This document shows, piece by piece, positions 1 through 64,000 of a stretch of 64,000 nt of DNA. How positions within the stretch are numbered: the first letter of the stretch is position 1; each line of letters opens with the position of its first letter. This DNA comes from an uncultured Acidobacteriota bacterium. Its GTDB lineage: Bacteria > Acidobacteriota > Vicinamibacteria > Vicinamibacterales > SCN-69-37. The stretch is taken from the NCBI GenBank assembly GCA_963764505.1, contig CAVXSP010000001.1, positions 3,316,614-3,380,613 of the forward strand. The letters are read 5' to 3'. A model generated the notes under the pieces. It was not told the origin of the DNA and ran no database searches. It saw only the letters and a program-made list of their open reading frames with translations. The translations under genes were made by a program, and so were the position numbers.

Positions 1-223
1 TCCGTTCGCCGGCAGGCGTGTCATCGACGTCCTTCGTCGCATTATAAGGCATGCCGCTGTCCATTCGCGGGCGTCGCGACGCCTCAAATCGCCGCATGGA
101 CACCTGATCGGGCCCTTGACAAAGGCGGATTCGCCGCACCAGCAAGGCCTGAAGGCCGTTTTCAATTTTGCCGTAGTGCGCCGACGACCTTTGTCTGCCC
201 AGGGCGCGGCGCCGCGCGCCGGA

Positions 224-949
224 TTACAGGTTCGTCGCACGCACGACCGGCACGAGCCGTCCGGCTTCGAGGCGCAACGTGCGGTCGCAGGCAGTGGCGA
301 GCGTCGCGTTGTGCGTGACGATGATCGACGTCAGCCCGCGCTCGCGGTGCATCTGGCGCAGCAGCGCCTGCAGATCGTGCGCCGTGGCCTCGTCGAGGTT
401 CCCGGTCGGCTCGTCCGCCAGCAGCAGCGTCGGCTCGGCGACCAGCGCGCGCGCCAGCGCGACGCGCTGCTGTTCGCCCCCCGACAGCGCGCCCGGCCGA
501 TGCGTGAGACGCTCGGCCAGACCGACGCGGCCAAGCAGCAGCTCGGCGCGCCGGCGCCGCTCGCCGGCGGGACGGCCTCCGATCCGCAGCGGCATCTCGA
601 CATTCTCGAGCGCGGTGAACTCCGGAAGCAGATGGTGGAACTGGAACACGAACCCGACGTGCCGGTTGCGGAAGACGACGCGCTCCTCGTCGCTCATCTC
701 GTCGAGCGCGGCGTCCCCGATCCGCACGCGTCCGCGATCCCAGACGTCGAGACCGCCCAGGATGTGCAGGAGCGTGCTCTTCCCCACGCCGGAGGCCCCA
801 ATGATGGCCAGCATTTCTCCCGACCGGACCGCGAGCTCCACGCCGTGAAGCACTTCGAGGCGGCCGGTCGCGGTCAAATACGACTTCACGAGACCGGCGA
901 CTTCGACCAGCGGCCGGGTCACGGGCGAGGGCTGAACGGCTTCACTCAT
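224..949 (-). CDS. lolD: Lipoprotein-releasing ABC transporter ATP-binding protein (LolD-like)
   Basis: Within ORF 224..1066. Walker A GASGVGKST, ABC signature LSGGEQQR, Walker B LLLADEPT. Start taken at MSEAVQ (949), giving an ATGAGTGA overlap with the upstream permease stop. Confidence 0.85.
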   Translation of the reverse strand: MSEAVQPSPVTRPLVEVAGLVKSYLTATGRLEVLHGVELAVRSGEMLAIIGASGVGKSTLLHILGGLDVWDRGRVRIGDAALDEMSDEERVVFRNRHVGFVFQFHHLLPEFTALENVEMPLRIGGRPAGERRRRAELLLGRVGLAERLTHRPGALSGGEQQRVALARALVAEPTLLLADEPTGNLDEATAHDLQALLRQMHRERGLTSIIVTHNATLATACDRTLRLEAGRLVPVVRATNL

Positions 950-2171
950 TCCGGAGGGCTTCCGCCGGATCCAGCCGCCCGGCCTGGCGCGACGGATAGA
1001 GCGTGGCGAGGAAGCAGACCGCCACGGCGCCGACCACCACGACGGCCACGTCGAGCGGCAGCACACGAAACGGCAGATAGCTGATCTGGTAGATGTCCGC
1101 CGGCAGGCTGATCAGGCGGTAGCGGTTGGCAACGTGGCAGACGACCAGCCCCAGCACCGCGCCCGTCCCGGTGCCGAGCAACCCGATCGTGAGCCCCTGG
1201 AGCATGAAGATCCGTCGGATCGCCCGCGCCCGCGCGCCCATCGTCCGGAGGATGGCGATATCGCGGCTCTTCTCCATCACGAGAAGGACGAGCGAGGCGA
1301 CGATGTTGAGCGCCGCGACGAGCACGATCAGGCCAATCGTCAGCGAGATTGCCAGCTTCTCGAGCCCGAGCGCGGAGTACAGCGACCGGTTCAGATGCGC
1401 CCAGTCCTCGACCAGGTAGCCGCGCCCGAGCTCGCGCTGCAGGCGCTCCTTGAACACCGGCGCCTGGTTCATGTCCTGGAGCCGCAGCTCGATCAGATCG
1501 GGGCCTTCGCGTCCGAGCGCTCGGGCCGCCGTGGGCAGCGACACGAACGCGGACGCCTGGTCGAACTCGTAGAAGCCGAACTGGAACGTGCCGACGACGG
1601 TGAGGCTCGTCGGGATCGGCAGCGTGCCCCAGGGCGCGAGGGTGCCATGCGGCGTCACGAGGCTGACCGAATCGCCGCGGCCAACCCCCAGCTTGCTCGC
1701 GAGATCCACGCCGAGAATGACGCCCGGATGCTCGGCGGCGGCTCGGCCGGCGAGCGCCGAGACGCTTCCGGTCCGCATGGCGGCGTCGAGCTGGATGACC
1801 CGGCTCTCGCGCGCCGGGTCGATGCCCCAGACGTCGATCGGGACGGCCGGCGCGCCCGGCGCACTGAGCAGGCCCTGGCCCTGAACCGCCGGCGCGGCCC
1901 CCTGCACGCCCGCCATCGCCTCGAACCGCCGCACCTCCGTGTCTGCGTCGTCGAAGCCGCCCGTCGTCCGGTACACGTAGACGTGGGCGGTGTACCCGTT
2001 GATGTGCTCCTGCAGCTCCGTCTGCACGCCCGTCATCAGCCCGAGCGCGATGACGAGCGCCATCACCCCCACGCCGACCCCCGCGACCGACACGCCGGAG
2101 ATCAGCGAGATGAAGGCCTGCTTGCGGCGGGCCGTCAGGTAGCGGCGGGCGACGAACCACTCGAAGGACAC
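942..2171 (-). CDS. LolC/LolE-family lipoprotein-releasing system permease (FtsX-type)
   Basis: 409 aa. N-terminus FVARRYLTARRKQAFISLIS followed by a TM helix, a large periplasmic loop and three C-terminal TM helices, as is typical of LolC/E. Directly upstream of and overlapping lolD. Confidence 0.85.
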   Translation of the reverse strand: MSFEWFVARRYLTARRKQAFISLISGVSVAGVGVGVMALVIALGLMTGVQTELQEHINGYTAHVYVYRTTGGFDDADTEVRRFEAMAGVQGAAPAVQGQGLLSAPGAPAVPIDVWGIDPARESRVIQLDAAMRTGSVSALAGRAAAEHPGVILGVDLASKLGVGRGDSVSLVTPHGTLAPWGTLPIPTSLTVVGTFQFGFYEFDQASAFVSLPTAARALGREGPDLIELRLQDMNQAPVFKERLQRELGRGYLVEDWAHLNRSLYSALGLEKLAISLTIGLIVLVAALNIVASLVLLVMEKSRDIAILRTMGARARAIRRIFMLQGLTIGLLGTGTGAVLGLVVCHVANRYRLISLPADIYQISYLPFRVLPLDVAVVVVGAVAVCFLATLYPSRQAGRLDPAEALRNE

Positions 2172-3674
2172 CTAATCTCCCCTGGGTCTCATCAGCGGAA
2201 ACAGGATGACATCGCGAATCGACGCGCGGTTGGTGAGCAGCATCACCAGGCGATCGATGCCGACCCCTTCGCCGGCGGTCGGCGGCAGACCGTACTCCAG
2301 CGCGCGGACGTAGTCCTCGTCCATCTGATGCGCCTCGGCGTCCCCGCCGGCGCGCTCGGCCAGCTGCGCTTCGAATCGGCGACGCTGCTCGGCGGGATCG
2401 TTGAGCTCGCTGAAGCCGTTGGCGATCTCGAAGCCGCCGGCGTACAGCTCGAACCGCTCGACGGTGTCCGGATCGTCCGTCTTCTGCTTCGACAGCGGCG
2501 ACACATCGGTCGGGAAGTCGTAGACGAATGTCGGCTGGAAGAGGCGCGGCTCCCACAGCGCCTCGAACACCGCCGTCGCGATTCTGCCCGCGCTCGGCGC
2601 CTTCGAGACGTCCAGCTTCAGGGCGCGTGCCACCTGGCCCGCGTGCTCACGGTCACGCAAGTCCGCTTCGGTGACCGGGCGGCCCAATCGGGCCGTGGCC
2701 GCCTCGGCCGCGGCCCCCCGGAGCGAGAGGCGCGGGTAGGGAGCGGCGAAGGACAGACGCTGGCCGCCGAACTCGACCTCGAGGCTCCCCGTCGCCTCCC
2801 GGGCGATCTCCATCAGCATCTGCTCGGTCATCCGCATCAGGTGCTCGTAGTCGACGTACGCTTCGTAGAACTCGAGCATCGTGAATTCGGGGTTGTGCTG
2901 GGTCGAGATCCCCTCGTTCCGGAAGTTCCGGTTGATCTCGTAGACGCGCTCGAACCCGCCGACGGTCAGCCGCTTGAGATACAGCTCCGGCGCGATGCGG
3001 AGATACAGGTCGAGATCGAGGGCATTGTGGTGCGTCACGAACGGTCGGGCCAGCGCACCGCCGGCCATCGGCTGCATCATCGGCGTTTCGACTTCGAGGA
3101 AGGCCCGCGCGTCCAGGAACCGCCGGATGCCTGCGACCACGGCAGCGCGCGTCTCGAAGACCCGCCGGGAGTCGGGATTGACGATCAGATCCAGATATCG
3201 CTGCCGGTAGCGCGCCTCGACGTCGGTCAGCCCGTGCCACTTCTCGGGGAGCGGAAGGAGGCACTTGGCGAGCAGCTCCAGGCCGGCGACCCAGACCGTC
3301 AGCTCGTCCGTCTTGGTCCGGAACACGCGCCCCTGCAGGCCGACGAGGTCGCCGAGGTCGAGGAGCTTGAAGATCTGGAAGTCGCGATCCGGCATCGAAT
3401 CCGCGCGAACGTACCCCTGGATGCGCGCCTGCCCGTCGGAGAGGACCAGGAAATTCGCCTTGCCGAAGCTGCGGATGCCCAGAACGCGGCCGGCGATGCG
3501 CACCTCCGGTCGCGTCGCTTCGAGCGTTGCGGCCGGTGTGCCGTCGTGCTCGGCCACGAGCGCGGCGACGGTGGCAGTGCGGTCGAACCGGGTCGGATAC
3601 GGCGCCACGCCGAGCCGCACCAACTCCTGGAGCTTGGCCTGCCGCTGCGCGATCTGTTCAGCTTCGTTCGACAT
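2172..3674 (-). CDS. lysS: Lysine--tRNA ligase (class II)
   Basis: ORF 2172..3743. Real start taken at MSNEAEQIAQRQAKL (ATG 3674). Class II motifs FRNEGISTQHNPEFTMLEFYEAY and GIDRLVMLLT. Confidence 0.9.
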   Translation of the reverse strand: MSNEAEQIAQRQAKLQELVRLGVAPYPTRFDRTATVAALVAEHDGTPAATLEATRPEVRIAGRVLGIRSFGKANFLVLSDGQARIQGYVRADSMPDRDFQIFKLLDLGDLVGLQGRVFRTKTDELTVWVAGLELLAKCLLPLPEKWHGLTDVEARYRQRYLDLIVNPDSRRVFETRAAVVAGIRRFLDARAFLEVETPMMQPMAGGALARPFVTHHNALDLDLYLRIAPELYLKRLTVGGFERVYEINRNFRNEGISTQHNPEFTMLEFYEAYVDYEHLMRMTEQMLMEIAREATGSLEVEFGGQRLSFAAPYPRLSLRGAAAEAATARLGRPVTEADLRDREHAGQVARALKLDVSKAPSAGRIATAVFEALWEPRLFQPTFVYDFPTDVSPLSKQKTDDPDTVERFELYAGGFEIANGFSELNDPAEQRRRFEAQLAERAGGDAEAHQMDEDYVRALEYGLPPTAGEGVGIDRLVMLLTNRASIRDVILFPLMRPRGD

Positions 3675-3685
3675 GTGCGCTGTGG

Positions 3686-3724
3686 TTTTCCACAGGAGGG
3701 GGACGGGTCTCGATCTGTGGAAAA
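3686..3724. repeat. 39-nt palindromic element, single copy (TTTTCCACAG-N19-CTGTGGAAAA), 12 nt upstream of the lysS ATG
   Basis: ttttccacaggagggggacgggtctcgatctgtggaaaa. 38/39 identical to each arm core at 39100..39196. Confidence 0.85.
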
Positions 3725-3803
3725 CCCGCTCCCGTCCCTTCAATCAGACGATTGTAGGCCGAAGCTCGGCGCCCACCGCCGGGCCGCGCCGTCGCCCGCC
3801 CTG

Positions 3804-4244
3804 TCAATCGCCTCCCGGGGCGTGGGGCTCCGCCGCGTCGAGGGTCCGCCGAATCGCGTCGAGCACGCCGTTGACGTAACGGACCGACGCGTCGGTGCCG
3901 AAGGTGCGCGCCAGCTCGACGGCTTCGTTCAGCACGACCGCGGCCGGCGTGTCCGGCTCGTGCCGCAGCTCCCAGGCCGCCATCCGCAGGATCAGACGGT
4001 CGATCGTGGCCAGCCGGTCCAGCCGCCAGTTCGTGGAATGGGCGGTAATCAGCTCGTCGAGCGCGGCTGTCTCTGACACCGTTCCCCGGACGAGGCGCGA
4101 GGCGAATTCGCGAACGGCCGCGTCCGCCTCCGGCGCATGCTCGTCGAAGAACACCGTGATCGCGGCGTCGGGTGCCGCGCGACCGGCCTCACAGAAGTAC
4201 AGGATCCGGAGCGCCGCCTCGCGCGCCTGATGGCGCGGGCTCAT
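3804..4244 (-). CDS. nusB: Transcription antitermination factor NusB
   Basis: Start at MSPRHQAREAALRILY inside ORF 3804..4517. ATGA overlap with the ribH stop (4241). NusB-like ...RLDRLATIDRLILRMAAWEL... . Confidence 0.85.
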   Translation of the reverse strand: MSPRHQAREAALRILYFCEAGRAAPDAAITVFFDEHAPEADAAVREFASRLVRGTVSETAALDELITAHSTNWRLDRLATIDRLILRMAAWELRHEPDTPAAVVLNEAVELARTFGTDASVRYVNGVLDAIRRTLDAAEPHAPGGD

Positions 4245-4693
4245 CGCGCGCCCGGGCGGGCGCGCGCTGCCAGCCCCACGTACAGGCGCGCCATCTCGAC
4301 GGCGGCGCCAGCCGCTTCGCGTCCCTTGTTGGCCGCGCCCTCGCCCGCACGCGCCAGGGCCTCCTCCGCCGTGTTCGTGGTGAGCACGCCGAACGTGATC
4401 GGCACGCCCGTCGTCTGGGCGGCACGCAGGATCCCGTCGGCCGCGGCGTCGGCAATCACCTGGAAGTGCGGCGTCTCGCCCCGAATGAGGCATCCCAGGC
4501 ACACCACGGCGGCCCATTGGCCGGAGCCGGCGATCACGGCGGCGGCCTGCGCGAGCTCGTAGGCGCCCGGCACGGCGAAGGTCTCCACGTGCTCGTCGGC
4601 CAGCCCCGCTTCCCGCAGCGCGGCGCGCGCGCCGGCTTCCAGCCGATCCGTCACGAATGCGTGATAGCGCGACACCACCAGGGCAATCCGCAC
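4241..4693 (-). CDS. ribH: 6,7-dimethyl-8-ribityllumazine synthase
   Basis: 150 aa. RIALVVSRYHAFVTDRLEAGA...VPGAYELA...VCLGCLIRGETPHFQ typical of RibH. Classic ribH-nusB pairing. GTG start. Confidence 0.85.
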   Translation of the reverse strand: MRIALVVSRYHAFVTDRLEAGARAALREAGLADEHVETFAVPGAYELAQAAAVIAGSGQWAAVVCLGCLIRGETPHFQVIADAAADGILRAAQTTGVPITFGVLTTNTAEEALARAGEGAANKGREAAGAAVEMARLYVGLAARARPGAR

Positions 4694-4694
4694 G

Positions 4695-5477
4695 TCATCG
4701 ACCCCTGAAGACGGGAGCGCGCTTCTCCAAAAACGCCCGGGTGCCTTCGCGCATGTCCTCGGTCGATGCGGCGAGCCCGAACAACGACGCCTCGCAGGCC
4801 AGCCCGGCGTCGAGCGGCATGTCGAGCCCGCTCGACACGGCTGAAAGCAGGTATCCGACGGCCAGTGGAGGTTTGGCGGCGAAGGTCGCCGCCATCCGAC
4901 GCGCCGCCGCCATCAGGTCCGCCGCCGGAACGACCCGGTTGACCAGACCGATCCGGAACGCCTCGTGCGCATCGATGGGGGATCCCGTGAGGAGCAGCTC
5001 GAGCGCCCGGCCGCGACCGACGAGCCGCGGCAGCCGCTGCGATCCCCCGTAGCCGGGGATCAGCCCGAGGTCGATCTCCGGCTGCCCGAGGCGGGCGTGC
5101 TCGGCGGCGAGGCGGACGGTGCAGGCCATCGCCAGCTCGCACCCGCCGCCAAGCGCCAGGCCGTTGACGGCCGCGATGACCGGTTTGCGGAGCCGCTCGA
5201 TCCGATTGAAAGCCGCCTGGCCGCGGCGGGCCAGATCCTGCGCCTCAACCGCGCTCCGGCCGTCGAGCTCGTTGATGTCGGCGCCGGCCGCGAACGCTTT
5301 CTCCCCGGCGCCGGTGACGATCACCGCACGGATGGCCGCGTCGGCGTCCGCATCGTCGATCGCCCGGCCGAGCTCCTCGAGGGCTGCGGCATTGAGCGCG
5401 TTGAGCACGCGCGGCCGGTTGATGGTGATGACGAGCGCCGCGTCATCCCGTTCGACGAGCAGGTGCTCGTACGTCAT
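4695..5477 (-). CDS. Enoyl-CoA hydratase/isomerase (crotonase) family protein
   Basis: 260 aa. ITINRPRVLNALN...VIVTGAGEKAFAAGADI...AAVNGLALGGGCELAMACT crotonase fold motifs. Confidence 0.85.
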   Translation of the reverse strand: MTYEHLLVERDDAALVITINRPRVLNALNAAALEELGRAIDDADADAAIRAVIVTGAGEKAFAAGADINELDGRSAVEAQDLARRGQAAFNRIERLRKPVIAAVNGLALGGGCELAMACTVRLAAEHARLGQPEIDLGLIPGYGGSQRLPRLVGRGRALELLLTGSPIDAHEAFRIGLVNRVVPAADLMAAARRMAATFAAKPPLAVGYLLSAVSSGLDMPLDAGLACEASLFGLAASTEDMREGTRAFLEKRAPVFRGR

Positions 5478-5543
5478 GACAGGCGATTATATGTAACGGC
5501 CGGCCGTCGACGCGGAAGCGCGAGGCGGCCCGTCACCGGACGC

Positions 5544-5717
5544 TCAGGCGAAGATCCAGTACATCAGCCAGCCGAGCGCGTATCCGCCCAACACGAGGGC
5601 GCCGAAGATGCGGCCGACCAGGCGCAGCTGCTCGCGGCCCTCGTCCCGCATCAGCGTGCCGAAGACGGCGGCGACGCAGAGGGCGAACAGCGCCATGAGC
5701 CCGAGATGCGAGGTCAT
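5544..5717 (-). CDS. Small hypothetical membrane protein (57 aa)
   Basis: Hand-translated: MTSHLGLMALFALCVAAVFGTLMRDEGREQLRLVGRIFGALVLGGYALGWLMYWIFA. Two hydrophobic helices and high GC3. Below the ORF-track length cutoff. Confidence 0.35.
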   Translation of the reverse strand: MTSHLGLMALFALCVAAVFGTLMRDEGREQLRLVGRIFGALVLGGYALGWLMYWIFA

Positions 5718-5771
5718 CGGATCATTCGCAGGCCCGCGCGTCCTTGGCCTGCTGCGGGACGCCCGCGGCCG

Positions 5772-6191
5772 TCATCGGGCCCGTCGCCCCGTCGCGATGT
5801 CGTAGGTGTCGAGCACCACCAATGCGTTGAGGAGGCCGCTCACGATCAGAAAGGTGTTGCCGTACTCATAGCCCGGCGCCACCACGTCTCCGTAGCCGAA
5901 TCCGCCGACGAGCGCGGTCAGCCGCAGAAGGCCGACGGCCCACTGCGCGATCGCCGAGAGGAACACGAGGGGCTCCGACATCTGGAGCGGGAACAGCCGG
6001 CCGCCGAGCAGCAGCCCGACGATGTACATGAACGCCAGCGTGCCGAAGAAGACGAGCGCCTTGCGGTTCCAGCCGAGCATGAAATGGCCCGCGCCCGGCA
6101 CGAGCCAGGCAACCAGGCACACGAGTAAAGGATGTTGGGCTTCGGAGGCCGGAGCGGCCGCATCGCCCGGCCTCGAGCGCGCTGGCATCAC
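5772..6191 (-). CDS. Hypothetical integral membrane protein
   Basis: 139 aa with 3-4 predicted TM helices (LLVCLVAWLVPGAGHFMLGW..., VFFGTLAFMYIVGLLLGG...). GTGATG start a few nt after the restored stop of the upstream gene. Confidence 0.6.
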   Translation of the reverse strand: MMPARSRPGDAAAPASEAQHPLLVCLVAWLVPGAGHFMLGWNRKALVFFGTLAFMYIVGLLLGGRLFPLQMSEPLVFLSAIAQWAVGLLRLTALVGGFGYGDVVAPGYEYGNTFLIVSGLLNALVVLDTYDIATGRRAR

Positions 6192-6194
6192 GGG

Positions 6195-6690
6195 TCAGTG
6201 TACTCGATTCGATCCGCGGCGGCCGCGACGCGACGCCGACCAGGACCCACGCAATCGCGGCACCCAGCGGCAGGGCGGCGGCCGCGCGCGTGAGATTCGA
6301 GACCGCGGCCAGACCGGTCCATTCGAGGACGAGCGACGCCACGGTCGGAATCGCCGCGACTGCGAACAGCCCGCGGGCCCGCGCCGCGGTGGCGACGAGG
6401 CTTGCGCGGCGCGAGCGCCGATACGCCAGGAGCGCGCCGAACGGCGCCGCCAGATACAGCCCGCTGCACCGGCCGCACACCGGCCACTTGACGCCGTTGG
6501 TGAAGAACGATCGATCCGGGCGCTGATGACAGACCGGAGCAGCGGCCGCGTAGAGCACGTCGGTCCAGCTCGGTGCGGCGGCGTGCCCCTGCCTCGCCCA
6601 GACGGCCGCGCCGAGAAGGACGGGCCAGACGCACGCGGCCGCGACGAGCACCCGGGGGAGGGCGGCGACCGCACCGGCCCGTTTGTTCAC
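6195..6690 (-). pseudogene. DUF2085-like membrane protein, frame broken by a 1-nt insertion near the 3' end (possibly an assembly artefact)
   Basis: Frame of ORF 5866..7662. GTG start 6690 in a GTGA overlap with the upstream stop. Motif PVCHQRPDRSFF...WPVCGRCSG. As sequenced it has no stop until 5866 and runs through the next gene. Deleting one base of GATTC 6206-6210 gives ...PPRIDRVH-TGA (6195-6197). Confidence 0.6.
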
Positions 6691-7655
6691 AGCCTGAGCT
6701 CTCCGAAGTGCCGCCGGTACCGGGCCTCGAACTCGTCCCAGCGATACGCGTGGTTCGACCCGCCCAGGTGCTCCAGCGCGTAGGCGGCGGCGACCGAGCC
6801 GAGGCGCGCGCACGTGACGTGCGACGCGCCGCAGGCCAGTCCCTTCATGAACCCGCCGCGGTACGCGTCCCCGACGCCGGTCGGATCGGCAATCCGGACG
6901 GGCTCGACCGCGGCGACGTCGACGCGCGCCATCGTGCGGTCGAGGACGGTCGATCCGTGCTCCCCGCGCGTGACGATCAGCAGCCCGGCGTGCTCGAGTA
7001 TCGACGACTCGTCGAGCCCGGTCTTCTGACGGATCAGTTCCAGCTCGTAATCGTTGCAGATCACGATGGCGGCGCCCACGATACCGTCGCGCAGCTCGTC
7101 TCCGGACATGCGCGCGCACTGCTGGCCGGGGTCGAAGATGTACCGGATGCCGAGCGTCCGGCATTCCTCCGCATACTGCGTCATCGCCGCCGGGTCGTTC
7201 GGCGAGATGATCGCGAGGTCGACGGGCCCGACCGTGCGGAACGACAGCTCCGCCGCGTGAGCCATCGCCCCGGTATAGAAGGAGGCGATCTGGTTGTTCG
7301 CTTCGTCGGTGCTGCAGAAGAACGAGGCGGTGAACTTCCCGGGCACTTGTTTCACGAGCGACGTATCGACACCGGCCGCGTCGAGCCATTGCCGGTACTC
7401 GTGGAAGTCCTGCCCCGCCGTGCCCATGAGCACGGGCCGTTCGCCGAGCAGCGCGAGCGTATATGCGATGTTCGGCGCGCAGCCGCCCCGCCGCTTGTCC
7501 ATCGAGTCCACCAGGAAGCTCAGGCTCACGCGGGAGAAGTGCTCCGGCAGGAAATGCTCGGTGAACCGGCCCGGAAAGGACATCAAGTAGTCGTAGGCGA
7601 TGGATCCGGTGACGATCAGGCGCATGGAACGGCTCATGTGACGTCGACGAAGCAT
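6687..7655 (-). CDS. PfkB-family carbohydrate/nucleoside kinase (adenosine-kinase-like)
   Basis: 322 aa. GGCAPNIAY...TGAM...DPTGVGDAYRGGF (PfkB signature). Follows MTA phosphorylase. Start uncertain (ATG 7655, 7637 or 7625). Confidence 0.75.
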   Translation of the reverse strand: MLRRRHMSRSMRLIVTGSIAYDYLMSFPGRFTEHFLPEHFSRVSLSFLVDSMDKRRGGCAPNIAYTLALLGERPVLMGTAGQDFHEYRQWLDAAGVDTSLVKQVPGKFTASFFCSTDEANNQIASFYTGAMAHAAELSFRTVGPVDLAIISPNDPAAMTQYAEECRTLGIRYIFDPGQQCARMSGDELRDGIVGAAIVICNDYELELIRQKTGLDESSILEHAGLLIVTRGEHGSTVLDRTMARVDVAAVEPVRIADPTGVGDAYRGGFMKGLACGASHVTCARLGSVAAAYALEHLGGSNHAYRWDEFEARYRRHFGELRL

Positions 7656-7677
7656 GCGGCACGGACGGGCGGCCGCG

Positions 7678-8541
7678 TCAGCTCACGTATTTCCCGATGA
7701 TCGGCGCCAGCCGCTCCCTGGTTCCGGCCGGAATCGCCTCCTTGGCGGTGACGATCGCCGACGCCAGAGCGCGCGCGCACTCGCACGTCCGCTCGATTGG
7801 CAGCCGGGCGACCGCGTTCGCGATCACCTCCTGCGCCGTCCGAGCGTTCCGCAGCAGGTTGGCGACGACCATGTCGACCGTCACGGAGTCGTGATCCGAG
7901 TGCCAGCAGTCGTAGTCGGTCACGAGGGCGATTGTGGCATAGCAGATCTCGGCCTCGCGGGCCAGCTTGGCTTCCTGCAGGTTCGTCATGCCGATGACGT
8001 CGAACCCGGCGGCGCGGTAGAAGTTCGACTCCGCGATGGTGGAGAACTGCGGCCCCTCCATGCAGACGTACGTGCCGCCGCGGTGGACGGTCGCGCCCGC
8101 CTGCGACGCCGCCGCGAACGCCGCGTCGCTCAGACCCGGGCAGAACGGATGGGCGAACGCGATGTGCGCGACGATCCCGTCGCCGAAGAACGTGCTCGCC
8201 CGGCCGCGCGTGCGATCGAAGAACTGCGAGGGAATCACCAGATCGAGCGGTTTGAAGTCCTCGCGCAGGCTGCCCACGGCGCTCGCCGACAGGATCCACT
8301 CGGCGCCGAGCAGCTTGAACCCGAAGATGTTCGCGCGGAAGTTCAGCTCGGACGGCGTGTGCCGGTGCCCGGCGCCGTGGCGCGCGAGGAACGCGACACG
8401 CCGGCCACGCAGCGTGGCCAGCACGTAGGGGCCCGAGGGATCGCCGAACGGCGTCTTCACGACGCACTCCTCGCGGTCCGCCAGTTCGGCCATGTCGTAC
8501 AGGCCGGACCCTCCGATGATGCCGATTTGGACGTTGGACAT
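7678..8541 (-). CDS. mtnP: S-methyl-5'-thioadenosine phosphorylase
   Basis: Start at [15 protein letters not shown]. ...[22 protein letters not shown]...[31 protein letters not shown] typical of MTAP. Confidence 0.85.
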
Positions 8542-8583
8542 GGACACGACGGATGGACCACCTCGACTCGGCAACGGCGCCGC

Positions 8584-9423
8584 TCAGAATCCGGCGGGCG
8601 GCTCCGCGGCTCGCCGGCCGTCCTTCTCGCGAATCACGCCCGCCGCCACCGACGGATCGTGCTCGAAGAAGATAACGTACTCGCGCTCGATCGCCTCGCG
8701 CAGGAACGCGCGCTTGTACGCGAGCGTGTCCATCGGGTAGAGGTCGTAGCCCATGATCCACGGCAGGTCGAGATGCGTGGTCGTCGGCAGCAGATCGGCC
8801 GCGAACACGGCCGTGCGGCCGCCCGAGTCGATCCGGATGATCTGGTGGTGCATGGTGTGCCCCCCCGTCCGGCACACCCGCACGCCGGGCAGCGGCTCGA
8901 TGTCGTCGTCGTGCAGATCCAGGACGCCCGCCTCCTGCAGCGGCACGTAGTTCTGCGCCAGATAACTCGCCCGATTGCGCTCGTTCGGCTGCACGGCGTC
9001 CTCCCACTCGCCGCGGCGCACCAGATATCGGGCGTGCGGGAACCTGGGTCGCAGGCCGCCGCCATCGAGCACGGTGAACCCTCCCGAGTGGTCGAAGTGC
9101 AGGTGCGAGGCGATGACCAGATCGATGTCAGCGGCGCGCAGCCCCACTGCCGCCAGCGACGAGTCGAGGTTCTCGCGCCGGTCCAGGCCGTAGATGTCGG
9201 TCTCCTTCGCTCCCAACTTGTCGCCGGCGCCGGCGTCGATCAGCACGTTCCGCCCGCGTCCGCGCACGAGGAGCGGCCGCATCGCCATGAGAATGCGGTT
9301 GCGCGTGTCGGCGGGCGCACGCCGCTCCCAGAGCGGCTTCGGCACGACGCCGAACATCGCGCCGCCGTCGAGCCGAAAGTAGCCGTCGAAGAGCGGATGA
9401 AGCGTGTAGTCGCCGAACGTCAC
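8584..9423 (-). CDS. MBL-fold metallo-hydrolase
   Basis: 279 aa. IASHLHFDHSGG metal-binding motif. GTG start in a GTGA overlap with the upstream stop. Confidence 0.75.
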   Translation of the reverse strand: MTFGDYTLHPLFDGYFRLDGGAMFGVVPKPLWERRAPADTRNRILMAMRPLLVRGRGRNVLIDAGAGDKLGAKETDIYGLDRRENLDSSLAAVGLRAADIDLVIASHLHFDHSGGFTVLDGGGLRPRFPHARYLVRRGEWEDAVQPNERNRASYLAQNYVPLQEAGVLDLHDDDIEPLPGVRVCRTGGHTMHHQIIRIDSGGRTAVFAADLLPTTTHLDLPWIMGYDLYPMDTLAYKRAFLREAIEREYVIFFEHDPSVAAGVIREKDGRRAAEPPAGF

Positions 9424-10676
9424 GGCTGACTCCGCCCTTCTGACTCGCGGCTTCCGGCTTCCGGCTTCCGGCTTGATCCCTCCTTCAATTCGATCAAGAT
9501 CCCTCCCGTGCTCGATGGATGAAGAAACGCAATCCGGGACCCGTGCGCACCGGGCCGCGGCGCCTCGTCCAGGAGCGTGACGCCGAGCGCCTTCAGCCGC
9601 TCCAGCGCGCGCTCGAGGTCGGGCACGCGAAAGCAGACGTGATGGAGGGCGGTGCCGCGCCTGGCCACGTATTTCGCGACCGGATCGTCGGACGAGAGCG
9701 CCTCGACCAGCTCCAGACGAGTCGGCCCGGTCCCGACGAAGCGCACGCGATAACGGCCGACGACTTCCGGCTCGTCGGCCTCGAGCCCGAACAGATGGCG
9801 CAGCAGCGTCGCGAGTGCCGGCGCGTCACTCGCCGCAATGCCGACATGATCGAGCAGCGGCGGCACGTCTTCGCGGGCGTCGACCGCGGTCACCCTCGCG
9901 GCCCCGCGCGCGCGGCGCCGCCCGGCGACCGCCGATCCCGCGTCGGTCTTGAACTGCTCGATGGCGTCCACGAGCGCCGCGATGCCGGCGCCGGTCGTCG
10001 CGACGGTCCTGAGCACAAGCGGCCGCCAGGCTCCCGGCGCCGGCTCCTGCAGCGACAGCATGCCCTCCAGCACGGCGGCGGCTCGAGTGGCGTCCTCGCG
10101 GTCCGCCTTGTTCACGACGAACAGGTCGCCGGCCTCGAGCACGCCCGCTTTGAGCGCCTGGATCTCATCGCCGCCTCCCGGCGCGACCACGACAACGACC
10201 ACGTCGGCCGCACCGACGACGTCGACCTCGGCCTGCCCGACGCCGACCGTCTCGATGCAGACGAGCTCGAACCCGGCAGCGTCCAGCACGTCCGCCGCAT
10301 CGGCCGTGGCGCGGGCGAGCCCGCCCAGGTGCCCTCGCGTAGCCATGCTCCGGATGAACACGCCCGCATCGGCTGCGTGCGCCTGCATCCTGATCCGATC
10401 GCCGAGCACTGCGCCGCCGGTGAACGGACTGCTCGGATCGACGGCGAGGACCGCGACCCGCGACCCGCGCCGCCGGTACTCCGCGACGAGCCGATCGGCC
10501 AGCGTGCTCTTCCCCGCGCCCGGCGGCCCGGTGAGCCCCACGCGGAGCGCGCGTCCCGTCCGGGCGCGCAGGTGCGCCATGAGATCCGCCGCCCCGGGCT
10601 CGCCGTTCTCGACCATGGACAGGGCGCGGGCAATGGCGCGCGGGTCGCCGGCCAGCACGCGGTCGGCCCCCGTCAT
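9420..10676 (-). CDS. meaB: Fusion protein: MeaB/ArgK-type methylmalonyl-CoA mutase-associated GTPase plus methylmalonyl-CoA epimerase (VOC/glyoxalase) domain
   Basis: N-terminal part: GLTGPPGAGKSTL, AVLAVDPSSPFTGGAVLGDRIRM, VVNKAD (MeaB G-motifs). C-terminal part: LLDHVGIAASD...LHHVCFRVPDLERALERL...IAFLHPSSTGGILIELKE (epimerase-like). ATGA overlap with the upstream ACAD stop. Confidence 0.75.
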   Translation of the reverse strand: MTGADRVLAGDPRAIARALSMVENGEPGAADLMAHLRARTGRALRVGLTGPPGAGKSTLADRLVAEYRRRGSRVAVLAVDPSSPFTGGAVLGDRIRMQAHAADAGVFIRSMATRGHLGGLARATADAADVLDAAGFELVCIETVGVGQAEVDVVGAADVVVVVVAPGGGDEIQALKAGVLEAGDLFVVNKADREDATRAAAVLEGMLSLQEPAPGAWRPLVLRTVATTGAGIAALVDAIEQFKTDAGSAVAGRRRARGAARVTAVDAREDVPPLLDHVGIAASDAPALATLLRHLFGLEADEPEVVGRYRVRFVGTGPTRLELVEALSSDDPVAKYVARRGTALHHVCFRVPDLERALERLKALGVTLLDEAPRPGAHGSRIAFLHPSSTGGILIELKEGSSRKPEAGSRESEGRSQP

Positions 10677-11821
10677 GAGGCGCCGAGCAACTGGCGCGCG
10701 ATCACCAGCCGCTGCACTTCGCTCGTGCCTTCACCGATGGTGCACAGCTTCACGTCGCGGAAGTACTTCTCCGCCGGATAGTCCTTCACGAAACCGTAGC
10801 CGCCGTGAATCTGGACACCCTCGTCCGCGACCTTCACCGCGATCTCGCTCGCATAGAGCTTGGCCATCGAGGCGGCGATCGCGCGTCCGTCACGGCGCTC
10901 GTCCTGCATCCACGCGGCCCGGCAGGTCAGCAGGCGCGCGGCCTGGATGCGCGTCGCCATATCCGCGAGCTTCCATTGAATCGCCTGGAACCCGGCAATC
11001 GGGTGCCCGAACTGGTGGCGTTCCAGGGCATACCGCCGGGCGGCCTCGAAGGCCCCCTGCGCGAGGCCGACCGACAGGGCCGCGATGCCGACGCGGCCGG
11101 CGTCCAGCACCTGGAGCGCCGCCGTGAAGCCCTCTCCCTCGATCCCCACGAGCGCGTCGCTCGGCACGCGGCACGCCTCGAAGATCACTTCGCTCGTATC
11201 GCTCGCGCGCATGCCGAGCTTGTCTTCCTTGCGTCCTGCGCTGAACCCCGCCGTGCCGCGCTGCACGACGAACGCAGAGATCCCATGGTGGCGCCGCGCC
11301 GGGTCGGTGACCGCCAGCACGATCATCGTGCCGCCGATGCGGCCGTGCGTCGTGAACTGCTTCGAGCCCGAGATGACCCACTCCGCGCCGTCGCGGAGGG
11401 CGGTCGTCCGGATGGCGGCGGCGTCGCTGCCCGCGCCCGCCTCGGTGAGGCCCCATGCGCCGAGGGTCTCGCCCCGTGCCAGCGGCGTGAGATACCGGCG
11501 CTTCTGCGCCTCGCTGCCGAACATCTCCAGATGCGCCACGCACAGTCCGTTGTGGGCCGCCACCGACAGCGCGATCGACGGATCCACGCGGGCCAGCTCC
11601 TCGATGCAGATGCAGTAGTCCACGGCCGTGAGCGCCGAGCCGCCGTACGCGTCCGCGACCTGCACGCCGAGCAGTCCGAGTCCGGCCATCTCCGGCAGCA
11701 GCTCGAGCGGAAACGCCTGCGCCTCGTCCCACTCCCTGACGTGCGGGCGCAGGCGCGTCTCCGCGAACTCGCGCACCGTGCGGCGAAGGAGATCCTGCTC
11801 CCCCGTCGGGCGCAGATCCAT
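10673..11821 (-). CDS. Acyl-CoA dehydrogenase
   Basis: 382 aa. ...GAWGLTEAGAGSDAAA...QFGHPIAGFQAIQWKLADMA...IHGGYGFVKDYPAEKYFRDVKLCTIGEGTSEVQ. Confidence 0.9.
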   Translation of the reverse strand: MDLRPTGEQDLLRRTVREFAETRLRPHVREWDEAQAFPLELLPEMAGLGLLGVQVADAYGGSALTAVDYCICIEELARVDPSIALSVAAHNGLCVAHLEMFGSEAQKRRYLTPLARGETLGAWGLTEAGAGSDAAAIRTTALRDGAEWVISGSKQFTTHGRIGGTMIVLAVTDPARRHHGISAFVVQRGTAGFSAGRKEDKLGMRASDTSEVIFEACRVPSDALVGIEGEGFTAALQVLDAGRVGIAALSVGLAQGAFEAARRYALERHQFGHPIAGFQAIQWKLADMATRIQAARLLTCRAAWMQDERRDGRAIAASMAKLYASEIAVKVADEGVQIHGGYGFVKDYPAEKYFRDVKLCTIGEGTSEVQRLVIARQLLGAS

Positions 11822-11899
11822 CTCAGGACTGTAGCATTGCAGACGCGTTCACCGGCCTCGCCGGCCCGCGGCAGCGCCGGTTCTGCTTATACTGGCGGC

Positions 11900-12379
11900 A
11901 TGAAGCGGTATGGAGTCGTTGCCCTGCTCGCACTCGGACTGCTGACGATCCGGCCAGCACCGGCCGCCGCCGATCTCACGGCGTTCTGGGGCACCGCCAG
12001 GTCGCCGTCGAGCCGATCGACCCGCGGCATTGCCATCGGCGTAGGACTGGTCATCGTGGGCTTCGAGTTCGAGTACGCCAAGACGGCCGAGGACGAGCGG
12101 CAGGCCGCCCCGGCACTGACGACCGGCATGGGCAACGTGGTGCTCATGACGCCCGGCTCCGGCCTCCAGCTGTACCTGACGACGGGCGCCGGGGTCTACC
12201 GCGAGAATCTGCGCGAGTTCACGAACACGAGCTTCGGCACGAACGTAGGCGGAGGGGCGAAGATCTCCCTGATGGGGCCGATCCGGCTCAGGCTCGACTA
12301 CCGCGTGCTGAAGCTGAACGGCACGCCGATCGTGGACCGCGTCCACCGGTTCTACGCCGGCCTGAACGTGGCGTTCTGA
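11900..12379 (+). CDS. Small outer-membrane beta-barrel (OmpA-barrel/OmpW-like) protein
   Basis: ATG 11900 inside ORF 10805..12379. Signal peptide MKRYGVVALLALGLLTIRPAPAAA, alternating beta-strand pattern, C-terminal ...FYAGLNVAF. Confidence 0.65.
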   Translation: MKRYGVVALLALGLLTIRPAPAAADLTAFWGTARSPSSRSTRGIAIGVGLVIVGFEFEYAKTAEDERQAAPALTTGMGNVVLMTPGSGLQLYLTTGAGVYRENLREFTNTSFGTNVGGGAKISLMGPIRLRLDYRVLKLNGTPIVDRVHRFYAGLNVAF

Positions 12380-12387
12380 ACGCGCCG

Positions 12388-12918
12388 CTACTCGGCGCCC
12401 AGCTTGAGCACCGTGTCGAGGCCGAGCTTGTTGATGCTGACGAGCGCATCCTTCAGCTTCGGATAGAGCGTCGGCACCTCGGCCGGCATCGCCGTCGTCA
12501 GAATCTTCACGGGATCGTAGTCCGCGCCCTTGACGATCGGATCCATCACGCTCGCGTACAGCACCTGGCCCGCCTGTCCGAGGTCGGCGACCTTGAACAA
12601 GGTCCAGCCGGCCGCCATCGACTTGTACTCCGGCTTCTTGCTCTGCCCGAGCGCCTGCTTGACCTTCGCGAAGAAGGCTTCGAAGTCGGCGGCGCCCTCC
12701 GCCTTGACGGTGAAGATGACGACGGCGGCATCCGAGGCGAAGACGAGCGCGGGGGCGGCGGGCGCCTGGCCTCCCGGGGCCGCCGGCGCGGGAGCCGCCG
12801 GCGCGGGAGCCTGGCCCGCTGGAGCCGGCGGCGGTGCGGCGGGCTGCTGAGCCGCCGCGGAGCCGACCGCGACCGCGAGCAGGCCCGCGCTGAACAGCAG
12901 AGAGCGGCACTCGACCAT
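12388..12918 (-). CDS. Secreted hypothetical protein, paralog A (signal peptide, Pro/Ala linker, ~130-aa domain)
   Basis: Start MVECRSLLFSAGLLAVAVGSAAA preceded by GGAAGGA 7 nt upstream. Domain ...VVIFTVKAEGAADFEAFFAKVKQAL...YDPVKIL... resembles the neighbour at 13050..13637. Confidence 0.6.
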   Translation of the reverse strand: MVECRSLLFSAGLLAVAVGSAAAQQPAAPPPAPAGQAPAPAAPAPAAPGGQAPAAPALVFASDAAVVIFTVKAEGAADFEAFFAKVKQALGQSKKPEYKSMAAGWTLFKVADLGQAGQVLYASVMDPIVKGADYDPVKILTTAMPAEVPTLYPKLKDALVSINKLGLDTVLKLGAE

Positions 12919-12980
12919 ATGCAGGTCCTTCCAGGCCGGCGCACCGGCCGACCCGTCGCGGGCGGGATCCGGGGGCGGCG

Positions 12981-13025
12981 AGACAAACAGAAACGGGACG
13001 GTCCGCCCGCGCGGACGCGTCCCGT
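12981..13025 (-). terminator. Intrinsic-terminator-like hairpin plus T-tract downstream of paralog B
   Basis: Minus strand: ACGGGACgcGTCCGCgcggGCGGACcGTCCCGT followed by ttctgtttgtctc. Confidence 0.5.
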
Positions 13026-13049
13026 CGACGCGCACGCAGCCGAAAACGG

Positions 13050-13637
13050 CTACATGCCCATCCCCATGCCACCCCCGCCCACCTTCTGGAGCGGAATGGT
13101 GTTGATGCCGTCCAGCGAGTTCAGGATCTTGTTATACAGAGCGTCCGCGGCCGGCCGCTCCCAGGCCGATCCCGTCGCGTAGAGGATCTTGGACGGATCG
13201 TAGCTCAGCGTTTTCGACGCCGGATTGAGCTCGAAGACATAGATGACCGACTGTCCGGTGGCCGGCGACTTGTAGATCTGCATGCTGTCGCCCAGCTCCT
13301 TCCAGTCCGGCTTGTCGCTCGCGCTCAGCTTGGTCTTGATCTCGGTCCAGGCGCTCTCGAAGTCCGCCGTCTTGTCCGGCTTGACCTGGAAGATGATCAC
13401 GCCGGCATCCGTCTTGAACTTGAGCTGGTCCTCCGCGGGCGCCTGCCCCGCGGGCGGTTGCTGCCCCGCGGGGGCGGGCGGCTGCTGCCCCGCAGGCGCC
13501 TGCCCGGCCGGCGCCTGTCCCGCTTCCTGCCCTGCGGCCAGGACGGCCCGCCCGCCCGACGCGCCGTACAGCAGGGCCGTCACTGCTACTCCGAACAATG
13601 CTCGACGTGTCGATATCGACAGGGAGCCCGAACGCAT
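13050..13637 (-). CDS. Secreted hypothetical protein, paralog B (signal peptide, Gln/Pro/Ala repeat linker, ~130-aa domain, GGGGMGMGM tail)
   Basis: Start MRSGSLSISTRRALFGVAVTALL with GAGGAGG 6 nt upstream. (AGQAP/AGQQPP) repeats. Domain ...VIIFQVKPDKTADFESAWTEIKTKL...YDPSKILY... . Confidence 0.6.
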   Translation of the reverse strand: MRSGSLSISTRRALFGVAVTALLYGASGGRAVLAAGQEAGQAPAGQAPAGQQPPAPAGQQPPAGQAPAEDQLKFKTDAGVIIFQVKPDKTADFESAWTEIKTKLSASDKPDWKELGDSMQIYKSPATGQSVIYVFELNPASKTLSYDPSKILYATGSAWERPAADALYNKILNSLDGINTIPLQKVGGGGMGMGM

Positions 13638-13774
13638 ACCCATCCTCCTCGTGCCCGTGGGCATGGCGCCCCGGGGTTGCCCAACCGCGCCCTGCGCGTC
13701 AGGGGTGAAAACGAGCCACTTACTTTACCGTACCGACGGGTTCAAACAAGAGCTTCGTCGGCTGGCAGGCAACT

Positions 13775-14903
13775 CTACAAGAACGTGGCCAAGATTTCGT
13801 TCGCCACGAGCATGCCGCCCCGCGTCAGGCCGAAGCGGTCTGCATCGTTCCACAACAACCCGGCCTCGGCAAATCGACGCAGATCGTCCTCGTGACGACG
13901 CCATGGGTCCGTGCCGTAGGCGGCCTCGATTTCCGTCCGGCTGATGCCCGCCGACAGGCGGAGGCCCGTGAACAGCCGCTCTTCCAGACGCTGCTCCGGC
14001 GTCAGCGCGTGCTGCTCGATCCGAGGCGACAGGCCATCCGACACGCGGCTGACGTAGTCCTCGGTCGAGGAGACATTCTTCCACCGGATGCCATCGACGG
14101 TCGAGTGCGCGCCGCACCCGAAGCCATGCCAGCTGCCTCCCTGCCAGTACTTGAGGTTGTGCCGGCTGCAGTGTCCTGGCCGGGCGACATTGGAAATCTC
14201 GGTACTGGGCGAACCCTGCGACATCGAGCCGCTCCAGCGCGAGCAGGTACATGTCCGCCGCGAGGTCATCGGCCGCCTGCGGGTCGGTCGCGCCGCGCGC
14301 GAGCGCCTCTTTGAGCGGGGCGTTGGGGTACAGCTCCAGCAGATACATGGACAGGTGATCCGGCGCCAGATCGATCGCCTGGTCGACCGTCGCCAACCAG
14401 GACGCCACCGACTGGCCGGGCAGCCAGAACATCAGGTCGAGGCTGACGCCGTCGAACCCGGCCGCCTTCGCCTCGCGAACCGCGGCCGCGGCGCGCGCGG
14501 CCGTATGCACCCGTCCGAGGCGCGCGAGCTCGGCGTCGTCGAAGGACTGCACGCCGACGCTGAGGCGCGTCACGCCAGCGCGACGGAAGCCGTCCAGCCG
14601 CTCGCCCGTCAGCGTCTCCGGATTGGCCTCGAGCGTGACCTCCGCCGCGTGGTCCAGCGCGCAGGACTGTGCGCACGCCCCGACGAGGCGGGCCACATCA
14701 CCGGGCTCGAGCAGCGACGGCGTGCCGCCGCCGAAGAAGAGGCTGTCGGCCTCGACGCCGGCCGGCAGGCCGGCGCGAATCTCCCGCTCGAGAGCCTCGA
14801 CGTAGCGTCGTTTGAGACCCGGATCCAGCAGGCCGCGGTTGAAATTGCAGTACGCACAAATCGCCTGGCAGAACGGAATGTGCAGGTAGAGCCCGGATGG
14901 CAC
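13775..14903 (-). pseudogene. hemW: HemW/HemN-like radical SAM protein (heme chaperone family), frame broken by a 1-nt insertion (possibly an assembly artefact)
   Basis: N-terminal part in ORF 13725..14933 (LYLHIPFCQAICAYCNF CxxxCxxC, GGGTPS). C-terminal part in ORF 13775..14269 (EISNVARPGHCSRHNLKYWQGG). The junction reads CAGTAC-C-GAGATTTCC, and removing one C (plus 14201/14202) gives ...AGFAQYEISNVARPGH... . Start taken at GTG 14903. Confidence 0.8.
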
Positions 14904-15799
14904 TAGCTTCGCCCCGCTTTGCCTCCGGGCCACTTGAGCTCCCGCGGATCGCGGCGCTCGCGCAGCTCTTTCAGGATCCTCGATTCAGAGTCGCGCTGCA
15001 GGGCGGACTCGGGGAGCTGCGCGCGGACAACGCCGCGCGCCCGGGCGGGAAGCGACCGGCGATTCGTCGTGCGCTTCCACAACGTCGCGAGGTCGTCGGG
15101 CCCGCCGTTGGGGGGAAGATGGCGGTAGTCCGCGCCGTCGTACTCGAGGAACTCGCACATCTCCTTCAGCCGGGAGTGGACGCGAAACCCCACGCGCGCC
15201 TTGAGCGTGTCCGGGTCGGCATCGTCCGGCAGGTCCTCGTAGTTGGTCGTGAAGATCGTCGGCCGCCGCTCGTTGTAGCGGGTGTTGACGATCAAGTTCA
15301 TCGTCTCCTCCACCCAGTCGGTCGTCCGTTCGGCGCCAAGGTCGTCGAGCACGAGCAGTTCGGCCTCGACCACGGGGCGCAGCACGTCCATCTCGGCCGT
15401 CCTGACGACGGGGTTGTACGTCGAACGGATGACGCGCAGCAGGTCGCGAACGTCGTAGAAGAGCCCGTGCGCGCCCGTGGCGACGATCACGTTGCGCAGG
15501 ACGGCGACCGCGATGTGCGTCTTGCCGATACCGGGAGGTCCGATGAGACAGAGGCCCTTCTCGACGGCCGGGAAGGACGCCGCGAACTGCCTGGCACGGG
15601 CGATCGTGCTGACCAGCCGCTCGTTCGCGTAGAGGACGAAGTTGTCGAGGTCGCAGCGCGCGTATCGCGGCGGGATACGCGCCTCGGCCAGGAGCCGCGC
15701 GGAGACGGTCTCGCGCCAGCAGTCGCACCGCTCGACGCGCCGAACGCCGTCGCGCTCGATCGGCCGCCACCCCGTGTCATCGCAACGCGGGCATTCCAT
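14903..15799 (-). CDS. DnaC/IstB-like AAA+ ATPase with N-terminal Cys-rich (zinc-ribbon-like) segment
   Basis: 298 aa. MECPRCDDTGW...CDCW, Walker A LIGPPGIGKTH, Walker B LLVLDDLG. Confidence 0.7.
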   Translation of the reverse strand: MECPRCDDTGWRPIERDGVRRVERCDCWRETVSARLLAEARIPPRYARCDLDNFVLYANERLVSTIARARQFAASFPAVEKGLCLIGPPGIGKTHIAVAVLRNVIVATGAHGLFYDVRDLLRVIRSTYNPVVRTAEMDVLRPVVEAELLVLDDLGAERTTDWVEETMNLIVNTRYNERRPTIFTTNYEDLPDDADPDTLKARVGFRVHSRLKEMCEFLEYDGADYRHLPPNGGPDDLATLWKRTTNRRSLPARARGVVRAQLPESALQRDSESRILKELRERRDPRELKWPGGKAGRS

Positions 15800-15912
15800 G
15801 GACCGGGTTCAGGATAACACTTCGCTTCGAAGATGCCGGAGCGAAGTCGGCAGGACCTGGCGTATTCTAGCGGCGAGACACAACTTCATTCCGTCTCAGG
15901 AGGTTCTCATCC

Positions 15913-16266
15913 ATGAATGCGATCAAAACCACGCTCGCCCTCGCAGTGACCTTCGGGCTCGCCGCCACGCTCGCCGCCGCGCCGCAGTCGAAGGCGGCCC
16001 CCTCGACCAAGGCGCAGGCGCCCGCTGCGCAGAAGGCGCCCAAGGCCGACGCGGGGATGCTCAAGAAGGAAGACCTGCCGCAGGCAGTTCAGGACGCGGT
16101 CATGAAGGCGCATCCGAACGGCACGATCGTCTCGGCGACGAAGGCGATGCGCGGCGGCGCGACGGTCTACGCCGTTCACGTGACCGACTCGGGCAAGCGC
16201 TCGACGATGAGCGTGAAGGAAGACGGCACGATGGCGGCCGCTCCCAAGAAGGGCAAGAGCAAGTAG
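15913..16266 (+). CDS. Small secreted protein (PepSY-like, tentative)
   Basis: 117 aa. AGGAGG 7 nt upstream of the ATG. Signal peptide MNAIKTTLALAVTFGLAATLAAAP, Ala/Pro/Lys linker, ~60-aa C-terminal domain. Confidence 0.6.
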   Translation: MNAIKTTLALAVTFGLAATLAAAPQSKAAPSTKAQAPAAQKAPKADAGMLKKEDLPQAVQDAVMKAHPNGTIVSATKAMRGGATVYAVHVTDSGKRSTMSVKEDGTMAAAPKKGKSK

Positions 16267-16279
16267 GTCCGGAAGGCCG

Positions 16280-16308
16280 CGGGGTCTCCGCGACCGGCGG
16301 AGACCCCG
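16280..16308. terminator. GC-rich hairpin between convergent genes (possible bidirectional terminator)
   Basis: CGGGGTCTCCG-cgaccgg-CGGAGACCCCG, a perfect 11-bp stem. No clear U-tract. Confidence 0.4.
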
Positions 16309-16315
16309 GGGCTGC

Positions 16316-16768
16316 TCAGGGTTGATCGGAGCTCTGCGGCGCGTCGTGCCGGAGGCGGGCGAGCTCGGACGGCCCGGACGGCACGAGCGCGGTCGTGAGC
16401 CGTTGCTCCCAGTCGCCGAGCCCCCGCGCGAGCTCGTGCTTGACGTAGGCCATGAACTCGTTGACTTCGTGCTGCATCCGTTCCATCTTCCGGCGCATGT
16501 TGAGGATGATCTCGACCCCCGCCAGATTCACGCCGAGATCCCGAGTGAGCGCCAGGATGGTTTCCAGCTCGGCGAGATCCTCGTCGGAATAGAGCCGCGT
16601 GTTGCCCTCGGTGCGGGACGGCTTGAGCAGTCCCTCCCGTTCGTACAGCCGCAGCGTCTGCGGGTGAATGTTGTACCTCGCGGCGACCGCGCTGATCATG
16701 TAGTACCCGCGGCCCGTGCCGCTCGTGCGTTTGGCTGCCACGGCGTGCTCCTCGTTCCCACTCTCCAC
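16316..16768 (-). CDS. hspR: MerR-family heat-shock repressor HspR
   Basis: 150 aa. YYMISAVAARYNIHPQTLRLYEREGLLKPSRTEGNTRLYSDEDL (MerR HTH). Last gene of dnaK-dnaJ-hspR. GTG start. Confidence 0.8.
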   Translation of the reverse strand: MESGNEEHAVAAKRTSGTGRGYYMISAVAARYNIHPQTLRLYEREGLLKPSRTEGNTRLYSDEDLAELETILALTRDLGVNLAGVEIILNMRRKMERMQHEVNEFMAYVKHELARGLGDWEQRLTTALVPSGPSELARLRHDAPQSSDQP

Positions 16769-16772
16769 GAAA

Positions 16773-17873
16773 TCAGGCGTCGAACAGGTCCTTCCTCACA
16801 TCGATCTCGTTCAGCCGGCCGAACTCCCGCAACAGCGCCTTCGACTGCTCGTCGCGGACCGGCGGCAGGACGATCCGGATCTCAATCAGCAGGTCGCCCG
16901 CGCGGCGGGAATCGCCGTTGACGCCCGGCACGCCGCGGCCGCGCAGACGGAACTGCTGACCGGACGCGGTGCCAGGCGGGATCCGCAGCCTGGCCGGACC
17001 CTCGAGTGTCGGGACGTCGATGCGCGCGCCGAGCGCCGCTTCGTGCACGGCGACCGGCAGCGTCAGCAGCAGGTCGCGCCCGAACCGCCTGAAGAGGCGA
17101 TGGGGCGCCACGTCGACCGTGACGTGCAGATCGCCGGCCGCGCCCCCGCGCACGGCGTGGCCGGCGCCGGGCACGACCAGACGCGCGCCGGACTCGACGC
17201 CCGCCGGGATCGGCACGAGCACCGTCTCGCTCCGCGGCTGCACGCCAGCGCCGCCACACCGGCGGCACAGCTCGCTCGACAGGTGGCCGCGGCCGTCGCA
17301 CCGCTCGCACGGTCTGGTGAAGACCATATGGCCGCGGGCCGACTGCCGCGATCCCGCGCCGCCGCAGTCCGGGCACGGCTTGGGCGCGACGCCCAGCCAC
17401 CCGTGCCCCTGACACGCCGCACACGACTCATGCCGTACCACCAGGACCGGGAAGGTCCCCCCGCGCATGGCGTCCTCGAACGGCACGCGCAGCGGCACAT
17501 CGAGCGGCAGTCCTCGCTCTGGTGGTGACGTCGCCCGGCGCGCCGCGTCCTGGAACACGCCGGCGAACAGCTCCGAGAACGTCGCCGCGCTCGCGCCTTC
17601 GGCGGCGGCGGAGAAGTCGAACCCGGCGAACGACACGTGCGCGACGCCGACCGCCGGCACGGCCGGCAACGTCCCGGTGCGATCGTAGGCCAGCCGCCGG
17701 TCCCGGTTGCCGAGCACCCGATACGCCGCCTCGACCTGACGGAACCGCTCTTCGGCCTGGCGATCGCCCGGGTTCAGCCCCGGGTGAAAGCGCCGAACCA
17801 GCCGCCGGTAGGCCCGCTCGATCTCCTCCGTCGACGCCGAGCGCGGGATCCCGAGCACGAGATAGAGATCCAT
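16773..17873 (-). CDS. dnaJ: DnaJ-class co-chaperone (J domain, 4x CxxCxGxG zinc finger, C-terminal domains); J-domain tripeptide is HPG, not HPD
   Basis: 366 aa. DLYLVLGIPRSASTEEIERAYRRLVRRFHPGLNPGD. CAACQGHG, CPDCGGAG, CERCDGRG, CRRCGGAG. Confidence 0.85.
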   Translation of the reverse strand: MDLYLVLGIPRSASTEEIERAYRRLVRRFHPGLNPGDRQAEERFRQVEAAYRVLGNRDRRLAYDRTGTLPAVPAVGVAHVSFAGFDFSAAAEGASAATFSELFAGVFQDAARRATSPPERGLPLDVPLRVPFEDAMRGGTFPVLVVRHESCAACQGHGWLGVAPKPCPDCGGAGSRQSARGHMVFTRPCERCDGRGHLSSELCRRCGGAGVQPRSETVLVPIPAGVESGARLVVPGAGHAVRGGAAGDLHVTVDVAPHRLFRRFGRDLLLTLPVAVHEAALGARIDVPTLEGPARLRIPPGTASGQQFRLRGRGVPGVNGDSRRAGDLLIEIRIVLPPVRDEQSKALLREFGRLNEIDVRKDLFDA

Positions 17874-17877
17874 GGCG

Positions 17878-19791
<1,914 letters not shown>

Positions 19792-19839
19792 AGCCCACTC
19801 TCCTCTGCCCGTTGTACGGGTCGAACTTTAGTATCGTCA

Positions 19840-19869
19840 ATTATAGAAATATGAGCTTTTGATTGTCAA
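19840..19869 (-). promoter_or_regulatory. Consensus sigma70-type promoter for dnaK operon (TTGACA-N18-TATAAT)
   Basis: Minus strand: cTTGACAatcaaaagctcatatttcTATAATtgacg. Lies in the AT-rich island of this region, about 50 nt upstream of the dnaK ATG (RBS GGAGAG). Confidence 0.6.
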
Positions 19870-20001
19870 GATGGAATCGATATTTCCCGGCCGTCTCGCC
19901 CTTACCACCGGTCACTCAGTCATTTGCTCGAAGCGTGGCGCTCCCATCGGGCGGCTGCTATCATGTGCCTCACGCGCTGCCTGCCGCTTCAAGGTCGCCG
20001 G

Positions 20002-21489
20002 ATGTTCTCCACCCGCGCGGGAGGCCTCCTCCTCCCCTGGCCTGCTTCGCCCATCCTTGCCGTGCTGCTGGCCTTATGGCTCGCGTCGGTTCTGCCGGTG
20101 CCCGCACTCGCGCAGGCGGCTGCCCCCAGCCAGACGGCGCCGGTTCACAGCTCGGTCAGCGATACGGTTGCCCCGGATCTGCCGCCGGCGCGCTTCTCGT
20201 CCATCCAGGGCCCCGTCGCGCTCGAGCGCGATGCGCGCGTGCTCGCGCCGGCGGTCGACATGCCGCTCCTGGCGGGCGACCGCGTCCGCACAGAGGCCGG
20301 CCGCGCCAGGATTCAGTTCGGCGCGGGCAGCTCGCTCGAACTGGCGCCGCACTCGGACGTCGACCTCCGCGGCGATGCGTTCGTCCAGCTCCTCGGCGGC
20401 GCACTGCAGATCGTGCTCGTCTCCAGGACCGCCTGCACCCAGCCGGACGTCTGGTGTCTTTCGTATCGCATCGATTCGGCGCCGGGCTCCGTCGTCCTGC
20501 ACGCCGCGGGCGAGTACCACATTGCGCTTCAGGTGGTGAGCGGCGAACCGCGCCTGGAGCTCTCGGTCGGCCAGGGCTCCGCCACGCTCCAGAACGGGCG
20601 CGGTACGGTGATCGTCGGCGCCGGCTCGCACGCCTGGACGACGGCCGACCTTCCCCCCGCGGCGCCGACCTCGAACGACACGATCGCGGCGGCAAGCGCC
20701 AGGCCGTGGCCCGGCGAGGACCGGACGGTGCGGCGCGACTCGACGCCCTCCGCTTCGCCGGTCCCGGCCGAGTTGGCCGATTACGGCAGCGAGCTCGACC
20801 GCGCGGGCGCCTGGCGCACGGACCCGACACTCGGCCGCGTCTGGTATCCGCGTGTCGGCGCAGACTGGGCCCCGTATTCGACCGGCGACTGGTCGTTCGT
20901 CGCCAGCTTCGGCTGGGTCTGGATTGGCGCCGAGCGATGGTCCTGGCCGACGCATCACTACGGGCGCTGGGGCATCGACGGGCGAGGCTGGTTCTGGATT
21001 CCCGGTTCGCACTGGGCGCCGGGCTGGGTCGCGTGGGCCTACGCGCCTGGCTACGTGAGCTGGTGTCCCCTCGGCGCGAACGACGAGGCGGTCGTCGCCC
21101 CGGGGAGCGCGCGGCACGGGGGTGGATGGTCGGGCGTTCCCGCGGAACGGTTCGCGCGGAACACCGTCAGCCTGCGGGCCGCCGTGGACCGGTCCCTTCC
21201 GCTCGGCGTCCCAAGAATCGCTCGTCGCCGGTCCGCCTCCCGGGCTCGCGCGCGGCGCCGCTCCGCTGTCGCTGCCGCTGCTCGGACCAGAATTCGGCCG
21301 ACCTGCGACGTCAGTGCCGCGGCCGCTGGAAGGCGGCCGCATCACGTCCCGCGTCGGCTCGTCCGGCGGACCTCCGGCGCCAGGAGCGAGCGTTCCGACG
21401 GCCGGCGCGGGAGTGCCGCGGTTTCCGCCCGTGCCGCCCGCGACGCTCTCGCCCACTCCCGTTCAGCGCAGCGGCCGATAGCGCGCTAG
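20002..21489 (+). CDS. Secreted FecR-domain / DUF6600-like protein
   Basis: Start at MFSTRAGGLLLPWPASPILAVLLALWLASVL. FecR-like GDRVRTEAGRARIQFGAGSSLEL. Trp-rich block YGRWGIDGRGWFWIPGSHWAPGWVAWAYAPGYVSWCPLG. The C-terminal ~90 aa are Arg-rich low complexity, so the frame there is uncertain. Confidence 0.55.
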   Translation: MFSTRAGGLLLPWPASPILAVLLALWLASVLPVPALAQAAAPSQTAPVHSSVSDTVAPDLPPARFSSIQGPVALERDARVLAPAVDMPLLAGDRVRTEAGRARIQFGAGSSLELAPHSDVDLRGDAFVQLLGGALQIVLVSRTACTQPDVWCLSYRIDSAPGSVVLHAAGEYHIALQVVSGEPRLELSVGQGSATLQNGRGTVIVGAGSHAWTTADLPPAAPTSNDTIAAASARPWPGEDRTVRRDSTPSASPVPAELADYGSELDRAGAWRTDPTLGRVWYPRVGADWAPYSTGDWSFVASFGWVWIGAERWSWPTHHYGRWGIDGRGWFWIPGSHWAPGWVAWAYAPGYVSWCPLGANDEAVVAPGSARHGGGWSGVPAERFARNTVSLRAAVDRSLPLGVPRIARRRSASRARARRRSAVAAAARTRIRPTCDVSAAAAGRRPHHVPRRLVRRTSGARSERSDGRRGSAAVSARAARDALAHSRSAQRPIAR

Positions 21490-21502
21490 AATTCTGAAGG
21501 GA

Positions 21503-23758
21503 ATGCCCCCGCCGGCTCCACGCGCCCTTCGTCTCGTCCGGAACTTCGGCATCGTCGCGTTGTTCCTCGCCGCCGCGCTGTTCGGCATTGCCAGCGGCGT
21601 GATGTTCGCCTTCGTCGGCGACCTCCCCCAAATCTCGGCGCTCGACGACTACTCGCCCAGCACGATCACGCGCGTCCAGGGGCGCGACGGCACGGTGGTC
21701 GGCGAGTTCGCGAGCGAGCGCCGCGAGCTGGTGACCTACGATCAGATTCCGCCCGTGCTGCGCAACGCGATCCTCTCGGCCGAGGACGGCGGGTTCTTCC
21801 GCCACAGCGGGCTGAGCCTCGGCCACACGTTCGTCGCGCTCGCGAAGGATCTGATCCTGCGGCGCAACGCCTACGGCGCCTCGACGATCACGCAGCAACT
21901 GGCGCGCAACCTGTTTCCGTCCGTGGGGTTCGAGCGCGCCGGCCTCGGCGGCTGGGAGCGCAAGATCAAAGAAGCCCTGCTGGCGATCCAAATCGAGAAG
22001 CGGTACACGAAGCAGGAAATCTTCACGATGTACTGCAACAAGGTGTACTGGGGACATCTCACGTACGGCGTCGAAGCTGCGTCCCAGCTCTACTTCGCCA
22101 AGCACGTCTCCGAGCTGAATCTGGACGAAGCGGCGCTCATCGCGGGGATCATCAACGGCAACCAGCGCTACAGCCCGTACGTGAACATGAAGGCGGCGCG
22201 CGTGCGGCGCGGCTACACGCTCGATCGCATGGTCGAGGAAGGCTACATCAGCGCGCAGGACGCGGCGGCGGCCAAGGCCCGGCCGATCGTCACGCGCGGG
22301 CAGCCCTCGGCGCCCCGATCGATCGCGCCCTATTTCCTCGAACAGATCCGGATTCAGCTCGAGGATCGGTACGGGGCGAAGGCCGTCTACGAGGGCGGGC
22401 TGACGGTCAAGACCGGCCTGGACGCGGGACTGCAGCGCGCCGCCAACCGCGCGCTCGACGAGGGGCTCCGGCGGCTCGACAAGCGCCGGGGCAGCTACCG
22501 CAAGCCCGCCCACAACCTCGCCGACGAGCACAAGTCGATCGAGACGTACTCGACCAGCCGCTGGAACCGGGACCTGGCGCCGGACGACATCGTGCCGGCG
22601 GTCGTGACGGGCGTCGAGGGTGCCGTCATCCACGTCCGCGTCGGGACGTGGCAGGGCGCGATCCCGAAGTCCGGTTACGAGTGGGCGCGGCGCGCCGCCG
22701 GCGCGCTCGTCCGGCGCGGCGACCTCATCGCGGTGCGGATCAAGTCGCTCGACGCCAAGGCCGGTACCCTCGACGCCGCGCTCGAGCAGGATCCGACGCT
22801 GCAGGGCGCGGTCGTCGCGCTCGACAACCACACCGGCCAGATCATGGTGATGATCGGCGGCACCAACTTCGAGCGGAGCCAGTTCAACCGGGCGATCCAG
22901 GCGATGCGCCAGGTCGGGTCCCTCTTCAAGCCGTTCGTCTACACGGCGGCGATCGACCGCGGCTACACGCCGGCCTCGACGCTGCTCGACGAACCGGTCA
23001 GCTTTCCCGCCGGCCCCGGGCAGCCCCCGTACGAGCCGAAGAACTACGAGCACGACTACTGGGGTGAGATCACGCTCCGGCGGGCGCTCGAGCACTCGCG
23101 CAACGTGCCGACCGTGCGGCTCATGAATACGCTGGGGCCGAAGACGGTGATCGGGTACGCGAAGCGGATGGGCGTCGCGTCCCCCATCCCGCCGTACCTC
23201 TCGTCGGCGATCGGCGCCGGCGAGGCGAACCTGCTCGAGATGACGTCCGCCTATACGAGCTTCCCGAACCAGGGCGTCCGGATGGCGCCGCTGCTGTTCG
23301 ACGAAGTCACCGACCGCGACGGAAACGTGCTCGAACAGCACCGGCCGCAGCCGCGCGAGGCGATCCGGGCCGACACCGCGTTCATCATGACGACGCTGCT
23401 CGAAGGGGTGATCCAGCATGGCACGGGCGCGGTCGCCCCCACCGAGCGGCTGCGCGCGCTCAACTGGCCGATCGGCGGCAAGACCGGCACCACGGACGAC
23501 TTCACCGATGCGTGGTTCATCGGCTTCGATCCGGACATCACGCTGGGCGTCTGGGTCGGGTTCGATCTGAAACGCCCGATCGGCGGCGGCATGTCGGGCG
23601 CCGTCGCGGCGCTGCCGATCTGGAGCGAGATCATGGACGCCTGGGTGCAGCAGCGCCGGCAGAACCTGGACGAGCCGCCCGGCTTCTCCCGTCCCGGCAA
23701 CGTCGTGTTCGTCGACGGCGAGGCGTACATCGCCGGCACGGAGCCGGGCCCTCGGTAG
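21503..23758 (+). CDS. mrcA: Penicillin-binding protein 1A (bifunctional transglycosylase/transpeptidase)
   Basis: 751 aa. GT51 motifs EDGGFFRHSG and RKIKEALLAIQIEKRYTKQEI. Transpeptidase motifs SLFKP (SxxK), HSRN and KTGTT. Confidence 0.9.
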   Translation: MPPPAPRALRLVRNFGIVALFLAAALFGIASGVMFAFVGDLPQISALDDYSPSTITRVQGRDGTVVGEFASERRELVTYDQIPPVLRNAILSAEDGGFFRHSGLSLGHTFVALAKDLILRRNAYGASTITQQLARNLFPSVGFERAGLGGWERKIKEALLAIQIEKRYTKQEIFTMYCNKVYWGHLTYGVEAASQLYFAKHVSELNLDEAALIAGIINGNQRYSPYVNMKAARVRRGYTLDRMVEEGYISAQDAAAAKARPIVTRGQPSAPRSIAPYFLEQIRIQLEDRYGAKAVYEGGLTVKTGLDAGLQRAANRALDEGLRRLDKRRGSYRKPAHNLADEHKSIETYSTSRWNRDLAPDDIVPAVVTGVEGAVIHVRVGTWQGAIPKSGYEWARRAAGALVRRGDLIAVRIKSLDAKAGTLDAALEQDPTLQGAVVALDNHTGQIMVMIGGTNFERSQFNRAIQAMRQVGSLFKPFVYTAAIDRGYTPASTLLDEPVSFPAGPGQPPYEPKNYEHDYWGEITLRRALEHSRNVPTVRLMNTLGPKTVIGYAKRMGVASPIPPYLSSAIGAGEANLLEMTSAYTSFPNQGVRMAPLLFDEVTDRDGNVLEQHRPQPREAIRADTAFIMTTLLEGVIQHGTGAVAPTERLRALNWPIGGKTGTTDDFTDAWFIGFDPDITLGVWVGFDLKRPIGGGMSGAVAALPIWSEIMDAWVQQRRQNLDEPPGFSRPGNVVFVDGEAYIAGTEPGPR

Positions 23759-23763
23759 GACGA

Positions 23764-24895
23764 CTAGTCTTCGTCCTCCGTCGCCGGCTCTCCCAGTTTC
23801 CCCAGCGCCTTCTGCATCAGGTACGCCTTGATGAAGTCGTCGAGGTCGCCGTCGAGCACACGGTTGACGTCGCCCACCTGGTGCCTCGTCCGGAGATCCT
23901 TCACCATCTGGTACGGCTGGAGGACATAACTCCGGATCTGGCTGCCGAAGGCGATCTGCTTCTTCTCCCCGCCGAGCTGATCGAGCCGCGCCTGCTGCTC
24001 CTTGAGACGGAGATCGTAGAGGCGCGCCTTGAGCACCTTCATCGCGGAGGAGCGGTTCTTGTGCTGCGAGCGCTCGTTCTGGCAGGAGACGACGATCCCG
24101 GTCGGCAGATGCGTGATCCGGATGGCGGAGTCGGTCACGTTCACGTGCTGGCCGCCGGCGCCGCTGGATCGGAACGTGTCGATGCGGATGTCCTTCTCGT
24201 CGATGTCGACGTCGATGTCTTCGGGAATCTCCGGCCACACGTACACGGAGGCGAAGGAGGTGTGGCGACGGGCCGCCTGGTCGAAGGGCGAGATGCGCAC
24301 GAGCCGGTGGATGCCGGCCTCCGCTGAGAGCAGACCGTAGGCGTAGTCGCCGACGACCGTGAAGGTCGCCCCCTTGATGCCGGCCTCGTCGCCTGGCTGC
24401 AGATCGATGATGTCGCGCTTGAATCCCCGCCGCTCGGTCCACCGCAGGTACATGCGCATGAGCATCTCGGCCCAGTCCTGCGACTCGGTGCCGCCGGCGC
24501 CGGGATGGATCGCCACGATCGCGTTCTTCCGATCCATCCCGCCCGACAGCATCGTCCGGATCTCGCCGTTCTCGATGTCGCGGGCGTACTGCTCGAGGCC
24601 GCGCGTCAGGTCCGCGCCGACGTCCTCGCCCTGGCGAGCCCAGTCGAACAGCACGCCGAGGTCGTCGGCCTGGCGCCTCAGCGCCTCGGCCAGCCCCTTG
24701 TCGTCTTCGATCCGGCGCCGGCGCTGCAGCACCTGCTGGGCGGCGCTCTGGTCCTTCCAGAACTCGGGAGCGGAGATGTGGGTTTCGAGGTCGTTCAGTT
24801 CGCGCTGCAGACGGGCCTCGTCAAAGGCCCCTCCGCAGATGCGCGGCGCGCTCGGACAGGTCGCCGTACCAGCGGACTTGCTCGTCGAGGGTCAT
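23764..24895 (-). CDS. prfB: Peptide chain release factor 2, expressed via programmed +1 frameshift
   Basis: ORF0 [27 protein letters not shown] (end of ORF 24821..25348). ORF1 continues +1 as [24 protein letters not shown]... into ORF 23764..24732 with the SPF and GGQ motifs. Confidence 0.9.
24820..24832 (-). promoter_or_regulatory. RF2 autoregulatory frameshift site (AGGGGC CTT TGA C)
   Basis: Minus strand: cggAGGGGCCTTTGACgag. Slippery CTT, in-frame TGA followed by C, and an SD-like AGGGG just upstream. Confidence 0.85.
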
Positions 24896-24963
24896 GCCGG
24901 CCATTGTAGCGGGTCGAGACCGCGCCACGCACGGCATCGGCCCGGCGCGGACCCGACCCGCGA

Positions 24964-25248
24964 CTACTCGCTCAGTCGCTGCGCGGGGTTCGTTGGAGCG
25001 CTCGGCGCAACGGGACCGGCTCCCTTCGGCGTCGCTCCGACGCGCTCGGCGGGCGCCGTCCACTTCGCGTGGCGCATCGGCCGGCGAACCCACGGACAAT
25101 CGAGCGCAGCCTTGAAGTCCGTCAGGCGATCGAACCACCGGTCGTCCTGAGCGGGCGGTGGGAGCGGGTCGCCCTCGGTCCAGCCGTCCGGCACCGTCAC
25201 GATGAAATACTGTCCTTCGAAGCTCTGGGCGCCGATTCGTCGTGGCAT
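24964..25248 (-). CDS. Hypothetical protein (94 aa)
   Basis: ATG preceded by AAGGGGA. 17 nt after the stop of the upstream small ORF. No recognisable motif. Confidence 0.45.
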   Translation of the reverse strand: MPRRIGAQSFEGQYFIVTVPDGWTEGDPLPPPAQDDRWFDRLTDFKAALDCPWVRRPMRHAKWTAPAERVGATPKGAGPVAPSAPTNPAQRLSE

Positions 25249-25265
25249 GTCGGTCAGGTCCCCTT

Positions 25266-25496
25266 TCAGACGGTCTCAAGCAGTTCACAGCAGTCGCACC
25301 AGGGCGTCCCGCACACCCACGCGAACTCGTACTTGGACGAGGCGCCAACCGGCCTGGCCGCCGACGTCAGGAGCGGATGGTGGCGGCTGAGCGTCATGAC
25401 GCCCCGGCACCTGGGACAAATCCGGGCCTGAAGTGAGGCAGGCAGCAGCTGGTCGGAGCGGAAACCCGGCTGGACGGGCGGCGGATCCCATTTCAC
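25266..25496 (-). CDS. Hypothetical zinc-ribbon-like small protein (76 aa)
   Basis: GTG start 6 nt after a perfect AAGGAGG. ...ICPRCRGVMTL...WVCGTPWCDCCELL (CxxC ... C..C.CC). Confidence 0.5.
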   Translation of the reverse strand: MKWDPPPVQPGFRSDQLLPASLQARICPRCRGVMTLSRHHPLLTSAARPVGASSKYEFAWVCGTPWCDCCELLETV

Positions 25497-25592
25497 GGCA
25501 GACCTCCTTGCGATGAACCTCGGTCGGGGTGTGCCAAGCCGCACTTGACGGAAATTTGATCATGTCCACTAATCGACCAGGAGACTATCGGG

Positions 25593-25700
25593 ATGGAAGG
25601 CAGTGGATGTCGGGATCGTCCCTGTCAGGACAAGCCGAGCTGTCAGAACAAGCCTGACGTGCTTCAGTGTTCTCGAAGCCAGCCCAGCTTGACGCCGTAG
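25593..25700 (+). CDS. Candidate Cys-rich small ORF (35 aa), speculative
   Basis: TTGACG(25545-50)-N17-ACTAAT(25568-73), AGGAGA 8 nt before the ATG. MEGSGCRDRPCQDKPSCQNKPDVLQCSRSQPSLTP. Encoded across the 18-nt-period repeat. Overlaps the regulator 3' end antisense. Codon usage is atypical (four TGT codons). Confidence 0.25.
   Translation: MEGSGCRDRPCQDKPSCQNKPDVLQCSRSQPSLTP
25622..25654. repeat. Tandem direct repeat, 2 x 15 nt with 18-nt period (CTGTCAGRACAAGCC)
   Basis: ctgtcaggacaagcc gag ctgtcagaacaagcc. Lies between the regulator stop (25664) and the zinc-ribbon ORF. Confidence 0.8.
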
Positions 25701-26317
25701 CGCACGATGTCCACGCGATCGCGCAGCGCGAGCTTCTGCATCGCGCGCGCCTTGTAGGTCTCGACGGTCTTCACGCTGAGGTCGAGCTCGGCGGCGATTT
25801 CCTTGTTGCTGTAGCCCTGTGCGATCTGGCGCAGCACCCGCGCTTCCCGATGCGTCAGCGTGACGCCGGAATCGTGCACCGTCGGGGCGGTCTGAAGGAA
25901 GCTGTTCACGACGGCGCCGGCAAGCCGCGGGTCGACGTAGATGCCGCCGGCCGAGACGGTCCGGATCGCGTGCAGCAACTCGTCGACGCCGGCACGAGTC
26001 GCGACGTAGGCGGATGCGCCGGCTTCGAAGATCGCGCGCAGGGCCGACCGGTCCTCCTGCGGCCCGAGCGCGATGATCTTCACGCCGGGCCAGATCCGCC
26101 GGAAGAGCCGCGTGGTCTGGGCGCCATCGAGCGGCGAGCCGGCCGCGTCGATAATTGCCAGATCGGGTCGGGTAGCGGCCAATTGCTCGGACGCCTCGCG
26201 TCCGCCCTCCGCTTCGCCGGCCAGCTCGAGCGCCGCCTGCTGTTCGATGATGCGCTTGAGTCCCTCGCGGATCAGCGCATGGTCGTGCGCCACGAAAATC
26301 CGGGTTCGCGTCAGCAT
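25664..26317 (-). CDS. NarL/FixJ (LuxR-type HTH) response regulator
   Basis: 217 aa. Receiver domain with DLAIID. C-terminal LTHREARVLRQIAQGYSNKEIAAELDLSVKTVETYKARAMQKL. Confidence 0.85.
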   Translation of the reverse strand: MLTRTRIFVAHDHALIREGLKRIIEQQAALELAGEAEGGREASEQLAATRPDLAIIDAAGSPLDGAQTTRLFRRIWPGVKIIALGPQEDRSALRAIFEAGASAYVATRAGVDELLHAIRTVSAGGIYVDPRLAGAVVNSFLQTAPTVHDSGVTLTHREARVLRQIAQGYSNKEIAAELDLSVKTVETYKARAMQKLALRDRVDIVRYGVKLGWLREH

Positions 26318-26454
26318 CGAAGCCGCATCAGGAGGGATTGCCGGCCGTTCGCTGCTCGATCAGCGCACAGACCCTCTCGAGATCCAGCGGCTGGAGCGGA
26401 CCTCCGCCGGACCGTTTCGCAGGCGGGCACCCCGACTCCGGCAACACACGCGGT

Positions 26455-29428
26455 CTACGGCTCGCCTCGACCATTGACGGCATCCTCAGCGACAAGGACA
26501 AGCGTCTGGCTCCGACCGTCCACTTCGAGCGGCTGGGCGCGCAGGGTCAGGCGGCGCCTGGCGCCCTGCAGCTGCATCTCCAGATCGGCGCGCCCGGCCA
26601 CGCCTCTCGAGCCCTTCTCCAGCAGGTCGCGCACCTGTGGCGAATTCCACAAGGGGCCGATCTCATCGATCGGACGCCCCTCCATCTTCGCGGTCCCCGT
26701 GCCGAAGGCGCTGCGGAACGCCGAGCTGGCGCCGAGAACCCGCCGCTCGGAATCGAGCAGCAGCATCGGCTTCCCCACGAGTTCCGATAGCGCGTCGAAC
26801 GTCGCGCGAACCTGTTCGGAGGCCGTCCGCCACCGCACGCCCTCCATCCGCACCAGCGTCAGCACGGCACCGCTGAGCCGGTTGTCGACGGTCTTGTACG
26901 GACGGACCCGCAGGAGGTGCGGCCGTCCTTCCTTGTCGTTGACCTCGCGTTCCTGGGGCGTCAGGCTGTCGAGCGTCTCGTGAATCATCGGCTCGAGGTC
27001 GAGCCCGTCGAAGTTCGGGTTGATCTGCCCGATGCGGCGTCCGACGTCACCCGGAATGAGGTTGAACATGTTCTCGGCGCGCGGTGTGAACCGCCGGACC
27101 GTCAGGTCATTGTCGACGATGACGATTGGCAGATCGACGCTGGCGAGCAGGTTGACGAGAATCGCTGTTCACCTGCGTAAGCTCCTCGTTGCGCGAGTGG
27201 AGCTCCTCGTTGAGCGTGTTCAGCTCCTCGTTCATGCTCTGGAGCTCTTCCTTGGCGGTATCGAGCTCTTCGTTGGTGCTCTGCAGCTCCTCGTTGCTCG
27301 AGAGGATCTCCTCGTTTGCCGATTGCAGCTCCTCGTTGGAGGCCTCGAGCTCCTGGATGATCGACTGGAGGTACTCGCGGTTGGCGACCAGTTCGCGCCG
27401 CAGCTCGGTGACCTGGCCGGTCGGCTCGGCCGGCCTCGCACCCTTCCGGCGCCCCTTCCGCGCGCCCGGCTTGACGGCCGGCTCGAGGAACAGGATCAGG
27501 AAGTGGTCGCCTTGCCCGCTGGTGAGCGGGACGACCTCGATCTCGACCTCGCGCCAGCTCCCGTTGACCCGCACCTGCAGGTGCTCCCTGCGGGCCGCGC
27601 GCCGGCGACGCCGCGCGGCCTCCAGCGCGGTCTGCAGAGGATGCAGCAGTCCGGTGCGCGCCATCTTCAGGACGTTGAGGTTCGGCTCGCCGGCGGCGGC
27701 CTCGAGGTAGGGCCCCGTACGTCCGCGGAACTGAACGATGTGCAGGTTGCCATCGACGACCACGCCGGCCGGCGCATACCGATCCAGCAGGAGCCGGTTC
27801 ACGTCGTCGATCATCGATTTCGGCGAGCCGGGCTGTGGTCCGGCGCCGGCCCTCCGCTCGTGAGCCGCGTCGCTGGCCATCGGCGGGCCCGATGTCATCG
27901 GCAGCCGCACGTCGACCGGAACCTTCCGGAAGATCCGCCCCCTCTTGTCGGCGGGCGTGAACAGCCCCTGCGAGCCCGTGGTCTCCGCCGATCCCAGCAT
28001 GAGGAACCCCTGGGTCCGCAGCGCGTAGTGAAAGACGGTCATGAGCCGCTGCTGCAGCGGCACGTCGAGGTAGATCAGCACGTTGCGGCAGACGATCAGG
28101 TCCAGCCGCGAGAAGGGGGGGTCACGTGTGAGATCGTGACGGGCGAACACGCACATGTCCCGAATCGCCTTCGCCACGCGATATCCGCTGTCGGTCTTGC
28201 TGAAGAAGCGCTTCAGGCGTTCGGGACTGACGTCGGCAGTGATGCTCCACGGAAACACGCCGAGGCGCGCGTGCTCGATGCTCGACTCGCTGACGTCGGT
28301 GGCGAAGATCTGGACCCGCCGCTCGGGCGCGCGGTCGCCCAGGACCTCGTACAGACAGATCGCAACGCTGTAGGCCTCCTCTCCAGTCGCGCAGCCGGGG
28401 ACCCACACGCGGATGTCGCTGTCCTGCCGCGACTGCGTGATCGTGGGAAACACGATGGACTGCAGACCGGCGAACGATTCCGCGTCGCGAAAGAACCGCG
28501 TCACGTGAATCAAGAGGTCCTGCCCGAGCGTGGTGGCCTCGTTCGGATGCTCGGTCAGGTAGGCCACGTACGCCCCGACGTCCACCAGCCGCAGCACCGC
28601 CATCCGACGCAGCAGCCGCCGCTTGATCGTCGGCAGCTTGTAATGTCGGAAGTCGATGCCGCTCGTCCGGCGGAGGATCGCGAAGATTTCGCGCAGCTGC
28701 GCGTCGGGAACGTGCGCGTCGGCCCCTTCGTCCGGATCCGCGCTGGGCGGCGCGAGATACGGATGCGACCGCACCTGGGCGATCTGTTCGGCGATCTCTT
28801 CGGGCGACAGCACCAGATCCACCAGGCCCGTCTTGATGGCTGCGCGCGGCATGCCGTCGTACTTCGCCGTTTCGGGCGATTGGGCGATGGTGATCCCGCC
28901 CTGCGCCTTGATCTCCCGGATGCCCGCAGCGCCATCCGATCCGGTGCCCGACAGGATGACGCCGATGGCCCGCCCACGTGCCCACTGCGCGAGCGAGGTG
29001 AACAAAGTGTCGATGGCCAGGGGCGGCACCGGGCGCCGGGCATCCGCCCTCAGGTGGATGCAGCCCTCTCTCACCTCCGCAGCCATGTGCGGAGGGATGA
29101 CGTAGAGCACGTTCGGCTCGATCCGCGTCCCGTTCGTCGGGTCCACGACCTTCAACGGCGTCTTCGCCGCGAGCAGGTCCGGCAGAGTGCTCTCCTGGGC
29201 CGGCCGATGCTGCACGAACAGCAGCGCCACGTTCGGGGACTTCGGTAACCGGTCGAGCAACCGGAGAAACGCCTCGAGCCCGCCCGCCGACGCGCCGACG
29301 GCGACAATCGTGGCGTGGACCGGCGACTCTGCGGTCTGGGATCTCGTGGCCTGTCGCGCTGCGGGCGTGGATCGGCGCGTGCTCGTTGAGCGTGCGGGCC
29401 CCGACGAAGAACTGCGCTTCCGCGCCAT
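26455..29428 (-). pseudogene. CheB methylesterase - CheR methyltransferase - PAS/coiled-coil fusion signalling protein, frame broken by a 1-nt insertion (possibly an assembly artefact)
   Basis: ORF 27107..29428 carries a CheB-like domain (VGASAGGLEAF...GVILSGTGSDGAAG), a CheR-like domain (RVWVPGCATGEEAYS...LIVCRNVLIYLD) and heptad repeats NEELQS.... ORF 26455..27069 continues the family-typical ...FNLIPGDVGRRIGQI... PAS region. Removing one base of GAATC 27159-27163 joins them (...QVNSD|LVNLLASVDLPIVIVDNDLTVRRFTPRAENMFNL...) into 990 aa. Confidence 0.8.
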
Positions 29429-29488
29429 GGGAGACAGGAGTCTACTGCAACTCCGTTCGCGCGCGACGGCAACCGCCCGCGCCAGTGC

Positions 29489-30514
29489 TCATCTCAGCGG
29501 CTCGACCGAGTTCCGCTCGGACATGACGGGCTCGGCCGCACCCTCGGGTTCGGGAATCAGCACGCGCCGGACGATCCGAGCCTGCCGCTCGCTGTCTTCT
29601 CCGTTCTCCTCGTAGTGGCTCGCGATCACCTGCATGCCGCGCTGCCGCGCGTTGGCCGCCATGCGCTTCCACAGCGCGGAGCTCTCCTCGAGCGCCCGCA
29701 GCGCCGCCCAGAGCGCCTGGTCCAGCGCGTCGGTCTTGCCGCTCATCAGGGTGTCGCCGCTGTAGCGGTGTCCGACATGACACCGGTACTGCAGCAGTTC
29801 CCCCTCCTGATGCTCCCAGAGCGCGCCTCCACAGTCCGGACAGGTGAACGGCGCCGGGATTCCCAGGCGCTCGGGGTGGTGGAGATCGTCGGCGCCGGCT
29901 TCGGCGACGTCGCGCGGAACCCTCGGCATCGCGGCGTCCTCCTGGACCTGCTCCCCGGCGATTCGGACGAGCATCGGCGCGAGGGAGTCGACGCCGAGCA
30001 CGTGATCCACCTTGACGTGCCGGATCGCCGCCTGCGGCATTCCGGGCGCGAGGGCGTCCTCGGGCGACTGGACCACCGCGATTCCGCCGTGCGTCTTGAT
30101 GACCGCCAGCCCCACGGCCCCGTCGTCCTGTCCGCCCGAGAGCACGACTCCGATGACCCGCCGGCGATGCGCCACGGCGGCGGTGCGAAACAGCGGGTCG
30201 ACCGCCGGCCGGAAGCGATGCTCCCGCGGGCCGCGGGTGACGCGCACGTAGTCACTCTTCAGGAGGAGATGGCGATCGGGCGGAGCGATGTAGATCTGGC
30301 CCGGACGAATGGGCTCGCCGTCGCTGGCGTACCTGGCCGGCAGCGGCCCCGCGCGGGACAGGATCCGGTCGACGAGCCCGGGGCTGCCCGTGGACGTGTG
30401 CACTGCGATGAACAGCGACGCGCTGAAGTCCTCCGGCAGGGCCGCCACGATCCGGAGCAAGGCTTCCAGTGCGCCGGTCGATCCGCCCACGACGATGATG
30501 TTGCGCACCGCCAA
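29489..30514 (-). CDS. Stand-alone CheB-type methylesterase domain protein with C-terminal zinc-ribbon/helical extension (no receiver domain)
   Basis: 341 aa. IIVVGGSTGALEAL...GVVLSGGQDDGAVG...; C-terminal FTCPDCGGALWE...YRCHVGH. Confidence 0.75.
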   Translation of the reverse strand: MAVRNIIVVGGSTGALEALLRIVAALPEDFSASLFIAVHTSTGSPGLVDRILSRAGPLPARYASDGEPIRPGQIYIAPPDRHLLLKSDYVRVTRGPREHRFRPAVDPLFRTAAVAHRRRVIGVVLSGGQDDGAVGLAVIKTHGGIAVVQSPEDALAPGMPQAAIRHVKVDHVLGVDSLAPMLVRIAGEQVQEDAAMPRVPRDVAEAGADDLHHPERLGIPAPFTCPDCGGALWEHQEGELLQYRCHVGHRYSGDTLMSGKTDALDQALWAALRALEESSALWKRMAANARQRGMQVIASHYEENGEDSERQARIVRRVLIPEPEGAAEPVMSERNSVEPLR

Positions 30515-30580
30515 CGTGGTACCTCGTTCGGTACCTCGATTCTGACACAGCGCGCCGGCTGCGGCTTCCGATTTCCCGGA

Positions 30581-32047
30581 CTAGATGACCCGATACCAAC
30601 TGACGACGAACACTCCACCCGCGACGATGAGCGAAATCCAGACAACCAGGTCGCCCCAGCGGCTGTAGAACGTGCGTTGGCCGAGCAGGCGCACGTCGAC
30701 GACGAGCGCGCGCGGCTCGAAGATTCCGGTCTCGACGAGGACCCGCCCGTACGGATCGACGACGCCGGAGATACCCGTGTTGGCGGCCCGGACCACGTAG
30801 CGTCCCTCTTCGACGGCCCGCACCGCTCCCTGATCGAAATGCTGATACGCGGCCGAGGATCGGCCGAACCAGGCGTCGTTCGTGATGATCGCCAGGAGCT
30901 GGCTCCCGCGTTGAACGAATGCCCGAGCGATCCAGGGATAGACCGACTCGTAGCAGATCGCGACACTCACGCGGCGTCCATTCCCGACGTCGAAAACGTG
31001 CGGATCGGTGCCCGGCGAGAAGTCCCCCGCCGCCTCGACCAGCGGCCCGACGAAGAACAGCGCACGCTTGAGCGGGACGTACTCGCCGAAAGGCACGAGC
31101 ATCATCTTCCGGTAGGTCCCGTGCGACCGGCCGTCGGGGCCGACGAGGACCGCCGCGTTGTAGTAGCGGTCGCCCGACGGCGTGCGCTCGAACTCATCCG
31201 AGCCGACGAGCAGCGGCGTGCGGGTCTCGGCGGCGAGCCGACGCACCGGCGCCGCCTGCGCGGCATCGGCATCGAAGTAGAACGGCGTCGAAGACTCCGG
31301 CCAGATGACGAGCTTCGCGCCCAGAGCCACGGCCTGCCGGCTCAGCGCGATGTGGCGGTCCATGATTACTCGCGCGTAGGCCGGGTCCCATTTTTCGAGC
31401 TGCTCGACGTCGCCCTGCACGAGGCCCACGCGAAACGGCTCGCCTTCCTTCGCGAGCCGGCCGTCGGCGACGCGCGTCATGCCGGCGATCGACAGCGCGA
31501 CGAGCAGCGCCGCCACGGCGGCAGCGCCCCAGAGATGGATCCGTCGCCGGCTCGAGGCCACGGCAGCGGCCGCCGCTCCGACGAGCGCGATGATCCAGGA
31601 GAGGCCGTAGACGCCGACGACGCTGGCCGACTGGACGATGGGCAGGACGCGCGCCTGCGACGTGCCCAGCAGGACCCAGGGGAATGCGAAGCCGATCGTC
31701 GCGCGCAGCCATTCCGTGGCGACCCAGCAGAACGGCGCCAGCCACACGCCGCTGACCCCATGGGTGCGCACGGCGCGGGCCGTGAGGAGCGCGAACAGCG
31801 CCGGATAAATCGCCTGCGAGGCGACCATCAAGGCCTCGACGACGAGCGCCACGGGCGTGGTCAGGCCGCCGTAGGCGGCGACGACGTCCATGACCCAATA
31901 CACGGTCCCGGTGAAGTAGACCGCGCCCGAGAGAAAGCCAAGCCAGACGATGCGTGCGCCCGGTCCCCATCGCGACCGCCGCGCCGAGTCGGCATCGACG
32001 CTGCCGGCGGCCAGACGTCCGGGATCCCAGCGCCGCTGCTCGAGCAC
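30581..32047 (-). CDS. lnt: Apolipoprotein N-acyltransferase; coordinates run to the first canonical start, but homology continues upstream to ~32143
   Basis: 488 aa as called. CN-hydrolase part with VGLVQGDV...VAICYESVYP. The in-frame upstream sequence AVLSGLLLVFSFPKFGHPAFAWISLTPLLVAI looks like Lnt TM1 but has no ATG/GTG/TTG before it. Confidence 0.8.
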   Translation of the reverse strand: MLEQRRWDPGRLAAGSVDADSARRSRWGPGARIVWLGFLSGAVYFTGTVYWVMDVVAAYGGLTTPVALVVEALMVASQAIYPALFALLTARAVRTHGVSGVWLAPFCWVATEWLRATIGFAFPWVLLGTSQARVLPIVQSASVVGVYGLSWIIALVGAAAAAVASSRRRIHLWGAAAVAALLVALSIAGMTRVADGRLAKEGEPFRVGLVQGDVEQLEKWDPAYARVIMDRHIALSRQAVALGAKLVIWPESSTPFYFDADAAQAAPVRRLAAETRTPLLVGSDEFERTPSGDRYYNAAVLVGPDGRSHGTYRKMMLVPFGEYVPLKRALFFVGPLVEAAGDFSPGTDPHVFDVGNGRRVSVAICYESVYPWIARAFVQRGSQLLAIITNDAWFGRSSAAYQHFDQGAVRAVEEGRYVVRAANTGISGVVDPYGRVLVETGIFEPRALVVDVRLLGQRTFYSRWGDLVVWISLIVAGGVFVVSWYRVI

Positions 32048-32142
32048 AATCGCGACGAGGAGCGGCGTCAGCGAGATCCAGGCGAACGCCGGGTGTCCGA
32101 ACTTCGGGAAGCTGAAGACGAGGAGAAGGCCGGAGAGGACCG

Positions 32143-32793
32143 CTAGCGCTTGAGTAACGGCTTGTACCCCTCGGTCGCGAGTGTCTTCAGCATGCGATCG
32201 GCGTCCGCTCGCGCCGGATACGGCCCGACACGGACCTTGTAGCGGGGACCTGGCGTCGCGGCCGGTTCCGTGAACACGAATGCGGGATAGCCCTTGCCCC
32301 GCAGCTTGGCCGCTTCACTGGCGGCGACGCCGCTGGCGGTGAACGCGCCGACCTGCACGACCCACCCGCTCGCAGCCGCGGCGGCGCTCGGCGCGGGAGC
32401 CGATTCGGCCGGTCGTGGCGGCGGCGCGGCAGCCTGCTCCGGGCGCGCCTTCGCCGGATGGGAGGTGCGCTCGGCGGCCGGCGATGGCGGCGCCTCCGCG
32501 GCCGGTTCTTCGGCTGCCGGCGGCGGGGGCGCGATCTTCGACGGATCCTGTCCACCTTGAAGCGCCTGCGGATAGCTCAACTCGGCCGGGGTCGTCTCGG
32601 TCGGGGCCGGCGCTTCGGCGGCGGGCGGCGCCGCGCCGGGCATCTGCGCCGCCTGCGCGGAGACGGCCCGCATGTCGCGCCCGACCGACACACCAAGGAG
32701 GAAGACGACGACGGTCAGGACAACGGCGCACATGAACAGAAACACGAGCTGCTTGCCGCTCAGTTGAATCTCGCGGAAGCTCTGGTCAGGCAT
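32143..32793 (-). CDS. SPOR domain-containing (peptidoglycan-binding, division-associated) protein
   Basis: 216 aa. N-terminal TM anchor, long Pro/Ala linker, C-terminal WVVQVGAFTASGVAASEAAKLRGKGYPAFV...YKVRVGPYPARADADRMLKTL (SPOR). Confidence 0.75.
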   Translation of the reverse strand: MPDQSFREIQLSGKQLVFLFMCAVVLTVVVFLLGVSVGRDMRAVSAQAAQMPGAAPPAAEAPAPTETTPAELSYPQALQGGQDPSKIAPPPPAAEEPAAEAPPSPAAERTSHPAKARPEQAAAPPPRPAESAPAPSAAAAASGWVVQVGAFTASGVAASEAAKLRGKGYPAFVFTEPAATPGPRYKVRVGPYPARADADRMLKTLATEGYKPLLKR

Positions 32794-32827
32794 CGAGTTG
32801 ACGGAATTCTAGCACGCGAATCCGGCG

Positions 32828-34483
32828 CTATCGGCTCGTCCGGGCGAGCAGCGCCTTGCCTTCGGGAGAATCGGGGCGCATCGCGAGCACGCGCTCCGCC
32901 TGCGCACGCGCGGCCGCCTTCTCGCCGGCCGCGAGCAAGGCAGTGCCGAGAGCGAGCCTGGCTTCGACCGATTCGCGGCACCAGATGGCGACCTTGAACT
33001 CGTCGGTCGCCTCCGGCAGCCGTCCGGCGCGCTCGTACAACCGGCCGAGGAGCAGATGCGGCTCGTCCTGATACGGCGACAGGTAGATCGCCCGACGCAG
33101 CGCGTCAATCGCTTCGCGATCCCGCTTGGCCTCGAACAATCGCCGGCCTTCCTTGAGGTGAAAGTCGGCCACCTCCTGCTGCTCGCGCTGCATCGCATTG
33201 CCGTTGGTGAGGACGCGGCGCTCCGCCGCCTCGTCGAGCGCGCCCGGCAGGCGCTCGAGTCCCGAGGGCACCTGCCTGGGCGGCGCGCCAGCCGCCCCGC
33301 CGCCGCCGCCGAGCAGCGTGGCCAGGTCCAGTTCACGCTTCGCTTCGACGGACCTGCCGGTCGACGCGAGGAGGCTGCTCATCACCAGATGCGCGGCGCC
33401 GTCGGCCGCGTCGAACCTCACGGCCTGGCGCAGCCAGAAGAGCGCGGACGAGGTGTCCTGCGCGAGCGCGTACGCGTAGCCGAGATTGAACAGGTACTCC
33501 GTCTGCTCCGGTGCCTGGTCGACCGCCCTGCGGAACAGCGTCGTCGCCGAGGGGCCGTCTGCGTCCGCGCCCCGGCGGAGCTGCACGACGCCGAGCGCGC
33601 TCGACAGCGCGGGCGACGGATGCTCCGCCTGGAGATCGCTCAGCGTCTTGAACGCCTCGTTCAGTCGGCCGAGCTCGATCAGCGACAGCCCCGCCAGGAA
33701 TCGCGCCTTGTCCGCGAGCGGCGCATCGGACGGCACGTTCTTCGCGGCGGCGAGCGCCTTGGCATGGTCCCCTTCGTCCGTGTAGACGCTCCAGAGCGCG
33801 ACCAGCACCCGTCCGTCGCGGCGCGCACCATGGTAGGCGGCCTCGAGAAACTTCTGGCGCGTGGCCGGCGCGACGGCGATGAGCCCCTTGACGTAGCTCT
33901 CGAACACGTCCGGCGGCAGGGGCGGATCCTGTTCGGGCCGGGGGCTCGCCGCCGCGAGCGGACGGCCCGTCGCACGGGCAATCGATGACGCCAGCCGCTC
34001 GACGACCGGAGACATCTCGCCGGTCGGACCCGCCTGCTGCACGTCGGCCAGCTGCTCGCCCCGATCCAGTCGAATGAGGCGGGCGCGGATCGTGAGTCGC
34101 GCGCCCGTATGGATTTCGCCGATGACGATCTCGGAGGCGCCCAGCAGCTCGCCGACCCGGATGGTCGTCGCGCGGGTGAGCGGCGAGAGCGACGGCAACT
34201 GGAGGCGTTCGAACGCGCCGACCCGCTCGTCGCGAGACACCGTCTGCAGGCCGAGCGCGTCGAGGTCCTCGGCCAGGAGAATGGCCGCGGCCTCCCCGAG
34301 CCAGGCGACACCGGCTCCTTCGGCCGCTGCCACCGAGTCCACCTGGACGGGGAACGGCATGACGAGCACGCGTGCGCCCGGCGGCGGGCCGGGCGCAGCC
34401 GCCTCAGGCCGCGCCGCGGGCCGAGAAACGGCGAGGGCCACTCCGATCATGATCGCGAGGAGAGGTGGCCGGGCGCGCATCAT
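32828..34483 (-). CDS. TPR-repeat protein with N-terminal signal sequence
   Basis: Start MMRARPPLLAIMIGVALAV (34483) in an ATGA overlap with the upstream stop. Multiple TPR-like helical repeats (…AIDALRRAIYLSPYQDEPHLLLGRLYERAGRLPEA…). Confidence 0.65.
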   Translation of the reverse strand: MMRARPPLLAIMIGVALAVSRPAARPEAAAPGPPPGARVLVMPFPVQVDSVAAAEGAGVAWLGEAAAILLAEDLDALGLQTVSRDERVGAFERLQLPSLSPLTRATTIRVGELLGASEIVIGEIHTGARLTIRARLIRLDRGEQLADVQQAGPTGEMSPVVERLASSIARATGRPLAAASPRPEQDPPLPPDVFESYVKGLIAVAPATRQKFLEAAYHGARRDGRVLVALWSVYTDEGDHAKALAAAKNVPSDAPLADKARFLAGLSLIELGRLNEAFKTLSDLQAEHPSPALSSALGVVQLRRGADADGPSATTLFRRAVDQAPEQTEYLFNLGYAYALAQDTSSALFWLRQAVRFDAADGAAHLVMSSLLASTGRSVEAKRELDLATLLGGGGGAAGAPPRQVPSGLERLPGALDEAAERRVLTNGNAMQREQQEVADFHLKEGRRLFEAKRDREAIDALRRAIYLSPYQDEPHLLLGRLYERAGRLPEATDEFKVAIWCRESVEARLALGTALLAAGEKAAARAQAERVLAMRPDSPEGKALLARTSR

Positions 34484-35127
34484 GCGGCGATCGCCGGATC
34501 GACGACGACGGGCGCGTCGGAGAGGTCGAGCGAGATGACGCAGTGCGCGCCGTCGACGGCGTGGCACCGGTCGATGCGCGCCCGGACCGCCACGCCGAAC
34601 GCGGCGAGCGTGCCGGCGGCGAGCGCCATGTAGAACCCGCAGAGCGGCAGCCGCTGGGGCTCGCGCACCGCGCAGAAGACGGAATCGCGGATCTCGAGGC
34701 GCGCGTCGCCCCGGCCGACGCGCACCGACGTCCGGCTGCTGCTGCAGACGTGCCGCACGATTCTCGACGCAATGCGGAGAGCCGCCCGGGCGCGCCACGT
34801 CCGCGGCAGCAGCGCGATCAGACGACGCTCGGGCGCGGGCATGGCGGCAATCGTCCAGTCGGCCGCGAGCTGGCCCGCCCGGGCGACGATCTCGGCGTAG
34901 GTCGGCTCCAGCCGCAGAAAGCCGAGCACCGCGGTCATCGGCGCCAGACCGATTCCACGGCCGCGCGGCGCGCCCGATCGCAGCCATTCCTCGTAGAACT
35001 CGAGGCGATCGGGCGACAGGTCGCCGATGGCCTCGTGCAGGCCGGCCGTGAGCAGGCGACCGACGCGGTTCGACGCGGTTCTCCCGCCGTGGCGCTCGGC
35101 GCCACTCACGGCCGCCCCCGCGGGCAC
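34480..35127 (-). CDS. Hypothetical protein (possible V4R-like ligand-binding fold, tentative)
   Basis: 215 aa, GTG start. C-terminal ...CGFYMALAAGTLAAFG...CHAVDGAHCVISLDL. Translationally coupled to the TPR gene. Confidence 0.45.
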   Translation of the reverse strand: MPAGAAVSGAERHGGRTASNRVGRLLTAGLHEAIGDLSPDRLEFYEEWLRSGAPRGRGIGLAPMTAVLGFLRLEPTYAEIVARAGQLAADWTIAAMPAPERRLIALLPRTWRARAALRIASRIVRHVCSSSRTSVRVGRGDARLEIRDSVFCAVREPQRLPLCGFYMALAAGTLAAFGVAVRARIDRCHAVDGAHCVISLDLSDAPVVVDPAIAA

Positions 35128-35180
35128 ACCGGCGCCGCGCGGCGCGCCGCGCGCGCGTTCTTTGTCATGATGGTGCGCGA

Positions 35181-35765
35181 ATGGGCCTTCAACTCGCCGC
35201 CGCCATTCTCGCCGGCGGGCGCGCCCGCCGCTTTGGCGGGCGCGACAAGAGCCGGCTGCTCGTCCAGGGTCGTCCCATCATCAACCGACAGCTGGACGTC
35301 CTGCAACAGCTTACCAGCCGAATCTTCATCGTCGCGCGCGAGAGGGCGCCCTTCACGGATCTCGGCGTGCCGGTGCACGTGGATCTCATCGCCGACGCCG
35401 GCGCGCTGGGCGGCATCTACACGGCGCTCGAAACCGCCGACGCGGAGCGCGTGCTCACGGTCGGCTGCGATCTGCCGTTCCTGAATGTGGGACTCCTCGC
35501 GCGGCTGGCGGCGATCGCGGGGGAGCATGATGGCGCGTGGGTCCGCACCATCCGCGGCCCGGAACCCCTGCTCGCGTGCTACCGGCGATCGGCGCGCGCG
35601 CAGATCCGGTCGCAGATCGAGGCGGGAGCGCTGAAGGCGTCCGATCTCGGATCCGTGCTGGATCTCGCCGAGCTCGGCGACCTCGACGTGCAGCAGTTCG
35701 GCTCCGCCGAGCGTCTGCTGGCCAACGTCAACACGCCCGAGGACTACGACCGCGTGCGGGAGTAA
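35181..35765 (+). CDS. mobA: Molybdenum cofactor guanylyltransferase
   Basis: 194 aa. AAILAGGRARRFGGRDKSRL...VGCDLPFL typical of MobA. Confidence 0.75.
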   Translation: MGLQLAAAILAGGRARRFGGRDKSRLLVQGRPIINRQLDVLQQLTSRIFIVARERAPFTDLGVPVHVDLIADAGALGGIYTALETADAERVLTVGCDLPFLNVGLLARLAAIAGEHDGAWVRTIRGPEPLLACYRRSARAQIRSQIEAGALKASDLGSVLDLAELGDLDVQQFGSAERLLANVNTPEDYDRVRE

Positions 35766-35794
35766 CGACGCCGACACGCTAACATGGTGTCGAC

Positions 35795-37804
35795 ATGATG
35801 CTTCCCGTTCACGCCGCCGTCCGCTCGCGCCTGCAGGACGCGCTGATGGCGGCCTTCGACCTGCCTCGCGCGGAGCAGCCCGCCATCGTGATCGAGACGC
35901 CTCCGTCCCGTGCCTTCGGAGACCTCGCGGTGCCGGTGGCGTTCGAACTGGCGCGACGGCTGCGCAAGGCCCCGCGCGCGATCGCCCAGACGCTGGCGGG
36001 CAGCATCGGCGCGATCGACGGCGTCGCGCGCGTCGAGGCGGCGCCGAACGGTTACTTGAACTTCTACCTCGATCGCGCCGCCTTCCTGATCTCACGGCTC
36101 GGCCCGGAGGGCGTGGGTGAGCGACCCGCGGGCGCGACGCCCCCCGAAAAAGTGGTCGTCGAGCACACCGCGATCAACCCGAACAAGGCGGCCCACGTGG
36201 GCCACCTGCGGAACGCGGCGCTCGGCGATACGCTCGTGCGGCTGCTGCGCTTCCAGGGCGCGCACGTCGAGGTGCAGAACTACATCGACGATACGGGCGT
36301 GCAGGTGGCCGACGTTGTCGTCGGGTTCACCGAGATCGAGGGTCGAGACCTCGCGGCGGTGCGCGCCCTCGCCGCGGACCCGGCCGTCCGGTTCGACTAC
36401 TACTGTTGGGATCTCTACGCCCGCGTCACGGAGTGGTACGAAGGCGACCCCGCGCGGCTCGCCATCCGGGCGCGTGCGCTGCACGCCATCGAAGAGGGCG
36501 GGAACCCGCTCGCCGAGCTGGCTGCGGTCATCGCGGATCGCATCGTCCGCTGCCACATCCGCACCATGGGCAGGCTGAACGTCGGCTACGACCTGCTGAC
36601 CTGGGAGGGCGACATCCTGCGCCTGCACTTCTGGGCGACCGCGTTCGAGCAGCTCAAGGCGAGGGGGGCCGTGTTCCTGCAGGACGAAGGCCGTCTGAAG
36701 GGCTGCTGGGTGATGACCATCGAGGAACCCGAAAGCGCTGCCGTCGACGCCGAGAGCGAGCCCGACAACGAGCAGCGCGAGAAGGTGATCGTGCGGTCCA
36801 ACGGGACGGTCACCTACGTCGGCAAGGACATCGCCAATCAGTTCTGGAAGTTCGGTCTGCTCGGCCGCGACTTCGCGTACCGGGTCTTCGCCCGGCGCGA
36901 CGGCTGCGTGCTCTGGGCGACGACGTCGGGCGCAGACGAGGTCCACGAGCACCCGGCATTCGGCCGGGCCTCCGCCGTCTACAACGTCATCGACTCGCGC
37001 CAGGCGTATCTGCAGCAGCTGCTGAAGCAGGCGCTCGTGGCCATGGGGTATGCCGGGCAGGCGGAGCGGTCGACCCATTTCTCGTACGAGATGGTCGCGC
37101 TGACGCACGCCACGGCACGCGCGCTCGGCTTCGAGGCCGCCGCGAGCGCCGACAAGCCGTTCGTCGAGGTCTCCGGCCGGAAGGGGCTCGGCGTCAAGGC
37201 CGACGACCTGCTCGACCGGCTCGTCGAGACCGCCGCGCGCGAGGTCGCGTCGCGCAACCCCGAACTGGCCGGTGACGTCCGCCTCCGGATCGCGGAACAG
37301 ATTGGCACCGCCGCGGTCCGCTACTTCCTGATCAAGTACTCCAGGGGCAAGGTGATCGCGTTCGACATCGACGAGGCACTGAGCTTCGAGGGCGAGACCG
37401 GGCCCTACCTGCAGTACGCGGTGGTGCGCGCCAACAACATCTTCGCCAAGCTGCGCGAGCGCGACGGGGTGGACGAGTCCGGCGTCGTGAAGCTCACCGA
37501 GACGGCGGGGCGCGATCCGATCGAGCAGGGCCCGGACGCCGAGGAGCTCTGGACGCTGGCGCTCGAGGCGGGGCGTCTCGACGAGGTCGTGGACGCCAGC
37601 GTGCGGTCGCTCGAGCCCGCGCTGCTCGCGAAATACGCCTTCGGGCTCGCGCAGGCGTTCAACGCCTTCTATCACCGACAGCAGATTCTGCGGGAGGAGC
37701 GGCTCGACGCGCGCGCGTGGCGCGCGGCGGCGGTTCTGTACGTGCGACGGCAGCTCACGCGCGCACTGGATCTGATGGGCTGCGACGTGCCGGCCAGGAT
37801 GTGA
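35795..37804 (+). CDS. argS: Arginine--tRNA ligase
   Basis: 669 aa. Class I HIGH-type motif AAHVGHLRNAALGD. C-terminal anticodon-binding DALR-like region ending ...DVPARM. Confidence 0.85.
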   Translation: MMLPVHAAVRSRLQDALMAAFDLPRAEQPAIVIETPPSRAFGDLAVPVAFELARRLRKAPRAIAQTLAGSIGAIDGVARVEAAPNGYLNFYLDRAAFLISRLGPEGVGERPAGATPPEKVVVEHTAINPNKAAHVGHLRNAALGDTLVRLLRFQGAHVEVQNYIDDTGVQVADVVVGFTEIEGRDLAAVRALAADPAVRFDYYCWDLYARVTEWYEGDPARLAIRARALHAIEEGGNPLAELAAVIADRIVRCHIRTMGRLNVGYDLLTWEGDILRLHFWATAFEQLKARGAVFLQDEGRLKGCWVMTIEEPESAAVDAESEPDNEQREKVIVRSNGTVTYVGKDIANQFWKFGLLGRDFAYRVFARRDGCVLWATTSGADEVHEHPAFGRASAVYNVIDSRQAYLQQLLKQALVAMGYAGQAERSTHFSYEMVALTHATARALGFEAAASADKPFVEVSGRKGLGVKADDLLDRLVETAAREVASRNPELAGDVRLRIAEQIGTAAVRYFLIKYSRGKVIAFDIDEALSFEGETGPYLQYAVVRANNIFAKLRERDGVDESGVVKLTETAGRDPIEQGPDAEELWTLALEAGRLDEVVDASVRSLEPALLAKYAFGLAQAFNAFYHRQQILREERLDARAWRAAAVLYVRRQLTRALDLMGCDVPARM

Positions 37805-37808
37805 GTCG

Positions 37809-39107
37809 TCAGGCCGGGTCTCCGGCGTGGTCTGCCGCGAACAGCGCGACCACCTCGACGTGCGGCGTGTTGGGGAACAGATCGAACGCCTCGATCGAGC
37901 GCAGTTCGTAGCCAGCGGCGACGAGCTTCAGCCCGTCTCTTGCGAGCGTCGGCGGGTCGCACGAGACGTACACGATTCGAGGCGCACCCGCGGCCGCGAG
38001 GTGCGCCATCGCCGCAGGAGAGACGCCCGCCCGCGGCGGATCGAGCACGATGACGTCCGACCGCGGCCACTCGCCTCGACCGCCGAAGGCTTCGACCGCG
38101 AGCGACGCGACCTGGAGACGCGCGCCGTGAGCCTTCGCATTGAGCCGCAGATCCGCGACGCTGACCGGATCGCTCTCGACGGCGACGACGCGGCTGCCGT
38201 GGGCGGCGAGGGCCACCGCGAACAGGCCGACGCCCGCGTAGAGGTCGAGACACCGCTCTCCCTCCCCGACCTCCAGGACGCGCCGCACGAGCGCACCCAG
38301 AAGGAACCGGTTGCCCTGAAAGAACGATCCGGCCTGACGCCTCCACGTGACCGCCGGATCGATTGGCGGGCTGCCGCCGAACACGTCCGCGGCGGTATCG
38401 CTGACGCGGGCGCTTCCATCGACGACGACGGTCCGCAGCCCTTCGGCGCGCGTGACGCCCGTCACGCGCGGCAGCCGATCGACGCTGAGACGCAGCCCAT
38501 GGAGACGTCCGGACACACGCGGCACGACGTGCAGCACGCGCTCGGTGGCCTCGACGTTCTCCGCGATGAGGATCTCGTCGACGTCCGCCAGCCGCGCGCC
38601 GAGACCGGCGGCGAGCGCGTCGGCCGCCGGCATCGCGTCCGGGTGCAGCTGCCCCGTCGGTCCGGGGTCGCACACGACGTGGGACGCCTCGCGGAAGAAC
38701 CCGATCCGCCGGCCGCGAACGTGCAGGCGCGCGCGGAGCCGGTACCCCGACTCGGCCGAGGCCCGGACCACCGGCGCCTGCGGCAGCTCGATCCGGCCGA
38801 TGCGACGGAAGGCATCCACGATGACGTCCGCCTTGAGCTGGAGCTGGCGCGGATAGCGGATGTGCGCGTAGTGCGCGCCGCCGCACGCGGGATCGCATGC
38901 GTGGGGGCGGCGGTCCTCACTCGGCTCGATCACCTCGACGGTGTCCGCCCACGCCATGCTGCGCGTCGCGCGCTCCAGCCGCGCCAGCACCCGCTCGCCC
39001 GGCACGGCCCCGGACACGAGGACGACGCGGCCGTCGTGGCGGGCCAGCATCCGCCCGCCGGCCACCGGCCGCTCAATCACCAGATCGAGGAGAGAAGGCT
39101 TTTCCAC
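37809..39107 (-). CDS. TrmA/RlmD-family RNA (uracil-5-)-methyltransferase with N-terminal TRAM-like domain
   Basis: ORF 37809..39167. TRAM-like LDLVIERPVAGGRMLARHDGRVVLVSGAVPGERV. SAM-binding LDLYAGVGLFAVALA and VLDPPRAG, C-terminal FDLFPNTPHVE. Start is GTG 39107 (inside the palindromic repeat) or GTG 39080. Confidence 0.75.
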   Translation of the reverse strand: MEKPSLLDLVIERPVAGGRMLARHDGRVVLVSGAVPGERVLARLERATRSMAWADTVEVIEPSEDRRPHACDPACGGAHYAHIRYPRQLQLKADVIVDAFRRIGRIELPQAPVVRASAESGYRLRARLHVRGRRIGFFREASHVVCDPGPTGQLHPDAMPAADALAAGLGARLADVDEILIAENVEATERVLHVVPRVSGRLHGLRLSVDRLPRVTGVTRAEGLRTVVVDGSARVSDTAADVFGGSPPIDPAVTWRRQAGSFFQGNRFLLGALVRRVLEVGEGERCLDLYAGVGLFAVALAAHGSRVVAVESDPVSVADLRLNAKAHGARLQVASLAVEAFGGRGEWPRSDVIVLDPPRAGVSPAAMAHLAAAGAPRIVYVSCDPPTLARDGLKLVAAGYELRSIEAFDLFPNTPHVEVVALFAADHAGDPA

Positions 39108-39196
39108 AGGAGGGGGACGGGTCTCGATTTGTGGAAAACTCGGCCCCCAGGACCGAGTTTTCCACAAATCGAGACCCGTCCCCCTCCTGTGGAAAA
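39100..39196. repeat. Perfect 44-bp inverted repeat with 9-nt spacer (two inverted copies of the 39-nt TTTTCCACA...TGTGGAAAA element)
   Basis: Arm 39100-39143 ttttccacaggagggggacgggtctcgatttgtggaaaactcgg. Spacer cccccagga. Arm 39153-39196 is its exact reverse complement (checked base by base). Confidence 0.95.
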
Positions 39197-39853
39197 CTAC
39201 CCGACGTCCAGGGTCGGGAGCCCGTAGAGGTCCCTGACGAAGCGATCGAGCGTGACGTCGATGGCGCGGCGCCAGGCGTCCTCGTCCAGGCGATCCCGAA
39301 AGGCGGCGAGATCCGTCGAGGCCGCCTTCGAGAGCGTGTCCATCGCCGGAGCGTCTGTCGCGGCACGGGCCGCGAGGAGCAGCCGCCCGTCCAGCGCCTG
39401 CAACTGCGCGGTCACCTCGCCGCGCGCGGGCCCGCGCGCCTTCGCCGCGACCTCCCGCAGCGCGGCCAGCTCCTCCAGCACTCCATCGATCGTCCGCAGG
39501 AACGGTTCCGGCAGGTCGAGCCGACCGGCCACGCGGCCCAGCCGGTCGATTGCGCGATCGATCCGCTTGACCGGCGACGGCGCGCGCCGGGACGCGGCGG
39601 GCTCGTCCGGCGGCTCATCGGCCGGACCCGTCCGCGGCACGCCCACCGCGCGCCGCCAGCTCTCGTAGATCTCCCGGACGTCGCTTTCGCAGAACTCGAT
39701 CCGGAGCGGCCGACGCGCGCGGCCGAGCCGATGCCGCTCGGCCTTGACCTCGATGCCGCGGAAGACGATCGTCAGCGGGACGCCGGCCTCCGCCCACGAG
39801 CGCACGAGCTCGAAGCCGGCGCCCACGATGCGCACCAGGTGCCCGCCGTTCAC
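39197..39853 (-). CDS. Hypothetical protein (218 aa)
   Basis: GTG start 13 codons after the birA stop in the same frame. Pro-rich centre, helical C-terminal half. No recognisable motif. Confidence 0.5.
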   Translation of the reverse strand: MNGGHLVRIVGAGFELVRSWAEAGVPLTIVFRGIEVKAERHRLGRARRPLRIEFCESDVREIYESWRRAVGVPRTGPADEPPDEPAASRRAPSPVKRIDRAIDRLGRVAGRLDLPEPFLRTIDGVLEELAALREVAAKARGPARGEVTAQLQALDGRLLLAARAATDAPAMDTLSKAASTDLAAFRDRLDEDAWRRAIDVTLDRFVRDLYGLPTLDVG

Positions 39854-39892
39854 GCGCGTCAGATGGTCCTCGACCTCGCGGCAGGACCTGGC

Positions 39893-40700
39893 TCAGATCG
39901 ACGGCTCCCACGCGACCTCACCCGCTATCACCCGGTCGAGCCGACCCTCGCGGTCGACGAGCAGCGCCCCGTCCGCATCGATCCCGCGAGCGGTTCCCCG
40001 GCAGTCGCCCCGCTGATCCCGCCAGTGCACGGCTCGGCCCTCGAGGTTGGACTGCCCGAACTGCCGCCATTCCCGCAGGAGGGCGTCGGCGCCTTCCTCA
40101 CGCAGCCGTCGAACGCGCTCCAGCAGGCGCGCGAGGCACTCGGCCACGAGGGGCCCCCGCTCGATTCGGGCGGCCGAGCTCGACCTCGATCGACGTCGCC
40201 ACGCCGGCGAGCTCGGCGGGGTACGCCGCAGATCGCAGATTGACTCCGATGCCGACGACGACGGCGTCCGGCTGGGTTCCGATACCCGTCGATTCGCAGA
40301 GAATCCCGGCCAGCTTCCGCCACGGCCTGCCGATCACGAGATCGTTCGGCCACTTGAGACCGACCGGCAGCCCTGTCACCGCGACCACGGCCTCCGCCGT
40401 GGCCACACCGGCGGCGAGGCTGACGAGCGGCAGCGCCGCGCCCCTGCCGCCGCGCACGACGCACGACAGATAGAGCCCCGCGCCAGGCGGCGAGAACCAG
40501 ATCCGCCCGCGGCGTCCGCGGCCGGCGCGCTGGACGTCGGCCAGCACGGCCGTGCCTTCGGGAGCCCCCGTCTCCGCGAGCCGCAGCGCAATGTCGTTGG
40601 TCGACGACACTTCGGGAAAGTAGCGCAGGCTCGCGTGCGCCAGCCCGCCCGGCGCGGCGTCGAGGGCCTCGGCGAGGTCGGCGGGGAGAGGAAATGTCAT
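39893..40700 (-). pseudogene. birA: Biotin--[acetyl-CoA-carboxylase] ligase, frame broken by a 1-nt insertion (possibly an assembly artefact)
   Basis: N-terminal part in ORF 40098..41060 (MTFPLP...VQRAGRGRRGRIWFSPPGAGLY...GLKWPNDL). C-terminal part is ORF 39893..40147 (...ARGIDADGALLVDREGRLDRVIAGEV). Removing one base of GATTC 40163-40167 gives ...VELGRP|IERGPLVAECLARLL..., 268 aa. Confidence 0.85.
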
Positions 40701-40720
40701 GTCGAGCTCGCGCCGCGTCA

Positions 40721-43345
40721 TCAGACCGCGAGTGCGATACTCGCGATCTCGTCGGCATCGGGCCGATCGTCCACGTCGGCGGACACGACGTTGTTGCCTT
40801 CCAGGACGTCGGCCTGGACCAGCTCCCAGACGGCTCGCTGTCGCGTCTGCACGGTGATCCGCGCGCGAATCGGCGTGCCGAACGACAGCTTGTTCTCGGA
40901 GCGCAGACCGCGAATGCGCGCGGTGACCCGCTGCGCGTAGCGGAACGCCCGGACGGCTTCCCCGTCGCCCGGGCCGGCGGAATCGCCCAGCCACGCGTCG
41001 AGCTCCCGCGCCGACGGCCACGGCGCCCGGTGAATCGATCCGTCCTGCCACCACGACCACGCCTCTTCGGTGACGAAGGGCAGATAGGGCGCGAACAGCC
41101 GAAGCACGACCGAAAGGGCATGAGTGGAGGCCGCGACGGCGGATTCGGCGTCAGGCCCCGTCCTGGCGCGGCGGCGCTTCGCGAGCTCGATGTAGTCGTC
41201 GCAGAATTCCCAGAAGAACGTCTCGATCTCGCGCAGGGCCGCCGCATAGTCGTACTCGTCGAGGCGCCGCGATGCGTCGTCGACCACGCCCCGAAGCTGC
41301 AGCAGCATGCCCCGGTCGAGCGCCTGCGTCACCGGGCCGGCGGGCCCCGGCCGCGAGAGGACGAACTTCGACGCGTTCAGGATCTTGATCCCGAGGCGCC
41401 GGCCGATCTTCATCTGGCCCGGGTCGAACGCCGTGTCCACGCCGGGGCCGCCCTTCGCGGCCCAATACCGCACCGCATCCGATCCGTGCTCCTCGAGGAG
41501 CCCGAGTGGCGTCACGACGTTGCCCTTGGACTTCGACATCTTCTTGCGATCGGGATCGAGCACCCATCCGGAAATCGCGGCGTGCGCCCAGGGCAGCGAC
41601 CCGGTCTCCAGGTGCGAGCGCAGCACCGTGGCGAACAGCCAGGTCCGGATGATGTCGTGCGCCTGCGGACGCAGATCCATCGGGAACGTCCGACGCCAGA
41701 GCTCGGCGTCCTCTTCCCACCCGCAGACGATGAGCGGCGTCAGCGAGGAGGTGGCCCACGTGTCCATGACGTCCGGGTCGCCGGCGAAGCCGCCGGGTGC
41801 GCCACGCTGGTCCGGCCGGAAGCCCTCGGGCACGTCGCTGGAGGGATCGATCGGCAGGCGGCCCTCCGCCGGCAACAGCCGGTCGTCGTAATCGATCGTG
41901 CCGTCTTCGCGCACGCGGTACCAGACCGGGAAGGGTACGCCGAAGAACCGCTGCCGGCTGACGCACCAGTCGCCGGTGAGCCCGTTCACCCAGTTCTCGT
42001 AGCGCGCGAGCATGTAGGCCGGATGCCACACCAGCTGCCGCCCGCGCGCGAGCAGCTCGTCGCGAATGTCCATCGTGCGGATGAACCATTGGCGGCTGGT
42101 GAGGATCTCGAGCGGCCGGTCGCCCTTCTCGTAGAACTTGACCGGATGCGTGATCGGCCGCGGGTCGCCGACGAGGTCGCCGCTGGCGCGCAGCAGGTCG
42201 ACGATCCGGGCCCTGGCCTTGTCGACCGGCAGCCCCGCCAGCGTGTCGTAGTGCTGCTGGGCCGCGGCGGCGTCGGCCGACTCCCACCCCTCGACGCCCC
42301 ACGCCACGGGCCGGAGCGTCCCGTTCGGCTGGATGATCGCGCGTACCGGCAGCGTCAGCTCCCGCCACCACGTCACGTCGGTGACGTCGCCGAACGTGCA
42401 GATCATCGCAATGCCGCTGCCCTTCGCGGGGTCGGCGAGCGCGTGCGGCTTCACGGGCACGGGCACCTGGAACAGCGGCGTCAGCACCGTGCTGCCGAAC
42501 AGCGGCCGATAGCGCTCGTCGTCGGGATGCGCCACGAGCGCGACGCAGGCAGGAATCAGCTCCGGCCGCGTCGTCTCGATCTCGACGTACTCGCCGGATC
42601 GATCGGGGCGTGCGAAGCGGAGGCGATGGTAGGCGCCCGGCCGCTCGCGGTCCTCGAGCTCGGCCTGCGCGACGGCGGTCCGGTAGTCCACGTCCCACAA
42701 CGTGGGCGCCTCGATCTGGTAGGCGCGGTCCCGCGCGAGCAGACGGAGGAACGCCAGCTGCGAGGCCCGCTGCGCGCGGCGGCCGATCGTGGCGTAGGTC
42801 CGATCCCAGTCGACCGATAGACCGAGCTGGCGCCAGAGGTTCTCGAACACCTGCTCGTCGGCGGCCGTCAGGCGCGCGCAAAGCTCGATGAAGTTCGGCC
42901 GCGAGATCGAAACAGGCGGTTTCGGTGGGTCTGCCGGCGGAACGAACGACGGGTCGTAAGGCAGGCTCGGATCGCATCGCACGCCGAAGTAGATCTGCAC
43001 CCGGCGCTCGGTCGGCAGGCCGTTGTCGTCCCAGCCCATCGGGTAGAAGACGTGCCGGCCGCGCATGCGCTGGACGCGCGCGATGACGTCGGTATGGGTG
43101 TACGAGAAGACGTGCCCGACGTGCAGCGACCCACTGACCGTCGGAGGCGGCGTGTCGATCGAGAAGACGTCCTCGCGCGCGGCGGGCGGCTCGAAGCGAT
43201 AGACGCCGTCCGCCTGCCAGCGGGGCCGCCACTTCGCCTCGAGGCCCTCGAGCGCAGGCTTGTCGGGAACACGCAGAGGCGGCATTGCGGCGTTCGGATG
43301 GTCGAGCGGCGTGGAACTACCGGGGGTTCGGTCTGATTCTGTCAA
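40721..43345 (-). CDS. valS: Valine--tRNA ligase
   Basis: 874 aa. PPTVSGSLHVGHVFSYTHTD (HIGH) and KMSKSKGN. The start may be the internal MPPLRVPDKP (43285), which removes the overlap with the upstream gene. Confidence 0.9.
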   Translation of the reverse strand: MTESDRTPGSSTPLDHPNAAMPPLRVPDKPALEGLEAKWRPRWQADGVYRFEPPAAREDVFSIDTPPPTVSGSLHVGHVFSYTHTDVIARVQRMRGRHVFYPMGWDDNGLPTERRVQIYFGVRCDPSLPYDPSFVPPADPPKPPVSISRPNFIELCARLTAADEQVFENLWRQLGLSVDWDRTYATIGRRAQRASQLAFLRLLARDRAYQIEAPTLWDVDYRTAVAQAELEDRERPGAYHRLRFARPDRSGEYVEIETTRPELIPACVALVAHPDDERYRPLFGSTVLTPLFQVPVPVKPHALADPAKGSGIAMICTFGDVTDVTWWRELTLPVRAIIQPNGTLRPVAWGVEGWESADAAAAQQHYDTLAGLPVDKARARIVDLLRASGDLVGDPRPITHPVKFYEKGDRPLEILTSRQWFIRTMDIRDELLARGRQLVWHPAYMLARYENWVNGLTGDWCVSRQRFFGVPFPVWYRVREDGTIDYDDRLLPAEGRLPIDPSSDVPEGFRPDQRGAPGGFAGDPDVMDTWATSSLTPLIVCGWEEDAELWRRTFPMDLRPQAHDIIRTWLFATVLRSHLETGSLPWAHAAISGWVLDPDRKKMSKSKGNVVTPLGLLEEHGSDAVRYWAAKGGPGVDTAFDPGQMKIGRRLGIKILNASKFVLSRPGPAGPVTQALDRGMLLQLRGVVDDASRRLDEYDYAAALREIETFFWEFCDDYIELAKRRRARTGPDAESAVAASTHALSVVLRLFAPYLPFVTEEAWSWWQDGSIHRAPWPSARELDAWLGDSAGPGDGEAVRAFRYAQRVTARIRGLRSENKLSFGTPIRARITVQTRQRAVWELVQADVLEGNNVVSADVDDRPDADEIASIALAV

Positions 43346-44507
43346 GCTCTTCCCTGATCAATCGTTCGGCGATGTCGAGCACGAGGCGCTGGACCACGTC
43401 GTCGGACAGCCGCGCGAGGGCGCGGCGCACGATCTCGTCCATCAGCGCCTCCGAGATCGCGACGCGCGTCTGGGTGGGCCGACGTCCCTCCGACTGCTCG
43501 GCCGCGAGGAGCGCGGCAAACGCGCCCGCCCTCGTGAGACGGGACGCGGCCGCGACCGCGGAACCTTCGGGGGAGCTGGCGGGCGGACGCGGCGCCTCGG
43601 GAGGCGTGCGCGGCGGATCGACGGCGCGCGCCGATCCGTCGCGTCCGGCTGCATCGGCGGCACGCTCGGCCCACGCCGGGACCGCCCCAATCGACGCCGG
43701 CCCGGGCACGGCCAGCGGACCGCCGGCCTGCGGCGGCGGATTCGGCAAATCCCAGTCGCCGAAGGCGCGATCCGCGCTCGGCGCGTCAGCACCGACCGGG
43801 CCGAAGCCGCCTTCCATCTCGGCCCCGGGCCCCTCGTCGGCGTGCATCGCCGACGGCTCCGGGTCGAGCTGCGCGAACGCGGCGTCCAGGCGATCGAATT
43901 CGCGGCGGAACGTCTCGTCCACCTCCAGGCGCTCGAACGCCCTGCGCTCGCGGCGTTCGCTGACGAGGGAGCTCGTTCGCGACGCAGCGAGCGGTGGCCC
44001 GCCGGCGCCGCGGGCACGCCCGAGCGGGTCCGGACGGGAAGCGCTTCCGGGATCGGCCGGCGCGTCGGACGCGAGCGGCACGGTCCAGGTCGGCGGCGGA
44101 TCGAGCCGCTGAAAGGGCACGGCGCGCAAGCCGGCACCGCGCCGGGCGGCCAGCAGCTCCCGGACGCGGCCGAGGAGCTGCTGCGGCTCGAACGGCTTGA
44201 CGAGGACGCCGTCGCATCCGCTGGTCCGCGCCTTCTCTTCGTCGACCGGCTCGAACGCGCCTGTCAGGAGCAGCACCGGGATGCCGCGCAGCCCGGGCGT
44301 CTGTTTCACGTGCGCCGCGACGGCGTAGCCATCCAGCCGCGGCATGCCGACGTCGGCGAGCACGACGTCTGGAGGCTCGGCGTCGATCCGCTCGATCGCC
44401 GACTCGCCGTCTCCGGTCGTGACGACCCGCACGTCCTCGTTGGCGAAGGTCAGCTCGACCACGCGCTGGATCGTCACGCTGTCATCGGCGAGAAGCAGAG
44501 TCGGCAT
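43317..44507 (-). CDS. Response-regulator receiver protein with long Pro/Ala-rich region and conserved helical C-terminus
   Basis: 396 aa. LLLADDSVTIQRVV...DVVLADVGMPRLDGY...VLVKPFEP (REC). C-terminal ...ISEALMDEIVRRALARLSDDVVQRLVLDIAERLIREELDRIR. Confidence 0.7.
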   Translation of the reverse strand: MPTLLLADDSVTIQRVVELTFANEDVRVVTTGDGESAIERIDAEPPDVVLADVGMPRLDGYAVAAHVKQTPGLRGIPVLLLTGAFEPVDEEKARTSGCDGVLVKPFEPQQLLGRVRELLAARRGAGLRAVPFQRLDPPPTWTVPLASDAPADPGSASRPDPLGRARGAGGPPLAASRTSSLVSERRERRAFERLEVDETFRREFDRLDAAFAQLDPEPSAMHADEGPGAEMEGGFGPVGADAPSADRAFGDWDLPNPPPQAGGPLAVPGPASIGAVPAWAERAADAAGRDGSARAVDPPRTPPEAPRPPASSPEGSAVAAASRLTRAGAFAALLAAEQSEGRRPTQTRVAISEALMDEIVRRALARLSDDVVQRLVLDIAERLIREELDRIRPNPR

Positions 44508-44511
44508 GGGA

Positions 44512-44919
44512 TTAGAGGGCCTCGGCGCGCGGCTTCACGTGCTCCTGGATGAACCGGACGATATCCTGCATCGGGCTTCCAGGCAAAAAGATTTCGTCGA
44601 CGCCGATCGCCTTCAGCCTTGGGATGTCCACGTCGGGGATGATGCCGCCAACGACGACCAGGACGTGGTCCAGGCCGCTCTCGTGCAGCAGTTCCATGAC
44701 ACGCGGACAGACGTGCATGTGGGCGCCGCTCAGGATCGAGAGGCCGATGACGTCGGCGTCCTCCTGCAGGGCGGCCGAGACGATCTGCTCCGGCGTCTGG
44801 CGCAGTCCCGTGTAGACGACCTCCATGCCGGCGTCCCGCAGGGCGCGCGCGATGACCTTCGCCCCGCGGTCGTGCCCATCGAGGCCCGGCTTGGCGATGA
44901 TGACGCGGATCCTGTTCAT
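44512..44919 (-). CDS. Methylmalonyl-CoA mutase, cobalamin-binding small subunit/domain
   Basis: Start [31 protein letters not shown] (DxHxxG B12 motif). 135 aa. Confidence 0.85.
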
Positions 44920-44942
44920 GGCGTTCCGGGGTCGCCCCGAGG

Positions 44943-46562
<1,620 letters not shown>

Positions 46563-46625
46563 CAGCGTCGATTATATTTCTTCGCTTCGCGCCCGCCGAA
46601 CCGCCATGCTACGCTCCGGAGAATC

Positions 46626-47873
46626 GTGGCGCACGGCAGCATCTTCAGCGAAATGCTCCAGGAGTTCGACGAAGCGGCCCGGCTCGTCGGCCTCGATCCC
46701 GGCATCTGGGAAATCCTCACGCACCCGAAGCGCCAGGTGATCGTCTCGTGTCCGGTCCAGCTCGACAACGGCCGCATCCGGGTCTTCACCGGCTTCCGCG
46801 TCCAGTACAACATCACGCTCGGGCCGGCGAAGGGGGGCATCCGGTACCACCCCGGCGTGACGCTGGATGAGGTCACGGCCCTCGCGGCCTGGATGACCTG
46901 GAAGTGCGCGGTCGCGGGCATTCCGTTCGGCGGCGGCAAGGGCGGCGTCGTCTGCGACCCGGCGACGATGTCGCCGCGCGAGCTCGAGGCCCTGACGCGG
47001 CGCTACGTCGCCGAGATCGTCGACCTGCTCGGCCCCGACAAGGACGTGCCGGCGCCCGACGTCAACACCAACGAACAGATCATGGCGTGGGTGATGGACA
47101 CCTACAGCATGCATGCGGGCACGACGACGACCTCGGTCGTGACGGGCAAGCCGGTGGAGATGGGCGGATCGCTCGGCCGCCGCGAGGCCACCGGGCGCGG
47201 CGTCATGATCGTCACGCGGGAAGCCGTGCGCCACCTGGACATCGACATCATCGGCGCGACGGTCGCCATCCAGGGATTCGGCAACGTCGGGTCCGTTTCG
47301 GCGAGCCTGCTGCAGCGCATCGGCGCGAAGATCGTCGCCGTCGCCGACGTGCAGGGCGGCGTGCACAATCCGGCCGGACTGGACATCCCGAAGCTGCTCG
47401 AGTGGGCCGCCGCCCACAAGACGGTCGCCGGCTTCCCTCAAGCCGATCCGCTGCCCCGCGAGCAGATCTTCGAGCTCGAGACCGACATCCTCATCCCGGC
47501 GGCCCTCGAGAACCAGATCACCAGCGAGAACGCCGGCGCCATCAAGGCGAAGATCATCGTCGAAGGCGCCAACGGTCCGACGACGCCCGACGCGCACCGG
47601 CAGCTGCACGAACGGGGCATCCTCGTCGTCCCGGACATCCTGGCCAACGTCGGCGGCGTGACCGCGTCCTACTTCGAGTGGGTGCAGGACCGGCAGGGAT
47701 ACTTCTGGCGCGAGAGCGAGGTCAACGATCGACTGGAGCTCAAGATGGTCGAGGCCTTCACCCGCGTCCTGCAGGCGGCGAGGAAATACGGATGCGACCT
47801 GCGCACCGCCGCCTACATCGTCGCCATCACCCGCGTCGCCGCCGTGACGAAGCTGCGCGGGATGTACGCATAG
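46626..47873 (+). CDS. gdhA: Glutamate dehydrogenase (Glu/Leu/Phe/Val dehydrogenase family)
   Basis: Inside ORF 45102..47873. Start GTG 46626 or ATG 46653 (MLQEFDEAARL). GPAKGGIRYHP, IPFGGGKGGV, QGFGNVGS. Confidence 0.85.
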   Translation: MAHGSIFSEMLQEFDEAARLVGLDPGIWEILTHPKRQVIVSCPVQLDNGRIRVFTGFRVQYNITLGPAKGGIRYHPGVTLDEVTALAAWMTWKCAVAGIPFGGGKGGVVCDPATMSPRELEALTRRYVAEIVDLLGPDKDVPAPDVNTNEQIMAWVMDTYSMHAGTTTTSVVTGKPVEMGGSLGRREATGRGVMIVTREAVRHLDIDIIGATVAIQGFGNVGSVSASLLQRIGAKIVAVADVQGGVHNPAGLDIPKLLEWAAAHKTVAGFPQADPLPREQIFELETDILIPAALENQITSENAGAIKAKIIVEGANGPTTPDAHRQLHERGILVVPDILANVGGVTASYFEWVQDRQGYFWRESEVNDRLELKMVEAFTRVLQAARKYGCDLRTAAYIVAITRVAAVTKLRGMYA

Positions 47874-47899
47874 GTCGGCGCGGGCGCCATCCGCCGGCT

Positions 47900-48823
47900 T
47901 CAGCCGGAGCCTCCGAGGGACGCGCGCGGCACCGGCGCCTCGCTCTGCGCGGCCGCCCGCAGCATCGTCGCGGCCGCGTACAGCACCACGACCACGACGA
48001 GCCACTGGATGAACCGCAGCGGCAGCGACTTGACGACGTAGGCCGCCACGAGCACTCCGGGGATCCCGCCGAGCGCCAGCCCCAGCGCCGGCCGTCTCGC
48101 GTAGCAGTGGCGGCTCACGAACCGGGCGCTGCTGACCGGCATGAGGAACGCGCAGGAGCCCATCATGATCGGGAACGCCGCCAACGGGTCCATGCCGAGC
48201 AGGCTGACCATGAGCAGGCACGGCGCGTACAGGCCGATGCCGAGCGTCATCAGCATCCCGAGGACCAGGTTGCCCACGATGCCCGCCACGAGCTTCCCGC
48301 CCGACAGCGCGAGCGCCGTGCCGCCCGGCGGCCCGATCCCCTCGAGTGAGCGCACCCAGAGCGCGGCGGCCGCGAGCAGCGCCAGCCCCATGCCGATCTG
48401 GACCTTTCTCCTGGACCACCCGGACACGATCCCGGCGCCGAACCACGCGCCGGCCACGGCGGCTCCGATGAGCGCGAGCATGGTCGCGGGATCGACGGCG
48501 ACGATGGCGATGAAGATGAACGCCTCGGCGATCGTGGGCAACGTATCGCCGACGTTGAGCGTCCCGGGAATCAGCCGGTCCGGCACCATGCCGGCGAACT
48601 TGTAGATGCTCGTCGTCGGCGCGAAGGATCCGACGCCGAGCGTGTCGAAGAAGTTGGTGACGAAACCAACGGCGATCTGCAGCGGTGAGGGGATTCGCAA
48701 ATCCGTCACCTCGGCCGGCACGTCGGGGACGCGGGCCGCCGCGGCCGCGCCGCGCCACCAGGTCAGCAGGTGCGCGAGGGTGAACGCCCCGAGCGCGAGG
48801 AAGAGGAGGCTCTTGGCGGACAA
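47900..48823 (-). CDS. TauE/SafE-family (sulfite exporter-like) membrane protein
   Basis: 307 aa, about 8 TM helices, Gly-rich helices typical of the DUF81/TauE family. Apparent TTG start. Confidence 0.65.
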   Translation of the reverse strand: MSAKSLLFLALGAFTLAHLLTWWRGAAAAARVPDVPAEVTDLRIPSPLQIAVGFVTNFFDTLGVGSFAPTTSIYKFAGMVPDRLIPGTLNVGDTLPTIAEAFIFIAIVAVDPATMLALIGAAVAGAWFGAGIVSGWSRRKVQIGMGLALLAAAALWVRSLEGIGPPGGTALALSGGKLVAGIVGNLVLGMLMTLGIGLYAPCLLMVSLLGMDPLAAFPIMMGSCAFLMPVSSARFVSRHCYARRPALGLALGGIPGVLVAAYVVKSLPLRFIQWLVVVVVLYAAATMLRAAAQSEAPVPRASLGGSG

Positions 48824-48825
48824 GA

Positions 48826-48912
48826 TTCCGGGGTCCGAGGTTCCGAGGTTCTCGGGCTTACAGTCAGGCTCCAGAACTTCGGAACCTGGAACGTCGGAAC
48901 CCCGGAACCCGG
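48826..48912. repeat. Imperfect long hairpin built from inverted arrays of ~8-nt tandem repeats (TCCGAGGT / AACNTCGG)
   Basis: ttccggggtccgaggttccgaggttctcggg ... ccagaacttcggaacctggaacgtcggaaccccggaacccgg. Lies between the VWA gene stop and the TauE start. Confidence 0.7.
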
Positions 48913-48916
48913 TCGC

Positions 48917-50944
48917 TCATGACGTCACCCGGATCGCCACGAGCGACTGCACGCTGGCGTCGGTGGCTTTCGCGTCGATTTCGATGACGTAGTCGCCCGG
49001 GGCCAGCGGGCCGAGGCTGACCTGCGCTTCGAACGTTCCATCGGGCAGACGGTTCGGCGCCGGGAAGTCGGCCATCTTCTTCCCCTGGCTGTTGAGCAGC
49101 CGGAGCGCGACGGTGGGGGCCGTGCCGCCGGGGCCGTAGGCCTGGAAGCGCAGCAGCAGCTGTTCGGTCCTGGAGAACTCGCGCGTGACCGAGGGCACCG
49201 GCGACTCCGCGGCGCGGATCTGCTGGATGTCGCGGGCGGTCCGGCCGCGGTAGACGGCCGGCGTCGTGATGAGCGGGCCGACGGTCGTGTAGTCCGGCAC
49301 GTCGACCGCCGTGTCCTCGTGGTCCACCCGGCGGCCTCTCGCGTTCTCCGCCACGATCTGCAGGCGCACGTCTCCAGGCGGCGCGTCGAAGACGATGCGG
49401 CCGGTCGGCGTCGGCGTCTGCGGATCGCGCGGCACGGCGCCGCGGAAGAGCACATCGCCCTGCGCCGAGGTGGCGGTCAGCTCGACGTGGTCGACGGCGT
49501 CGGGATCGTCGCCGCGCGAGGCGGCGGTGCCGACGCGCGGCGGCAGCGGCTCCCAGGCGAACGTGACGCTCGCCCGCCCCTTGTCACCGCGCTCCGAGCC
49601 GATCCACGTGCGGACCGCGTGATCGCGTCCCACGGCGAGCGAGCTGAGCGCGTTCTCGACGGCGATCGGCGTGCCTTCGCGCGGCGGCGCCGTCGCGCGC
49701 GCGGCGTCCTCCGCCGTGTACGCCCAGTAGCCCTTGCGCGCGCGCACCTCCAGGTCCTTGCGCTTCACGCGGACGTTGATCTCGTGAAACTTTCCGTCGC
49801 GCGGCGCCTCGGTGGAGGTGTAGCCGAGCAGGTAGTAGGCGTTCATGTCCGCCATCATCTTCTTGAGCTCGGGCAGCGGCTCGTTCCGGTTGACGATCGC
49901 CCGGCCGTCGGTGTTGGACGCCAGGATCTTCAGGGAGTCCTGCTGCTCGTTCAGATTGACGCGATCCGCCTCGAGCGTCGTCATGTCGTTGTTGACGGGC
50001 GAATCGAACGCCGCGAGCCCCCGGGGATCGAGCGTGTAGATGGACGTGTTGCTCCGGGACGCGGCGCTGAAGACGAGCTGCATCTCGCTCAGCACGTCCA
50101 CCTGGTTGAAGAACCGCTGGCTCGTGGTCACGTCGGGCCGCTCGGTCGTGAAGAGCTGTCCCTTCGTGCGAATCCCGGCCGGCAGCGTCCCCGACAGCCC
50201 CTCGCTCACGTAGAGCACCTGTTTCTTGCCCTCGCGCAGCGTGCCCAGATACGTGGCCAGCCCCCGCAACGCGGTCAACGTCACCTGCCGCCGGATGAGC
50301 TCCTGCGCCTCCGGCGGATACTCCGCGTACTGCTCCTCGTACGGATTCGTCGGGACGTAGTTGTACTTCCGCCCGAGGAACTTCATGACGGCCCCCGCCA
50401 TCGCCTCGTGGTTGCGGGAGAAGGTGATCGCCGAGACGGGCGTGAGCGGATACATCAGCGCCACGAGGTCGTTCGGCGTGAGCTGGCCGATGAACTGCGC
50501 CAGCTGCTGGCGGATGACGAGGGAGTTGCCGACCCGGACGTGGTAGTCGTCGAGGAAGATCACCAGGATCCGGACGTCGTCGCGCGCGGTCTCCCGCTGC
50601 TGCTGATCCATCGACGTGATGTCGTGGACGAAGGAGGACGAGGCCTGGGCGTCGTGGTCGATCTCGATGAGCTTGAACGACTGGATCGCCTGCGGCTTCT
50701 TGTTCTCGGTGATCTCGAAGTCCTCGGGCTTGAGGTCGAGCACGGGCCGCCCGTCCCTGTCGGTGACGATCGCGTCGACGGTGACGGCGTCGATGCGGCT
50801 GCGGAACGTCGGGGCCTGCCCGTCCGGCCCCGGCGCGGCCTGGCCGGCATCGGGCGGGGCGGGGGCCTGCGGTTGCCGGGCCAGCACGGACACCACCGCA
50901 AGCGCCAGCGAGCCGATCGCGACGGAGAGCACGCGAGCACGCAT
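48917..50944 (-). CDS. VWFA-related 'acidobacterial-type' domain protein (secreted)
   Basis: Start MRARVLSVAIGSLALAVVSVLA. ...FRSRIDAVTVDAIVTDRDGRPVLDLKPEDFEITENKKPQAIQSF...ILVIFLDDYH... typical of that family. Confidence 0.7.
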   Translation of the reverse strand: MRARVLSVAIGSLALAVVSVLARQPQAPAPPDAGQAAPGPDGQAPTFRSRIDAVTVDAIVTDRDGRPVLDLKPEDFEITENKKPQAIQSFKLIEIDHDAQASSSFVHDITSMDQQQRETARDDVRILVIFLDDYHVRVGNSLVIRQQLAQFIGQLTPNDLVALMYPLTPVSAITFSRNHEAMAGAVMKFLGRKYNYVPTNPYEEQYAEYPPEAQELIRRQVTLTALRGLATYLGTLREGKKQVLYVSEGLSGTLPAGIRTKGQLFTTERPDVTTSQRFFNQVDVLSEMQLVFSAASRSNTSIYTLDPRGLAAFDSPVNNDMTTLEADRVNLNEQQDSLKILASNTDGRAIVNRNEPLPELKKMMADMNAYYLLGYTSTEAPRDGKFHEINVRVKRKDLEVRARKGYWAYTAEDAARATAPPREGTPIAVENALSSLAVGRDHAVRTWIGSERGDKGRASVTFAWEPLPPRVGTAASRGDDPDAVDHVELTATSAQGDVLFRGAVPRDPQTPTPTGRIVFDAPPGDVRLQIVAENARGRRVDHEDTAVDVPDYTTVGPLITTPAVYRGRTARDIQQIRAAESPVPSVTREFSRTEQLLLRFQAYGPGGTAPTVALRLLNSQGKKMADFPAPNRLPDGTFEAQVSLGPLAPGDYVIEIDAKATDASVQSLVAIRVTS

Positions 50945-50978
50945 GAGTGACCCCTTTCCCGAATGATAACATCGCACG

Positions 50979-52136
50979 ATGGCGCCTCCGGCCGGCGCGG
51001 GCCTGACGCAACTGGCCGACGAGGAGCGTCTGCTGCGCGACAGCGTTCGTTCCTTCGCCGAGGCGCACATCCGCCCGCGCGTCCGGGAGATGGACGACGC
51101 CGGGGCCATTCCCCGCCCGCTGATCGATGCGCTCTTCGACCTGGGAATCATGGGCATCGAGGTCCCGGAGCGGTTCGGCGGCGCCGGAGGCACGTTCTTC
51201 CAGTCGATCCTGACGATCGAGGAGCTCTCGCGCGTCGACCCCGCGATTGGCGTCCTGGTGGACGTGCAGAACACCCTGGTGGTCAACGCGATCGTCCGGT
51301 GGGGCCGACCCGAGGTCCAGGCGCGCGTGCTGCCGCGGCTCGCGACGGCGAGCGTCGGCGCCTACGCGCTGTCGGAGGCCGGCTCCGGCAGCGATGCGTT
51401 CGCCCTCGAGACGCGCGCGCGCGAACAGGCCGACGGCTTCGTCCTGACGGGCCGCAAGCTCTGGATCACGAACGCGCACGAGGCCGACCTCTTCATCGTG
51501 TTCGCGACCGTCGATCCGGATGCCGGCCATCGGGGCATCACGGCGTTCCTGGTCGAGCGCAGCGCGCCGGGCCTCCACGTCACGCGGAAGGAGGACAAGC
51601 TCGGCATCCGCGCGTCGAGCACGTGCGAAGTCGCGCTCGACGAGTGCCGCGTCGAGCGCGACGCCGTGCTCGGCGAGATCGGCCGGGGCTACAAGGTCGC
51701 GATGGAGACCTTGAACGAAGGCCGGATCGGCATCGGCGCGCAGATGCTCGGCCTCGCGGAAGGCGCGCTGGCGCACGCCGTGCGCTACACGAAGGAGCGC
51801 CACCAGTTCGGCCGGGCCGTCGCCGAGTTCCAGGGCGTCCAGTTCCAGCTCGCCCGTGCCGCGACCGAAATCGAGGCGGCGCGACTGCTCGTCTACAACG
51901 CCGCCCGGCGCCGCGACGCCGGTGAGCCGTTGCTCACCGAGTCGGCGATGTGCAAGCTGTTCGCCTCCGAAGTCGCCGAACGCGTGGCGTCGCTCGCCGT
52001 CAATCTCTTCGGCGGCTGCGGGTTCGTCAAGGACTACCCCGTCGAGAAACTCTATCGCGACGCGAAGATCGGGCAGATCTACGAGGGCACGTCCAACCTG
52101 TTGCTGCAGACGATTGCGAAGCAGATGCTCGCGTAG
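50979..52136 (+). CDS. Acyl-CoA dehydrogenase (short/branched-chain type)
   Basis: 385 aa. ...GAYALSEAGSGSDAFAL...QFGRAVAEFQGVQFQLA...FGGCGFVKDYPVEKLYRDAKIGQIYEGTSN. Confidence 0.9.
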   Translation: MAPPAGAGLTQLADEERLLRDSVRSFAEAHIRPRVREMDDAGAIPRPLIDALFDLGIMGIEVPERFGGAGGTFFQSILTIEELSRVDPAIGVLVDVQNTLVVNAIVRWGRPEVQARVLPRLATASVGAYALSEAGSGSDAFALETRAREQADGFVLTGRKLWITNAHEADLFIVFATVDPDAGHRGITAFLVERSAPGLHVTRKEDKLGIRASSTCEVALDECRVERDAVLGEIGRGYKVAMETLNEGRIGIGAQMLGLAEGALAHAVRYTKERHQFGRAVAEFQGVQFQLARAATEIEAARLLVYNAARRRDAGEPLLTESAMCKLFASEVAERVASLAVNLFGGCGFVKDYPVEKLYRDAKIGQIYEGTSNLLLQTIAKQMLA

Positions 52137-52141
52137 CGGGT

Positions 52142-53290
52142 TCAGCCCCCTACGATGGACCTCGCAATGATGAGCCGCTGCACTTCGGAAGTCCCCTGAT
52201 AGATCTCCGCCGCGCGGATGTCCCGGAAGAGTCTCTCGATCGTCGAACCGCGCCGGTATCCTTCCGAGGCGAGGATCTGCATGGCCCGGTCGGCGGCCCG
52301 GTGCGCGGCCTCCGACGCCTGCAGCTTCGCCATGGCCGCCTCGACGACGGCGTGCGGCGCGCGGTCCATCGCGTCGGCGGCGTTCCACGTGAGCATCCGC
52401 GCGGCGTCGAGCTCGGTCGCGATGTCGGCCAGCTGGAACTGAATCGCCTGGAACACCGCGATCGGGTGGCCGAACGCCTGCCGCCGTCGCGAGTAACCGA
52501 GCGCCTCCTGGAGCGCGGCGCGCCCGACGCCGAGCGCCTGCGCCGCAATCGCGACGCGGCCGCCCTCGAGCGCCCGCCGCGCCAGCGCGAAGCCTTCATC
52601 GCGGCGGCCCAGGAGACCGGACTCGGGCACGAAGACATCGTCGAACCGGAGGTTCAAACAGCCGAGCCCGCGCACGCCGAGCGAGTCGGGGGCAGGCGCT
52701 CGCTCGATCCCCTGAGCGTCGCGGGGCACGAGGAACGCGCTGATCCCGCGGCCGCCTTCACCCGGCCGCGTGGCGGCGAACACAATCGTCACGTCGGCCA
52801 CCTCGGCGTTCGTGACCCAGACCTTCGTGCCGCGCAGCCGGTAGCCGCCGTCGACGGCGAGCGCCACCGTCTCCTGGTGGGCCGCGTCGGATCCGGATTG
52901 CGGCTCCGCGAGCGCAAAGGCGCCAATCGCCCTGCCGTCGGCGAGCGGCGCCAGCCAGCGCGCCCGCTGCTCGGCGCTGCCGAACTCCTGGATCGGTTCG
53001 ACGACGAGCGAGTTGTGGACCGAGAGGATGACGGCCAGCGTCGCGCTCGCCGCGGCCAGCTCTTCGATGACCGCCGCGTAGGTGACGCAGTCCCGGCCGG
53101 CGCCGCCGAACTCGGGACGGATCCTGACGGCAAGCAGCCCGAGCGCGGCCGCCTCGCTCACCAGTCGGCGCGGGAATGCGCCGGTGCGATCGATCTCGGC
53201 CGCGCGCGTCGCGACGCGGGATCGGGCGAACTCCGCCGCGGCGTCGACGAAACGCGTCTGATCCACCGAGAGCGCGAAGTCCATCCGCAC
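52142..53290 (-). CDS. Acyl-CoA dehydrogenase
   Basis: 382 aa. ...GAFALAEPQSGSDAA...AFGHPIAVFQAIQFQLADIA...RLFRDIRAAEIYQGTSEVQ. Confidence 0.9.
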   Translation of the reverse strand: MRMDFALSVDQTRFVDAAAEFARSRVATRAAEIDRTGAFPRRLVSEAAALGLLAVRIRPEFGGAGRDCVTYAAVIEELAAASATLAVILSVHNSLVVEPIQEFGSAEQRARWLAPLADGRAIGAFALAEPQSGSDAAHQETVALAVDGGYRLRGTKVWVTNAEVADVTIVFAATRPGEGGRGISAFLVPRDAQGIERAPAPDSLGVRGLGCLNLRFDDVFVPESGLLGRRDEGFALARRALEGGRVAIAAQALGVGRAALQEALGYSRRRQAFGHPIAVFQAIQFQLADIATELDAARMLTWNAADAMDRAPHAVVEAAMAKLQASEAAHRAADRAMQILASEGYRRGSTIERLFRDIRAAEIYQGTSEVQRLIIARSIVGG

Positions 53291-53350
53291 ATTTCATCAC
53301 GAAGTGGACGAACTCGAGAGCACCCCGGACGTGCTCCAGCGATCGGACGC

Positions 53351-53845
53351 TCAGGGCACGACGATCTCCGCAAAGGCGGACCGAATCCGCGACCCGGTCT
53401 GCGTCAGCTCCTCCGGGAGCACGCGCGTCTCCCCGACGATGCTCATGAAGTTGGTGTCGCCGTTCCAGCGAGGCACCACGTGCATGTGGAGATGATCGAG
53501 CACGCCGGCGCCGGCGGGCTTGCCGAGATTCAATCCCATGTTGAAGCCGTGCGGATCGTAGGCGAGCGTGAGGACGCGTTCGGCGGCCTGCGTGAGCTGC
53601 CCGAACTCGGCGAGCTCGTCCTGGCCGAGATTGACGAGCCGGCCGACGTGCCGGTTGGGCACGATCATCAGATGACCGTTGTTGTACGGGAACTTGTTCA
53701 GGATGACGAAGCAGGTGCGGCCGCGGTGCACGATCAGCGGCTCGGTGTCCATCCGCGCCAGCGCGTCACAGAAGATGCAGCCACCCACGCCCTTGCTGGC
53801 TCCGATCACATAGGACAGACGCCAGGGCGTCCAGAGGCGGTCCAC
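53351..53845 (-). CDS. HIT-family nucleotide hydrolase/transferase
   Basis: 164 aa. CIFCD...FPYNNGHLMIVP...VLDHLHMHVVPR (histidine triad). GTG start. Confidence 0.8.
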   Translation of the reverse strand: MDRLWTPWRLSYVIGASKGVGGCIFCDALARMDTEPLIVHRGRTCFVILNKFPYNNGHLMIVPNRHVGRLVNLGQDELAEFGQLTQAAERVLTLAYDPHGFNMGLNLGKPAGAGVLDHLHMHVVPRWNGDTNFMSIVGETRVLPEELTQTGSRIRSAFAEIVVP

Positions 53846-53849
53846 GGAT

Positions 53850-54170
53850 TCACAACGAGGCGATGGGGTCGCCGTCGGCCCCGGCCTCCTCGATCGCCCT
53901 GTTGATCAGGTCCTTCAGCTCCTTGCCCGGCTTGAAGTACGGCACCTTCTTGGGCGGCACGTCGACCTTGTCCCCCGTCTTCGGATTCCGGCCCTTGCGC
54001 GGCTCGCGCTGACGGAGCCGGAAGCTGCCGAACCCCCGCAACTCGATCTTCTCGCCCCGATGCAGCGCGTCCACGATGCTCTTGAAGACGGTGTCGACGA
54101 TGACCTCCGAGTCCTTCTTGGTGAGGTCGGAGACCCGCGAGACTTCCTCTACGAGTTCGGCTTTGGTCAT
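53850..54170 (-). CDS. HU/IHF-family DNA-binding protein (integration host factor-like)
   Basis: Start MTKAELVEEVSRVSDLTKKDSEVIVDTVF...GFGSFRLRQREPRKGRNPKTGDKVDVP. 106 aa. Confidence 0.85.
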   Translation of the reverse strand: MTKAELVEEVSRVSDLTKKDSEVIVDTVFKSIVDALHRGEKIELRGFGSFRLRQREPRKGRNPKTGDKVDVPPKKVPYFKPGKELKDLINRAIEEAGADGDPIASL

Positions 54171-54183
54171 AGACGAGGGCTGC

Positions 54184-54270
54184 GGGCTCTGGACGCTGGG
54201 CTCTGGGCTCTGGGCTTCGGGCGACATCGAAGCCCAGAGCCCAGAGCCCAGAGCCCGAAGCCCAGAGCCC
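54184..54270. repeat. Hairpin built from inverted arrays of 7-nt tandem repeats (GGGCTCT / AGAGCCC); core 22-bp perfect stem
   Basis: 54198-54219 gggctctgggctctgggcttcg pairs perfectly with 54228-54249 cgaagcccagagcccagagccc (8-nt loop). Extra repeat units lie on both flanks. Located between the rpsA stop and the IHF start. Confidence 0.85.
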
Positions 54271-54271
54271 T

Positions 54272-56026
54272 TTACTTCAGATGCTTGAAGTGATCCCCCA
54301 GCGTCACCTCCGGGCGGCCGGACGATTCGGTGTAGGCCTCCCAGTCGGCCCGGTACTCCTGATCCTTCAGGGCGCGAATGCTGAGCCCGATCTTCCGCTC
54401 CTCGGGCACCAGCCGGATGATCTTCATCTGATAGGTCTCTCCGGTCCGGAGCTCGAGCTTCTCGCCGCCCTGCGAGGAGTCGAACTCCGAGACGTGGATC
54501 AGCCCCTCGATGCCGTCGGCCAGCTCGACGAACGCGCCGAAGTTGGTCAACCGGACCACCTTGCCCTCGACGATGTCGCCGACGTGGTGCGCGTCGAAGA
54601 ACTCCTTCCAGATCCCGGTCTGCAGCTGCTTCAGGCCGAGCGACAGCCGCTGGTTCTCGGCGTCGATGCTGAGCACCTGCGCTTCGACGACGTCCCCCTT
54701 CTTGAGCACCTCCGAGGGGTGCTTCACCTTGCTCCAGGACATGTCGGAGATGTGGATGAGGCCGTCGATGCCCTCCTCCACCTCCACGAACGCGCCGAAC
54801 TCGGTCAGGTTCCGGACCTTGCCGGTGATCGTGCTGCCGACGGGGTACTTGTCCGCCAGCTCGTGCCAGGGGTTCGTCTCGACCTGCTTCAGGCCCAGGG
54901 AGATGCGGCGTGCGCCCGGGTCGACGCCGAGCACCATCGCCTCGACGGCGTCGCCCTGGTTGAGGATCTTCGACGGGTGCTTCACCCGCTTGCTCCACGA
55001 CATCTCGGAGACGTGGATGAGCCCTTCGACGCCCGGCTCGAGCTCGATGAACGCGCCGTAGTCGGTGAGGCTGACGACCTTGCCGGACACGCGCATGCCC
55101 ACCGGATAGCGCTCGATGACGGCGTTCCACGGATCGGCGACGATCTGCTTGTGTCCGAGCGAGACGCGTTCGGTGGCCGGATCGTACTTGAGGACGATCA
55201 CGTCGAGCTCGTCGCCGACCTTGACGACCTCCGACGGATGCGTCACGCGGCCCCAGGACATGTCCGTGATGTGCAGCAGCCCGTCGATGCCGCCCAGGTC
55301 GATGAACGCCCCGTAGTCGGTGAGATTCTTGACGGTGCCGCGCAGCACCTTCCCCTCCGACAGCGTGTCGAGCGTGATCTTCTTCTTCTCGGCATTCTCC
55401 TCTTCGAGCAGGACCTTGCGCGAGAGCACGATGTTGCCGCGCTTCTTGTTGACCTTGATGACGCGCATGCGCAGCTCCTGGCCCTTCAGGGCGTCGAGGT
55501 TGCGCACGGGGCGGACGTCGATCTGCGATCCCGGCAGGAACGCCCGGACGCCGATATCCACCGCCAGCCCGCCTTTGATCCGCTCGATGACGCGGCCGAT
55601 GACGACCTTCCGTTCCTGGTAGGCCTTCTCGACCTCGTCCCAGATCTTCATCTTCTCGGCCTTCTCGCGGGAGAGGACGACGTATCCCTCGCGATCCTCG
55701 GTGCGCTCGAGCAGCACGTCGACGCTGTCGCCAGGCTGCGCCATCACCTGGCCGCTCTCGTCGAGGAACTCCTCGATCGGGATGAGGCCTTCCGACTTGA
55801 AACCGACATCGACAATGACCTCGGTCGGCGTGACTTTGACGACCGTGCCCTTGACGACTTCGCCTTCCGCGATGTTGCGGAAGCTGGTATCGTAAAAGTC
55901 CGCCAGGCGCGCGTATTCCTGCGGATCCATCTCTTCGCCGTCGCGGGAGGAGGAGAATGTTGAAAAGCCCTTCAGGGTCTTCGTGCCTCCTTGTCGAAGC
56001 TGGGTTCTCTTTGACTCATCTGTCAT
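54272..56026 (-). CDS. rpsA: 30S ribosomal protein S1
   Basis: ORF 54272..56047 with six S1 (OB-fold) repeats (…VVKGTVVKVT…, …VIGRVIERIKGGLAVDIG…, etc.). Start ATG 56026 (MTDESK), or internal ATG 55930. Confidence 0.9.
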   Translation of the reverse strand: MTDESKRTQLRQGGTKTLKGFSTFSSSRDGEEMDPQEYARLADFYDTSFRNIAEGEVVKGTVVKVTPTEVIVDVGFKSEGLIPIEEFLDESGQVMAQPGDSVDVLLERTEDREGYVVLSREKAEKMKIWDEVEKAYQERKVVIGRVIERIKGGLAVDIGVRAFLPGSQIDVRPVRNLDALKGQELRMRVIKVNKKRGNIVLSRKVLLEEENAEKKKITLDTLSEGKVLRGTVKNLTDYGAFIDLGGIDGLLHITDMSWGRVTHPSEVVKVGDELDVIVLKYDPATERVSLGHKQIVADPWNAVIERYPVGMRVSGKVVSLTDYGAFIELEPGVEGLIHVSEMSWSKRVKHPSKILNQGDAVEAMVLGVDPGARRISLGLKQVETNPWHELADKYPVGSTITGKVRNLTEFGAFVEVEEGIDGLIHISDMSWSKVKHPSEVLKKGDVVEAQVLSIDAENQRLSLGLKQLQTGIWKEFFDAHHVGDIVEGKVVRLTNFGAFVELADGIEGLIHVSEFDSSQGGEKLELRTGETYQMKIIRLVPEERKIGLSIRALKDQEYRADWEAYTESSGRPEVTLGDHFKHLK

Positions 56027-56122
56027 CGCGTTCAAGGGCCTCCTCACGCACGAGCGTGCTGCGCCGGGTCGAAGCGCCGGCGCGCGCTAGATTCGCTTCG
56101 CAACGGGTGCGATAAGCATTTT

Positions 56123-56151
56123 ATTATCCGGTACTTACGACCCCCGGTCAA
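56123..56151 (-). promoter_or_regulatory. Candidate sigma70-type promoter for rpsA (TTGACC-N17-GATAAT)
   Basis: Minus strand: gTTGACCgggggtcgtaagtaccgGATAATaaaatg, in an AT-rich patch about 90 nt upstream of the rpsA start. Confidence 0.45.
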
Positions 56152-56174
56152 CCAACGCGGCAAGGAGGACGGTG

Positions 56175-56858
56175 ATGGCGAAGAAGAGACGGCCGGCAAG
56201 ACGCTCCAAGACGCGCGGCCGCCGCGCCCCGGCAGCAAGACGCGCCCGGACGAAGAAGGCCCCGAAGGCGCGCCGGGCCGCCGTGCGGTCCCGCACCCGT
56301 CCCCGCGCCAAACCCCGGCCAAAGCCGCGGAAGCGCGCCGCGCGGCCGCGGTCCGCCGTCCGCTCGCGCGCCGCCGCCAACCCCAAGCCGCGCCGCCCAG
56401 CCGCCGGGCGCCGGAACGCGCCGCGAACGCCGCCCCGCGCCAGATCCGCCGCCCCGCCCGCGCTGCGGATCGAGCGGACGCGCCGGAAGCTCGCCGACGT
56501 CGAGCGCCTCGAGCCCGCACGGGATCAGCCGCGTGATCCGATGATGGCGGCGGCCCGCTCGGGACATGACGAGATGCGCGCGCAGCTCCGGCATCACACC
56601 GCGGCCAGCCCGAAGCTCACCGCCGGCGACATCGACGCGGATTGGCAGGACGCGTACGCCGTCGGCGACGAAGCGCCGGGCGGCGACAATCCGACACCCG
56701 ATCAGGACCGGGTCGACGACATCGGCCGCGCGCTCGGCGTCCAGTACCAGGACAATCAGGAGCTCCAGGGCGGAGAGGAAATCACCGAACGGGACCAGAA
56801 GCGCTGGGAGCTCGATCCGGCGTCATCGGACGACTGGCCGCACAAGGACAAGGAATGA
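56175..56858 (+). CDS. Hypothetical protein with extremely Arg/Lys/Pro-rich N-terminal ~110 aa and an acidic conserved C-terminal domain
   Basis: AAGGAGGA 5 nt before the ATG. MAKKRRPARRSKTRGRRAPAARRARTKKAPKARR... then ...LTAGDIDADWQDAYAVGDEAPGGDNPTPDQDRVDDIGRALGVQYQD...RWELDPASSDDW. Confidence 0.6.
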   Translation: MAKKRRPARRSKTRGRRAPAARRARTKKAPKARRAAVRSRTRPRAKPRPKPRKRAARPRSAVRSRAAANPKPRRPAAGRRNAPRTPPRARSAAPPALRIERTRRKLADVERLEPARDQPRDPMMAAARSGHDEMRAQLRHHTAASPKLTAGDIDADWQDAYAVGDEAPGGDNPTPDQDRVDDIGRALGVQYQDNQELQGGEEITERDQKRWELDPASSDDWPHKDKE

Positions 56859-56916
56859 ACGAGGGAGGGCAATCGGGCCCAGGTATCGGAAGGGACGACC
56901 GATTGCCCACACTCCA

Positions 56917-57603
56917 TTACCCGTTGCCGATGACCCGCCGCCCCGCCACCTTGTCCTCCACGATCCCGATGACGCGCGCGACGACCTGCTCGATGGTGAG
57001 CTCCGTCGTATCGATGTAGACCGCGTCGGCGGCGCGCGTCAGCGGCGAGACGGCGCGCGTGCGATCGGCGCGGTCGCGCGCGTCGAGCGCCTCCGCGACG
57101 GCGGCCGGCGCGTCGCGCGCCGCGGCGTGGGCCGGATCGCGCGCACGGCGTCGGGCGCGCTCCGCCGGCGAGGCATCGAGAAACACCTTCACATCGGCGT
57201 CCGGAAAGACCACCGTCCCGATGTCCCGGCCCTCCATGACGACCGAGGCAGCCGCGCCGTAGCGGCGCTGCCGCGCAACGAGCACCGTCCGGACGGCCGG
57301 ATGGCGCGCGACGATCGCCGCGGCAGCGTCGATGGCCGGCGTTCGGATCGCCTGCGTGACGTCCTCGCCGTCGATCCGGATGCGCCCGTCGATCTCGAAC
57401 ACCGCCTGTTCGGCGATGCGCGCCACGCGCTCCGCGTCAGCCAGGTCGACCGACTGCTGCTGCGCTTTCCAAGCGACCGCTCGATACATCGCGCCGGTGT
57501 CCACGTGCGGAATACGGAGCCTGGCCGCGACCGTGCGCGCCACGGTGCCCTTCCCCGCGCCGGAGGGGCCGTCGATGGCGATGATGAGCGGAGGCGACGT
57601 CAT
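56917..57603 (-). CDS. cmk: Cytidylate kinase
   Basis: Start MTSPPLIIAIDGPSGAGKGTVAR. ...DTGAMYRAV...VMEGRDIGTVVFPDADVKVFL... . Confidence 0.85.
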   Translation of the reverse strand: MTSPPLIIAIDGPSGAGKGTVARTVAARLRIPHVDTGAMYRAVAWKAQQQSVDLADAERVARIAEQAVFEIDGRIRIDGEDVTQAIRTPAIDAAAAIVARHPAVRTVLVARQRRYGAAASVVMEGRDIGTVVFPDADVKVFLDASPAERARRRARDPAHAAARDAPAAVAEALDARDRADRTRAVSPLTRAADAVYIDTTELTIEQVVARVIGIVEDKVAGRRVIGNG

Positions 57604-57718
57604 GGCCTTCCCATTCTTGATCGGCTCCGGTGGAGACGGACCCGCCAGCCCGGGCGCCGACACGTCGTATTCCGGAGTTGTGAACGGGGAAGCCCGGGCC
57701 TATGATGCGACCCGACGC

Positions 57719-58868
57719 ATGTCGCGCCGCCATGCACTGGCTGCCCTGCCGATCCTGCTCCTCGCGGTTGGCGTCTGGCTCGCACAGCCCTACTTCAGAG
57801 CCGCCGCGCTGGTGCTCGATCTCACCGGCTCGACATCCTGGATCAGGCATCTGCTGCCGGTCGACGTGCGCCGCGTGGAGGCGCACGACCTCCAGGTCCC
57901 GACGCGCGATGGCCCGGTCGGCGCGCGCGTGTACAGGCCCGACGGCGGCGGCGCACGCACGGTCCTCGTATTCCCGGGCGTCCACGCGGGCGGTCTCGAC
58001 GAGCCGCGGCTCGACCGATTCGCACGACGCCTGGCGGCCACCGGACTGACGGTCGTCAGCGTCCCGTTGCCCGAACTGCGGCGATACCGGATCACGCCCG
58101 CCTCGACGGACATGATCGAGGACGCCGCCGGGTGGGTCGCCGCCGACGAGGCGCTCGCCCCGACGGGCCGGGTCACTCTCGCCGGCGTCAGCTTCGCGGG
58201 CGGACTGGCCGTCGTCGCGGCCGGCCGCCCGAGCCTGCGCGACAGAGTGGAGAGCGTCGTCGCGATCGGGGCGCACGCCGATCTGCCACAGGTCATGACC
58301 TATCTCTGTACCGGCCGGCTCCCGGACGGCGGAACGCTGCGCCCCCACGAGTACGGCATCGCCCTGATTCTGCTCGGCGCGCTGCCGGATTCTGGTGCCG
58401 GCCGGCGAGCTCGCACCCGCCCGCGCCGCCGTGCTTGCGTACCTCGACGCGTCGAGCCAGGAGAGCATCGACGTCGAACAGGCCGCGGCGATGCTGGCCG
58501 CGTCGCGGCGGAAGGCGGCCGAGGCGCCGGAGCCGGCGCGCGCGCTGCTCGCGCTCCTGTACGACCGCGATGTCGAGCGGCTCGGCGCCCGGCTCTTGCC
58601 GTACGTCGAACGACTGGGCGGCGCGCCCGCCCTCTCCCCCGTCCGGTCGCCCGCGCCGCTCGTTCCTGTGTTCCTGGTTCACGGCGAGACCGACAATGTC
58701 GTTCCGTCCTCGCAGACGCCTCGGCTCGCGGAGTACCTTCGATCCCGCGGAAACGGCCACGTCCACTGGCTGCTCACGCCGCTCCTCTCCCACGCCGACG
58801 TGCGAAGGCCCGCGACGATCGAGGCCTGGCGCGTGATCAGGTTCTGGCAGGAGCTGCTCGGTTCCTGA
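57719..58868 (+). pseudogene. Alpha/beta-hydrolase-fold protein (dienelactone-hydrolase-like), frame broken by a 1-nt insertion (possibly an assembly artefact)
   Basis: Hand-translated N-terminal part from ATG 57719: MSRRHALAALPILLLAVGVWLA...TVLVFPGVHAGG...VTLAGVSFAGGLAVVAA... . C-terminal part is ORF 58395..58868 (...VFLVHGETDNVVP...LLSHADV). Removing one T of GATTC 58388-58392 gives ...LGALPD|LVPAGELAPARAAVLAYLD..., 382 aa. Confidence 0.7.
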
Positions 58869-61800
58869 CGCGGCGTGCGCCCGCCCGCCGGGGCGCGGGC
58901 CGCCCGAATCTGGTTCAGGACCCGGACGACGTAGATCAGATCGACGCCCGTCGGATTGTTCTGCCGTGTCGTGTGCGATTCCTGCGCGCCCTGCGCGATC
59001 GACGTGACGAGACGGAGCAGCTGCGAGAAGCGGTATTCGAACGAGACGACGCTCACGTCCTCGGCGCCGAACTCCTGGCGCAGGCCGATGAACGCGCGCG
59101 ATCCGAGCTGGGTACCGAGCGACACCTCTGGCGCACCGCTCACGCCCTCAGCGCGAATCTCGAACAGGTCGAGATTCAGGGCGTTGCCCACCGACTCGGC
59201 GAGCGGCCCGGCAATCGCACCGAGCGCGAGACTGCCCGCGCGCTGTGCCAGGTTGACCCGCTGCGATTCGCCGAGCGAGTTCACCGGCTGCCCGAACACG
59301 ATCAGCGACAGGATGTCGCTCTGGTCGAGCGGCGGCCGGCTGGACAGTTGAATCTCCGGCGCACGCGCGGTCCCCTGCACCGCGACGATCGTGGTCACGC
59401 CGGTGATGTCACGGGTGGCCGAGACGTTCAGAGCCGGGTCGATCGGCTCGGTGCCGTGGAACTGCACTTCGCTGCCGCGCGCGATGTCGAAACGCCGGCC
59501 CTGAAAATCGTAGAACCCGCGCACGACGTCGACGCCGCCCACGACGGTGAGATTGCCCCCGGGCGCCTTCTGGAGGTGCAGCGTGCCGCCGACCGTGAGG
59601 TTGGTGCTGCCGAGACCGACCGTCGAGTTCTCCGAGAGCCGCAGGTCCCGGGCGCGCAATACGACGTTGTCCGGCAGGCGCAGCTGCACGTCGAGCCTGG
59701 CGTTCTCGTACGGTGTGCCGGAGAGGGTCTGCTCCGCCTGCGCCACCGGCGTGGAAGGCGCCGGCGGCGCCGCCTGCGCCGCGGGCGCGGCGACTGCCGC
59801 AGCGGTCTGCTCCAGCGGCGCCTCGGGCCGAGTCGAATACGACGATGCATTGAACTGGGCCAGGAGCGTGTCGATCTCGAATCGTCCGCGCTGCACGCGG
59901 AGCGACCCGCTCACGTCGATCTGGCGCAGGGCGCCCGTCGCCTTCAGGTCGGCGTCGAGATCGAGCTCCCCGAACTTGTTCCGCAGCAGATGGATCTCGT
60001 CGGCGACGACCCTCACGTTCAGGTTCTGGACCTGCCGCCCGCCGACGACGTCGGCGCCGCCTTCGATCCTGAGCGGATGATGATCGTCATCCTCGATGAC
60101 GAACTGATCGACTGCGACCCGATCGCCCTCGAACCGGAGGCGCGCCTGGCCGTTCGCGTACGAGACGCCCGTGGCCGGGAGCGAGAAGCCGGCGCCGTCG
60201 AGCGCGACCGTGCCCTCAAGACGCGGCGCGGTGAGCGTACCCGTGGCATGTACGTTGAACTGGCCCGTACCGGTCACGGCGTTCACCTCCGACGAGAGCG
60301 CGCCGAAGATGCCCAGGTCGATCGGCGTGCTCTCGACCTTCAGGTCGATCGGACGCGGCGCCGCACCCGCCCCGCTGCCCAGCGACACCGGAACGTATCC
60401 CGTGGCGGTCAACTGCGCGCCCGGCCGGACGTCGAGCGTCGCGTCCAGGTTCACGCGGCCGTCCTCGTACCCCGCGTCCGCCGTCAGGTTCTGGAACGTG
60501 GTGCCGTCGACGGCGCCGTCGGTGATCGTGAGATGCGACTCGATGGCGGGATTCGCGACCGTGCCCTGCACGTCGACGGTGCCGCTCAGCACGCCCGACA
60601 GGTTGCGGGTCCCGGAGAACAACTGATTCACGTCGCCGATCTGCACGGCGTCCGCCTTCACCGTCAGTCCCTCCGCCCGCGCGCCGGCGCCCGTCGTCAG
60701 CGCGCCGTTCACGGTCACCTGCTCCGGCCCTTTCGCGAGCGTCAGGTCCTGAACGCTGATCCGCCCGCCGCCGTACCGGACGACGGCCGGCTGCGCTTCG
60801 GGCAGCGACCACGCCTGGTCCGCCGTGGTGATCGCCAGCCGCCGCAGACGCACCTCGTCCTGCTCCGGCTGGACGAGGACCAGCCCGCTCAGCTCGAAGG
60901 TCCTGTCCTTCTGCTCGATCGTCGTATCGAGATCGAGACGATCCGCGTGGTACGTTGCCTTCGCGGTCATCTGCTGGACGTCCTGTCCCGCGATCTTGAC
61001 GAACGTCGCGGTCGTATCGACATGCGCCGAGACGTCGCTCCACTGCTGGTTGGCGACCTCGGCGCCGAACGTGCCGTTCACCGCCAGCGCGTCGAAGGAA
61101 GAGCCGTACCGGAACTGCCGCAGCCCGATGGATCCGCTCGCCGACAGATCCTCGGTCGGTCCCGTGATCGTGCCTTCGATATGGGCGCCGCCGGCAATCG
61201 GCTGGCCGATTCGACCGGCGACCGCTTGTACGCTCTGGGCATCCACCGTGAACGACAGGTCCGACGCCGCTTCGCCGCCGAGCGCCAGCACGCCCTGGGC
61301 GGTCGCATCGAGTTCGGCCCCCTTCGCGGAGAACTCCCGGATCCGCGCCGTCCCGCCGGCGAGGGCGGCGTCGACCGTCGCCTGATCGATGTCGTAGCCG
61401 GCCACCACCGATGGCCCGAGGGTCACGCGCCCGTCCGCCTCGATCGTGCCCAGTTCGATCGGGCCGCGCAGGTTCTCGAACACGACGCGCAGCCCGTCCG
61501 ACCGCCCGCTGAGATCGACCGGCGTCCCGGCCACTCCGACCAGTTGGCTGTCGATGTGCTCGAACGGACCGGAGAAGGTGACGACCAGCCTGCCGGACGC
61601 GAGCTGCGCACCCACGTCCGCCGAAGGCAGGTGCGCGCCGCCGATGGTCGAGTCACTCAGGCTCGCGTCGGCGTCGAGCGCCATGGCGTCGATGCTGCGT
61701 CCGTGGCCGGTCACGTGCACGTCGCCGGTGATGTCGCTCTTGAACCGGTCCTGCCGCAGCGCGACGATGTCGAGCGGTCGGGCCAGGCGCTGCAGGTCGA

Positions 61801-63079
61801 GATGTGCGAGGCGTCCCTGCAACTCGTACGACGGCACGCCGTCGCGCATGGCGGCATGGACGCGGGTGCCGTCGGCGATCTCCGCGCCTTCCAGCCTCGA
61901 TCGGTCGAGTCGGAGCGAGACCGCCCAGCTCGCAGGCCGGTAGGTGAACTGATACTCCCCGGCAAGCCGGCTCTCGAGCGGAGGGGCGCTGATGGCGTCG
62001 GGCAGGCTCCGCAGGTCGAGCCCGCTGAGCCGGCCCGACAAGGCGAGCGTGTTCGGACGATCGGCGACCGACGCCGAGCGCCATTCACCGCGCGCCGTCG
62101 CCCTGGCGCCGTACGCCGCGCCCGCGACATCGAGATGCAGCACGCCGTCCCGATAGCTGCCGCTTCCCTGCACGTCGGCGGCCTCGTACCCGAGCGCCGA
62201 CACCGCCGGCGCATTCACCTGGAACGATATCGTCGGATTCGCGCGCGCGGCGCTCGGGAGGGCGGCCTCGACCTGCACGGTTCCGGTGATGTCGCTCGTG
62301 AGGCTGTCGTTGGCCAGGACGGGCGCCAGATCGAGCGAGGCGAGCTGGAAGGTGCCGCGCAGCCGTCGGCCGTCCTGTGCCGGCGCGCCGGCGATCTTGC
62401 CGTCGAGGCTGCCGGCGCTCGTGCTCAGGTCGATCGCCGCGTGCAAATCGGCGTCCTCGCTCGTGTACGCGACGGTCCCCTTCTGCACCGACCAGCCGGT
62501 GTCCGCGTCCCGCATCGACAGGCGATCGACGTCGACCTTCAGTCCGGCAGCCGACGAGGAGAGCGCGAGGGAGGCGTTGAAATCGGCGAACTGCCTCGCC
62601 TCGAGGGACGCCGGCTTCACGCGCATCTGGCCGTCTTCGATCGACACGTGCTGGAACTGAATCGAGAGCGGCTTCCCGTTCGGGTTGGAGGGCTTCGTCA
62701 GACCCGCGACGTTCCACCCGCCCGGGCCCTGAACGATCGTGATGACGGGACGCACCAGCGTCAGCTGGTCGAAGACGAGGTGGCCGCGGATCAAGGTGAG
62801 CGGATCGTAGGCGAGGTGCACACGATCGACCCTCAGCACCGGCCCGACGGCCTGCGTGAGCGTGACGTTCTCGAGATCGACGCCCTTCCACAGGGAGCCC
62901 GTCAGCCGACCGATCGTCAGCTGCCCGTTGAGCGCCTCGTTCGCCCGGTTCACGGCAATGCGCCGCAGTCGGTCCTTGAACCAGGGCGTCTCCACGACGA
63001 TCGCGGACGTGGCAACCAGCAGGACGATGCCGATCGCGATCCCGAGTATCCAGCGTGCGACGCGACGGAGGGGCATCAC
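58679..63079 (-). CDS. tamB: Translocation and assembly module protein TamB (DUF490 family)
   Basis: 1466 aa. N-terminal anchor MMPLRRVARWILGIAIGIVLLVATSAIV, long beta-rich body, C-terminal DUF490-like ...FEYRFSQLLRLVTSIAQGAQ...GVDLIYVVRV. The last ~80 aa look non-native and overlap the convergent hydrolase gene. Confidence 0.8.
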   Translation of the reverse strand: MMPLRRVARWILGIAIGIVLLVATSAIVVETPWFKDRLRRIAVNRANEALNGQLTIGRLTGSLWKGVDLENVTLTQAVGPVLRVDRVHLAYDPLTLIRGHLVFDQLTLVRPVITIVQGPGGWNVAGLTKPSNPNGKPLSIQFQHVSIEDGQMRVKPASLEARQFADFNASLALSSSAAGLKVDVDRLSMRDADTGWSVQKGTVAYTSEDADLHAAIDLSTSAGSLDGKIAGAPAQDGRRLRGTFQLASLDLAPVLANDSLTSDITGTVQVEAALPSAARANPTISFQVNAPAVSALGYEAADVQGSGSYRDGVLHLDVAGAAYGARATARGEWRSASVADRPNTLALSGRLSGLDLRSLPDAISAPPLESRLAGEYQFTYRPASWAVSLRLDRSRLEGAEIADGTRVHAAMRDGVPSYELQGRLAHLDLQRLARPLDIVALRQDRFKSDITGDVHVTGHGRSIDAMALDADASLSDSTIGGAHLPSADVGAQLASGRLVVTFSGPFEHIDSQLVGVAGTPVDLSGRSDGLRVVFENLRGPIELGTIEADGRVTLGPSVVAGYDIDQATVDAALAGGTARIREFSAKGAELDATAQGVLALGGEAASDLSFTVDAQSVQAVAGRIGQPIAGGAHIEGTITGPTEDLSASGSIGLRQFRYGSSFDALAVNGTFGAEVANQQWSDVSAHVDTTATFVKIAGQDVQQMTAKATYHADRLDLDTTIEQKDRTFELSGLVLVQPEQDEVRLRRLAITTADQAWSLPEAQPAVVRYGGGRISVQDLTLAKGPEQVTVNGALTTGAGARAEGLTVKADAVQIGDVNQLFSGTRNLSGVLSGTVDVQGTVANPAIESHLTITDGAVDGTTFQNLTADAGYEDGRVNLDATLDVRPGAQLTATGYVPVSLGSGAGAAPRPIDLKVESTPIDLGIFGALSSEVNAVTGTGQFNVHATGTLTAPRLEGTVALDGAGFSLPATGVSYANGQARLRFEGDRVAVDQFVIEDDDHHPLRIEGGADVVGGRQVQNLNVRVVADEIHLLRNKFGELDLDADLKATGALRQIDVSGSLRVQRGRFEIDTLLAQFNASSYSTRPEAPLEQTAAAVAAPAAQAAPPAPSTPVAQAEQTLSGTPYENARLDVQLRLPDNVVLRARDLRLSENSTVGLGSTNLTVGGTLHLQKAPGGNLTVVGGVDVVRGFYDFQGRRFDIARGSEVQFHGTEPIDPALNVSATRDITGVTTIVAVQGTARAPEIQLSSRPPLDQSDILSLIVFGQPVNSLGESQRVNLAQRAGSLALGAIAGPLAESVGNALNLDLFEIRAEGVSGAPEVSLGTQLGSRAFIGLRQEFGAEDVSVVSFEYRFSQLLRLVTSIAQGAQESHTTRQNNPTGVDLIYVVRVLNQIRAARAPAGGRTPRQEPSSSCQNLITRQASIVAGLRTSAWERSGVSSQWTWPFPRDRRYSASRGVCEDGTTLSVSP

Positions 63080-63085
63080 CGCACC

Positions 63086-64000
63086 TCAGAAGGCCTGCCC
63101 GATGCTGAAGTGCAGCCGCCAGCGGCGCTTCTCCGGCACCCCATTGATCAAGAGGCCTGGAATGGGATTGAGCTGAAAGCCGAAATCGGCGCGGACCGGG
63201 CCGATCGGCGTGAGGTAACGAAGCCCCGGCCCGACGGCGTACCGCAGATCGCCGAAGCCGAAGTCGTTGCTGTCCGCGCCGACGCGGCCCGCATCGAGGA
63301 ATGCCACGCCCCGCAGCTTCCCGGAAATCGGAAAACGGATCTCGCTCGACAGCTCGAGCAGGCTTCGGCCGCCAATCGGCAGGCCCTGCGAGTCGAGCGG
63401 GCTGATCTCGAAGCGGCCCCAACCACGCACGCTCGTCGAGCCGCCGAGGAAGTACCTCGACGAGAACGGCATGTCGTCCACGCTCGCCGCGTAGAGCGAT
63501 CCGACCCGCCCGCGATTCGCCCACACGATCGAGCGTCCGAAGGGCAGGTAGTCGCGCCCTTCGGCCAGGACCTCCTGATAGTGGTAGGACCCGTGGAGGG
63601 CGCGCGCCGCGTCGAGCAGGTGCAGCGTCAGCTCCGTCCCGCTGTGCGGGTCCATCACGTCGTCGACCGCCGTGCGCTGGAGATCGATGTCGATCGCACC
63701 GAGCGTGCCCGAGGCGCGGCCGGTGTCCGGATTCAGTCCCAGGGCGATGCGTTGCGATCTCAGGGACAGGTCCCCGAGCGACTTGGTGATGCCGTAGCTC
63801 AGGTACTCGTTGATGAAGGCGACGCGGATCTCGCGATGGATCGGCTCCCGCGGCGCCAGCCCGGCATCCGAGTGATAGACCACCGTCGCCCGGCCCCCGA
63901 ACGTGTTGGTCGAGTACGTCAGCTGATTCGTCCGCCACGCCGTCCCGCTCAGATTGAAGGACAGGCCCCGGTGCATCAGGTAGGGCTCGAGAAACGTGAA
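63086..64000 (-). CDS. tamA: Omp85-family outer membrane protein (TamA/BamA-like), 5'-truncated by window end
   Basis: The frame stays open to position 64000 (…FTFLEPYLMHRGLSFNLSG…). C-terminal barrel ...FFLGGSTSVRGW...RWRLHFSIGQAF. Stop 6 nt before the tamB start. Confidence 0.8.
   Translation of the reverse strand, partial: FTFLEPYLMHRGLSFNLSGTAWRTNQLTYSTNTFGGRATVVYHSDAGLAPREPIHREIRVAFINEYLSYGITKSLGDLSLRSQRIALGLNPDTGRASGTLGAIDIDLQRTAVDDVMDPHSGTELTLHLLDAARALHGSYHYQEVLAEGRDYLPFGRSIVWANRGRVGSLYAASVDDMPFSSRYFLGGSTSVRGWGRFEISPLDSQGLPIGGRSLLELSSEIRFPISGKLRGVAFLDAGRVGADSNDFGFGDLRYAVGPGLRYLTPIGPVRADFGFQLNPIPGLLINGVPEKRRWRLHFSIGQAF

Follow-up and report, generated by a model that had tools for sequence, protein, structure and literature searches.

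The stretch of DNA analysed here, hereafter the window, comprises 64,000 nucleotides of about 69% G+C from an uncultured bacterium of the Vicinamibacterales (Acidobacteriota), and our attention has centred on the 129-nt spacer that separates nusB from lysS on its minus strand (Table 1). This spacer contains a 39-nt unit that reads TTTTCCACAGGAGGGGGACGGGTCTCGATCTGTGGAAAA on the plus strand and that is found again twice, with one mismatch each, at 39100-39138 on the plus strand and 39158-39196 on the minus strand; no such 39-mer match arose in 100 shuffles of the sequence. The unit follows the pattern TTTTCCACAGGAGGGGGACGGGTCTCGAT[C/T]TGTGGAAAA, in which a single C/T position varies. The original prediction that the lysS leader and the 39100 locus carry the same element is therefore upheld, while its remark that both copies point the same way with respect to the gene downstream carries no weight since the 39100 locus holds both orientations. 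There the two units build a palindrome of 97 nt that folds as RNA to -95 kcal/mol; its arms, each 47 nt long and 98% complementary, hold four TTTTCCACA boxes. In all, the window harbours two loci and three units in 64 kb, both loci being intergenic; the start of the methyltransferase-like gene downstream of the doublet is uncertain and may be a GTG at 39080 or a GTG at 39107 within the outer box.

Table 1. Positions of the genes, repeat modules and flanking motifs at the two loci of the repeat (window coordinates)
Feature	Position	Strand	Remarks
lysS, class II lysyl-tRNA synthetase, 500 aa	2172-3674	-	ATG at 3672-3674
CTGTGG flank, pairs with outer-box CCACAG	3680-3685	+	Sequence, relatives' spacers, folding
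Insertion relative to the relatives' empty sites, ~65 nt, approximate extent	3680-3746		Between shared motif and CGCAC-ATG
Complete 39-nt unit, subtype B	3686-3724	+	1 mismatch to both 39100-39196 units; box and core in 14 metagenome contigs
Outer box TTTTCCACAGG	3686-3696	+	Part of 39-nt unit
G-rich core AGGGGGACGGGTCT	3697-3710	+	Part of 39-nt unit; followed by CGAT
Inverted inner box CTGTGGAAAAC	3715-3725	+	Part of 39-nt unit
CCCGTCCC, core remnant of lost inverted partner arm (decayed doublet)	3731-3738	+	Read from sequence
Motif common to the three closest relatives, minus-strand GGCCTACAATCGTC	3747-3761	-	Spacer comparison
TACAAT, -10-like hexamer inside CCTACAATCGTC	3751-3756	-	Common to the three closest relatives
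nusB, upstream of lysS, same strand	3804-4244	-	Gene call
tRNA (uracil-5)-methyltransferase-like gene	37809-39107	-	Directly downstream of doublet
Intact REPIN-like doublet	39100-39196		Two units, (+) and (-), with 19-nt spacer
218-aa gene, family unassigned	39197-39853	-	TAG stop (39197-39199) abuts doublet

The sequence in front of the lysS start codon reads, on the minus strand, ...GAGACCCGTCCCCCTCCTGTGGAAAA followed by CCACAG, CGCAC and the ATG (also given as ...CCCGTCCCCCTCCTGTGGAAAA-CCACAG-CGCAC-ATG), exactly as had been claimed, and the three local pairings proposed for it are all present. The first joins TTTTCCACAG (3686-95) to CTGTGGAAAA (3715-24) in a 10-bp stem with a 19-nt loop, a stem-loop that each unit of the window can form; the second, GGGACGGG (3700-07) with CCCGTCCC (3731-38), is interleaved with the first; the third, CTGTGG (3680-85) with CCACAG (3690-95), competes with the first for the same bases and forms in RNA a CUGUGG-AAAA-CCACAG hairpin that ends 5 nt before the lysS AUG. 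The calculated RNA energies amount to -11.3 kcal/mol for the box hairpin, -8.0 for the start-proximal hairpin and -14.9 for the helix of GGGACGGG with CCCGUCCC between arm and remnant, and in the RNA ensemble the mutually exclusive box and start-proximal hairpins reach probabilities of about 0.28 and 0.72, respectively. The entire lysS leader is barely more stable than its shuffles (z = -1.93). Rfam returned no match over the whole window at the gathering threshold and none for 3400-4000 at E <= 1; a scan of 3500-4000 for sigma-70 promoters and terminators found neither a full sigma-70 match nor a U-tract, and the window yielded no tRNA or tmRNA gene.

The repeat itself accounts for these helices. 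The 10-bp hairpin is the unit's own box/inverted-box pair, and the GGGACGGG/CCCGTCCC helix is what is left of the arm-to-arm pairing of a doublet whose second arm has been mostly deleted; the two are interleaved because a hairpin internal to the unit and a helix between units coexist in a truncated doublet. It is only as parts of a repeated palindromic element that the pairings exceed chance, and they are not independent evidence of RNA structure. The earlier suggestion that 3731-38 is the remnant of a second inverted copy is the best reading, since GGGACGGG finds its pairing partner CCCGTCCC in the opposite arm both of the intact doublet and of the metagenome copies. That arm reads AGACCCGTCCCCC in intact elements, and a similarly decayed second arm occurs in L087. 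The lysS copy is best read as one full 39-nt unit followed by an 8-nt remnant of its inverted partner arm. As for CTGTGG at 3680-85, it may be native target sequence, because relatives have CGTCACAC or CGTCAGAC at the corresponding place.

The homologues of LysS place the organism in the Vicinamibacterales. Five contigs of Vicinamibacterales in which ribH-nusB-lysS is syntenic (LysS 76-85% identical) formed the comparison set, and all five lack the element. Their nusB-lysS spacers measure 24 nt in L096 (LysS identity 85%), 65 nt in L097 (84%), 66 nt in L098 (81%), 14 nt in L101 (77%) and 8 nt in L102 (76%), and no copy of the repeat family occurs in some 90 kb of these relatives' lysS regions. 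The motif (G)CCTACAATCGTC is common to the window and the three closest relatives, L096-L098; the hexamer TACAAT that it contains stands 11-13 nt before the lysS ATG in these three contigs and about 75 nt before it in the window; L101 and L102, which are more distant, lack it. It is tempting to regard TACAAT as a putative promoter element. Given the extra ~65 nt between the shared motif and the ATG, and spacers of 8-66 nt in the relatives versus 129 nt here, the comparison with these empty sites shows the element to be an insertion into a formerly short nusB-lysS spacer; the part of the window spacer that lies outside the element comes to 64 nt, against 65 nt for the spacer of L097. Since spacers of only 8-24 nt occur in relatives, it is almost certain that across the wider clade nusB and lysS share a transcript. 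Conservation of the leader in related genomes had been set beforehand as a test of the proposal that the competing helices form a lysS switch, and the leader is conserved in none of L096, L097, L098, L101 and L102, which counts against that proposal.

When JGI metagenome contigs were scanned for the 20-nt core CACAGGAGGGGGACGGGTCT, the matches, with unrelated flanks and in both orientations, numbered 17 on 14 soil contigs, ten of them from one sample. Over outer box and core, the window family and these 14 contigs are identical at 25/25 nt. Copies are mostly intergenic, in the window as on the metagenome contigs, and full elements are for the most part near-perfect hairpins of 90-130 nt (-60 to -105 kcal/mol); doublets also occur in L082-L086, L088, L092, L093 and L095. 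The order of modules is an optional GGGGGAG, the outer box (A/T)TTT(C/G)CACAGG, the G-rich core AGGGGGACGGGTCT, the inner box, a variable centre and the mirror image, the latter often without its outer box. The centre of the hairpin varies between copies, yet stays largely self-complementary. Two subtypes can be told apart by the inner box: in subtype A it is direct (core-GTTTTCCACAGG) and the half-element by itself forms no hairpin, whereas in subtype B, which comprises the three window units together with L082, L087 and L090, it is inverted (core-CGATNTGTGGAAAAC). No target-site duplication was visible by eye at the window or metagenome copies examined, which is consistent with Y1 transposition, as expected. 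The flanks are GTGG, GTAG and AGGC in the window and mostly (GGGG)GAG in the metagenome copies, so that a 5' GTAG tag is not consistent. The copy number of the family may be modest, because only two loci lie in 64 kb and none in the ~90 kb of relatives' lysS regions.

A separate element of about 140 nt, GTTTTCCACA...CTGTGGAAAAC-GGC.CCCAG.CCCCC..CCCCCGTTTCCCACAGC..CCGCTCTACGACGACGA, is common to L043 (150-380) and L065 (820-990), two MAGs of different acidobacterial classes, where it lies next to IstB genes. It has the same box motif with another, C-rich core and may represent a related repeat family.

With respect to the enzyme behind the repeats, L091 is the most informative contig. There a minus-strand ORF stands between two half-elements of opposite orientation, the cores of which lie at 276+ and 948- and in which box and core are identical at 25/25 nt; the product of this ORF has an HUH motif (NHWHLV) and the tyrosine motif YVERNALRA. 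This product matches Pfam Y1_Tnp at 31.8 bits (cutoff 23), and its only and best NCBIfam match is NF047646, the REP-associated tyrosine transposase, over the full length at E = 1.8e-19 and 70 bits, below the equivalog cutoff of 80; homologues likewise match this model over their full length, at E 1e-15 to 1e-20 and with 56-74 bits against the same cutoff. In the large protein database that was searched, homologues of the L091 transposase number 5,942 at E <= 1e-20, and several of them have been named 'REP-associated tyrosine transposase' by JGI. In four contigs (L091, the P0121 contig, L099 and L100) the transposase gene sits between purN (Formyl_trans_N) and purM (AIRS), the four proteins being only 56-93% identical (56% for the L099 orthologue and 63% for that of L100); this placement points to the single-copy, syntenic behaviour that the available excerpts of PMC5581495 describe for RAYTs. 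The orthologues are flanked by GGGGG(A/T)C...-TTTTCCACAG repeats, and in L099 and L100 the flanks read GGGGGTCAGATC(G)TCTTTTCCACAG and GGGGGACGGGTGTCTTTTCCACAG, the box being kept while the core drifts (gene and repeat regions at 276-948 in L091, 9900-10680 in L099 and 9880-10010 in L100). Gene callers routinely extend the transposase ORF through the flanking repeat and thereby yield tails of the PVENRPVP type: among the top 120 homologues, 74 have the tail VE[NK] (from GTGGAAAA) and 41 have VEN..P.P, that is box plus core. The copies that flank transposase genes belong to subtype A, those of the window to subtype B. A tblastn search for the transposase in the 64-kb window and all fetched loci matched L091 only, with none in the window, and we assume that the source genome carries a cognate RAYT.

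All this leads us to regard 3680-3738, with considerable confidence, as a decayed copy of a REP/REPIN-type (or TIR-repeat/TIRYT-type) mobile repeat and not as a lysS switch. Such elements would be non-autonomous and would depend for their copying in trans, probably by way of single-stranded DNA hairpins, on a tyrosine transposase of the Y1 (HUH) type that is encoded once and is of the RAYT/TIRYT kind. In this Vicinamibacterales (Acidobacteriota) lineage one copy landed in the short nusB-lysS spacer, as the empty sites of the relatives show. The helices belong to the element's own design, in which box and inverted box form the unit ends and the arms of the two units in a doublet pair with each other. 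We infer from the sequences that the element has transposed, and the simplest reading of the box is that it would be the recognition module of the transposase. The lysS copy is probably transcribed together with its gene, and the hairpins may have an incidental effect on the stability of the lysS mRNA or the initiation of its translation, as REPs do in Escherichia coli, where mRNA stabilisation, attenuation and effects on the translation of neighbours are known. Nothing indicates that the lysS copy is a selected sensor or switch.

As the available excerpts of PMC3116915, PMC3337134 and PMC5581495 have it, REPINs are inverted REP doublets of which singlets are decayed forms, and RAYTs occur in a single copy, descend vertically and stand between their own repeats. 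Set against the REP/REPIN-RAYT systems, as far as these are described in excerpts of Bertels & Rainey 2011 (PMC3116915), Nunvar et al. 2010 (PMC2817692) and Bertels et al. 2017 (PMC5581495), the window family has in common short extragenic palindromic units and long-hairpin inverted doublets, singlets that look like decayed doublets, a syntenic single-copy Y1/HUH gene flanked by the repeats, and insertions that are polymorphic among relatives and leave no target-site duplication. It differs in that the 5' GTAG (GT[A/G]G) tag at the hairpin foot is not consistent, in that the elements are longer (up to ~130 nt) and the subtype A half-element is not a hairpin, in that its module is the DnaA-box consensus, and in its host phylum, the Acidobacteriota (Vicinamibacterales), which has been little studied for REPINs. 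The names TIRtron and TIRYT have been given to RAYT-like genes that lie within long inverted repeats carrying GGGGWSAS; they include an Acidobacteria-specific group, and their TIR repeats are dispersed as singles, dimers and clusters (PMC3733652). With these systems (Di Nocera et al. 2013, PMC3733652) the present family shares a RAYT-like gene within long inverted repeats that are not classical GTAG REPs, a GGGGWSAS-like motif (GGGGTCAG in L099, 8/8; GGGGACGG in L091, L100 and the window family, 7/8), and the dispersal of repeats as singles and dimers. DnaA_C-like domains have been reported on a related transposase subclass, the repeats of which were noted to be unlike DnaA boxes (Quentin et al. 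2018, PMC6006769). The proteins of this TnpA_REP subclass 2.1 (PMC6006769) are reportedly long and bear a C-terminal HTH or Bac_DnaA_C-like domain, whereas the ~200-aa proteins here have only Y1_Tnp, no DnaA-like C-terminal domain being found by Pfam at E <= 5 in five homologues of 199-220 aa; moreover, the published TIR consensus is described as not DnaA-box-like, whereas here a perfect DnaA-box-like 9-mer stands directly beside the GGGG motif. The family is a previously undescribed Vicinamibacterales member of the known REP/REPIN or TIR-repeat class of RAYT/TIRYT transposases, and four departures set it apart from the classical definition: no GTAG tag, a modular box-core-box structure, two orientations of the inner box, and boxes that equal the DnaA-box consensus. 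A REPIN/TIR-repeat family with a Y1 transposase resident between purN and purM is thereby documented in the Vicinamibacterales, a soil lineage that is abundant and barely studied.

The last of these departures deserves to be weighed on its own. The conserved module TTTTCCACA, of which there are two per unit and four per full element, fits perfectly the pattern TT[AT]TNCACA, quoted in PMC6006769 as the high-affinity DnaA-box consensus. It occurs six times in the window, always inside units, where 0.08 occurrences would be expected, and in exact form in 37 of the 43 family boxes. One may wonder whether TTTTCCACA is a functional box, the pairs of which would recruit or titrate DnaA or let it regulate adjacent genes, a role that could coexist with a mobile repeat. 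The consensus fit and the confinement of all six window occurrences to units speak in its favour, as do the same box-N21-inverted-box geometry near dnaA/dnaN in the Acidobacteriota MAG loci L002, L039 and L054 (Pfam-verified) and in many origin-like clusters of boxes from other phyla, and the constancy of the box while the core diverges (L099, L100) and the orientation flips between subtypes. On the other hand, conservation reaches beyond a DnaA box to G-TTTTCCACA-GG, 42/43 boxes having G at -1 and 38/43 having G at +1 in a sample that was selected for box similarity and is biased accordingly; the whole 39-nt unit is conserved rather than the boxes alone, as expected of recent copies; the box is linked to RAYT gene ends, which makes recognition by the transposase the simpler reading; and the window contains neither dnaA nor dnaN. 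On balance we hold a DnaA-binding role for unlikely, if worth keeping in mind. When GTDB genomes were scanned with the generic pattern TTTTCCACA-N21-TGTGGAAAA, at least 80 loci were retrieved, mostly origin-like clusters of DnaA boxes and many of them in other phyla; among the matches listed, none had the interior sequence of the window unit.

A combined version, which we consider equally unlikely, would have a REPIN-like family built on genuine DnaA boxes, whose copies might titrate the initiator or use the DnaA/origin machinery to target or time RAYT copying. If true, this reading would connect replication control with a family of domesticated transposons and would explain the DNA-binding domain, similar to that of DnaA, on the sister transposase group, TnpA_REP subclass 2.1; the transposase, DnaA or both could recognise the invariant DnaA-box-like 9-mer. 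As a side observation, the box pairs in L002 (5060-5098), L039 (6768-7204) and L054 (6615-7058) lie in the dnaA-dnaN or dnaA-upstream region with further TTTTCCACA boxes, and these regions are candidate origins.

Another reading would see in the element an intercistronic hairpin selected by the host, as a stabiliser of mRNA or a transcription attenuator, and repeated for its usefulness and not through mobility. Both window copies do occupy short spacers, the genes on either side being co-directional, and one copy abuts the stop codon at 39197-39199, and the hairpins are very stable. The empty site in relatives, the occurrence of both orientations, the association with a transposase and the lack of a U-tract nevertheless make this account improbable, and effects of this kind would be secondary to a mobile repeat and in agreement with that explanation.

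It could also be argued that the repeat is a MITE derived from an insertion sequence with a DDE transposase, for instance of the IS21 type with several transposase-binding repeats per end. The layout of subtype A, with two direct boxes on one arm and two inverted ones on the other, resembles ends with multiple transposase-binding sites, and the box pairs in L043 and L065 adjoin genes for IstB (IS21 family). Yet the homology between L043 and L065 begins at the box and leaves out the IstB side, so that the element is separate from the IS21 copies; no DDE transposase flanked by the family core was found, nor any target-site duplications; and exact repeats directly flank the Y1 transposase, the sole gene found between repeats. 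Such an origin seems very improbable.

Least credible of all, and close to untenable, is the lysS-specific RNA leader of the original prediction, a translational or attenuation switch in which exclusive or pseudoknotted helices would detect a signal and regulate the expression of lysyl-tRNA synthetase: the alternative helices are near in energy, the start-proximal one sits next to the AUG, the element lies probably in the transcribed region downstream of the -10-like TACAAT of the close relatives, and its position, with alternative helices just upstream of a start codon, is all that it shares with known aminoacyl-tRNA synthetase leaders (T-box, lysine riboswitch, thrS-type translational operators), whereas, unlike these, it is missing from the orthologous leaders in 5/5 syntenic relatives, recurs with identical sequence at an unrelated window locus and 14 unrelated metagenome loci, matches no Rfam family even at E <= 1, belongs to a leader of z only -1.93 with no terminator, terminator-like U-tract or anti-Shine-Dalgarno logic, and has an apparent second case beside a LysRS gene (class I lysK in L003) that is not kept in the relatives of that contig. 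For the mining of riboregulators a false lead is thereby removed, as a structured tRNA-synthetase leader turns out to be a mobile-repeat insertion.

The L003 candidate was rejected as a coincidence. A perfect TTTTCCACA-N21-TGTGGAAAA pair lies there at 4912-4950, 2 nt before the lysK ATG, and overlaps the -10 region and the 5' UTR; in the relatives L103 and L104 the promoter TTGACN-17-TAGNTT is preserved and the boxes are missing. The contig, labelled Candidatus Sulfotelmatobacter, may be mis-binned, the nearest homologues of its LysK being alphaproteobacterial (Magnetospirillum, Telmatospirillum).

Some observations touch on translation initiation in this genome. A Shine-Dalgarno motif (GGAG/GAGG/AGGA) precedes only 6 of the 21 called genes near lysS, and TAnnnT hexamers stand 6-13 nt before the ATG of several genes, for example those starting at 1854, 7486 and 8198 of L001 (the window's own contig, reversed) and lysS in L096-L098. 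Because of these two features, initiation that is leaderless, short-leader or otherwise independent of Shine-Dalgarno pairing seems to be widespread in this Vicinamibacterales genome. The lysS locus is of interest in this regard as a stable 65-nt hairpin insertion between a -10-like motif and the Shine-Dalgarno-less start codon of an essential gene.

Finally, the window contains other repeats. A second, unrelated palindrome of about 96 nt, made of GGGCTCT/GGGCTTC heptamers with 44-nt arms that are 86% complementary, occupies 54176-54271 and fills the spacer between the stop codon of rpsA (ORF 54272-56047, six S1 domains) and a minus-strand ATG at ~54170; the lysS leader of L098 carries GGGCCTGGGGCC repeats that resemble those of this palindrome. 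At 27159-27394, nine tandem copies with a 21-nt period (AGCTCCTCGTTG...) probably encode a repeat of seven residues on one strand.

Follow-up and report, generated by a model that had tools for sequence, protein, structure and literature searches.

Why do so many conserved genes in one stretch of a bacterial genome change reading frame at the same few letters? The window considered here, the whole 64-kb stretch of DNA (64,000 nucleotides) that was analysed from a soil Vicinamibacterales (Acidobacteriota) genome, carries single-base lesions in or beside GATC and GTAC, for which a preliminary description had left two readings, a systematic consensus error or a motif-targeted mutational process. 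Our comparisons favor the former: the extra bases are very probably long-read consensus errors at GATC and GTAC and not mutations in the organism. A targeted mutational process fits poorly with a sister assembly that reads plain GATC at four of the sites and has insertions of its own elsewhere.

Sequences compared

The second public assembly is ENA ERZ25039539 (contig_16475), from a strain 99.6-99.9% identical to the window; its stretches are labelled L081, L082 and L084, with L086 also compared at the CheB/CheR gene. Two short contigs of run ERR11718635, L083 and the Logan contig L087, add a total of 7 kb. The majority of the relatives found, the closest included, were Microflora Danica long-read MAGs, which are Nanopore-only and were assembled with metaFlye and one round of Medaka 1.8.0 (PMC12313526). 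Based upon the 3.9-Mb size of its contig, the Flye-style contig names in the sister assembly ERZ25039539 and the error signature itself, we infer that the window derives from nanopore reads as well, and the long-read assembly behind the extra bases is probably Nanopore-only. Frame changes were located with a codon-position GC model that takes no homology input. An Rfam scan of the 64-kb window returned 0 hits.

Lesions in the window and their repair

The lesions touch seven genes (DUF2085, DUF6600, CheB/CheR, birA, alpha/beta hydrolase, hemW and TamB) and one intergenic site.

Table 1. Positions of the lesions in the window, with the genes affected.
Lesion	Position	Gene, strand and extent	Effect
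GATTC, extra T in GATC	6206..6210	DUF2085 gene, minus, 6690 down to restored TGA 6198-6200	stop removed
GGTAC (minus-strand GTAC followed by C), extra C/G	14200..14205	hemW, minus, 14933 down to 13775	gene split
GAATC, extra A in GATC	21215..21219	DUF6600 gene C-terminal tail, plus, 19924-21489	
GAATC, extra A in GATC	27159..27163	CheB/CheR/PAS gene, minus, 29428 down to 26455	gene split
GGACC vs GGTACC in other assembly	39884..39888	intergenic	
GATTC, extra base in GATC	40163..40167	birA, minus, 40721 down to 39893	gene split
GATTC, extra T in GATC	58388..58392	alpha/beta-hydrolase gene, plus, 57719-58868	gene split
TCAGGACCCG (minus-strand CGG GTC CTG A)	58915..58924	TamB, minus, start 63079	stop codon lost

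Every GATTC or GAATC pentamer in the preliminary description was found at its place, and, as claimed there, four genes shift frame exactly at such a pentamer while hemW shifts at an extra C adjoining GTAC. All five of these lesions are +1 insertions. The frame scan detects same-strand frame changes without a stop codon at 27161/2 (CheB/CheR), 40164/5 (birA) and 58389/90 (hydrolase), and deletion of the middle base regains full-length proteins whose Pfam domains cross the junctions: CheB_methylest, CheR and PAS_10; BPL_LplA_LipB and BPL_C; DUF2085; alpha/beta hydrolase; and, for hemW, Radical_SAM and HemN_C. The repaired ORFs contain full domains and are free of secondary stops or other decay. 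The placement at GATC is clearly non-random, the probability of at least four out of five lesions falling on the A or T of GATC being 7e-7 under a single-base-duplication model; with all window lesions counted, 5/8 are located at GATC (P ~1.5e-7). Only about 1% of GATC sites carry a lesion. Each window lesion doubles a single A, T or C, and none lies in a homopolymer. Two 9-mers recur among the error sites, CTCGATTCG and AGAATCGCT, each twice, and intact AGATCGCT is seen once only in the window. A motif longer than GATC was considered and rejected after the flanks were checked, since the CGATC/GATCG context present at 4/5 error sites is shared by 70% of all GATC and is therefore not distinctive.

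The consequences differ among genes. In DUF2085, the frame does change at GATTC as first described, but the gene is not split, because the lesion lies just 4 codons ahead of the stop and thus lengthens the ORF; orthologues terminate 3-20 residues beyond the last transmembrane helix, and in the second assembly (L081), position 6208 falls in an unaltered GATC and the gene encodes an intact protein of 164 aa. Repair of the CheB/CheR gene regains ...NSDLVNLL... within PAS_10, with GATC at 27160 in both L082 and L086, which encode an intact protein of 990 aa, and the in-frame length also retained there in L087. The repaired hydrolase has 382 aa, with plain GATC at 58390 in L084. The gene initially labelled FecR-like is in fact DUF6600, and its frame signal ends at 21211/2. 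Its tail is of low complexity, so that homology and codon statistics leave the correct version undecidable, as had been anticipated; in the second assembly, L081 reads plain GATC at 21216.

The birA and hemW lesions are common to both assemblies and are consequently placed by homology only. In birA, which L082 likewise presents as split (207 + 84 aa), an alignment of 20 sequences, which exhibits no length variation, confines the extra base to the GAA in CCGAATCGAG, after the invariant ELGR and before R188. In hemW, the join reads TAC, C, GAG, with the additional C lying between the Y (TAC) and E (GAG) of a conserved QYEISN; the motif [QH]Y[EQ]ISN is present without gaps in 52/53 orthologues. 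The protein database held no intact near-identical copy of either gene, the best intact matches being 73% identical for birA and 72% for hemW. An apparent hemW frameshift in one relative (L001) proved to be a split BLAST match and not a frameshift. The preliminary description had also named hemW as the only other clear frameshift in the window. The hemW lesion itself is confirmed, but a sixth frame change, unrelated to GATC, is present in prfB (RF2), where the natural programmed +1 frameshift occurs at CTT TGA C near ~24826.

At the TamB tail, a GAATC at 58906-58910 had been put forward as a possible additional lesion. This candidate was discarded as a sixth GATC lesion: its repair yields no sensible C-terminus, and all homologues inspected (20/20) terminate 10 nt upstream of it. 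The lost stop lies instead at exactly 58915-58924, where the TamB protein ends in ...DLI[FY]x[IV][RS]Y* in 20/20 homologues inspected and where a TGA is found out of frame at 58915-58917. Judging by this alignment, TCAGGACCCG is probably a garbled CGG TAC TGA, that is, GTAC with one extra base that costs TamB its stop. The lesion is present in both assemblies; they differ at position 58920 (A vs T). At the intergenic site, the T of GTAC has probably been lost from the window; lying 7 nt beyond the birA stop, its correct version is undecidable by reading frame. GTAC thus behaves like GATC, as had been suggested, given hemW, the TamB stop and 39886 in the window together with three sites in the other assembly.

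Differences between assemblies

Four of the five GATC lesions of the window are absent from the second assembly, which has plain GATC at 6208, 21216, 27160 and 58390; those of birA (40165), hemW (14201) and the TamB stop are retained. The second assembly in turn carries +1 insertions of its own, consisting of a C after GTAC at 5865 and 58354, an A after GTAC at 60254 and a C after CATG at 18485, all at sites where the window is intact. These disrupt DUF6677, the hydrolase, TamB and dnaK, respectively. With two strain-divergent stretches excluded, 10/10 indel differences between the assemblies are in or beside GATC, GTAC or CATG, motifs that span 7.2% of possible insertion positions (P ~4e-12). 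It is evident that GATC and GTAC are error hot-spots in this Vicinamibacterales population, and CATG is perhaps another. Because the two assemblies carry the same lesions in birA, hemW and TamB, the comparison is equally compatible with systematic error and shared mutation at these three sites.

The short contigs of ERR11718635 differ from the window at four places only in 7 kb (34127, 34454, 26586 and 27158-60), all of them at GATC and all G>A or C>T. Exact-protein look-ups for further contigs of this run over 6208, 14201, 40165 and 58390 returned none, or the ENA contig only.

In a homology-free frame scan of relatives, the density of frameshift candidates per 100 kb was 7.5 for 22 other nanopore MAG loci (465 kb) and 1.0 for 44 other MAG loci, compared with 6.2 for the window. 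The nanopore loci contain roughly 175 GATC per 21 kb, and 0/35 of their candidates have a GAWTC within 15 nt, which indicates that the GATC error is specific to the organism of the window and is not generic to the pipeline.

Discussion

How a palindrome might acquire an extra base can be envisaged as follows. GATC and GTAC are probably modified in the DNA, most likely by methylation, and the pore signal would therefore be ambiguous at these sites. GATC would then be miscalled as G>A and C>T, and in some 9-mer contexts the polisher may keep both alternatives, turning G into 'GA' (GAATC) or C into 'TC' (GATTC); GTAC would similarly gain an extra C to become GTACC. As each such event adds one base, the gene is either broken or lengthened. 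To regard these lesions as an insertion form of methylation-linked nanopore error is an extrapolation. The 62 kb of gene tables from the window and the fetched second-assembly stretches contained no DNA methyltransferase genes, either Dam-like or directed at GTAC.

Consensus error could also arise from context only, if the basecaller or polisher mishandles certain GATC/GTAC 9-mers irrespective of modification. The error sites include two pairs with the same 9-mer, and the great majority of GATC sites are spared, both of which would be expected in this case. However, a generic k-mer bias should recur in other nanopore loci, where GAWTC accompanied none of the candidates; the motifs hit are palindromes of 4 bp, as type II methyltransferases typically target; and the G>A and C>T miscalls that accompany the lesions at GATC match the signature published for modification. 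On balance, we consider a context-only origin improbable. Noise from the collapse of a strain mixture into one consensus, independent of motif, is scarcely credible. In its favor, the stretches 35989-37678 and 53400-55910, which are 2-3% divergent, hold 15 indel differences mostly away from the motifs, but the GATC/GTAC lesions sit where the assemblies are otherwise identical and where every indel falls at a motif.

The remaining alternative is that the +1 insertions are real products of motif-targeted mutation, for example through faulty repair of nicks in methylated palindromes, and that the genes are true pseudogenes. Three lesions, in birA, hemW and TamB, are common to two independently assembled strains, with no intact near-identical copy found elsewhere, which speaks for this reading. 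Yet the sister strain lacks most of the GATC lesions, and its different lesions in dnaK, argS and rpsA cannot all be real. It is likewise implausible that 7 of ~55 genes should be broken, and the rpsA differences comprise 38 synonymous vs 8 non-synonymous changes. Genuine pseudogenes should bear their lesion in all assemblies of the lineage together with further decay, whereas here several lesions are confined to one assembly and the broken genes are otherwise undecayed. Furthermore, birA is normally essential, and finding it broken counts toward an artefact. We therefore regard real insertions as very unlikely. The same holds, with equally little probability, for a narrower version in which only the shared lesions (birA GATTC, hemW GTACC and the TamB stop) are real and the lineage gains +1 insertions at methylated palindromes, conceivably because nicks at GATC or GTAC are processed with errors, and either tolerates the damage to these genes or recodes them.

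If the extra bases are consensus errors, as we favor, their value is practical, concerning quality control and not new biology. Roughly eight single-base errors suffice to leave ~1/8 of the genes in this 64-kb stretch mis-annotated as split, truncated or extended, and users of this MAG would mistake birA, hemW, TamB and the CheB/CheR fusion of chemotaxis for pseudogenes. An inexpensive error test that needs the sequence only also follows from the pattern: an error is marked wherever two ORFs are joined by repairing a pentamer of the form GAWTC or GTACC. In addition, the pattern is an indirect hint that GATC and GTAC are modified in this Vicinamibacterales lineage.

When compared with known systems, the lesions resemble prfB in that a +1 frame change occurs inside a gene. 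In prfB, however, a canonical slippery/stop site is preceded by a Shine-Dalgarno-like GGAGGGG, whereas both elements are missing at the GAWTC sites and the orthologous ORFs are uninterrupted; 19 birA homologues and 53 hemW orthologues run straight through the junction, with no sign of a programmed frameshift. A second parallel is provided by nanopore homopolymer-length indels, which fragment gene calls through frameshift (PMC9262707). Both types are single-base indels that break gene calls in long-read MAGs, and the frameshift rate is indeed raised in nanopore MAG loci. Homopolymer errors, however, concern runs of 3 or more (Wick et al., PMC6591954), whereas the lesions of the window lie outside homopolymers and always inside or beside GATC/GTAC; it is a single base that becomes two, and no run of at least three changes its length. 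A third parallel is with modification-induced nanopore errors. Such errors have been described at the Dcm motif CCWGG (Wick et al. 2019, PMC6591954), and with R10.4.1 they consist of C2T and G2A changes, with GATC as the dominant motif and accuracy falling at its G and C (PMC11610603); methylation-linked errors also affect only some occurrences of a motif (PMC12392509). The window shares with them a short organism-specific palindrome, the involvement of a subset of copies, and G>A/C>T at GATC. The difference is that the cited papers stress substitutions, whereas here the modification is deduced and the changes are single-base insertions (GATC to GAWTC, GTAC to GTACC). The class of artefact is thus already described for nanopore data, and the insertion form adds a small detail to it.

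Results

The window has a G+C content of 69.8% and contains 617 GATC, 54 GATTC, 55 GAATC and 149 GTAC motifs. GATC is ~3.5x as frequent as the ~178 copies expected from base composition, its commonest flank combination being CGATCG (112 copies). The preliminary description had placed frame breaks in unrelated genes at GATTC or GAATC pentamers, all of which are indeed found where they were quoted. Segmentation of the window by a codon-position GC model, which takes no homology input, revealed same-strand frame changes lacking a stop codon at 27161/2, 40164/5 and 58389/90 as well as a loss of frame at 21211/2, and removal of the middle base from each pentamer yielded full-length proteins with Pfam domains across the junction. 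The lesions of the DUF2085, CheB/CheR, birA, hydrolase and hemW genes are +1 insertions without exception. Of the eight lesions that the window holds altogether, GATC accounts for five and GTAC, already suspected earlier, for the other three. It is evident that the motif-linked frame breaks are real in the sequence and far beyond chance. The gene at 19924-21489, previously termed FecR-like, matches DUF6600 in Pfam (E 5.6e-28) and not FecR.

Lesions and other features of the window and of contig_16475 (ENA ERZ25039539)
Assembly	Feature	Position	Sequence	Repaired product or consequence
window	DUF2085 gene	6206-6210	GATTC	DUF2085
window	hemW	14201/14202		Radical_SAM + HemN_C (one base deleted at 14201)
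window	CheB/CheR gene	27159-27163	GAATC	990 aa; CheB_methylest + CheR_N + CheR + PAS_10 + PAS_4
window	birA	40163-40167	GATTC	BPL_LplA_LipB + BPL_C
window	alpha/beta-hydrolase gene	58388-58392	GATTC	alpha/beta hydrolase
contig_16475	DUF6677	5865	GTAC, extra C	broken
contig_16475	dnaK	18485	CATG, extra C	shortened to 550 aa
contig_16475	hydrolase	58354	GTAC, extra C	broken
contig_16475	TamB	60254	GTAC, extra A	broken
both		39886	window GGACC, contig_16475 GGTACC	
both	strain-divergent stretches	35989-37678; 53400-55910		
window	prfB (RF2), minus strand	24816-24895		programmed +1 frameshift
both	inverted repeat	39100-39196		
window	single-arm copy of inverted repeat	3690-3729		

Related loci identify the organism as a Vicinamibacterales (Acidobacteriota) bacterium, many of whose closest relatives are Microflora Danica MAGs. 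Through an exact-protein look-up, we retrieved a second assembly, ENA ERZ25039539 contig_16475 (1.28 Mb), which is 99.6-99.9% identical to window positions 673-62125. It has plain GATC at window positions 6208, 21216, 27160 and 58390, and its gene calls for DUF2085 (164 aa) and CheB/CheR (990 aa) are the proteins that had been predicted beforehand by repair. The lesions of birA (40165) and hemW (14201) are common to both assemblies. Errors private to contig_16475 also occur; its DUF6677 looks like arginine-rich junk, whereas the window version resembles a sensible membrane protein, and the window dnaK product (637 aa) covers HSP70 model positions 1-598 of 599. Leaving out the two strain-divergent stretches, each of the 10 indel differences falls within or next to one of the motifs GATC, GTAC and CATG, which constitute 7.2% of possible insertion positions (P ~4e-12). 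Substitution differences are likewise enriched at the motifs (5/35 within GATC, 4/35 in or beside GTAC). Single-base substitutions on GATC or on or beside GTAC occur at 16884, 19086, 19768, 36155, 43748, 53840 and 61147 and also at 18175, 25333, 41936 and 60162 (for example, AATC vs GATC or GACC vs GATC), and part of the motif substitutions may be hidden window miscalls that alter amino acids but leave the frame intact.

The window and contig_16475 come from different strains, with 38 of the 46 rpsA substitutions in the rpsA/HU stretch being synonymous third-position changes. The divergent stretches differ by ~1-3%, with third-position G<->C changes prevailing, mostly synonymous in rpsA/HU and about half so in argS, a pattern that speaks for genuine divergence of the strains, or for recombination. 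Here contig_16475 exhibits 15 indel differences from the window and its argS and rpsA are broken; the window retains intact copies of both, with an argS product of 669 aa and an rpsA product of 591 aa that has six S1 domains.

For the shared lesions of birA, hemW and TamB, the protein database contained no near-identical intact copy, and the case for artefact is built upon three points: which motif is hit, that birA is essential, and that the genes show no other decay. Among 20 BirA sequences, ELGR and R188 are invariant with a constant three-residue spacing, and the family P-[IVMT]-[ED] is regained only if CCGAATCGAG loses the G or either of the two A's. Ungapped hemW orthologues carry [QH]Y[EQ]ISN in 52/53 cases, which places the extra base between TAC and GAG, i.e. 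a C after GTAC. TamB homologues end in ...DLI[FY]x[IV][RS]Y* (20/20 inspected), whereas the window reads ...DLIYVVRV followed by 79 further residues, with an out-of-frame TGA exactly at the stop position of the homologues; the assemblies differ at 58920. The simplest true sequence would be CGG TAC TGA, leaving GTAC plus an extra base in the window. Based upon these features, the TamB tail is probably a GTAC-type lesion, and the GAATC at 58906-58910, previously considered a candidate, is not responsible.

Two further features were encountered. The short prfB ORF runs from 24895 to the TGA of GGAGGGGCCTTTGACG (CTT TGA C, ~24826), and +1 reading continues into the PCRF/RF-1 ORF (23764-24732); this natural frame change is real and unconnected with GATC. 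The inverted repeat is a perfect 47-bp palindrome around a 3-nt loop, folding as RNA at -97.7 kcal/mol (z -15); it is identical in both assemblies and intergenic, downstream of a 218-aa ORF (39197-39853) that comes after birA. Its single-arm copy has GATC in place of the GATT/AATC of the palindrome arms. The repeat matches no Rfam family and is possibly a REP/MITE-like element.

Discussion

The frame breaks are almost certainly a property of the assembly and not of the bacterium. The evidence supports the first of the two readings originally offered, in which a modified motif gives rise to systematic errors in the consensus; we infer that GATC and GTAC are modified in this organism and that the window was sequenced by nanopore. 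A homology-free frame scan of the related loci and the window gave 7.5 frameshift candidates per 100 kb in Microflora Danica nanopore MAG loci (n=22), 1.0 in other MAG loci (n=44) and 6.2 in the window. A tblastn-based scan concurs (23/24 candidates in nanopore MAG loci). Microflora Danica MAGs are Nanopore-only metaFlye assemblies with one round of Medaka 1.8.0 polishing (PMC12313526). A generic k-mer bias behind the GATC/GTAC errors should recur in these genomes, yet the homology-free scan found GATTC or GAATC within 15 nt of 0/35 candidates in other nanopore loci. The better fit is therefore a cause peculiar to this organism, for which DNA modification is a candidate. In other nanopore MAGs (Microflora Danica loci L013, L027, L031 and L033), candidates gather in other contexts, CTGCAG occurring in 4/23 junction windows and L013 and L031 showing TCGA-rich surroundings, which hints that each organism has its own error-prone, possibly modified, motifs. 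The ~62 kb covered by gene tables include no DNA methyltransferase gene.

Presumably, GAATC would arise when the G of GATC is called as "GA" and GATTC when its C is called as "TC". The contexts CTCGATTCG and AGAATCGCT each occur twice and the intact form AGATCGCT only once; errors at the motif depend on context, and elsewhere only a subset of a motif's copies is affected (PMC12392509). Evidence for an origin in the read chemistry comes from two short contigs of run ERR11718635, which match the strain of the window. At the CheB/CheR site, L087 (1.9 kb) reads GACGGAATCGCT, equal in in-frame length to the GACGAGATCGCT of contig_16475, and it has a C>T within another GATC; L083 (5.1 kb) shows just two base differences from the window, a G>A at the G of a GATC and a C>T at the C of a GATC. 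Published R10.4.1 errors are C2T and G2A with GATC as the dominant motif and accuracy falling at its G and C (PMC11610603), and the GATC differences of the ERR11718635 contigs follow this same pattern.

What the first reader, a model, noticed from the sequence alone, without database searches (positions are those of the whole stretch)
39100..39196. Perfect 44-bp inverted repeat (97 nt) covering the start region of the rRNA/tRNA methyltransferase gene
Arms 39100-39143 and 39153-39196 are exact reverse complements around a 9-nt spacer. Each arm is itself a hairpin-capable unit (TTTTCCACAG/A - N19 - T/CTGTGGAAAA) containing GGAGGGGGACGGG or its complement CCCGTCCCCCTCC. The best candidate start of the downstream gene (GTG 39107, giving VEKPSLLDLVIE... 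ahead of the TRAM domain) lies inside the proximal arm, so a read-through transcript would bury it in a 44-bp helix. The element abuts the stop of the upstream gene (39197). A near-identical unit sits in the lysS leader. A perfect palindrome this long in a non-mobile context suggests a REP/MITE-like element or a strong regulatory/insulator structure. I do not recognise the sequence as a described motif.
Basis: seen in the sequence. Interest (0 to 1): 0.65.

Follow-up and report, generated by a model that had tools for sequence, protein, structure and literature searches.

The report
Nested palindromic repeat at a gene junction
The 97-base perfect hairpin is one copy of an undescribed family of small, nested palindromic repeats scattered through soil Acidobacteriota (Vicinamibacterales) genomes. 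This copy has sat for a long time exactly between one gene's stop codon and the next gene's start codon, and it supplies that start codon.

Summary
Window 39100-39196 is a perfect 44-bp-arm palindrome (47 bp with one mismatch), and a near-identical 39-nt unit sits in the lysS leader.

It is neither a one-off regulator nor a classical MITE. It belongs to a dispersed repeat family built from two modules, A (GAG-TTTTCCACAG) and B (GGGGACGGGTCTCGAT), nested around a variable loop. I found the family at 3 loci of one Acidobacteriota MAG and on 35 soil-metagenome contigs, in convergent, tandem and divergent gene contexts, without target-site duplications.

The copy at the methyltransferase junction is old. 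Seven related lineages carry an element at the same stop|start gap, and changes in one arm are always mirrored in the other. One nested lineage lacks it. The lysS copy is a lineage-specific 72-nt insertion.

The methyltransferase GTG start lies in the 3' arm and the upstream stop codon abuts the 5' arm.

Best reading: a REP/BIME/REPIN-like selfish palindrome whose RNA hairpin sequesters the start codon. Translation is probably coupled to termination of the upstream ORF or to RNase III cleavage (inferred).

No transposase was found. The arms match the DnaA-box consensus perfectly; the significance is unknown.

It is a new member of a known kind, of moderate interest.

The parts
39100..39196 (.). 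Complete nested palindrome (doublet): A - x - B - A' - loop - A - B' - x' - A'
39100..39109 (.). Outer arm, module A (TTTTCCACAG on +). It contains the complement of the methyltransferase start codon and matches the DnaA-box consensus TTWTNCACA.
39110..39128 (.). Module B with linker x (GA-GGGGGACGGGTCTCGAT)
39129..39138 (.). Inner arm, module A' (TTGTGGAAAA)
39139..39157 (.). Central linker CTCGG-CCCCCAGGA-CCGAG. CTC/GAG is conserved in the family; the rest varies between copies.
39158..39196 (.). Second 39-nt unit, the exact reverse complement of 39100-39138
39105..39107 (-). GTG, the probable start codon of the TRAM/U5 RNA methyltransferase, inside the outer arm
37809..39107 (-). RNA (uracil-5) methyltransferase gene (PF05958), 432 aa counted from GTG 39107
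39197..39199 (-). TAG stop of the upstream 218-aa gene, directly abutting the palindrome
39197..39853 (-). Upstream conserved hypothetical gene (no Pfam family), syntenic in all relatives examined
3675..3746 (-). Lineage-specific 72-nt insertion between the conserved -10-like CTACAATCGTC and the lysS ATG. It is a degenerate copy: B-remnant, A, B', A', then a CCACAG stub.
3686..3724 (+). 39-nt unit of the lysS-leader copy (1 mismatch to the 39100 unit)
3747..3757 (-). CTACAATCGTC, a -10-like block conserved upstream of lysS in L121-L123. In those relatives it lies 7-9 nt from the ATG.

Best explanation
WHAT IT IS (shown). The palindrome is one copy of a dispersed family of nested palindromic repeats in soil Vicinamibacterales (Acidobacteriota). 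The family is a mosaic of two short modules, A = (GAG)TTTTCCACAG and B = GGGGACGGGTCTCGAT. They alternate in inverted orientation around a variable centre, like onion layers. In kind it is a REP/BIME/REPIN-like small non-coding repeat, not a DDE-type MITE: it makes no target-site duplication.

HISTORY (shown). The window genome holds an old copy and a young copy. The old one sits in the stop|start gap between a conserved hypothetical gene and the RNA methyltransferase, and relatives carry an element at the same place. The young one is inserted between the -10-like box and the ATG of lysS.

HOW IT SPREADS (inferred). It probably spreads as single-stranded hairpin DNA, through a HUH/tyrosine transposase of the RAYT/TIRYT type or some other hairpin-targeting activity. 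No such enzyme was found in the sequence I could read.

WHAT IT DOES HERE (inferred). The valS-birA-hyp-methyltransferase genes are co-directional with tiny gaps, so the element is transcribed as part of the operon. It folds into a roughly 45-bp perfect RNA helix. The upstream stop codon lies at the 5' foot of the helix. The GUG start lies 5-7 bp inside the 3' foot.

Methyltransferase translation should therefore be blocked unless the foot is opened. A ribosome terminating at the upstream stop codon could do this (termination-reinitiation coupling). In the element-free orthologue the two codons are only 13 nt apart and no Shine-Dalgarno is visible. Alternatively the helix could be cut by RNase III.

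The perfect symmetry of the arms is kept either by selection for pairing or by arm-to-arm correction in hairpin DNA.
For: Family and dispersal:
- Three units occur in the window, against 0.00 expected by chance.
- An exact 20-mer of the core is found in only one of 185,579 species genomes, an Acidobacteriota MAG. It occurs there at 3 loci, all doublets, in gene contexts different from the window.
- 35 soil-metagenome contigs carry the family.
- 25 distinct doublets have 15-57-nt arms (24 of them 23 nt or longer) with 0-1 mismatch and loops of 0-83 nt.
- Copies lie between convergent, tandem and divergent genes.
- Short-read contigs break inside the element.

Young copy:
- lysS relatives at 85, 84 and 81% amino-acid identity have CTACAATCGTC + 7-9 nt + ATG. 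The window has 72 extra nucleotides there and no duplication.

Old copy:
- An element sits at the same junction in L115 (perfect 46-nt arms), L116-118, L120, L124, L125 and L126. It is absent in L119.
- The empty lineage groups with the window, excluding element-bearing L120 and L124, in 98 of 100 bootstraps.
- Across four orthologous copies, 31 of 44 pairs are invariant. Four pairs changed on both sides, including transversions, and none changed on one side only.
- The element is more conserved than the flanking coding DNA: 88% against 69 and 77% for L115.

Geometry:
- GTG in the A' arm is the start in the window, L115, L116, L124 and L125. It aligns with the ATG of L119.
- The upstream stop abuts or overlaps the 5' arm in every case.
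- The same GTG-GAA-AAC opens an ABC ATPase ORF (L112; ABC_tran domain from residue 23). It probably also opens an AlkZ-like ORF (L097).

Precedents:
- REPINs are two inverted REPs forming a hairpin (PMC3337134 abstract).
- Acidobacteria have RAYT-like 'TIRYT' genes flanked by TIR repeat families arranged as dimers and clusters, some carrying a GGGGWSAS motif (PMC3733652).
- Correia elements bind RNase III and are cut or protected by it (PMC2649163 abstract).
Against: - No RAYT, TIRYT or IS200-like gene was found by tblastn in 314 kb of held sequence. No transposase appears among the called genes around either window copy.
- Copy number per genome is unknown and may be low: 2 loci in about 72 kb, and at least 3 loci in the MAG by an exact 20-mer.
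- There is no conserved GTAG or CGTC end tag.
- Deep positional conservation with perfect arms could instead mean a dedicated function.
- The coupling and RNase III steps rest on geometry alone. No transcript or cleavage data exist.
- The lysS leader copy does not fold significantly better than shuffles (z = -1.35).
- The family census is biased by the exact patterns used for the two collection scans.
Confidence: 0.6

Rival explanations
1. It is a dedicated, non-mobile cis-regulatory RNA: an intercistronic hairpin selected to control the methyltransferase. The other copies would be members of a regulon sharing the same RNA-binding factor or RNase.
For: - The position is conserved in seven lineages, with strictly compensatory changes.
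- The element is more conserved than the neighbouring coding DNA.
- The stop-at-5'-foot, start-in-3'-foot geometry is kept even where the internal architecture differs (L124, L125).
Against: - Copies flank unrelated genes in all orientations, including divergent promoter gaps.
- The lysS copy is missing in close relatives.
- Loops are hypervariable and carry other nested palindromes.
- No G-U intermediates are seen, which RNA-level selection would tolerate.
- No Rfam family matches.
Confidence: 0.12
2. It is a DnaA-binding DNA element. Each unit carries two inverted perfect DnaA boxes (TTTTCCACA), so the copies would titrate or recruit DnaA. This would resemble datA or DARS, or a host-factor site like the DnaA box in the IS50 outside end.
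For: - All 6 matches to TTWTNCACA in the 64-kb window are in the element, against 0.08 expected for TTTTCCACA.
- All 95 consensus matches in 271 kb of held Acidobacteriota DNA lie within 90 nt of a GGGACRGG core, i.e. in the elements. None lies elsewhere.
- L120 has TTATCCACA in an arm that has lost its pairing partner.
- TTTTCCACA is a species-specific DnaA box (the cyanobacterial one) in origin-prediction work. This rests on my own knowledge and on the hits, which I did not read in full.
Against: - The conserved A module is 13 nt (GAG...G), longer than a DnaA box.
- Natural variants break the consensus: TGTTCCACA, TGTCCCACA, CCGCCACAG, ATTTGCACA.
- In the inner arms, TTTT can be read as the T-tract next to a short GC stem, paired with an A-tract.
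- The DnaA box of this clade's oriC is unknown.
- No binding data exist.
Confidence: 0.1
3. It is a bidirectional intrinsic terminator or transcriptional insulator cassette. The innermost part, AAAA-CTC..GAG-TTTT, would stop RNA polymerase in both directions.
For: - The centre is an A-tract, a short GC stem and a T-tract in most copies. Nested palindromes in some loops have the same layout.
- Five loci fill the gap between convergent stop codons.
Against: - The terminator scan finds no site in the element: there are only 4 T, and the central stems are 3-8 bp.
- Copies sit inside operons directly before start codons, in 5' leaders and between divergent genes, where termination would be harmful or irrelevant.
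- The outer arms have the opposite polarity, with T-tract 5' and A-tract 3'.
Confidence: 0.08
4. It is a classical MITE mobilised in trans by a DDE transposase (for example Tn3-, IS630- or IS5-like).
For: - It has long terminal inverted repeats and A/T-rich flanks (..TAA|GGGG ... CCCC|TTA..).
- From memory, its ends resemble Tn3-family ends (GGGG...GGAA..AAAAC).
Against: - No direct duplication flanks more than 20 inspected copies or the filled lysS site.
- There is no blastn match in 72,556 plasmids and none in viral contigs.
- No longer parent element was seen.
- The junctions between modules vary in length by 3-7 nt.
Confidence: 0.05

Closest known systems
REPINs / REP-RAYT systems (Pseudomonas, Enterobacteria)
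   Same: - Two hairpin-capable units of about 40 nt in inverted orientation, separated by a short spacer, fold into one long hairpin.
- Copies are extragenic and dispersed, with degenerate remnants.
- Copies are inherited vertically at fixed sites for long periods.
- There is no target-site duplication.
   Different: - No RAYT was found.
- There is no conserved GTAG tag.
- Copy number appears low.
- Units are built from two modules that nest recursively.
- Many copies lack the outer arm.
- The host phylum is Acidobacteriota.
BIMEs (bacterial interspersed mosaic elements of E. coli)
   Same: It is a mosaic of short palindromic units in alternating orientation, separated by other short motifs. 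It occurs within operons and between convergent genes.
   Different: - The sequences are different.
- The arrangement here is concentric (a palindrome of palindromes), not a tandem Y/Z array.
- No IHF or gyrase sites are known.
TIR repeat families flanking RAYT-like 'TIRYT' genes, including an Acidobacteria-specific TIRYT group (Di Nocera et al. 2013, PMC3733652)
   Same: - The host phylum is the same.
- The repeats occur as dimers or clusters.
- Some of those TIRs are doubly palindromic.
- Some carry a G-run motif, GGGGWSAS. Here the element ends are GGGGACGG.
   Different: - GGGGACGG misses the published consensus at one position.
- The published TIR sequences appear only in a figure I could not read.
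- No TIRYT gene was found next to any copy in 314 kb.
Correia / CREE (NEMIS) elements of Neisseria, and ERIC elements
   Same: These are small non-coding palindromic repeats that are co-transcribed with neighbouring genes. Their long RNA hairpin is a substrate for RNase III and alters expression of the adjacent genes (PMC2649163 abstract).
   Different: - Correia elements make TA duplications and carry IHF sites and promoter halves.
- They have no sequence similarity to this family.
- RNase III cleavage is untested here.
DnaA-box clusters (datA, DARS) and the DnaA box in the IS50/Tn5 outside end
   Same: There are four perfect consensus 9-mers within 97 bp. A transposon end that uses DnaA as a host factor is a known precedent (own knowledge).
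   Different: - Here the boxes are halves of a base-paired stem.
- Variants that break the consensus are tolerated.
- Binding is untested.

Membership tests
REPIN (REP doublet forming a hairpin) | Two REP units in inverted orientation, separated by a short spacer, able to fold into one hairpin | tested here: met
   two 39-nt units separated by a 19-nt linker, giving 44-47-bp arms. 25 further doublets were found in related DNA.
REPIN (REP doublet forming a hairpin) | A cognate RAYT (HUH/Y1 transposase) in the same genome, itself flanked by the REP units | not testable with these tools
   tblastn with 9 RAYT, TIRYT and IS200 queries gave nothing at E<0.3 in 314 kb.
REPIN (REP doublet forming a hairpin) | A population of many near-identical copies within one genome | tested here: inconclusive
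   2 loci lie in about 72 kb of the source contig. At least 3 loci in MAG CAVRVJ01 match an exact 20-mer. The total per genome is unknown.
Classical tagged REP (GTAG or CGTC super-families, PMC3733652) | An unpaired GTAG or CGTC tetranucleotide at one end; an 8-13-bp stem; a 4-5-nt loop; a short tail | tested here: not met
   Flanks vary. CGTC occurs only inside module B, where it is base-paired in the doublet. Unit stems are 10-13 bp with 19-21-nt loops.
BIME | Palindromic units in alternating orientation, interspersed with other conserved short motifs | tested here: met
   A and A' alternate, with B, B' or a loop between them. Up to five layers are seen in L101, L098 and L111. This is a resemblance of architecture only; the sequences are unrelated.
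MITE (DDE-transposase derived) | Terminal inverted repeats plus a direct target-site duplication of fixed length | tested here: not met
   No duplication appears at more than 20 boundaries or in the filled-versus-empty lysS comparison.
MITE (DDE-transposase derived) | A longer autonomous IS sharing the same termini | tested here: inconclusive
   None was found in plasmids, viral contigs or the 38 genome and metagenome loci. Complete genomes were not searched.
Intrinsic (Rho-independent) terminator | A GC-rich stem directly followed by a run of U | tested here: not met
   One search finds no terminator-like site inside 39100-39196. The internal T-run is only 4 nt. The one hit nearby (39218-39200) merely borrows the element's first TTTT.
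DnaA-box cluster (datA/DARS-like) | Several 9-mers matching TTWTNCACA close together | tested here: met
   Four perfect TTTTCCACA occur in 97 bp and two more at lysS, against 0.08 expected per window.
DnaA-box cluster (datA/DARS-like) | Binding by DnaA, and the same box type used in the organism's oriC | not testable with these tools
   No oriC or dnaA locus of this clade was available, and there are no binding data.
Any Rfam RNA family | A score at or above the family's gathering threshold | tested here: not met
   One search gave 0 matches in the window. One search gave only sub-threshold miRNA-precursor models (60 bits against a threshold of 90), which is the generic response to a long perfect hairpin.
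Integron attC site | R''/R' core sites (RYYYAAC ... GTTRRRY), extrahelical bases, and an array of cassettes | tested here: not met
   Read directly from the sequence: GTTTTCC does not fit GTTRRRY, the arms are perfectly paired, and the neighbours are housekeeping genes in conserved synteny.

The most novel reading that the evidence does not exclude
The outer layer of the element, (T)GAG-TTTTCCACAG ... CTGTGGAAAAC-TC(A), may be a portable 'stop-hairpin-start' junction. Read in either direction, it can offer a stop codon at the 5' foot and a GUG-GAA-AAC start in the 3' foot. The helix brings the two codons together, so that a terminating ribosome opens the foot and reinitiates without a Shine-Dalgarno sequence. 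This would be a shunt-like translational-coupling cassette that has spread between genes.

Support so far:
- The methyltransferase uses this GTG in five lineages.
- An ABC ATPase (L112) and probably an AlkZ-like gene (L097) start at the same GTG.
- In L115 and L097 the stop codon is the TGA of TGAG.

A second unexcluded reading is that the family acts as a genome-wide set of DnaA boxes.
Probability: 0.15. Interest if true: 0.7.

Novelty: new member of a known kind. Interest (0 to 1): 0.45.

Why it matters
Vicinamibacteria are among the most abundant and least studied soil bacteria, and no repeat family has been described for them.

The family matters in three practical ways:
- It breaks short-read assemblies.
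- It misleads gene callers, producing both truncated and over-extended starts for the methyltransferase.
- It rewires gene junctions: it supplies start codons, and at lysS it pushes the promoter 72 nt away from the start codon.

If the mobilising enzyme is a RAYT/TIRYT, the known range of REPIN-like systems would extend to another phylum.

If the stop-hairpin-start geometry is functional, the element would be a natural module for Shine-Dalgarno-independent translational coupling.

The perfect DnaA-box arms raise a testable question: do such repeats influence the DnaA pool?

Tried and rejected
- **Arms-only scan.** TTTTCCACA-N19-23-TGTGGAAAA in viral contigs gave 74 hits. All were unrelated AT-rich DnaA-box clusters or other hairpins, none with the GGGGACGGG core. 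The pattern is not specific, so I did not use it on the larger collections.
- **Rfam.** Nothing reached threshold. The miRNA hits are long-hairpin artefacts.
- **Transposase hunt.** tblastn with IS200 TnpA and E. coli RAYT, and then with seven RAYT/TIRYT sequences taken from PMC3733652 Additional file 5, gave no credible hit in 285-314 kb.
- **Tn3-family inverted repeat.** The resemblance is recalled from memory. It is rejected because there is no match in 72,556 plasmids and no 5-bp duplications.
- **TA-duplicating MITE (IS630/Correia-like).** Many ends read ..CCCC(C/T)TA, but many others read TG, TC or TT, so there is no consistent duplication.
- **attC site, CRISPR repeat, terminator.**
- **GTAG tag.** GGTAG precedes the window copy and the L124 copy, but this comes from a G followed by a TAG stop codon and is absent elsewhere.
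- **Protein search with the translated palindrome.** Considered as a way to census copies. Not run, because each arm encodes only about 10 residues, too few for significance against 5.8 billion proteins.
- **RAYT protein search to find the source genome's transposase.** Considered but not run, because only the best 120 hits are listed and the chance of seeing this genome was negligible.
- **lysS leader fold.** Not significantly more stable than shuffles.
Full report
**1.
Window 39100-39196 is a palindrome. The repeat finder reports arms 39100-39146 and 39150-39196, 47 nt, 98% complementary, 3 nt apart.

It is the longest inverted repeat in the window. As RNA it folds to -125.4 kcal/mol for the 171-nt region, z = -13.5, with 0 of 200 shuffles as stable.

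Each arm is a 39-nt unit, TTTTCCACAG-GAGGGGGACGGGTCTCGAT-TTGTGGAAAA, that can fold on its own. The unit occurs three times in the window: 3686-3724 (+), 39100-39138 (+) and 39158-39196 (-). Chance expectation is 0.00.

The window is about 70% G+C. It comes from a 1.28-Mb metagenome contig, ENA ERZ25039539 contig_16475. Close homologues of its proteins are named Vicinamibacterales, a group of Acidobacteriota.

**2. The flanking genes.**
All relevant genes are on the - strand in the order valS, birA, a 218-aa hypothetical gene (no Pfam family), then an RNA uracil-5 methyltransferase (PF05958). argS converges on them.

The TAG of the hypothetical gene (39199-39197) touches the palindrome.

The methyltransferase ORF is open up to 39167, and the database gene call starts at ATG 39050. 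That call removes the invariant ERPVAGGR motif, which every homologue has 10-13 residues after its start. GTG 39107 gives 12 residues before ERPVAGG. It aligns codon-for-codon with the ATG of the element-free orthologue L119.

**3. It is a family, not a singleton.**
An exact 20-mer of the core matched only one of 185,579 species genomes. That genome is the MAG 'uncultured Acidobacteriota bacterium MFD02199.bin.2.202', where it occurs at three loci on three contigs. All three are doublets in gene contexts unrelated to those of the window.

A 21-mer of the other arm found 35 soil-metagenome contigs.

The common architecture is GGGGACGGGTCTCGAT-CTGTGGAAAACTC, then a variable loop, then GAGTTTTCCACAG-ATCGAGACCCGTCCCC. 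An outer TTTTCCACAG/CTGTGGAAAA layer is optional and present on about 40% of ends. It is joined through 3-7 variable bases.

I call the modules A (GAGTTTTCCACAG) and B (GGGGACGGGTCTCGAT). They alternate in inverted orientation like onion layers. L101 and L098 show four to five layers, L111 shows a tandem reiteration, and some loops contain other small palindromes.

Twenty-five distinct doublets have arms of 15-57 nt (24 of them 23 nt or longer) with 0 or 1 mismatch.

Nothing related was found in Rfam, in 72,556 plasmids, in viral contigs or as a sequence string in the literature.

**4. Where copies sit.**
A simple GC3-based gene finder places copies in three kinds of gap:
- between convergent genes (L077, L088/L091, L100, L113), often filling the whole gap;
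- between tandem genes (the window junction, L087/L105);
- between divergent genes (L082/L104, L095).

Ends are often flanked by A/T-rich bases, stop codons or -10-like hexamers. No direct duplication is present. Short-read contigs frequently end inside the element, as expected for a repeat.

**5. The lysS copy is young.**
In three relatives (LysS 85, 84 and 81% identical) the nusB-lysS gap reads CTACAATCGTC + 7-9 nt + ATG. The window has the same CTACAATCGTC, then 72 extra nucleotides (3675-3746), then the ATG.

The insert is a degenerate doublet: a B remnant, A, B', A' and a CCACAG stub. It has no target duplication.

One of those relatives (L122) comes from the same sample as L115, which does carry the element at the methyltransferase junction. 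The two loci therefore have different histories.

This leader does not fold better than shuffled sequence.

**6. The methyltransferase copy is old.**
An element lies in the same stop|start gap in seven related lineages:

| Locus | Methyltransferase identity to window | State of the element |
|---|---|---|
| L115 | 70% | perfect 46-nt arms |
| L116-118 | 66% | contigs break inside it |
| L120 | 60% | outer arm TTATCCACAG; other outer arm decayed |
| L124 | 57% | B*-A-inner palindrome-A'-B*' |
| L125 (GCA_044448305.1) | 60% | B**-A-inner palindrome-A'-B**' |
| L126 | 63% | ..A'-B*' (contig starts inside the element) |
| L119 | 62% | absent: TAG + 13 nt + ATG |

L119's empty site is backed by a second sample whose called genes leave the same 13-nt gap (no DNA held). 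In a bootstrapped NJ tree, the empty lineage groups with the window and excludes element-bearing L120 and L124 in 98 of 100 replicates. Loss is therefore the simplest reading (inference).

Among four alignable orthologous copies, 31 of 44 pairs never vary. Four vary on both sides, including C:G to G:C to T:A, and none varies on one side only. The unpaired cells all come from L120's decayed outer arm.

The element is more conserved than the coding DNA around it: 88% against 69 and 77% for L115, and 90% of aligned bases against 62 and 66% for L120.

Two clades carry two different internal architectures. The outer A...A' pair, with the GTG start in A', is common to both.

**7. What it most likely is and does.**
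*Identity (well supported).* It is a dispersed, nested palindromic repeat of the REP/BIME/REPIN kind, with an old fixed copy and a recent insertion in the same genome.

*Spread (inferred).* The lack of duplications, the hairpin structure and the nesting of hairpins inside hairpin centres point to single-strand hairpin chemistry, either HUH/Y1 as in RAYTs or an IS110-like activity. A paper on tagged REPs reports RAYT-like 'TIRYT' genes in Acidobacteria. These are flanked by TIR repeat families that occur as dimers and clusters, some with a GGGGWSAS motif (PMC3733652). That is the nearest lead. I found no such gene in 314 kb and could not read the rest of the genome.

*Local effect (inferred from geometry).* The operon transcript would contain a helix of about 45 bp. 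The upstream stop codon is at its 5' foot and the GUG is 5-7 bp inside its 3' foot. No Shine-Dalgarno is visible either here or at the empty site, where stop and start are 13 nt apart.

A ribosome terminating at the stop would unwind the foot and could reinitiate at the GUG. Alternatively, RNase III could cut the helix, as reported for Correia elements (PMC2649163 abstract).

Because the element supplies the start codon, only a precise deletion is viable. That alone could explain its persistence.

The strict Watson-Crick symmetry, with no wobble intermediates, fits arm-to-arm correction in DNA at least as well as RNA-level selection. The sample is small.

**8. Rivals.**
- *Dedicated regulator.* Positional conservation favours it. 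The scattered contexts and the young lysS insertion count against it.
- *DnaA-box element.* The arms are perfect TTWTNCACA boxes. All 6 in the window and all 95 in 271 kb lie in the elements, and L120 keeps TTATCCACA in an unpaired arm. Against this, the conserved module is 13 nt, consensus-breaking variants are tolerated, and the inner TTTT can be read as a T-tract beside a small GC stem.
- *Bidirectional terminator.* The centre has the A-tract/stem/T-tract layout. However, the stems are short, there are only 4 T, the scan finds nothing, and many copies sit where termination would be harmful.
- *DDE-type MITE.* No duplications and no parent element were found.
- *Assembly artefact.* Excluded, because independent long- and short-read assemblies carry the family.

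**9. An extra observation.**
The GTG-GAA-AAC of an outer A' arm also opens an ABC ATPase ORF. In L112 no other in-frame start precedes the conserved IEVRHL strand, and the ABC_tran domain begins at residue 23. It probably also opens an AlkZ-like glycosylase ORF in L097, whose stop codon is the TGA of the TGAG at the foot of a second copy. In L115 the upstream stop is likewise the TGA of TGAG-TTTTCC. The outer layer can thus provide both a stop and a start. This is the basis of the 'portable junction' reading, to which I give about 15%.

**10. Verdict.**
It is a new family of a known kind of element, found in a little-studied phylum. Two features deserve follow-up: the conserved stop-hairpin-start geometry and the DnaA-box arms. 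The mobilising enzyme and any function remain unproven.

Scores: interest 0.45; novelty, new member of a known kind.

Noticed in passing
window 54176-54271: A second, unrelated long hairpin: 44-nt arms, 86% complementary, built from runs of GGGCTCT/AGAGCCC heptamers. It too is wedged between the stop (about 54273) and the start (54169-54171) of two - strand genes, in a locally low-GC stretch.
   Followed up: partly
L081/L083 5503-5545; L088 1815-1869; L091 7074-7128; L104 about 716-790: Loops of family copies contain other nested palindromes: GACCTCTGAGGT..ACCTCAGAGGTC flanked by AAAAC/GTTTT, and AAAAAGACGTCGGGTGTC..GACACCCGACGTCTTTTT. At least two further small hairpin families therefore insert into, or grow inside, this one.
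   Followed up: no
window 3747-3757 (- strand); L121 about 2480, L122 about 2480, L123 about 2480: lysS of this clade has a conserved CTACAATCGTC (-10-like) only 7-9 nt upstream of the ATG. This implies a very short or absent leader. The window's insertion moves it 72 nt away.
   Followed up: partly
L112 45-812 (+); L097 281-1357 (-): The GTG-GAA-AAC of an outer arm is the only plausible start of an ABC ATPase ORF (L112), and probably of an AlkZ-like glycosylase ORF (L097). The L097 ORF is bracketed by two copies of the element, and its TGA stop is the TGAG foot of the other copy.
   Followed up: partly
window 39050 versus 39107; L115 6001: Gene callers mis-start the methyltransferase. P0001 starts at ATG 39050 and loses conserved residues. 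P0002 runs into the palindrome, so its N-terminus MSNCGKLGPSPSFPQFDTRPPPVEN is translated repeat.
   Followed up: yes
L116-L118, L126, L079, L084, L086, L094, L101, L108, L110, L112 (contig ends): Short-read metagenome contigs end inside the element, which fits a multi-copy or hairpin-forming repeat that breaks assemblies.
   Followed up: no
L122 4003-4119: A run of CCGATGCAT/G-like short repeats lies in the gap after lysS in a relative. The window has no such gap.
   Followed up: no
window 39200-39218 (- strand): A terminator-like mini hairpin (CCCGAC..GTCGGG) sits at the very end of the upstream gene. Its T-run is the TAG plus the first TTTT of the palindrome. One such site was found against 0.3 expected, so it is probably chance.
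   Followed up: no
L114 11247-12739 (= window argS 35795-37804): The source's gene calls split argS into 150-aa and 320-aa pieces, although the window has one intact 669-aa ORF. This looks like a gene-calling quirk. I did not check it.
   Followed up: no
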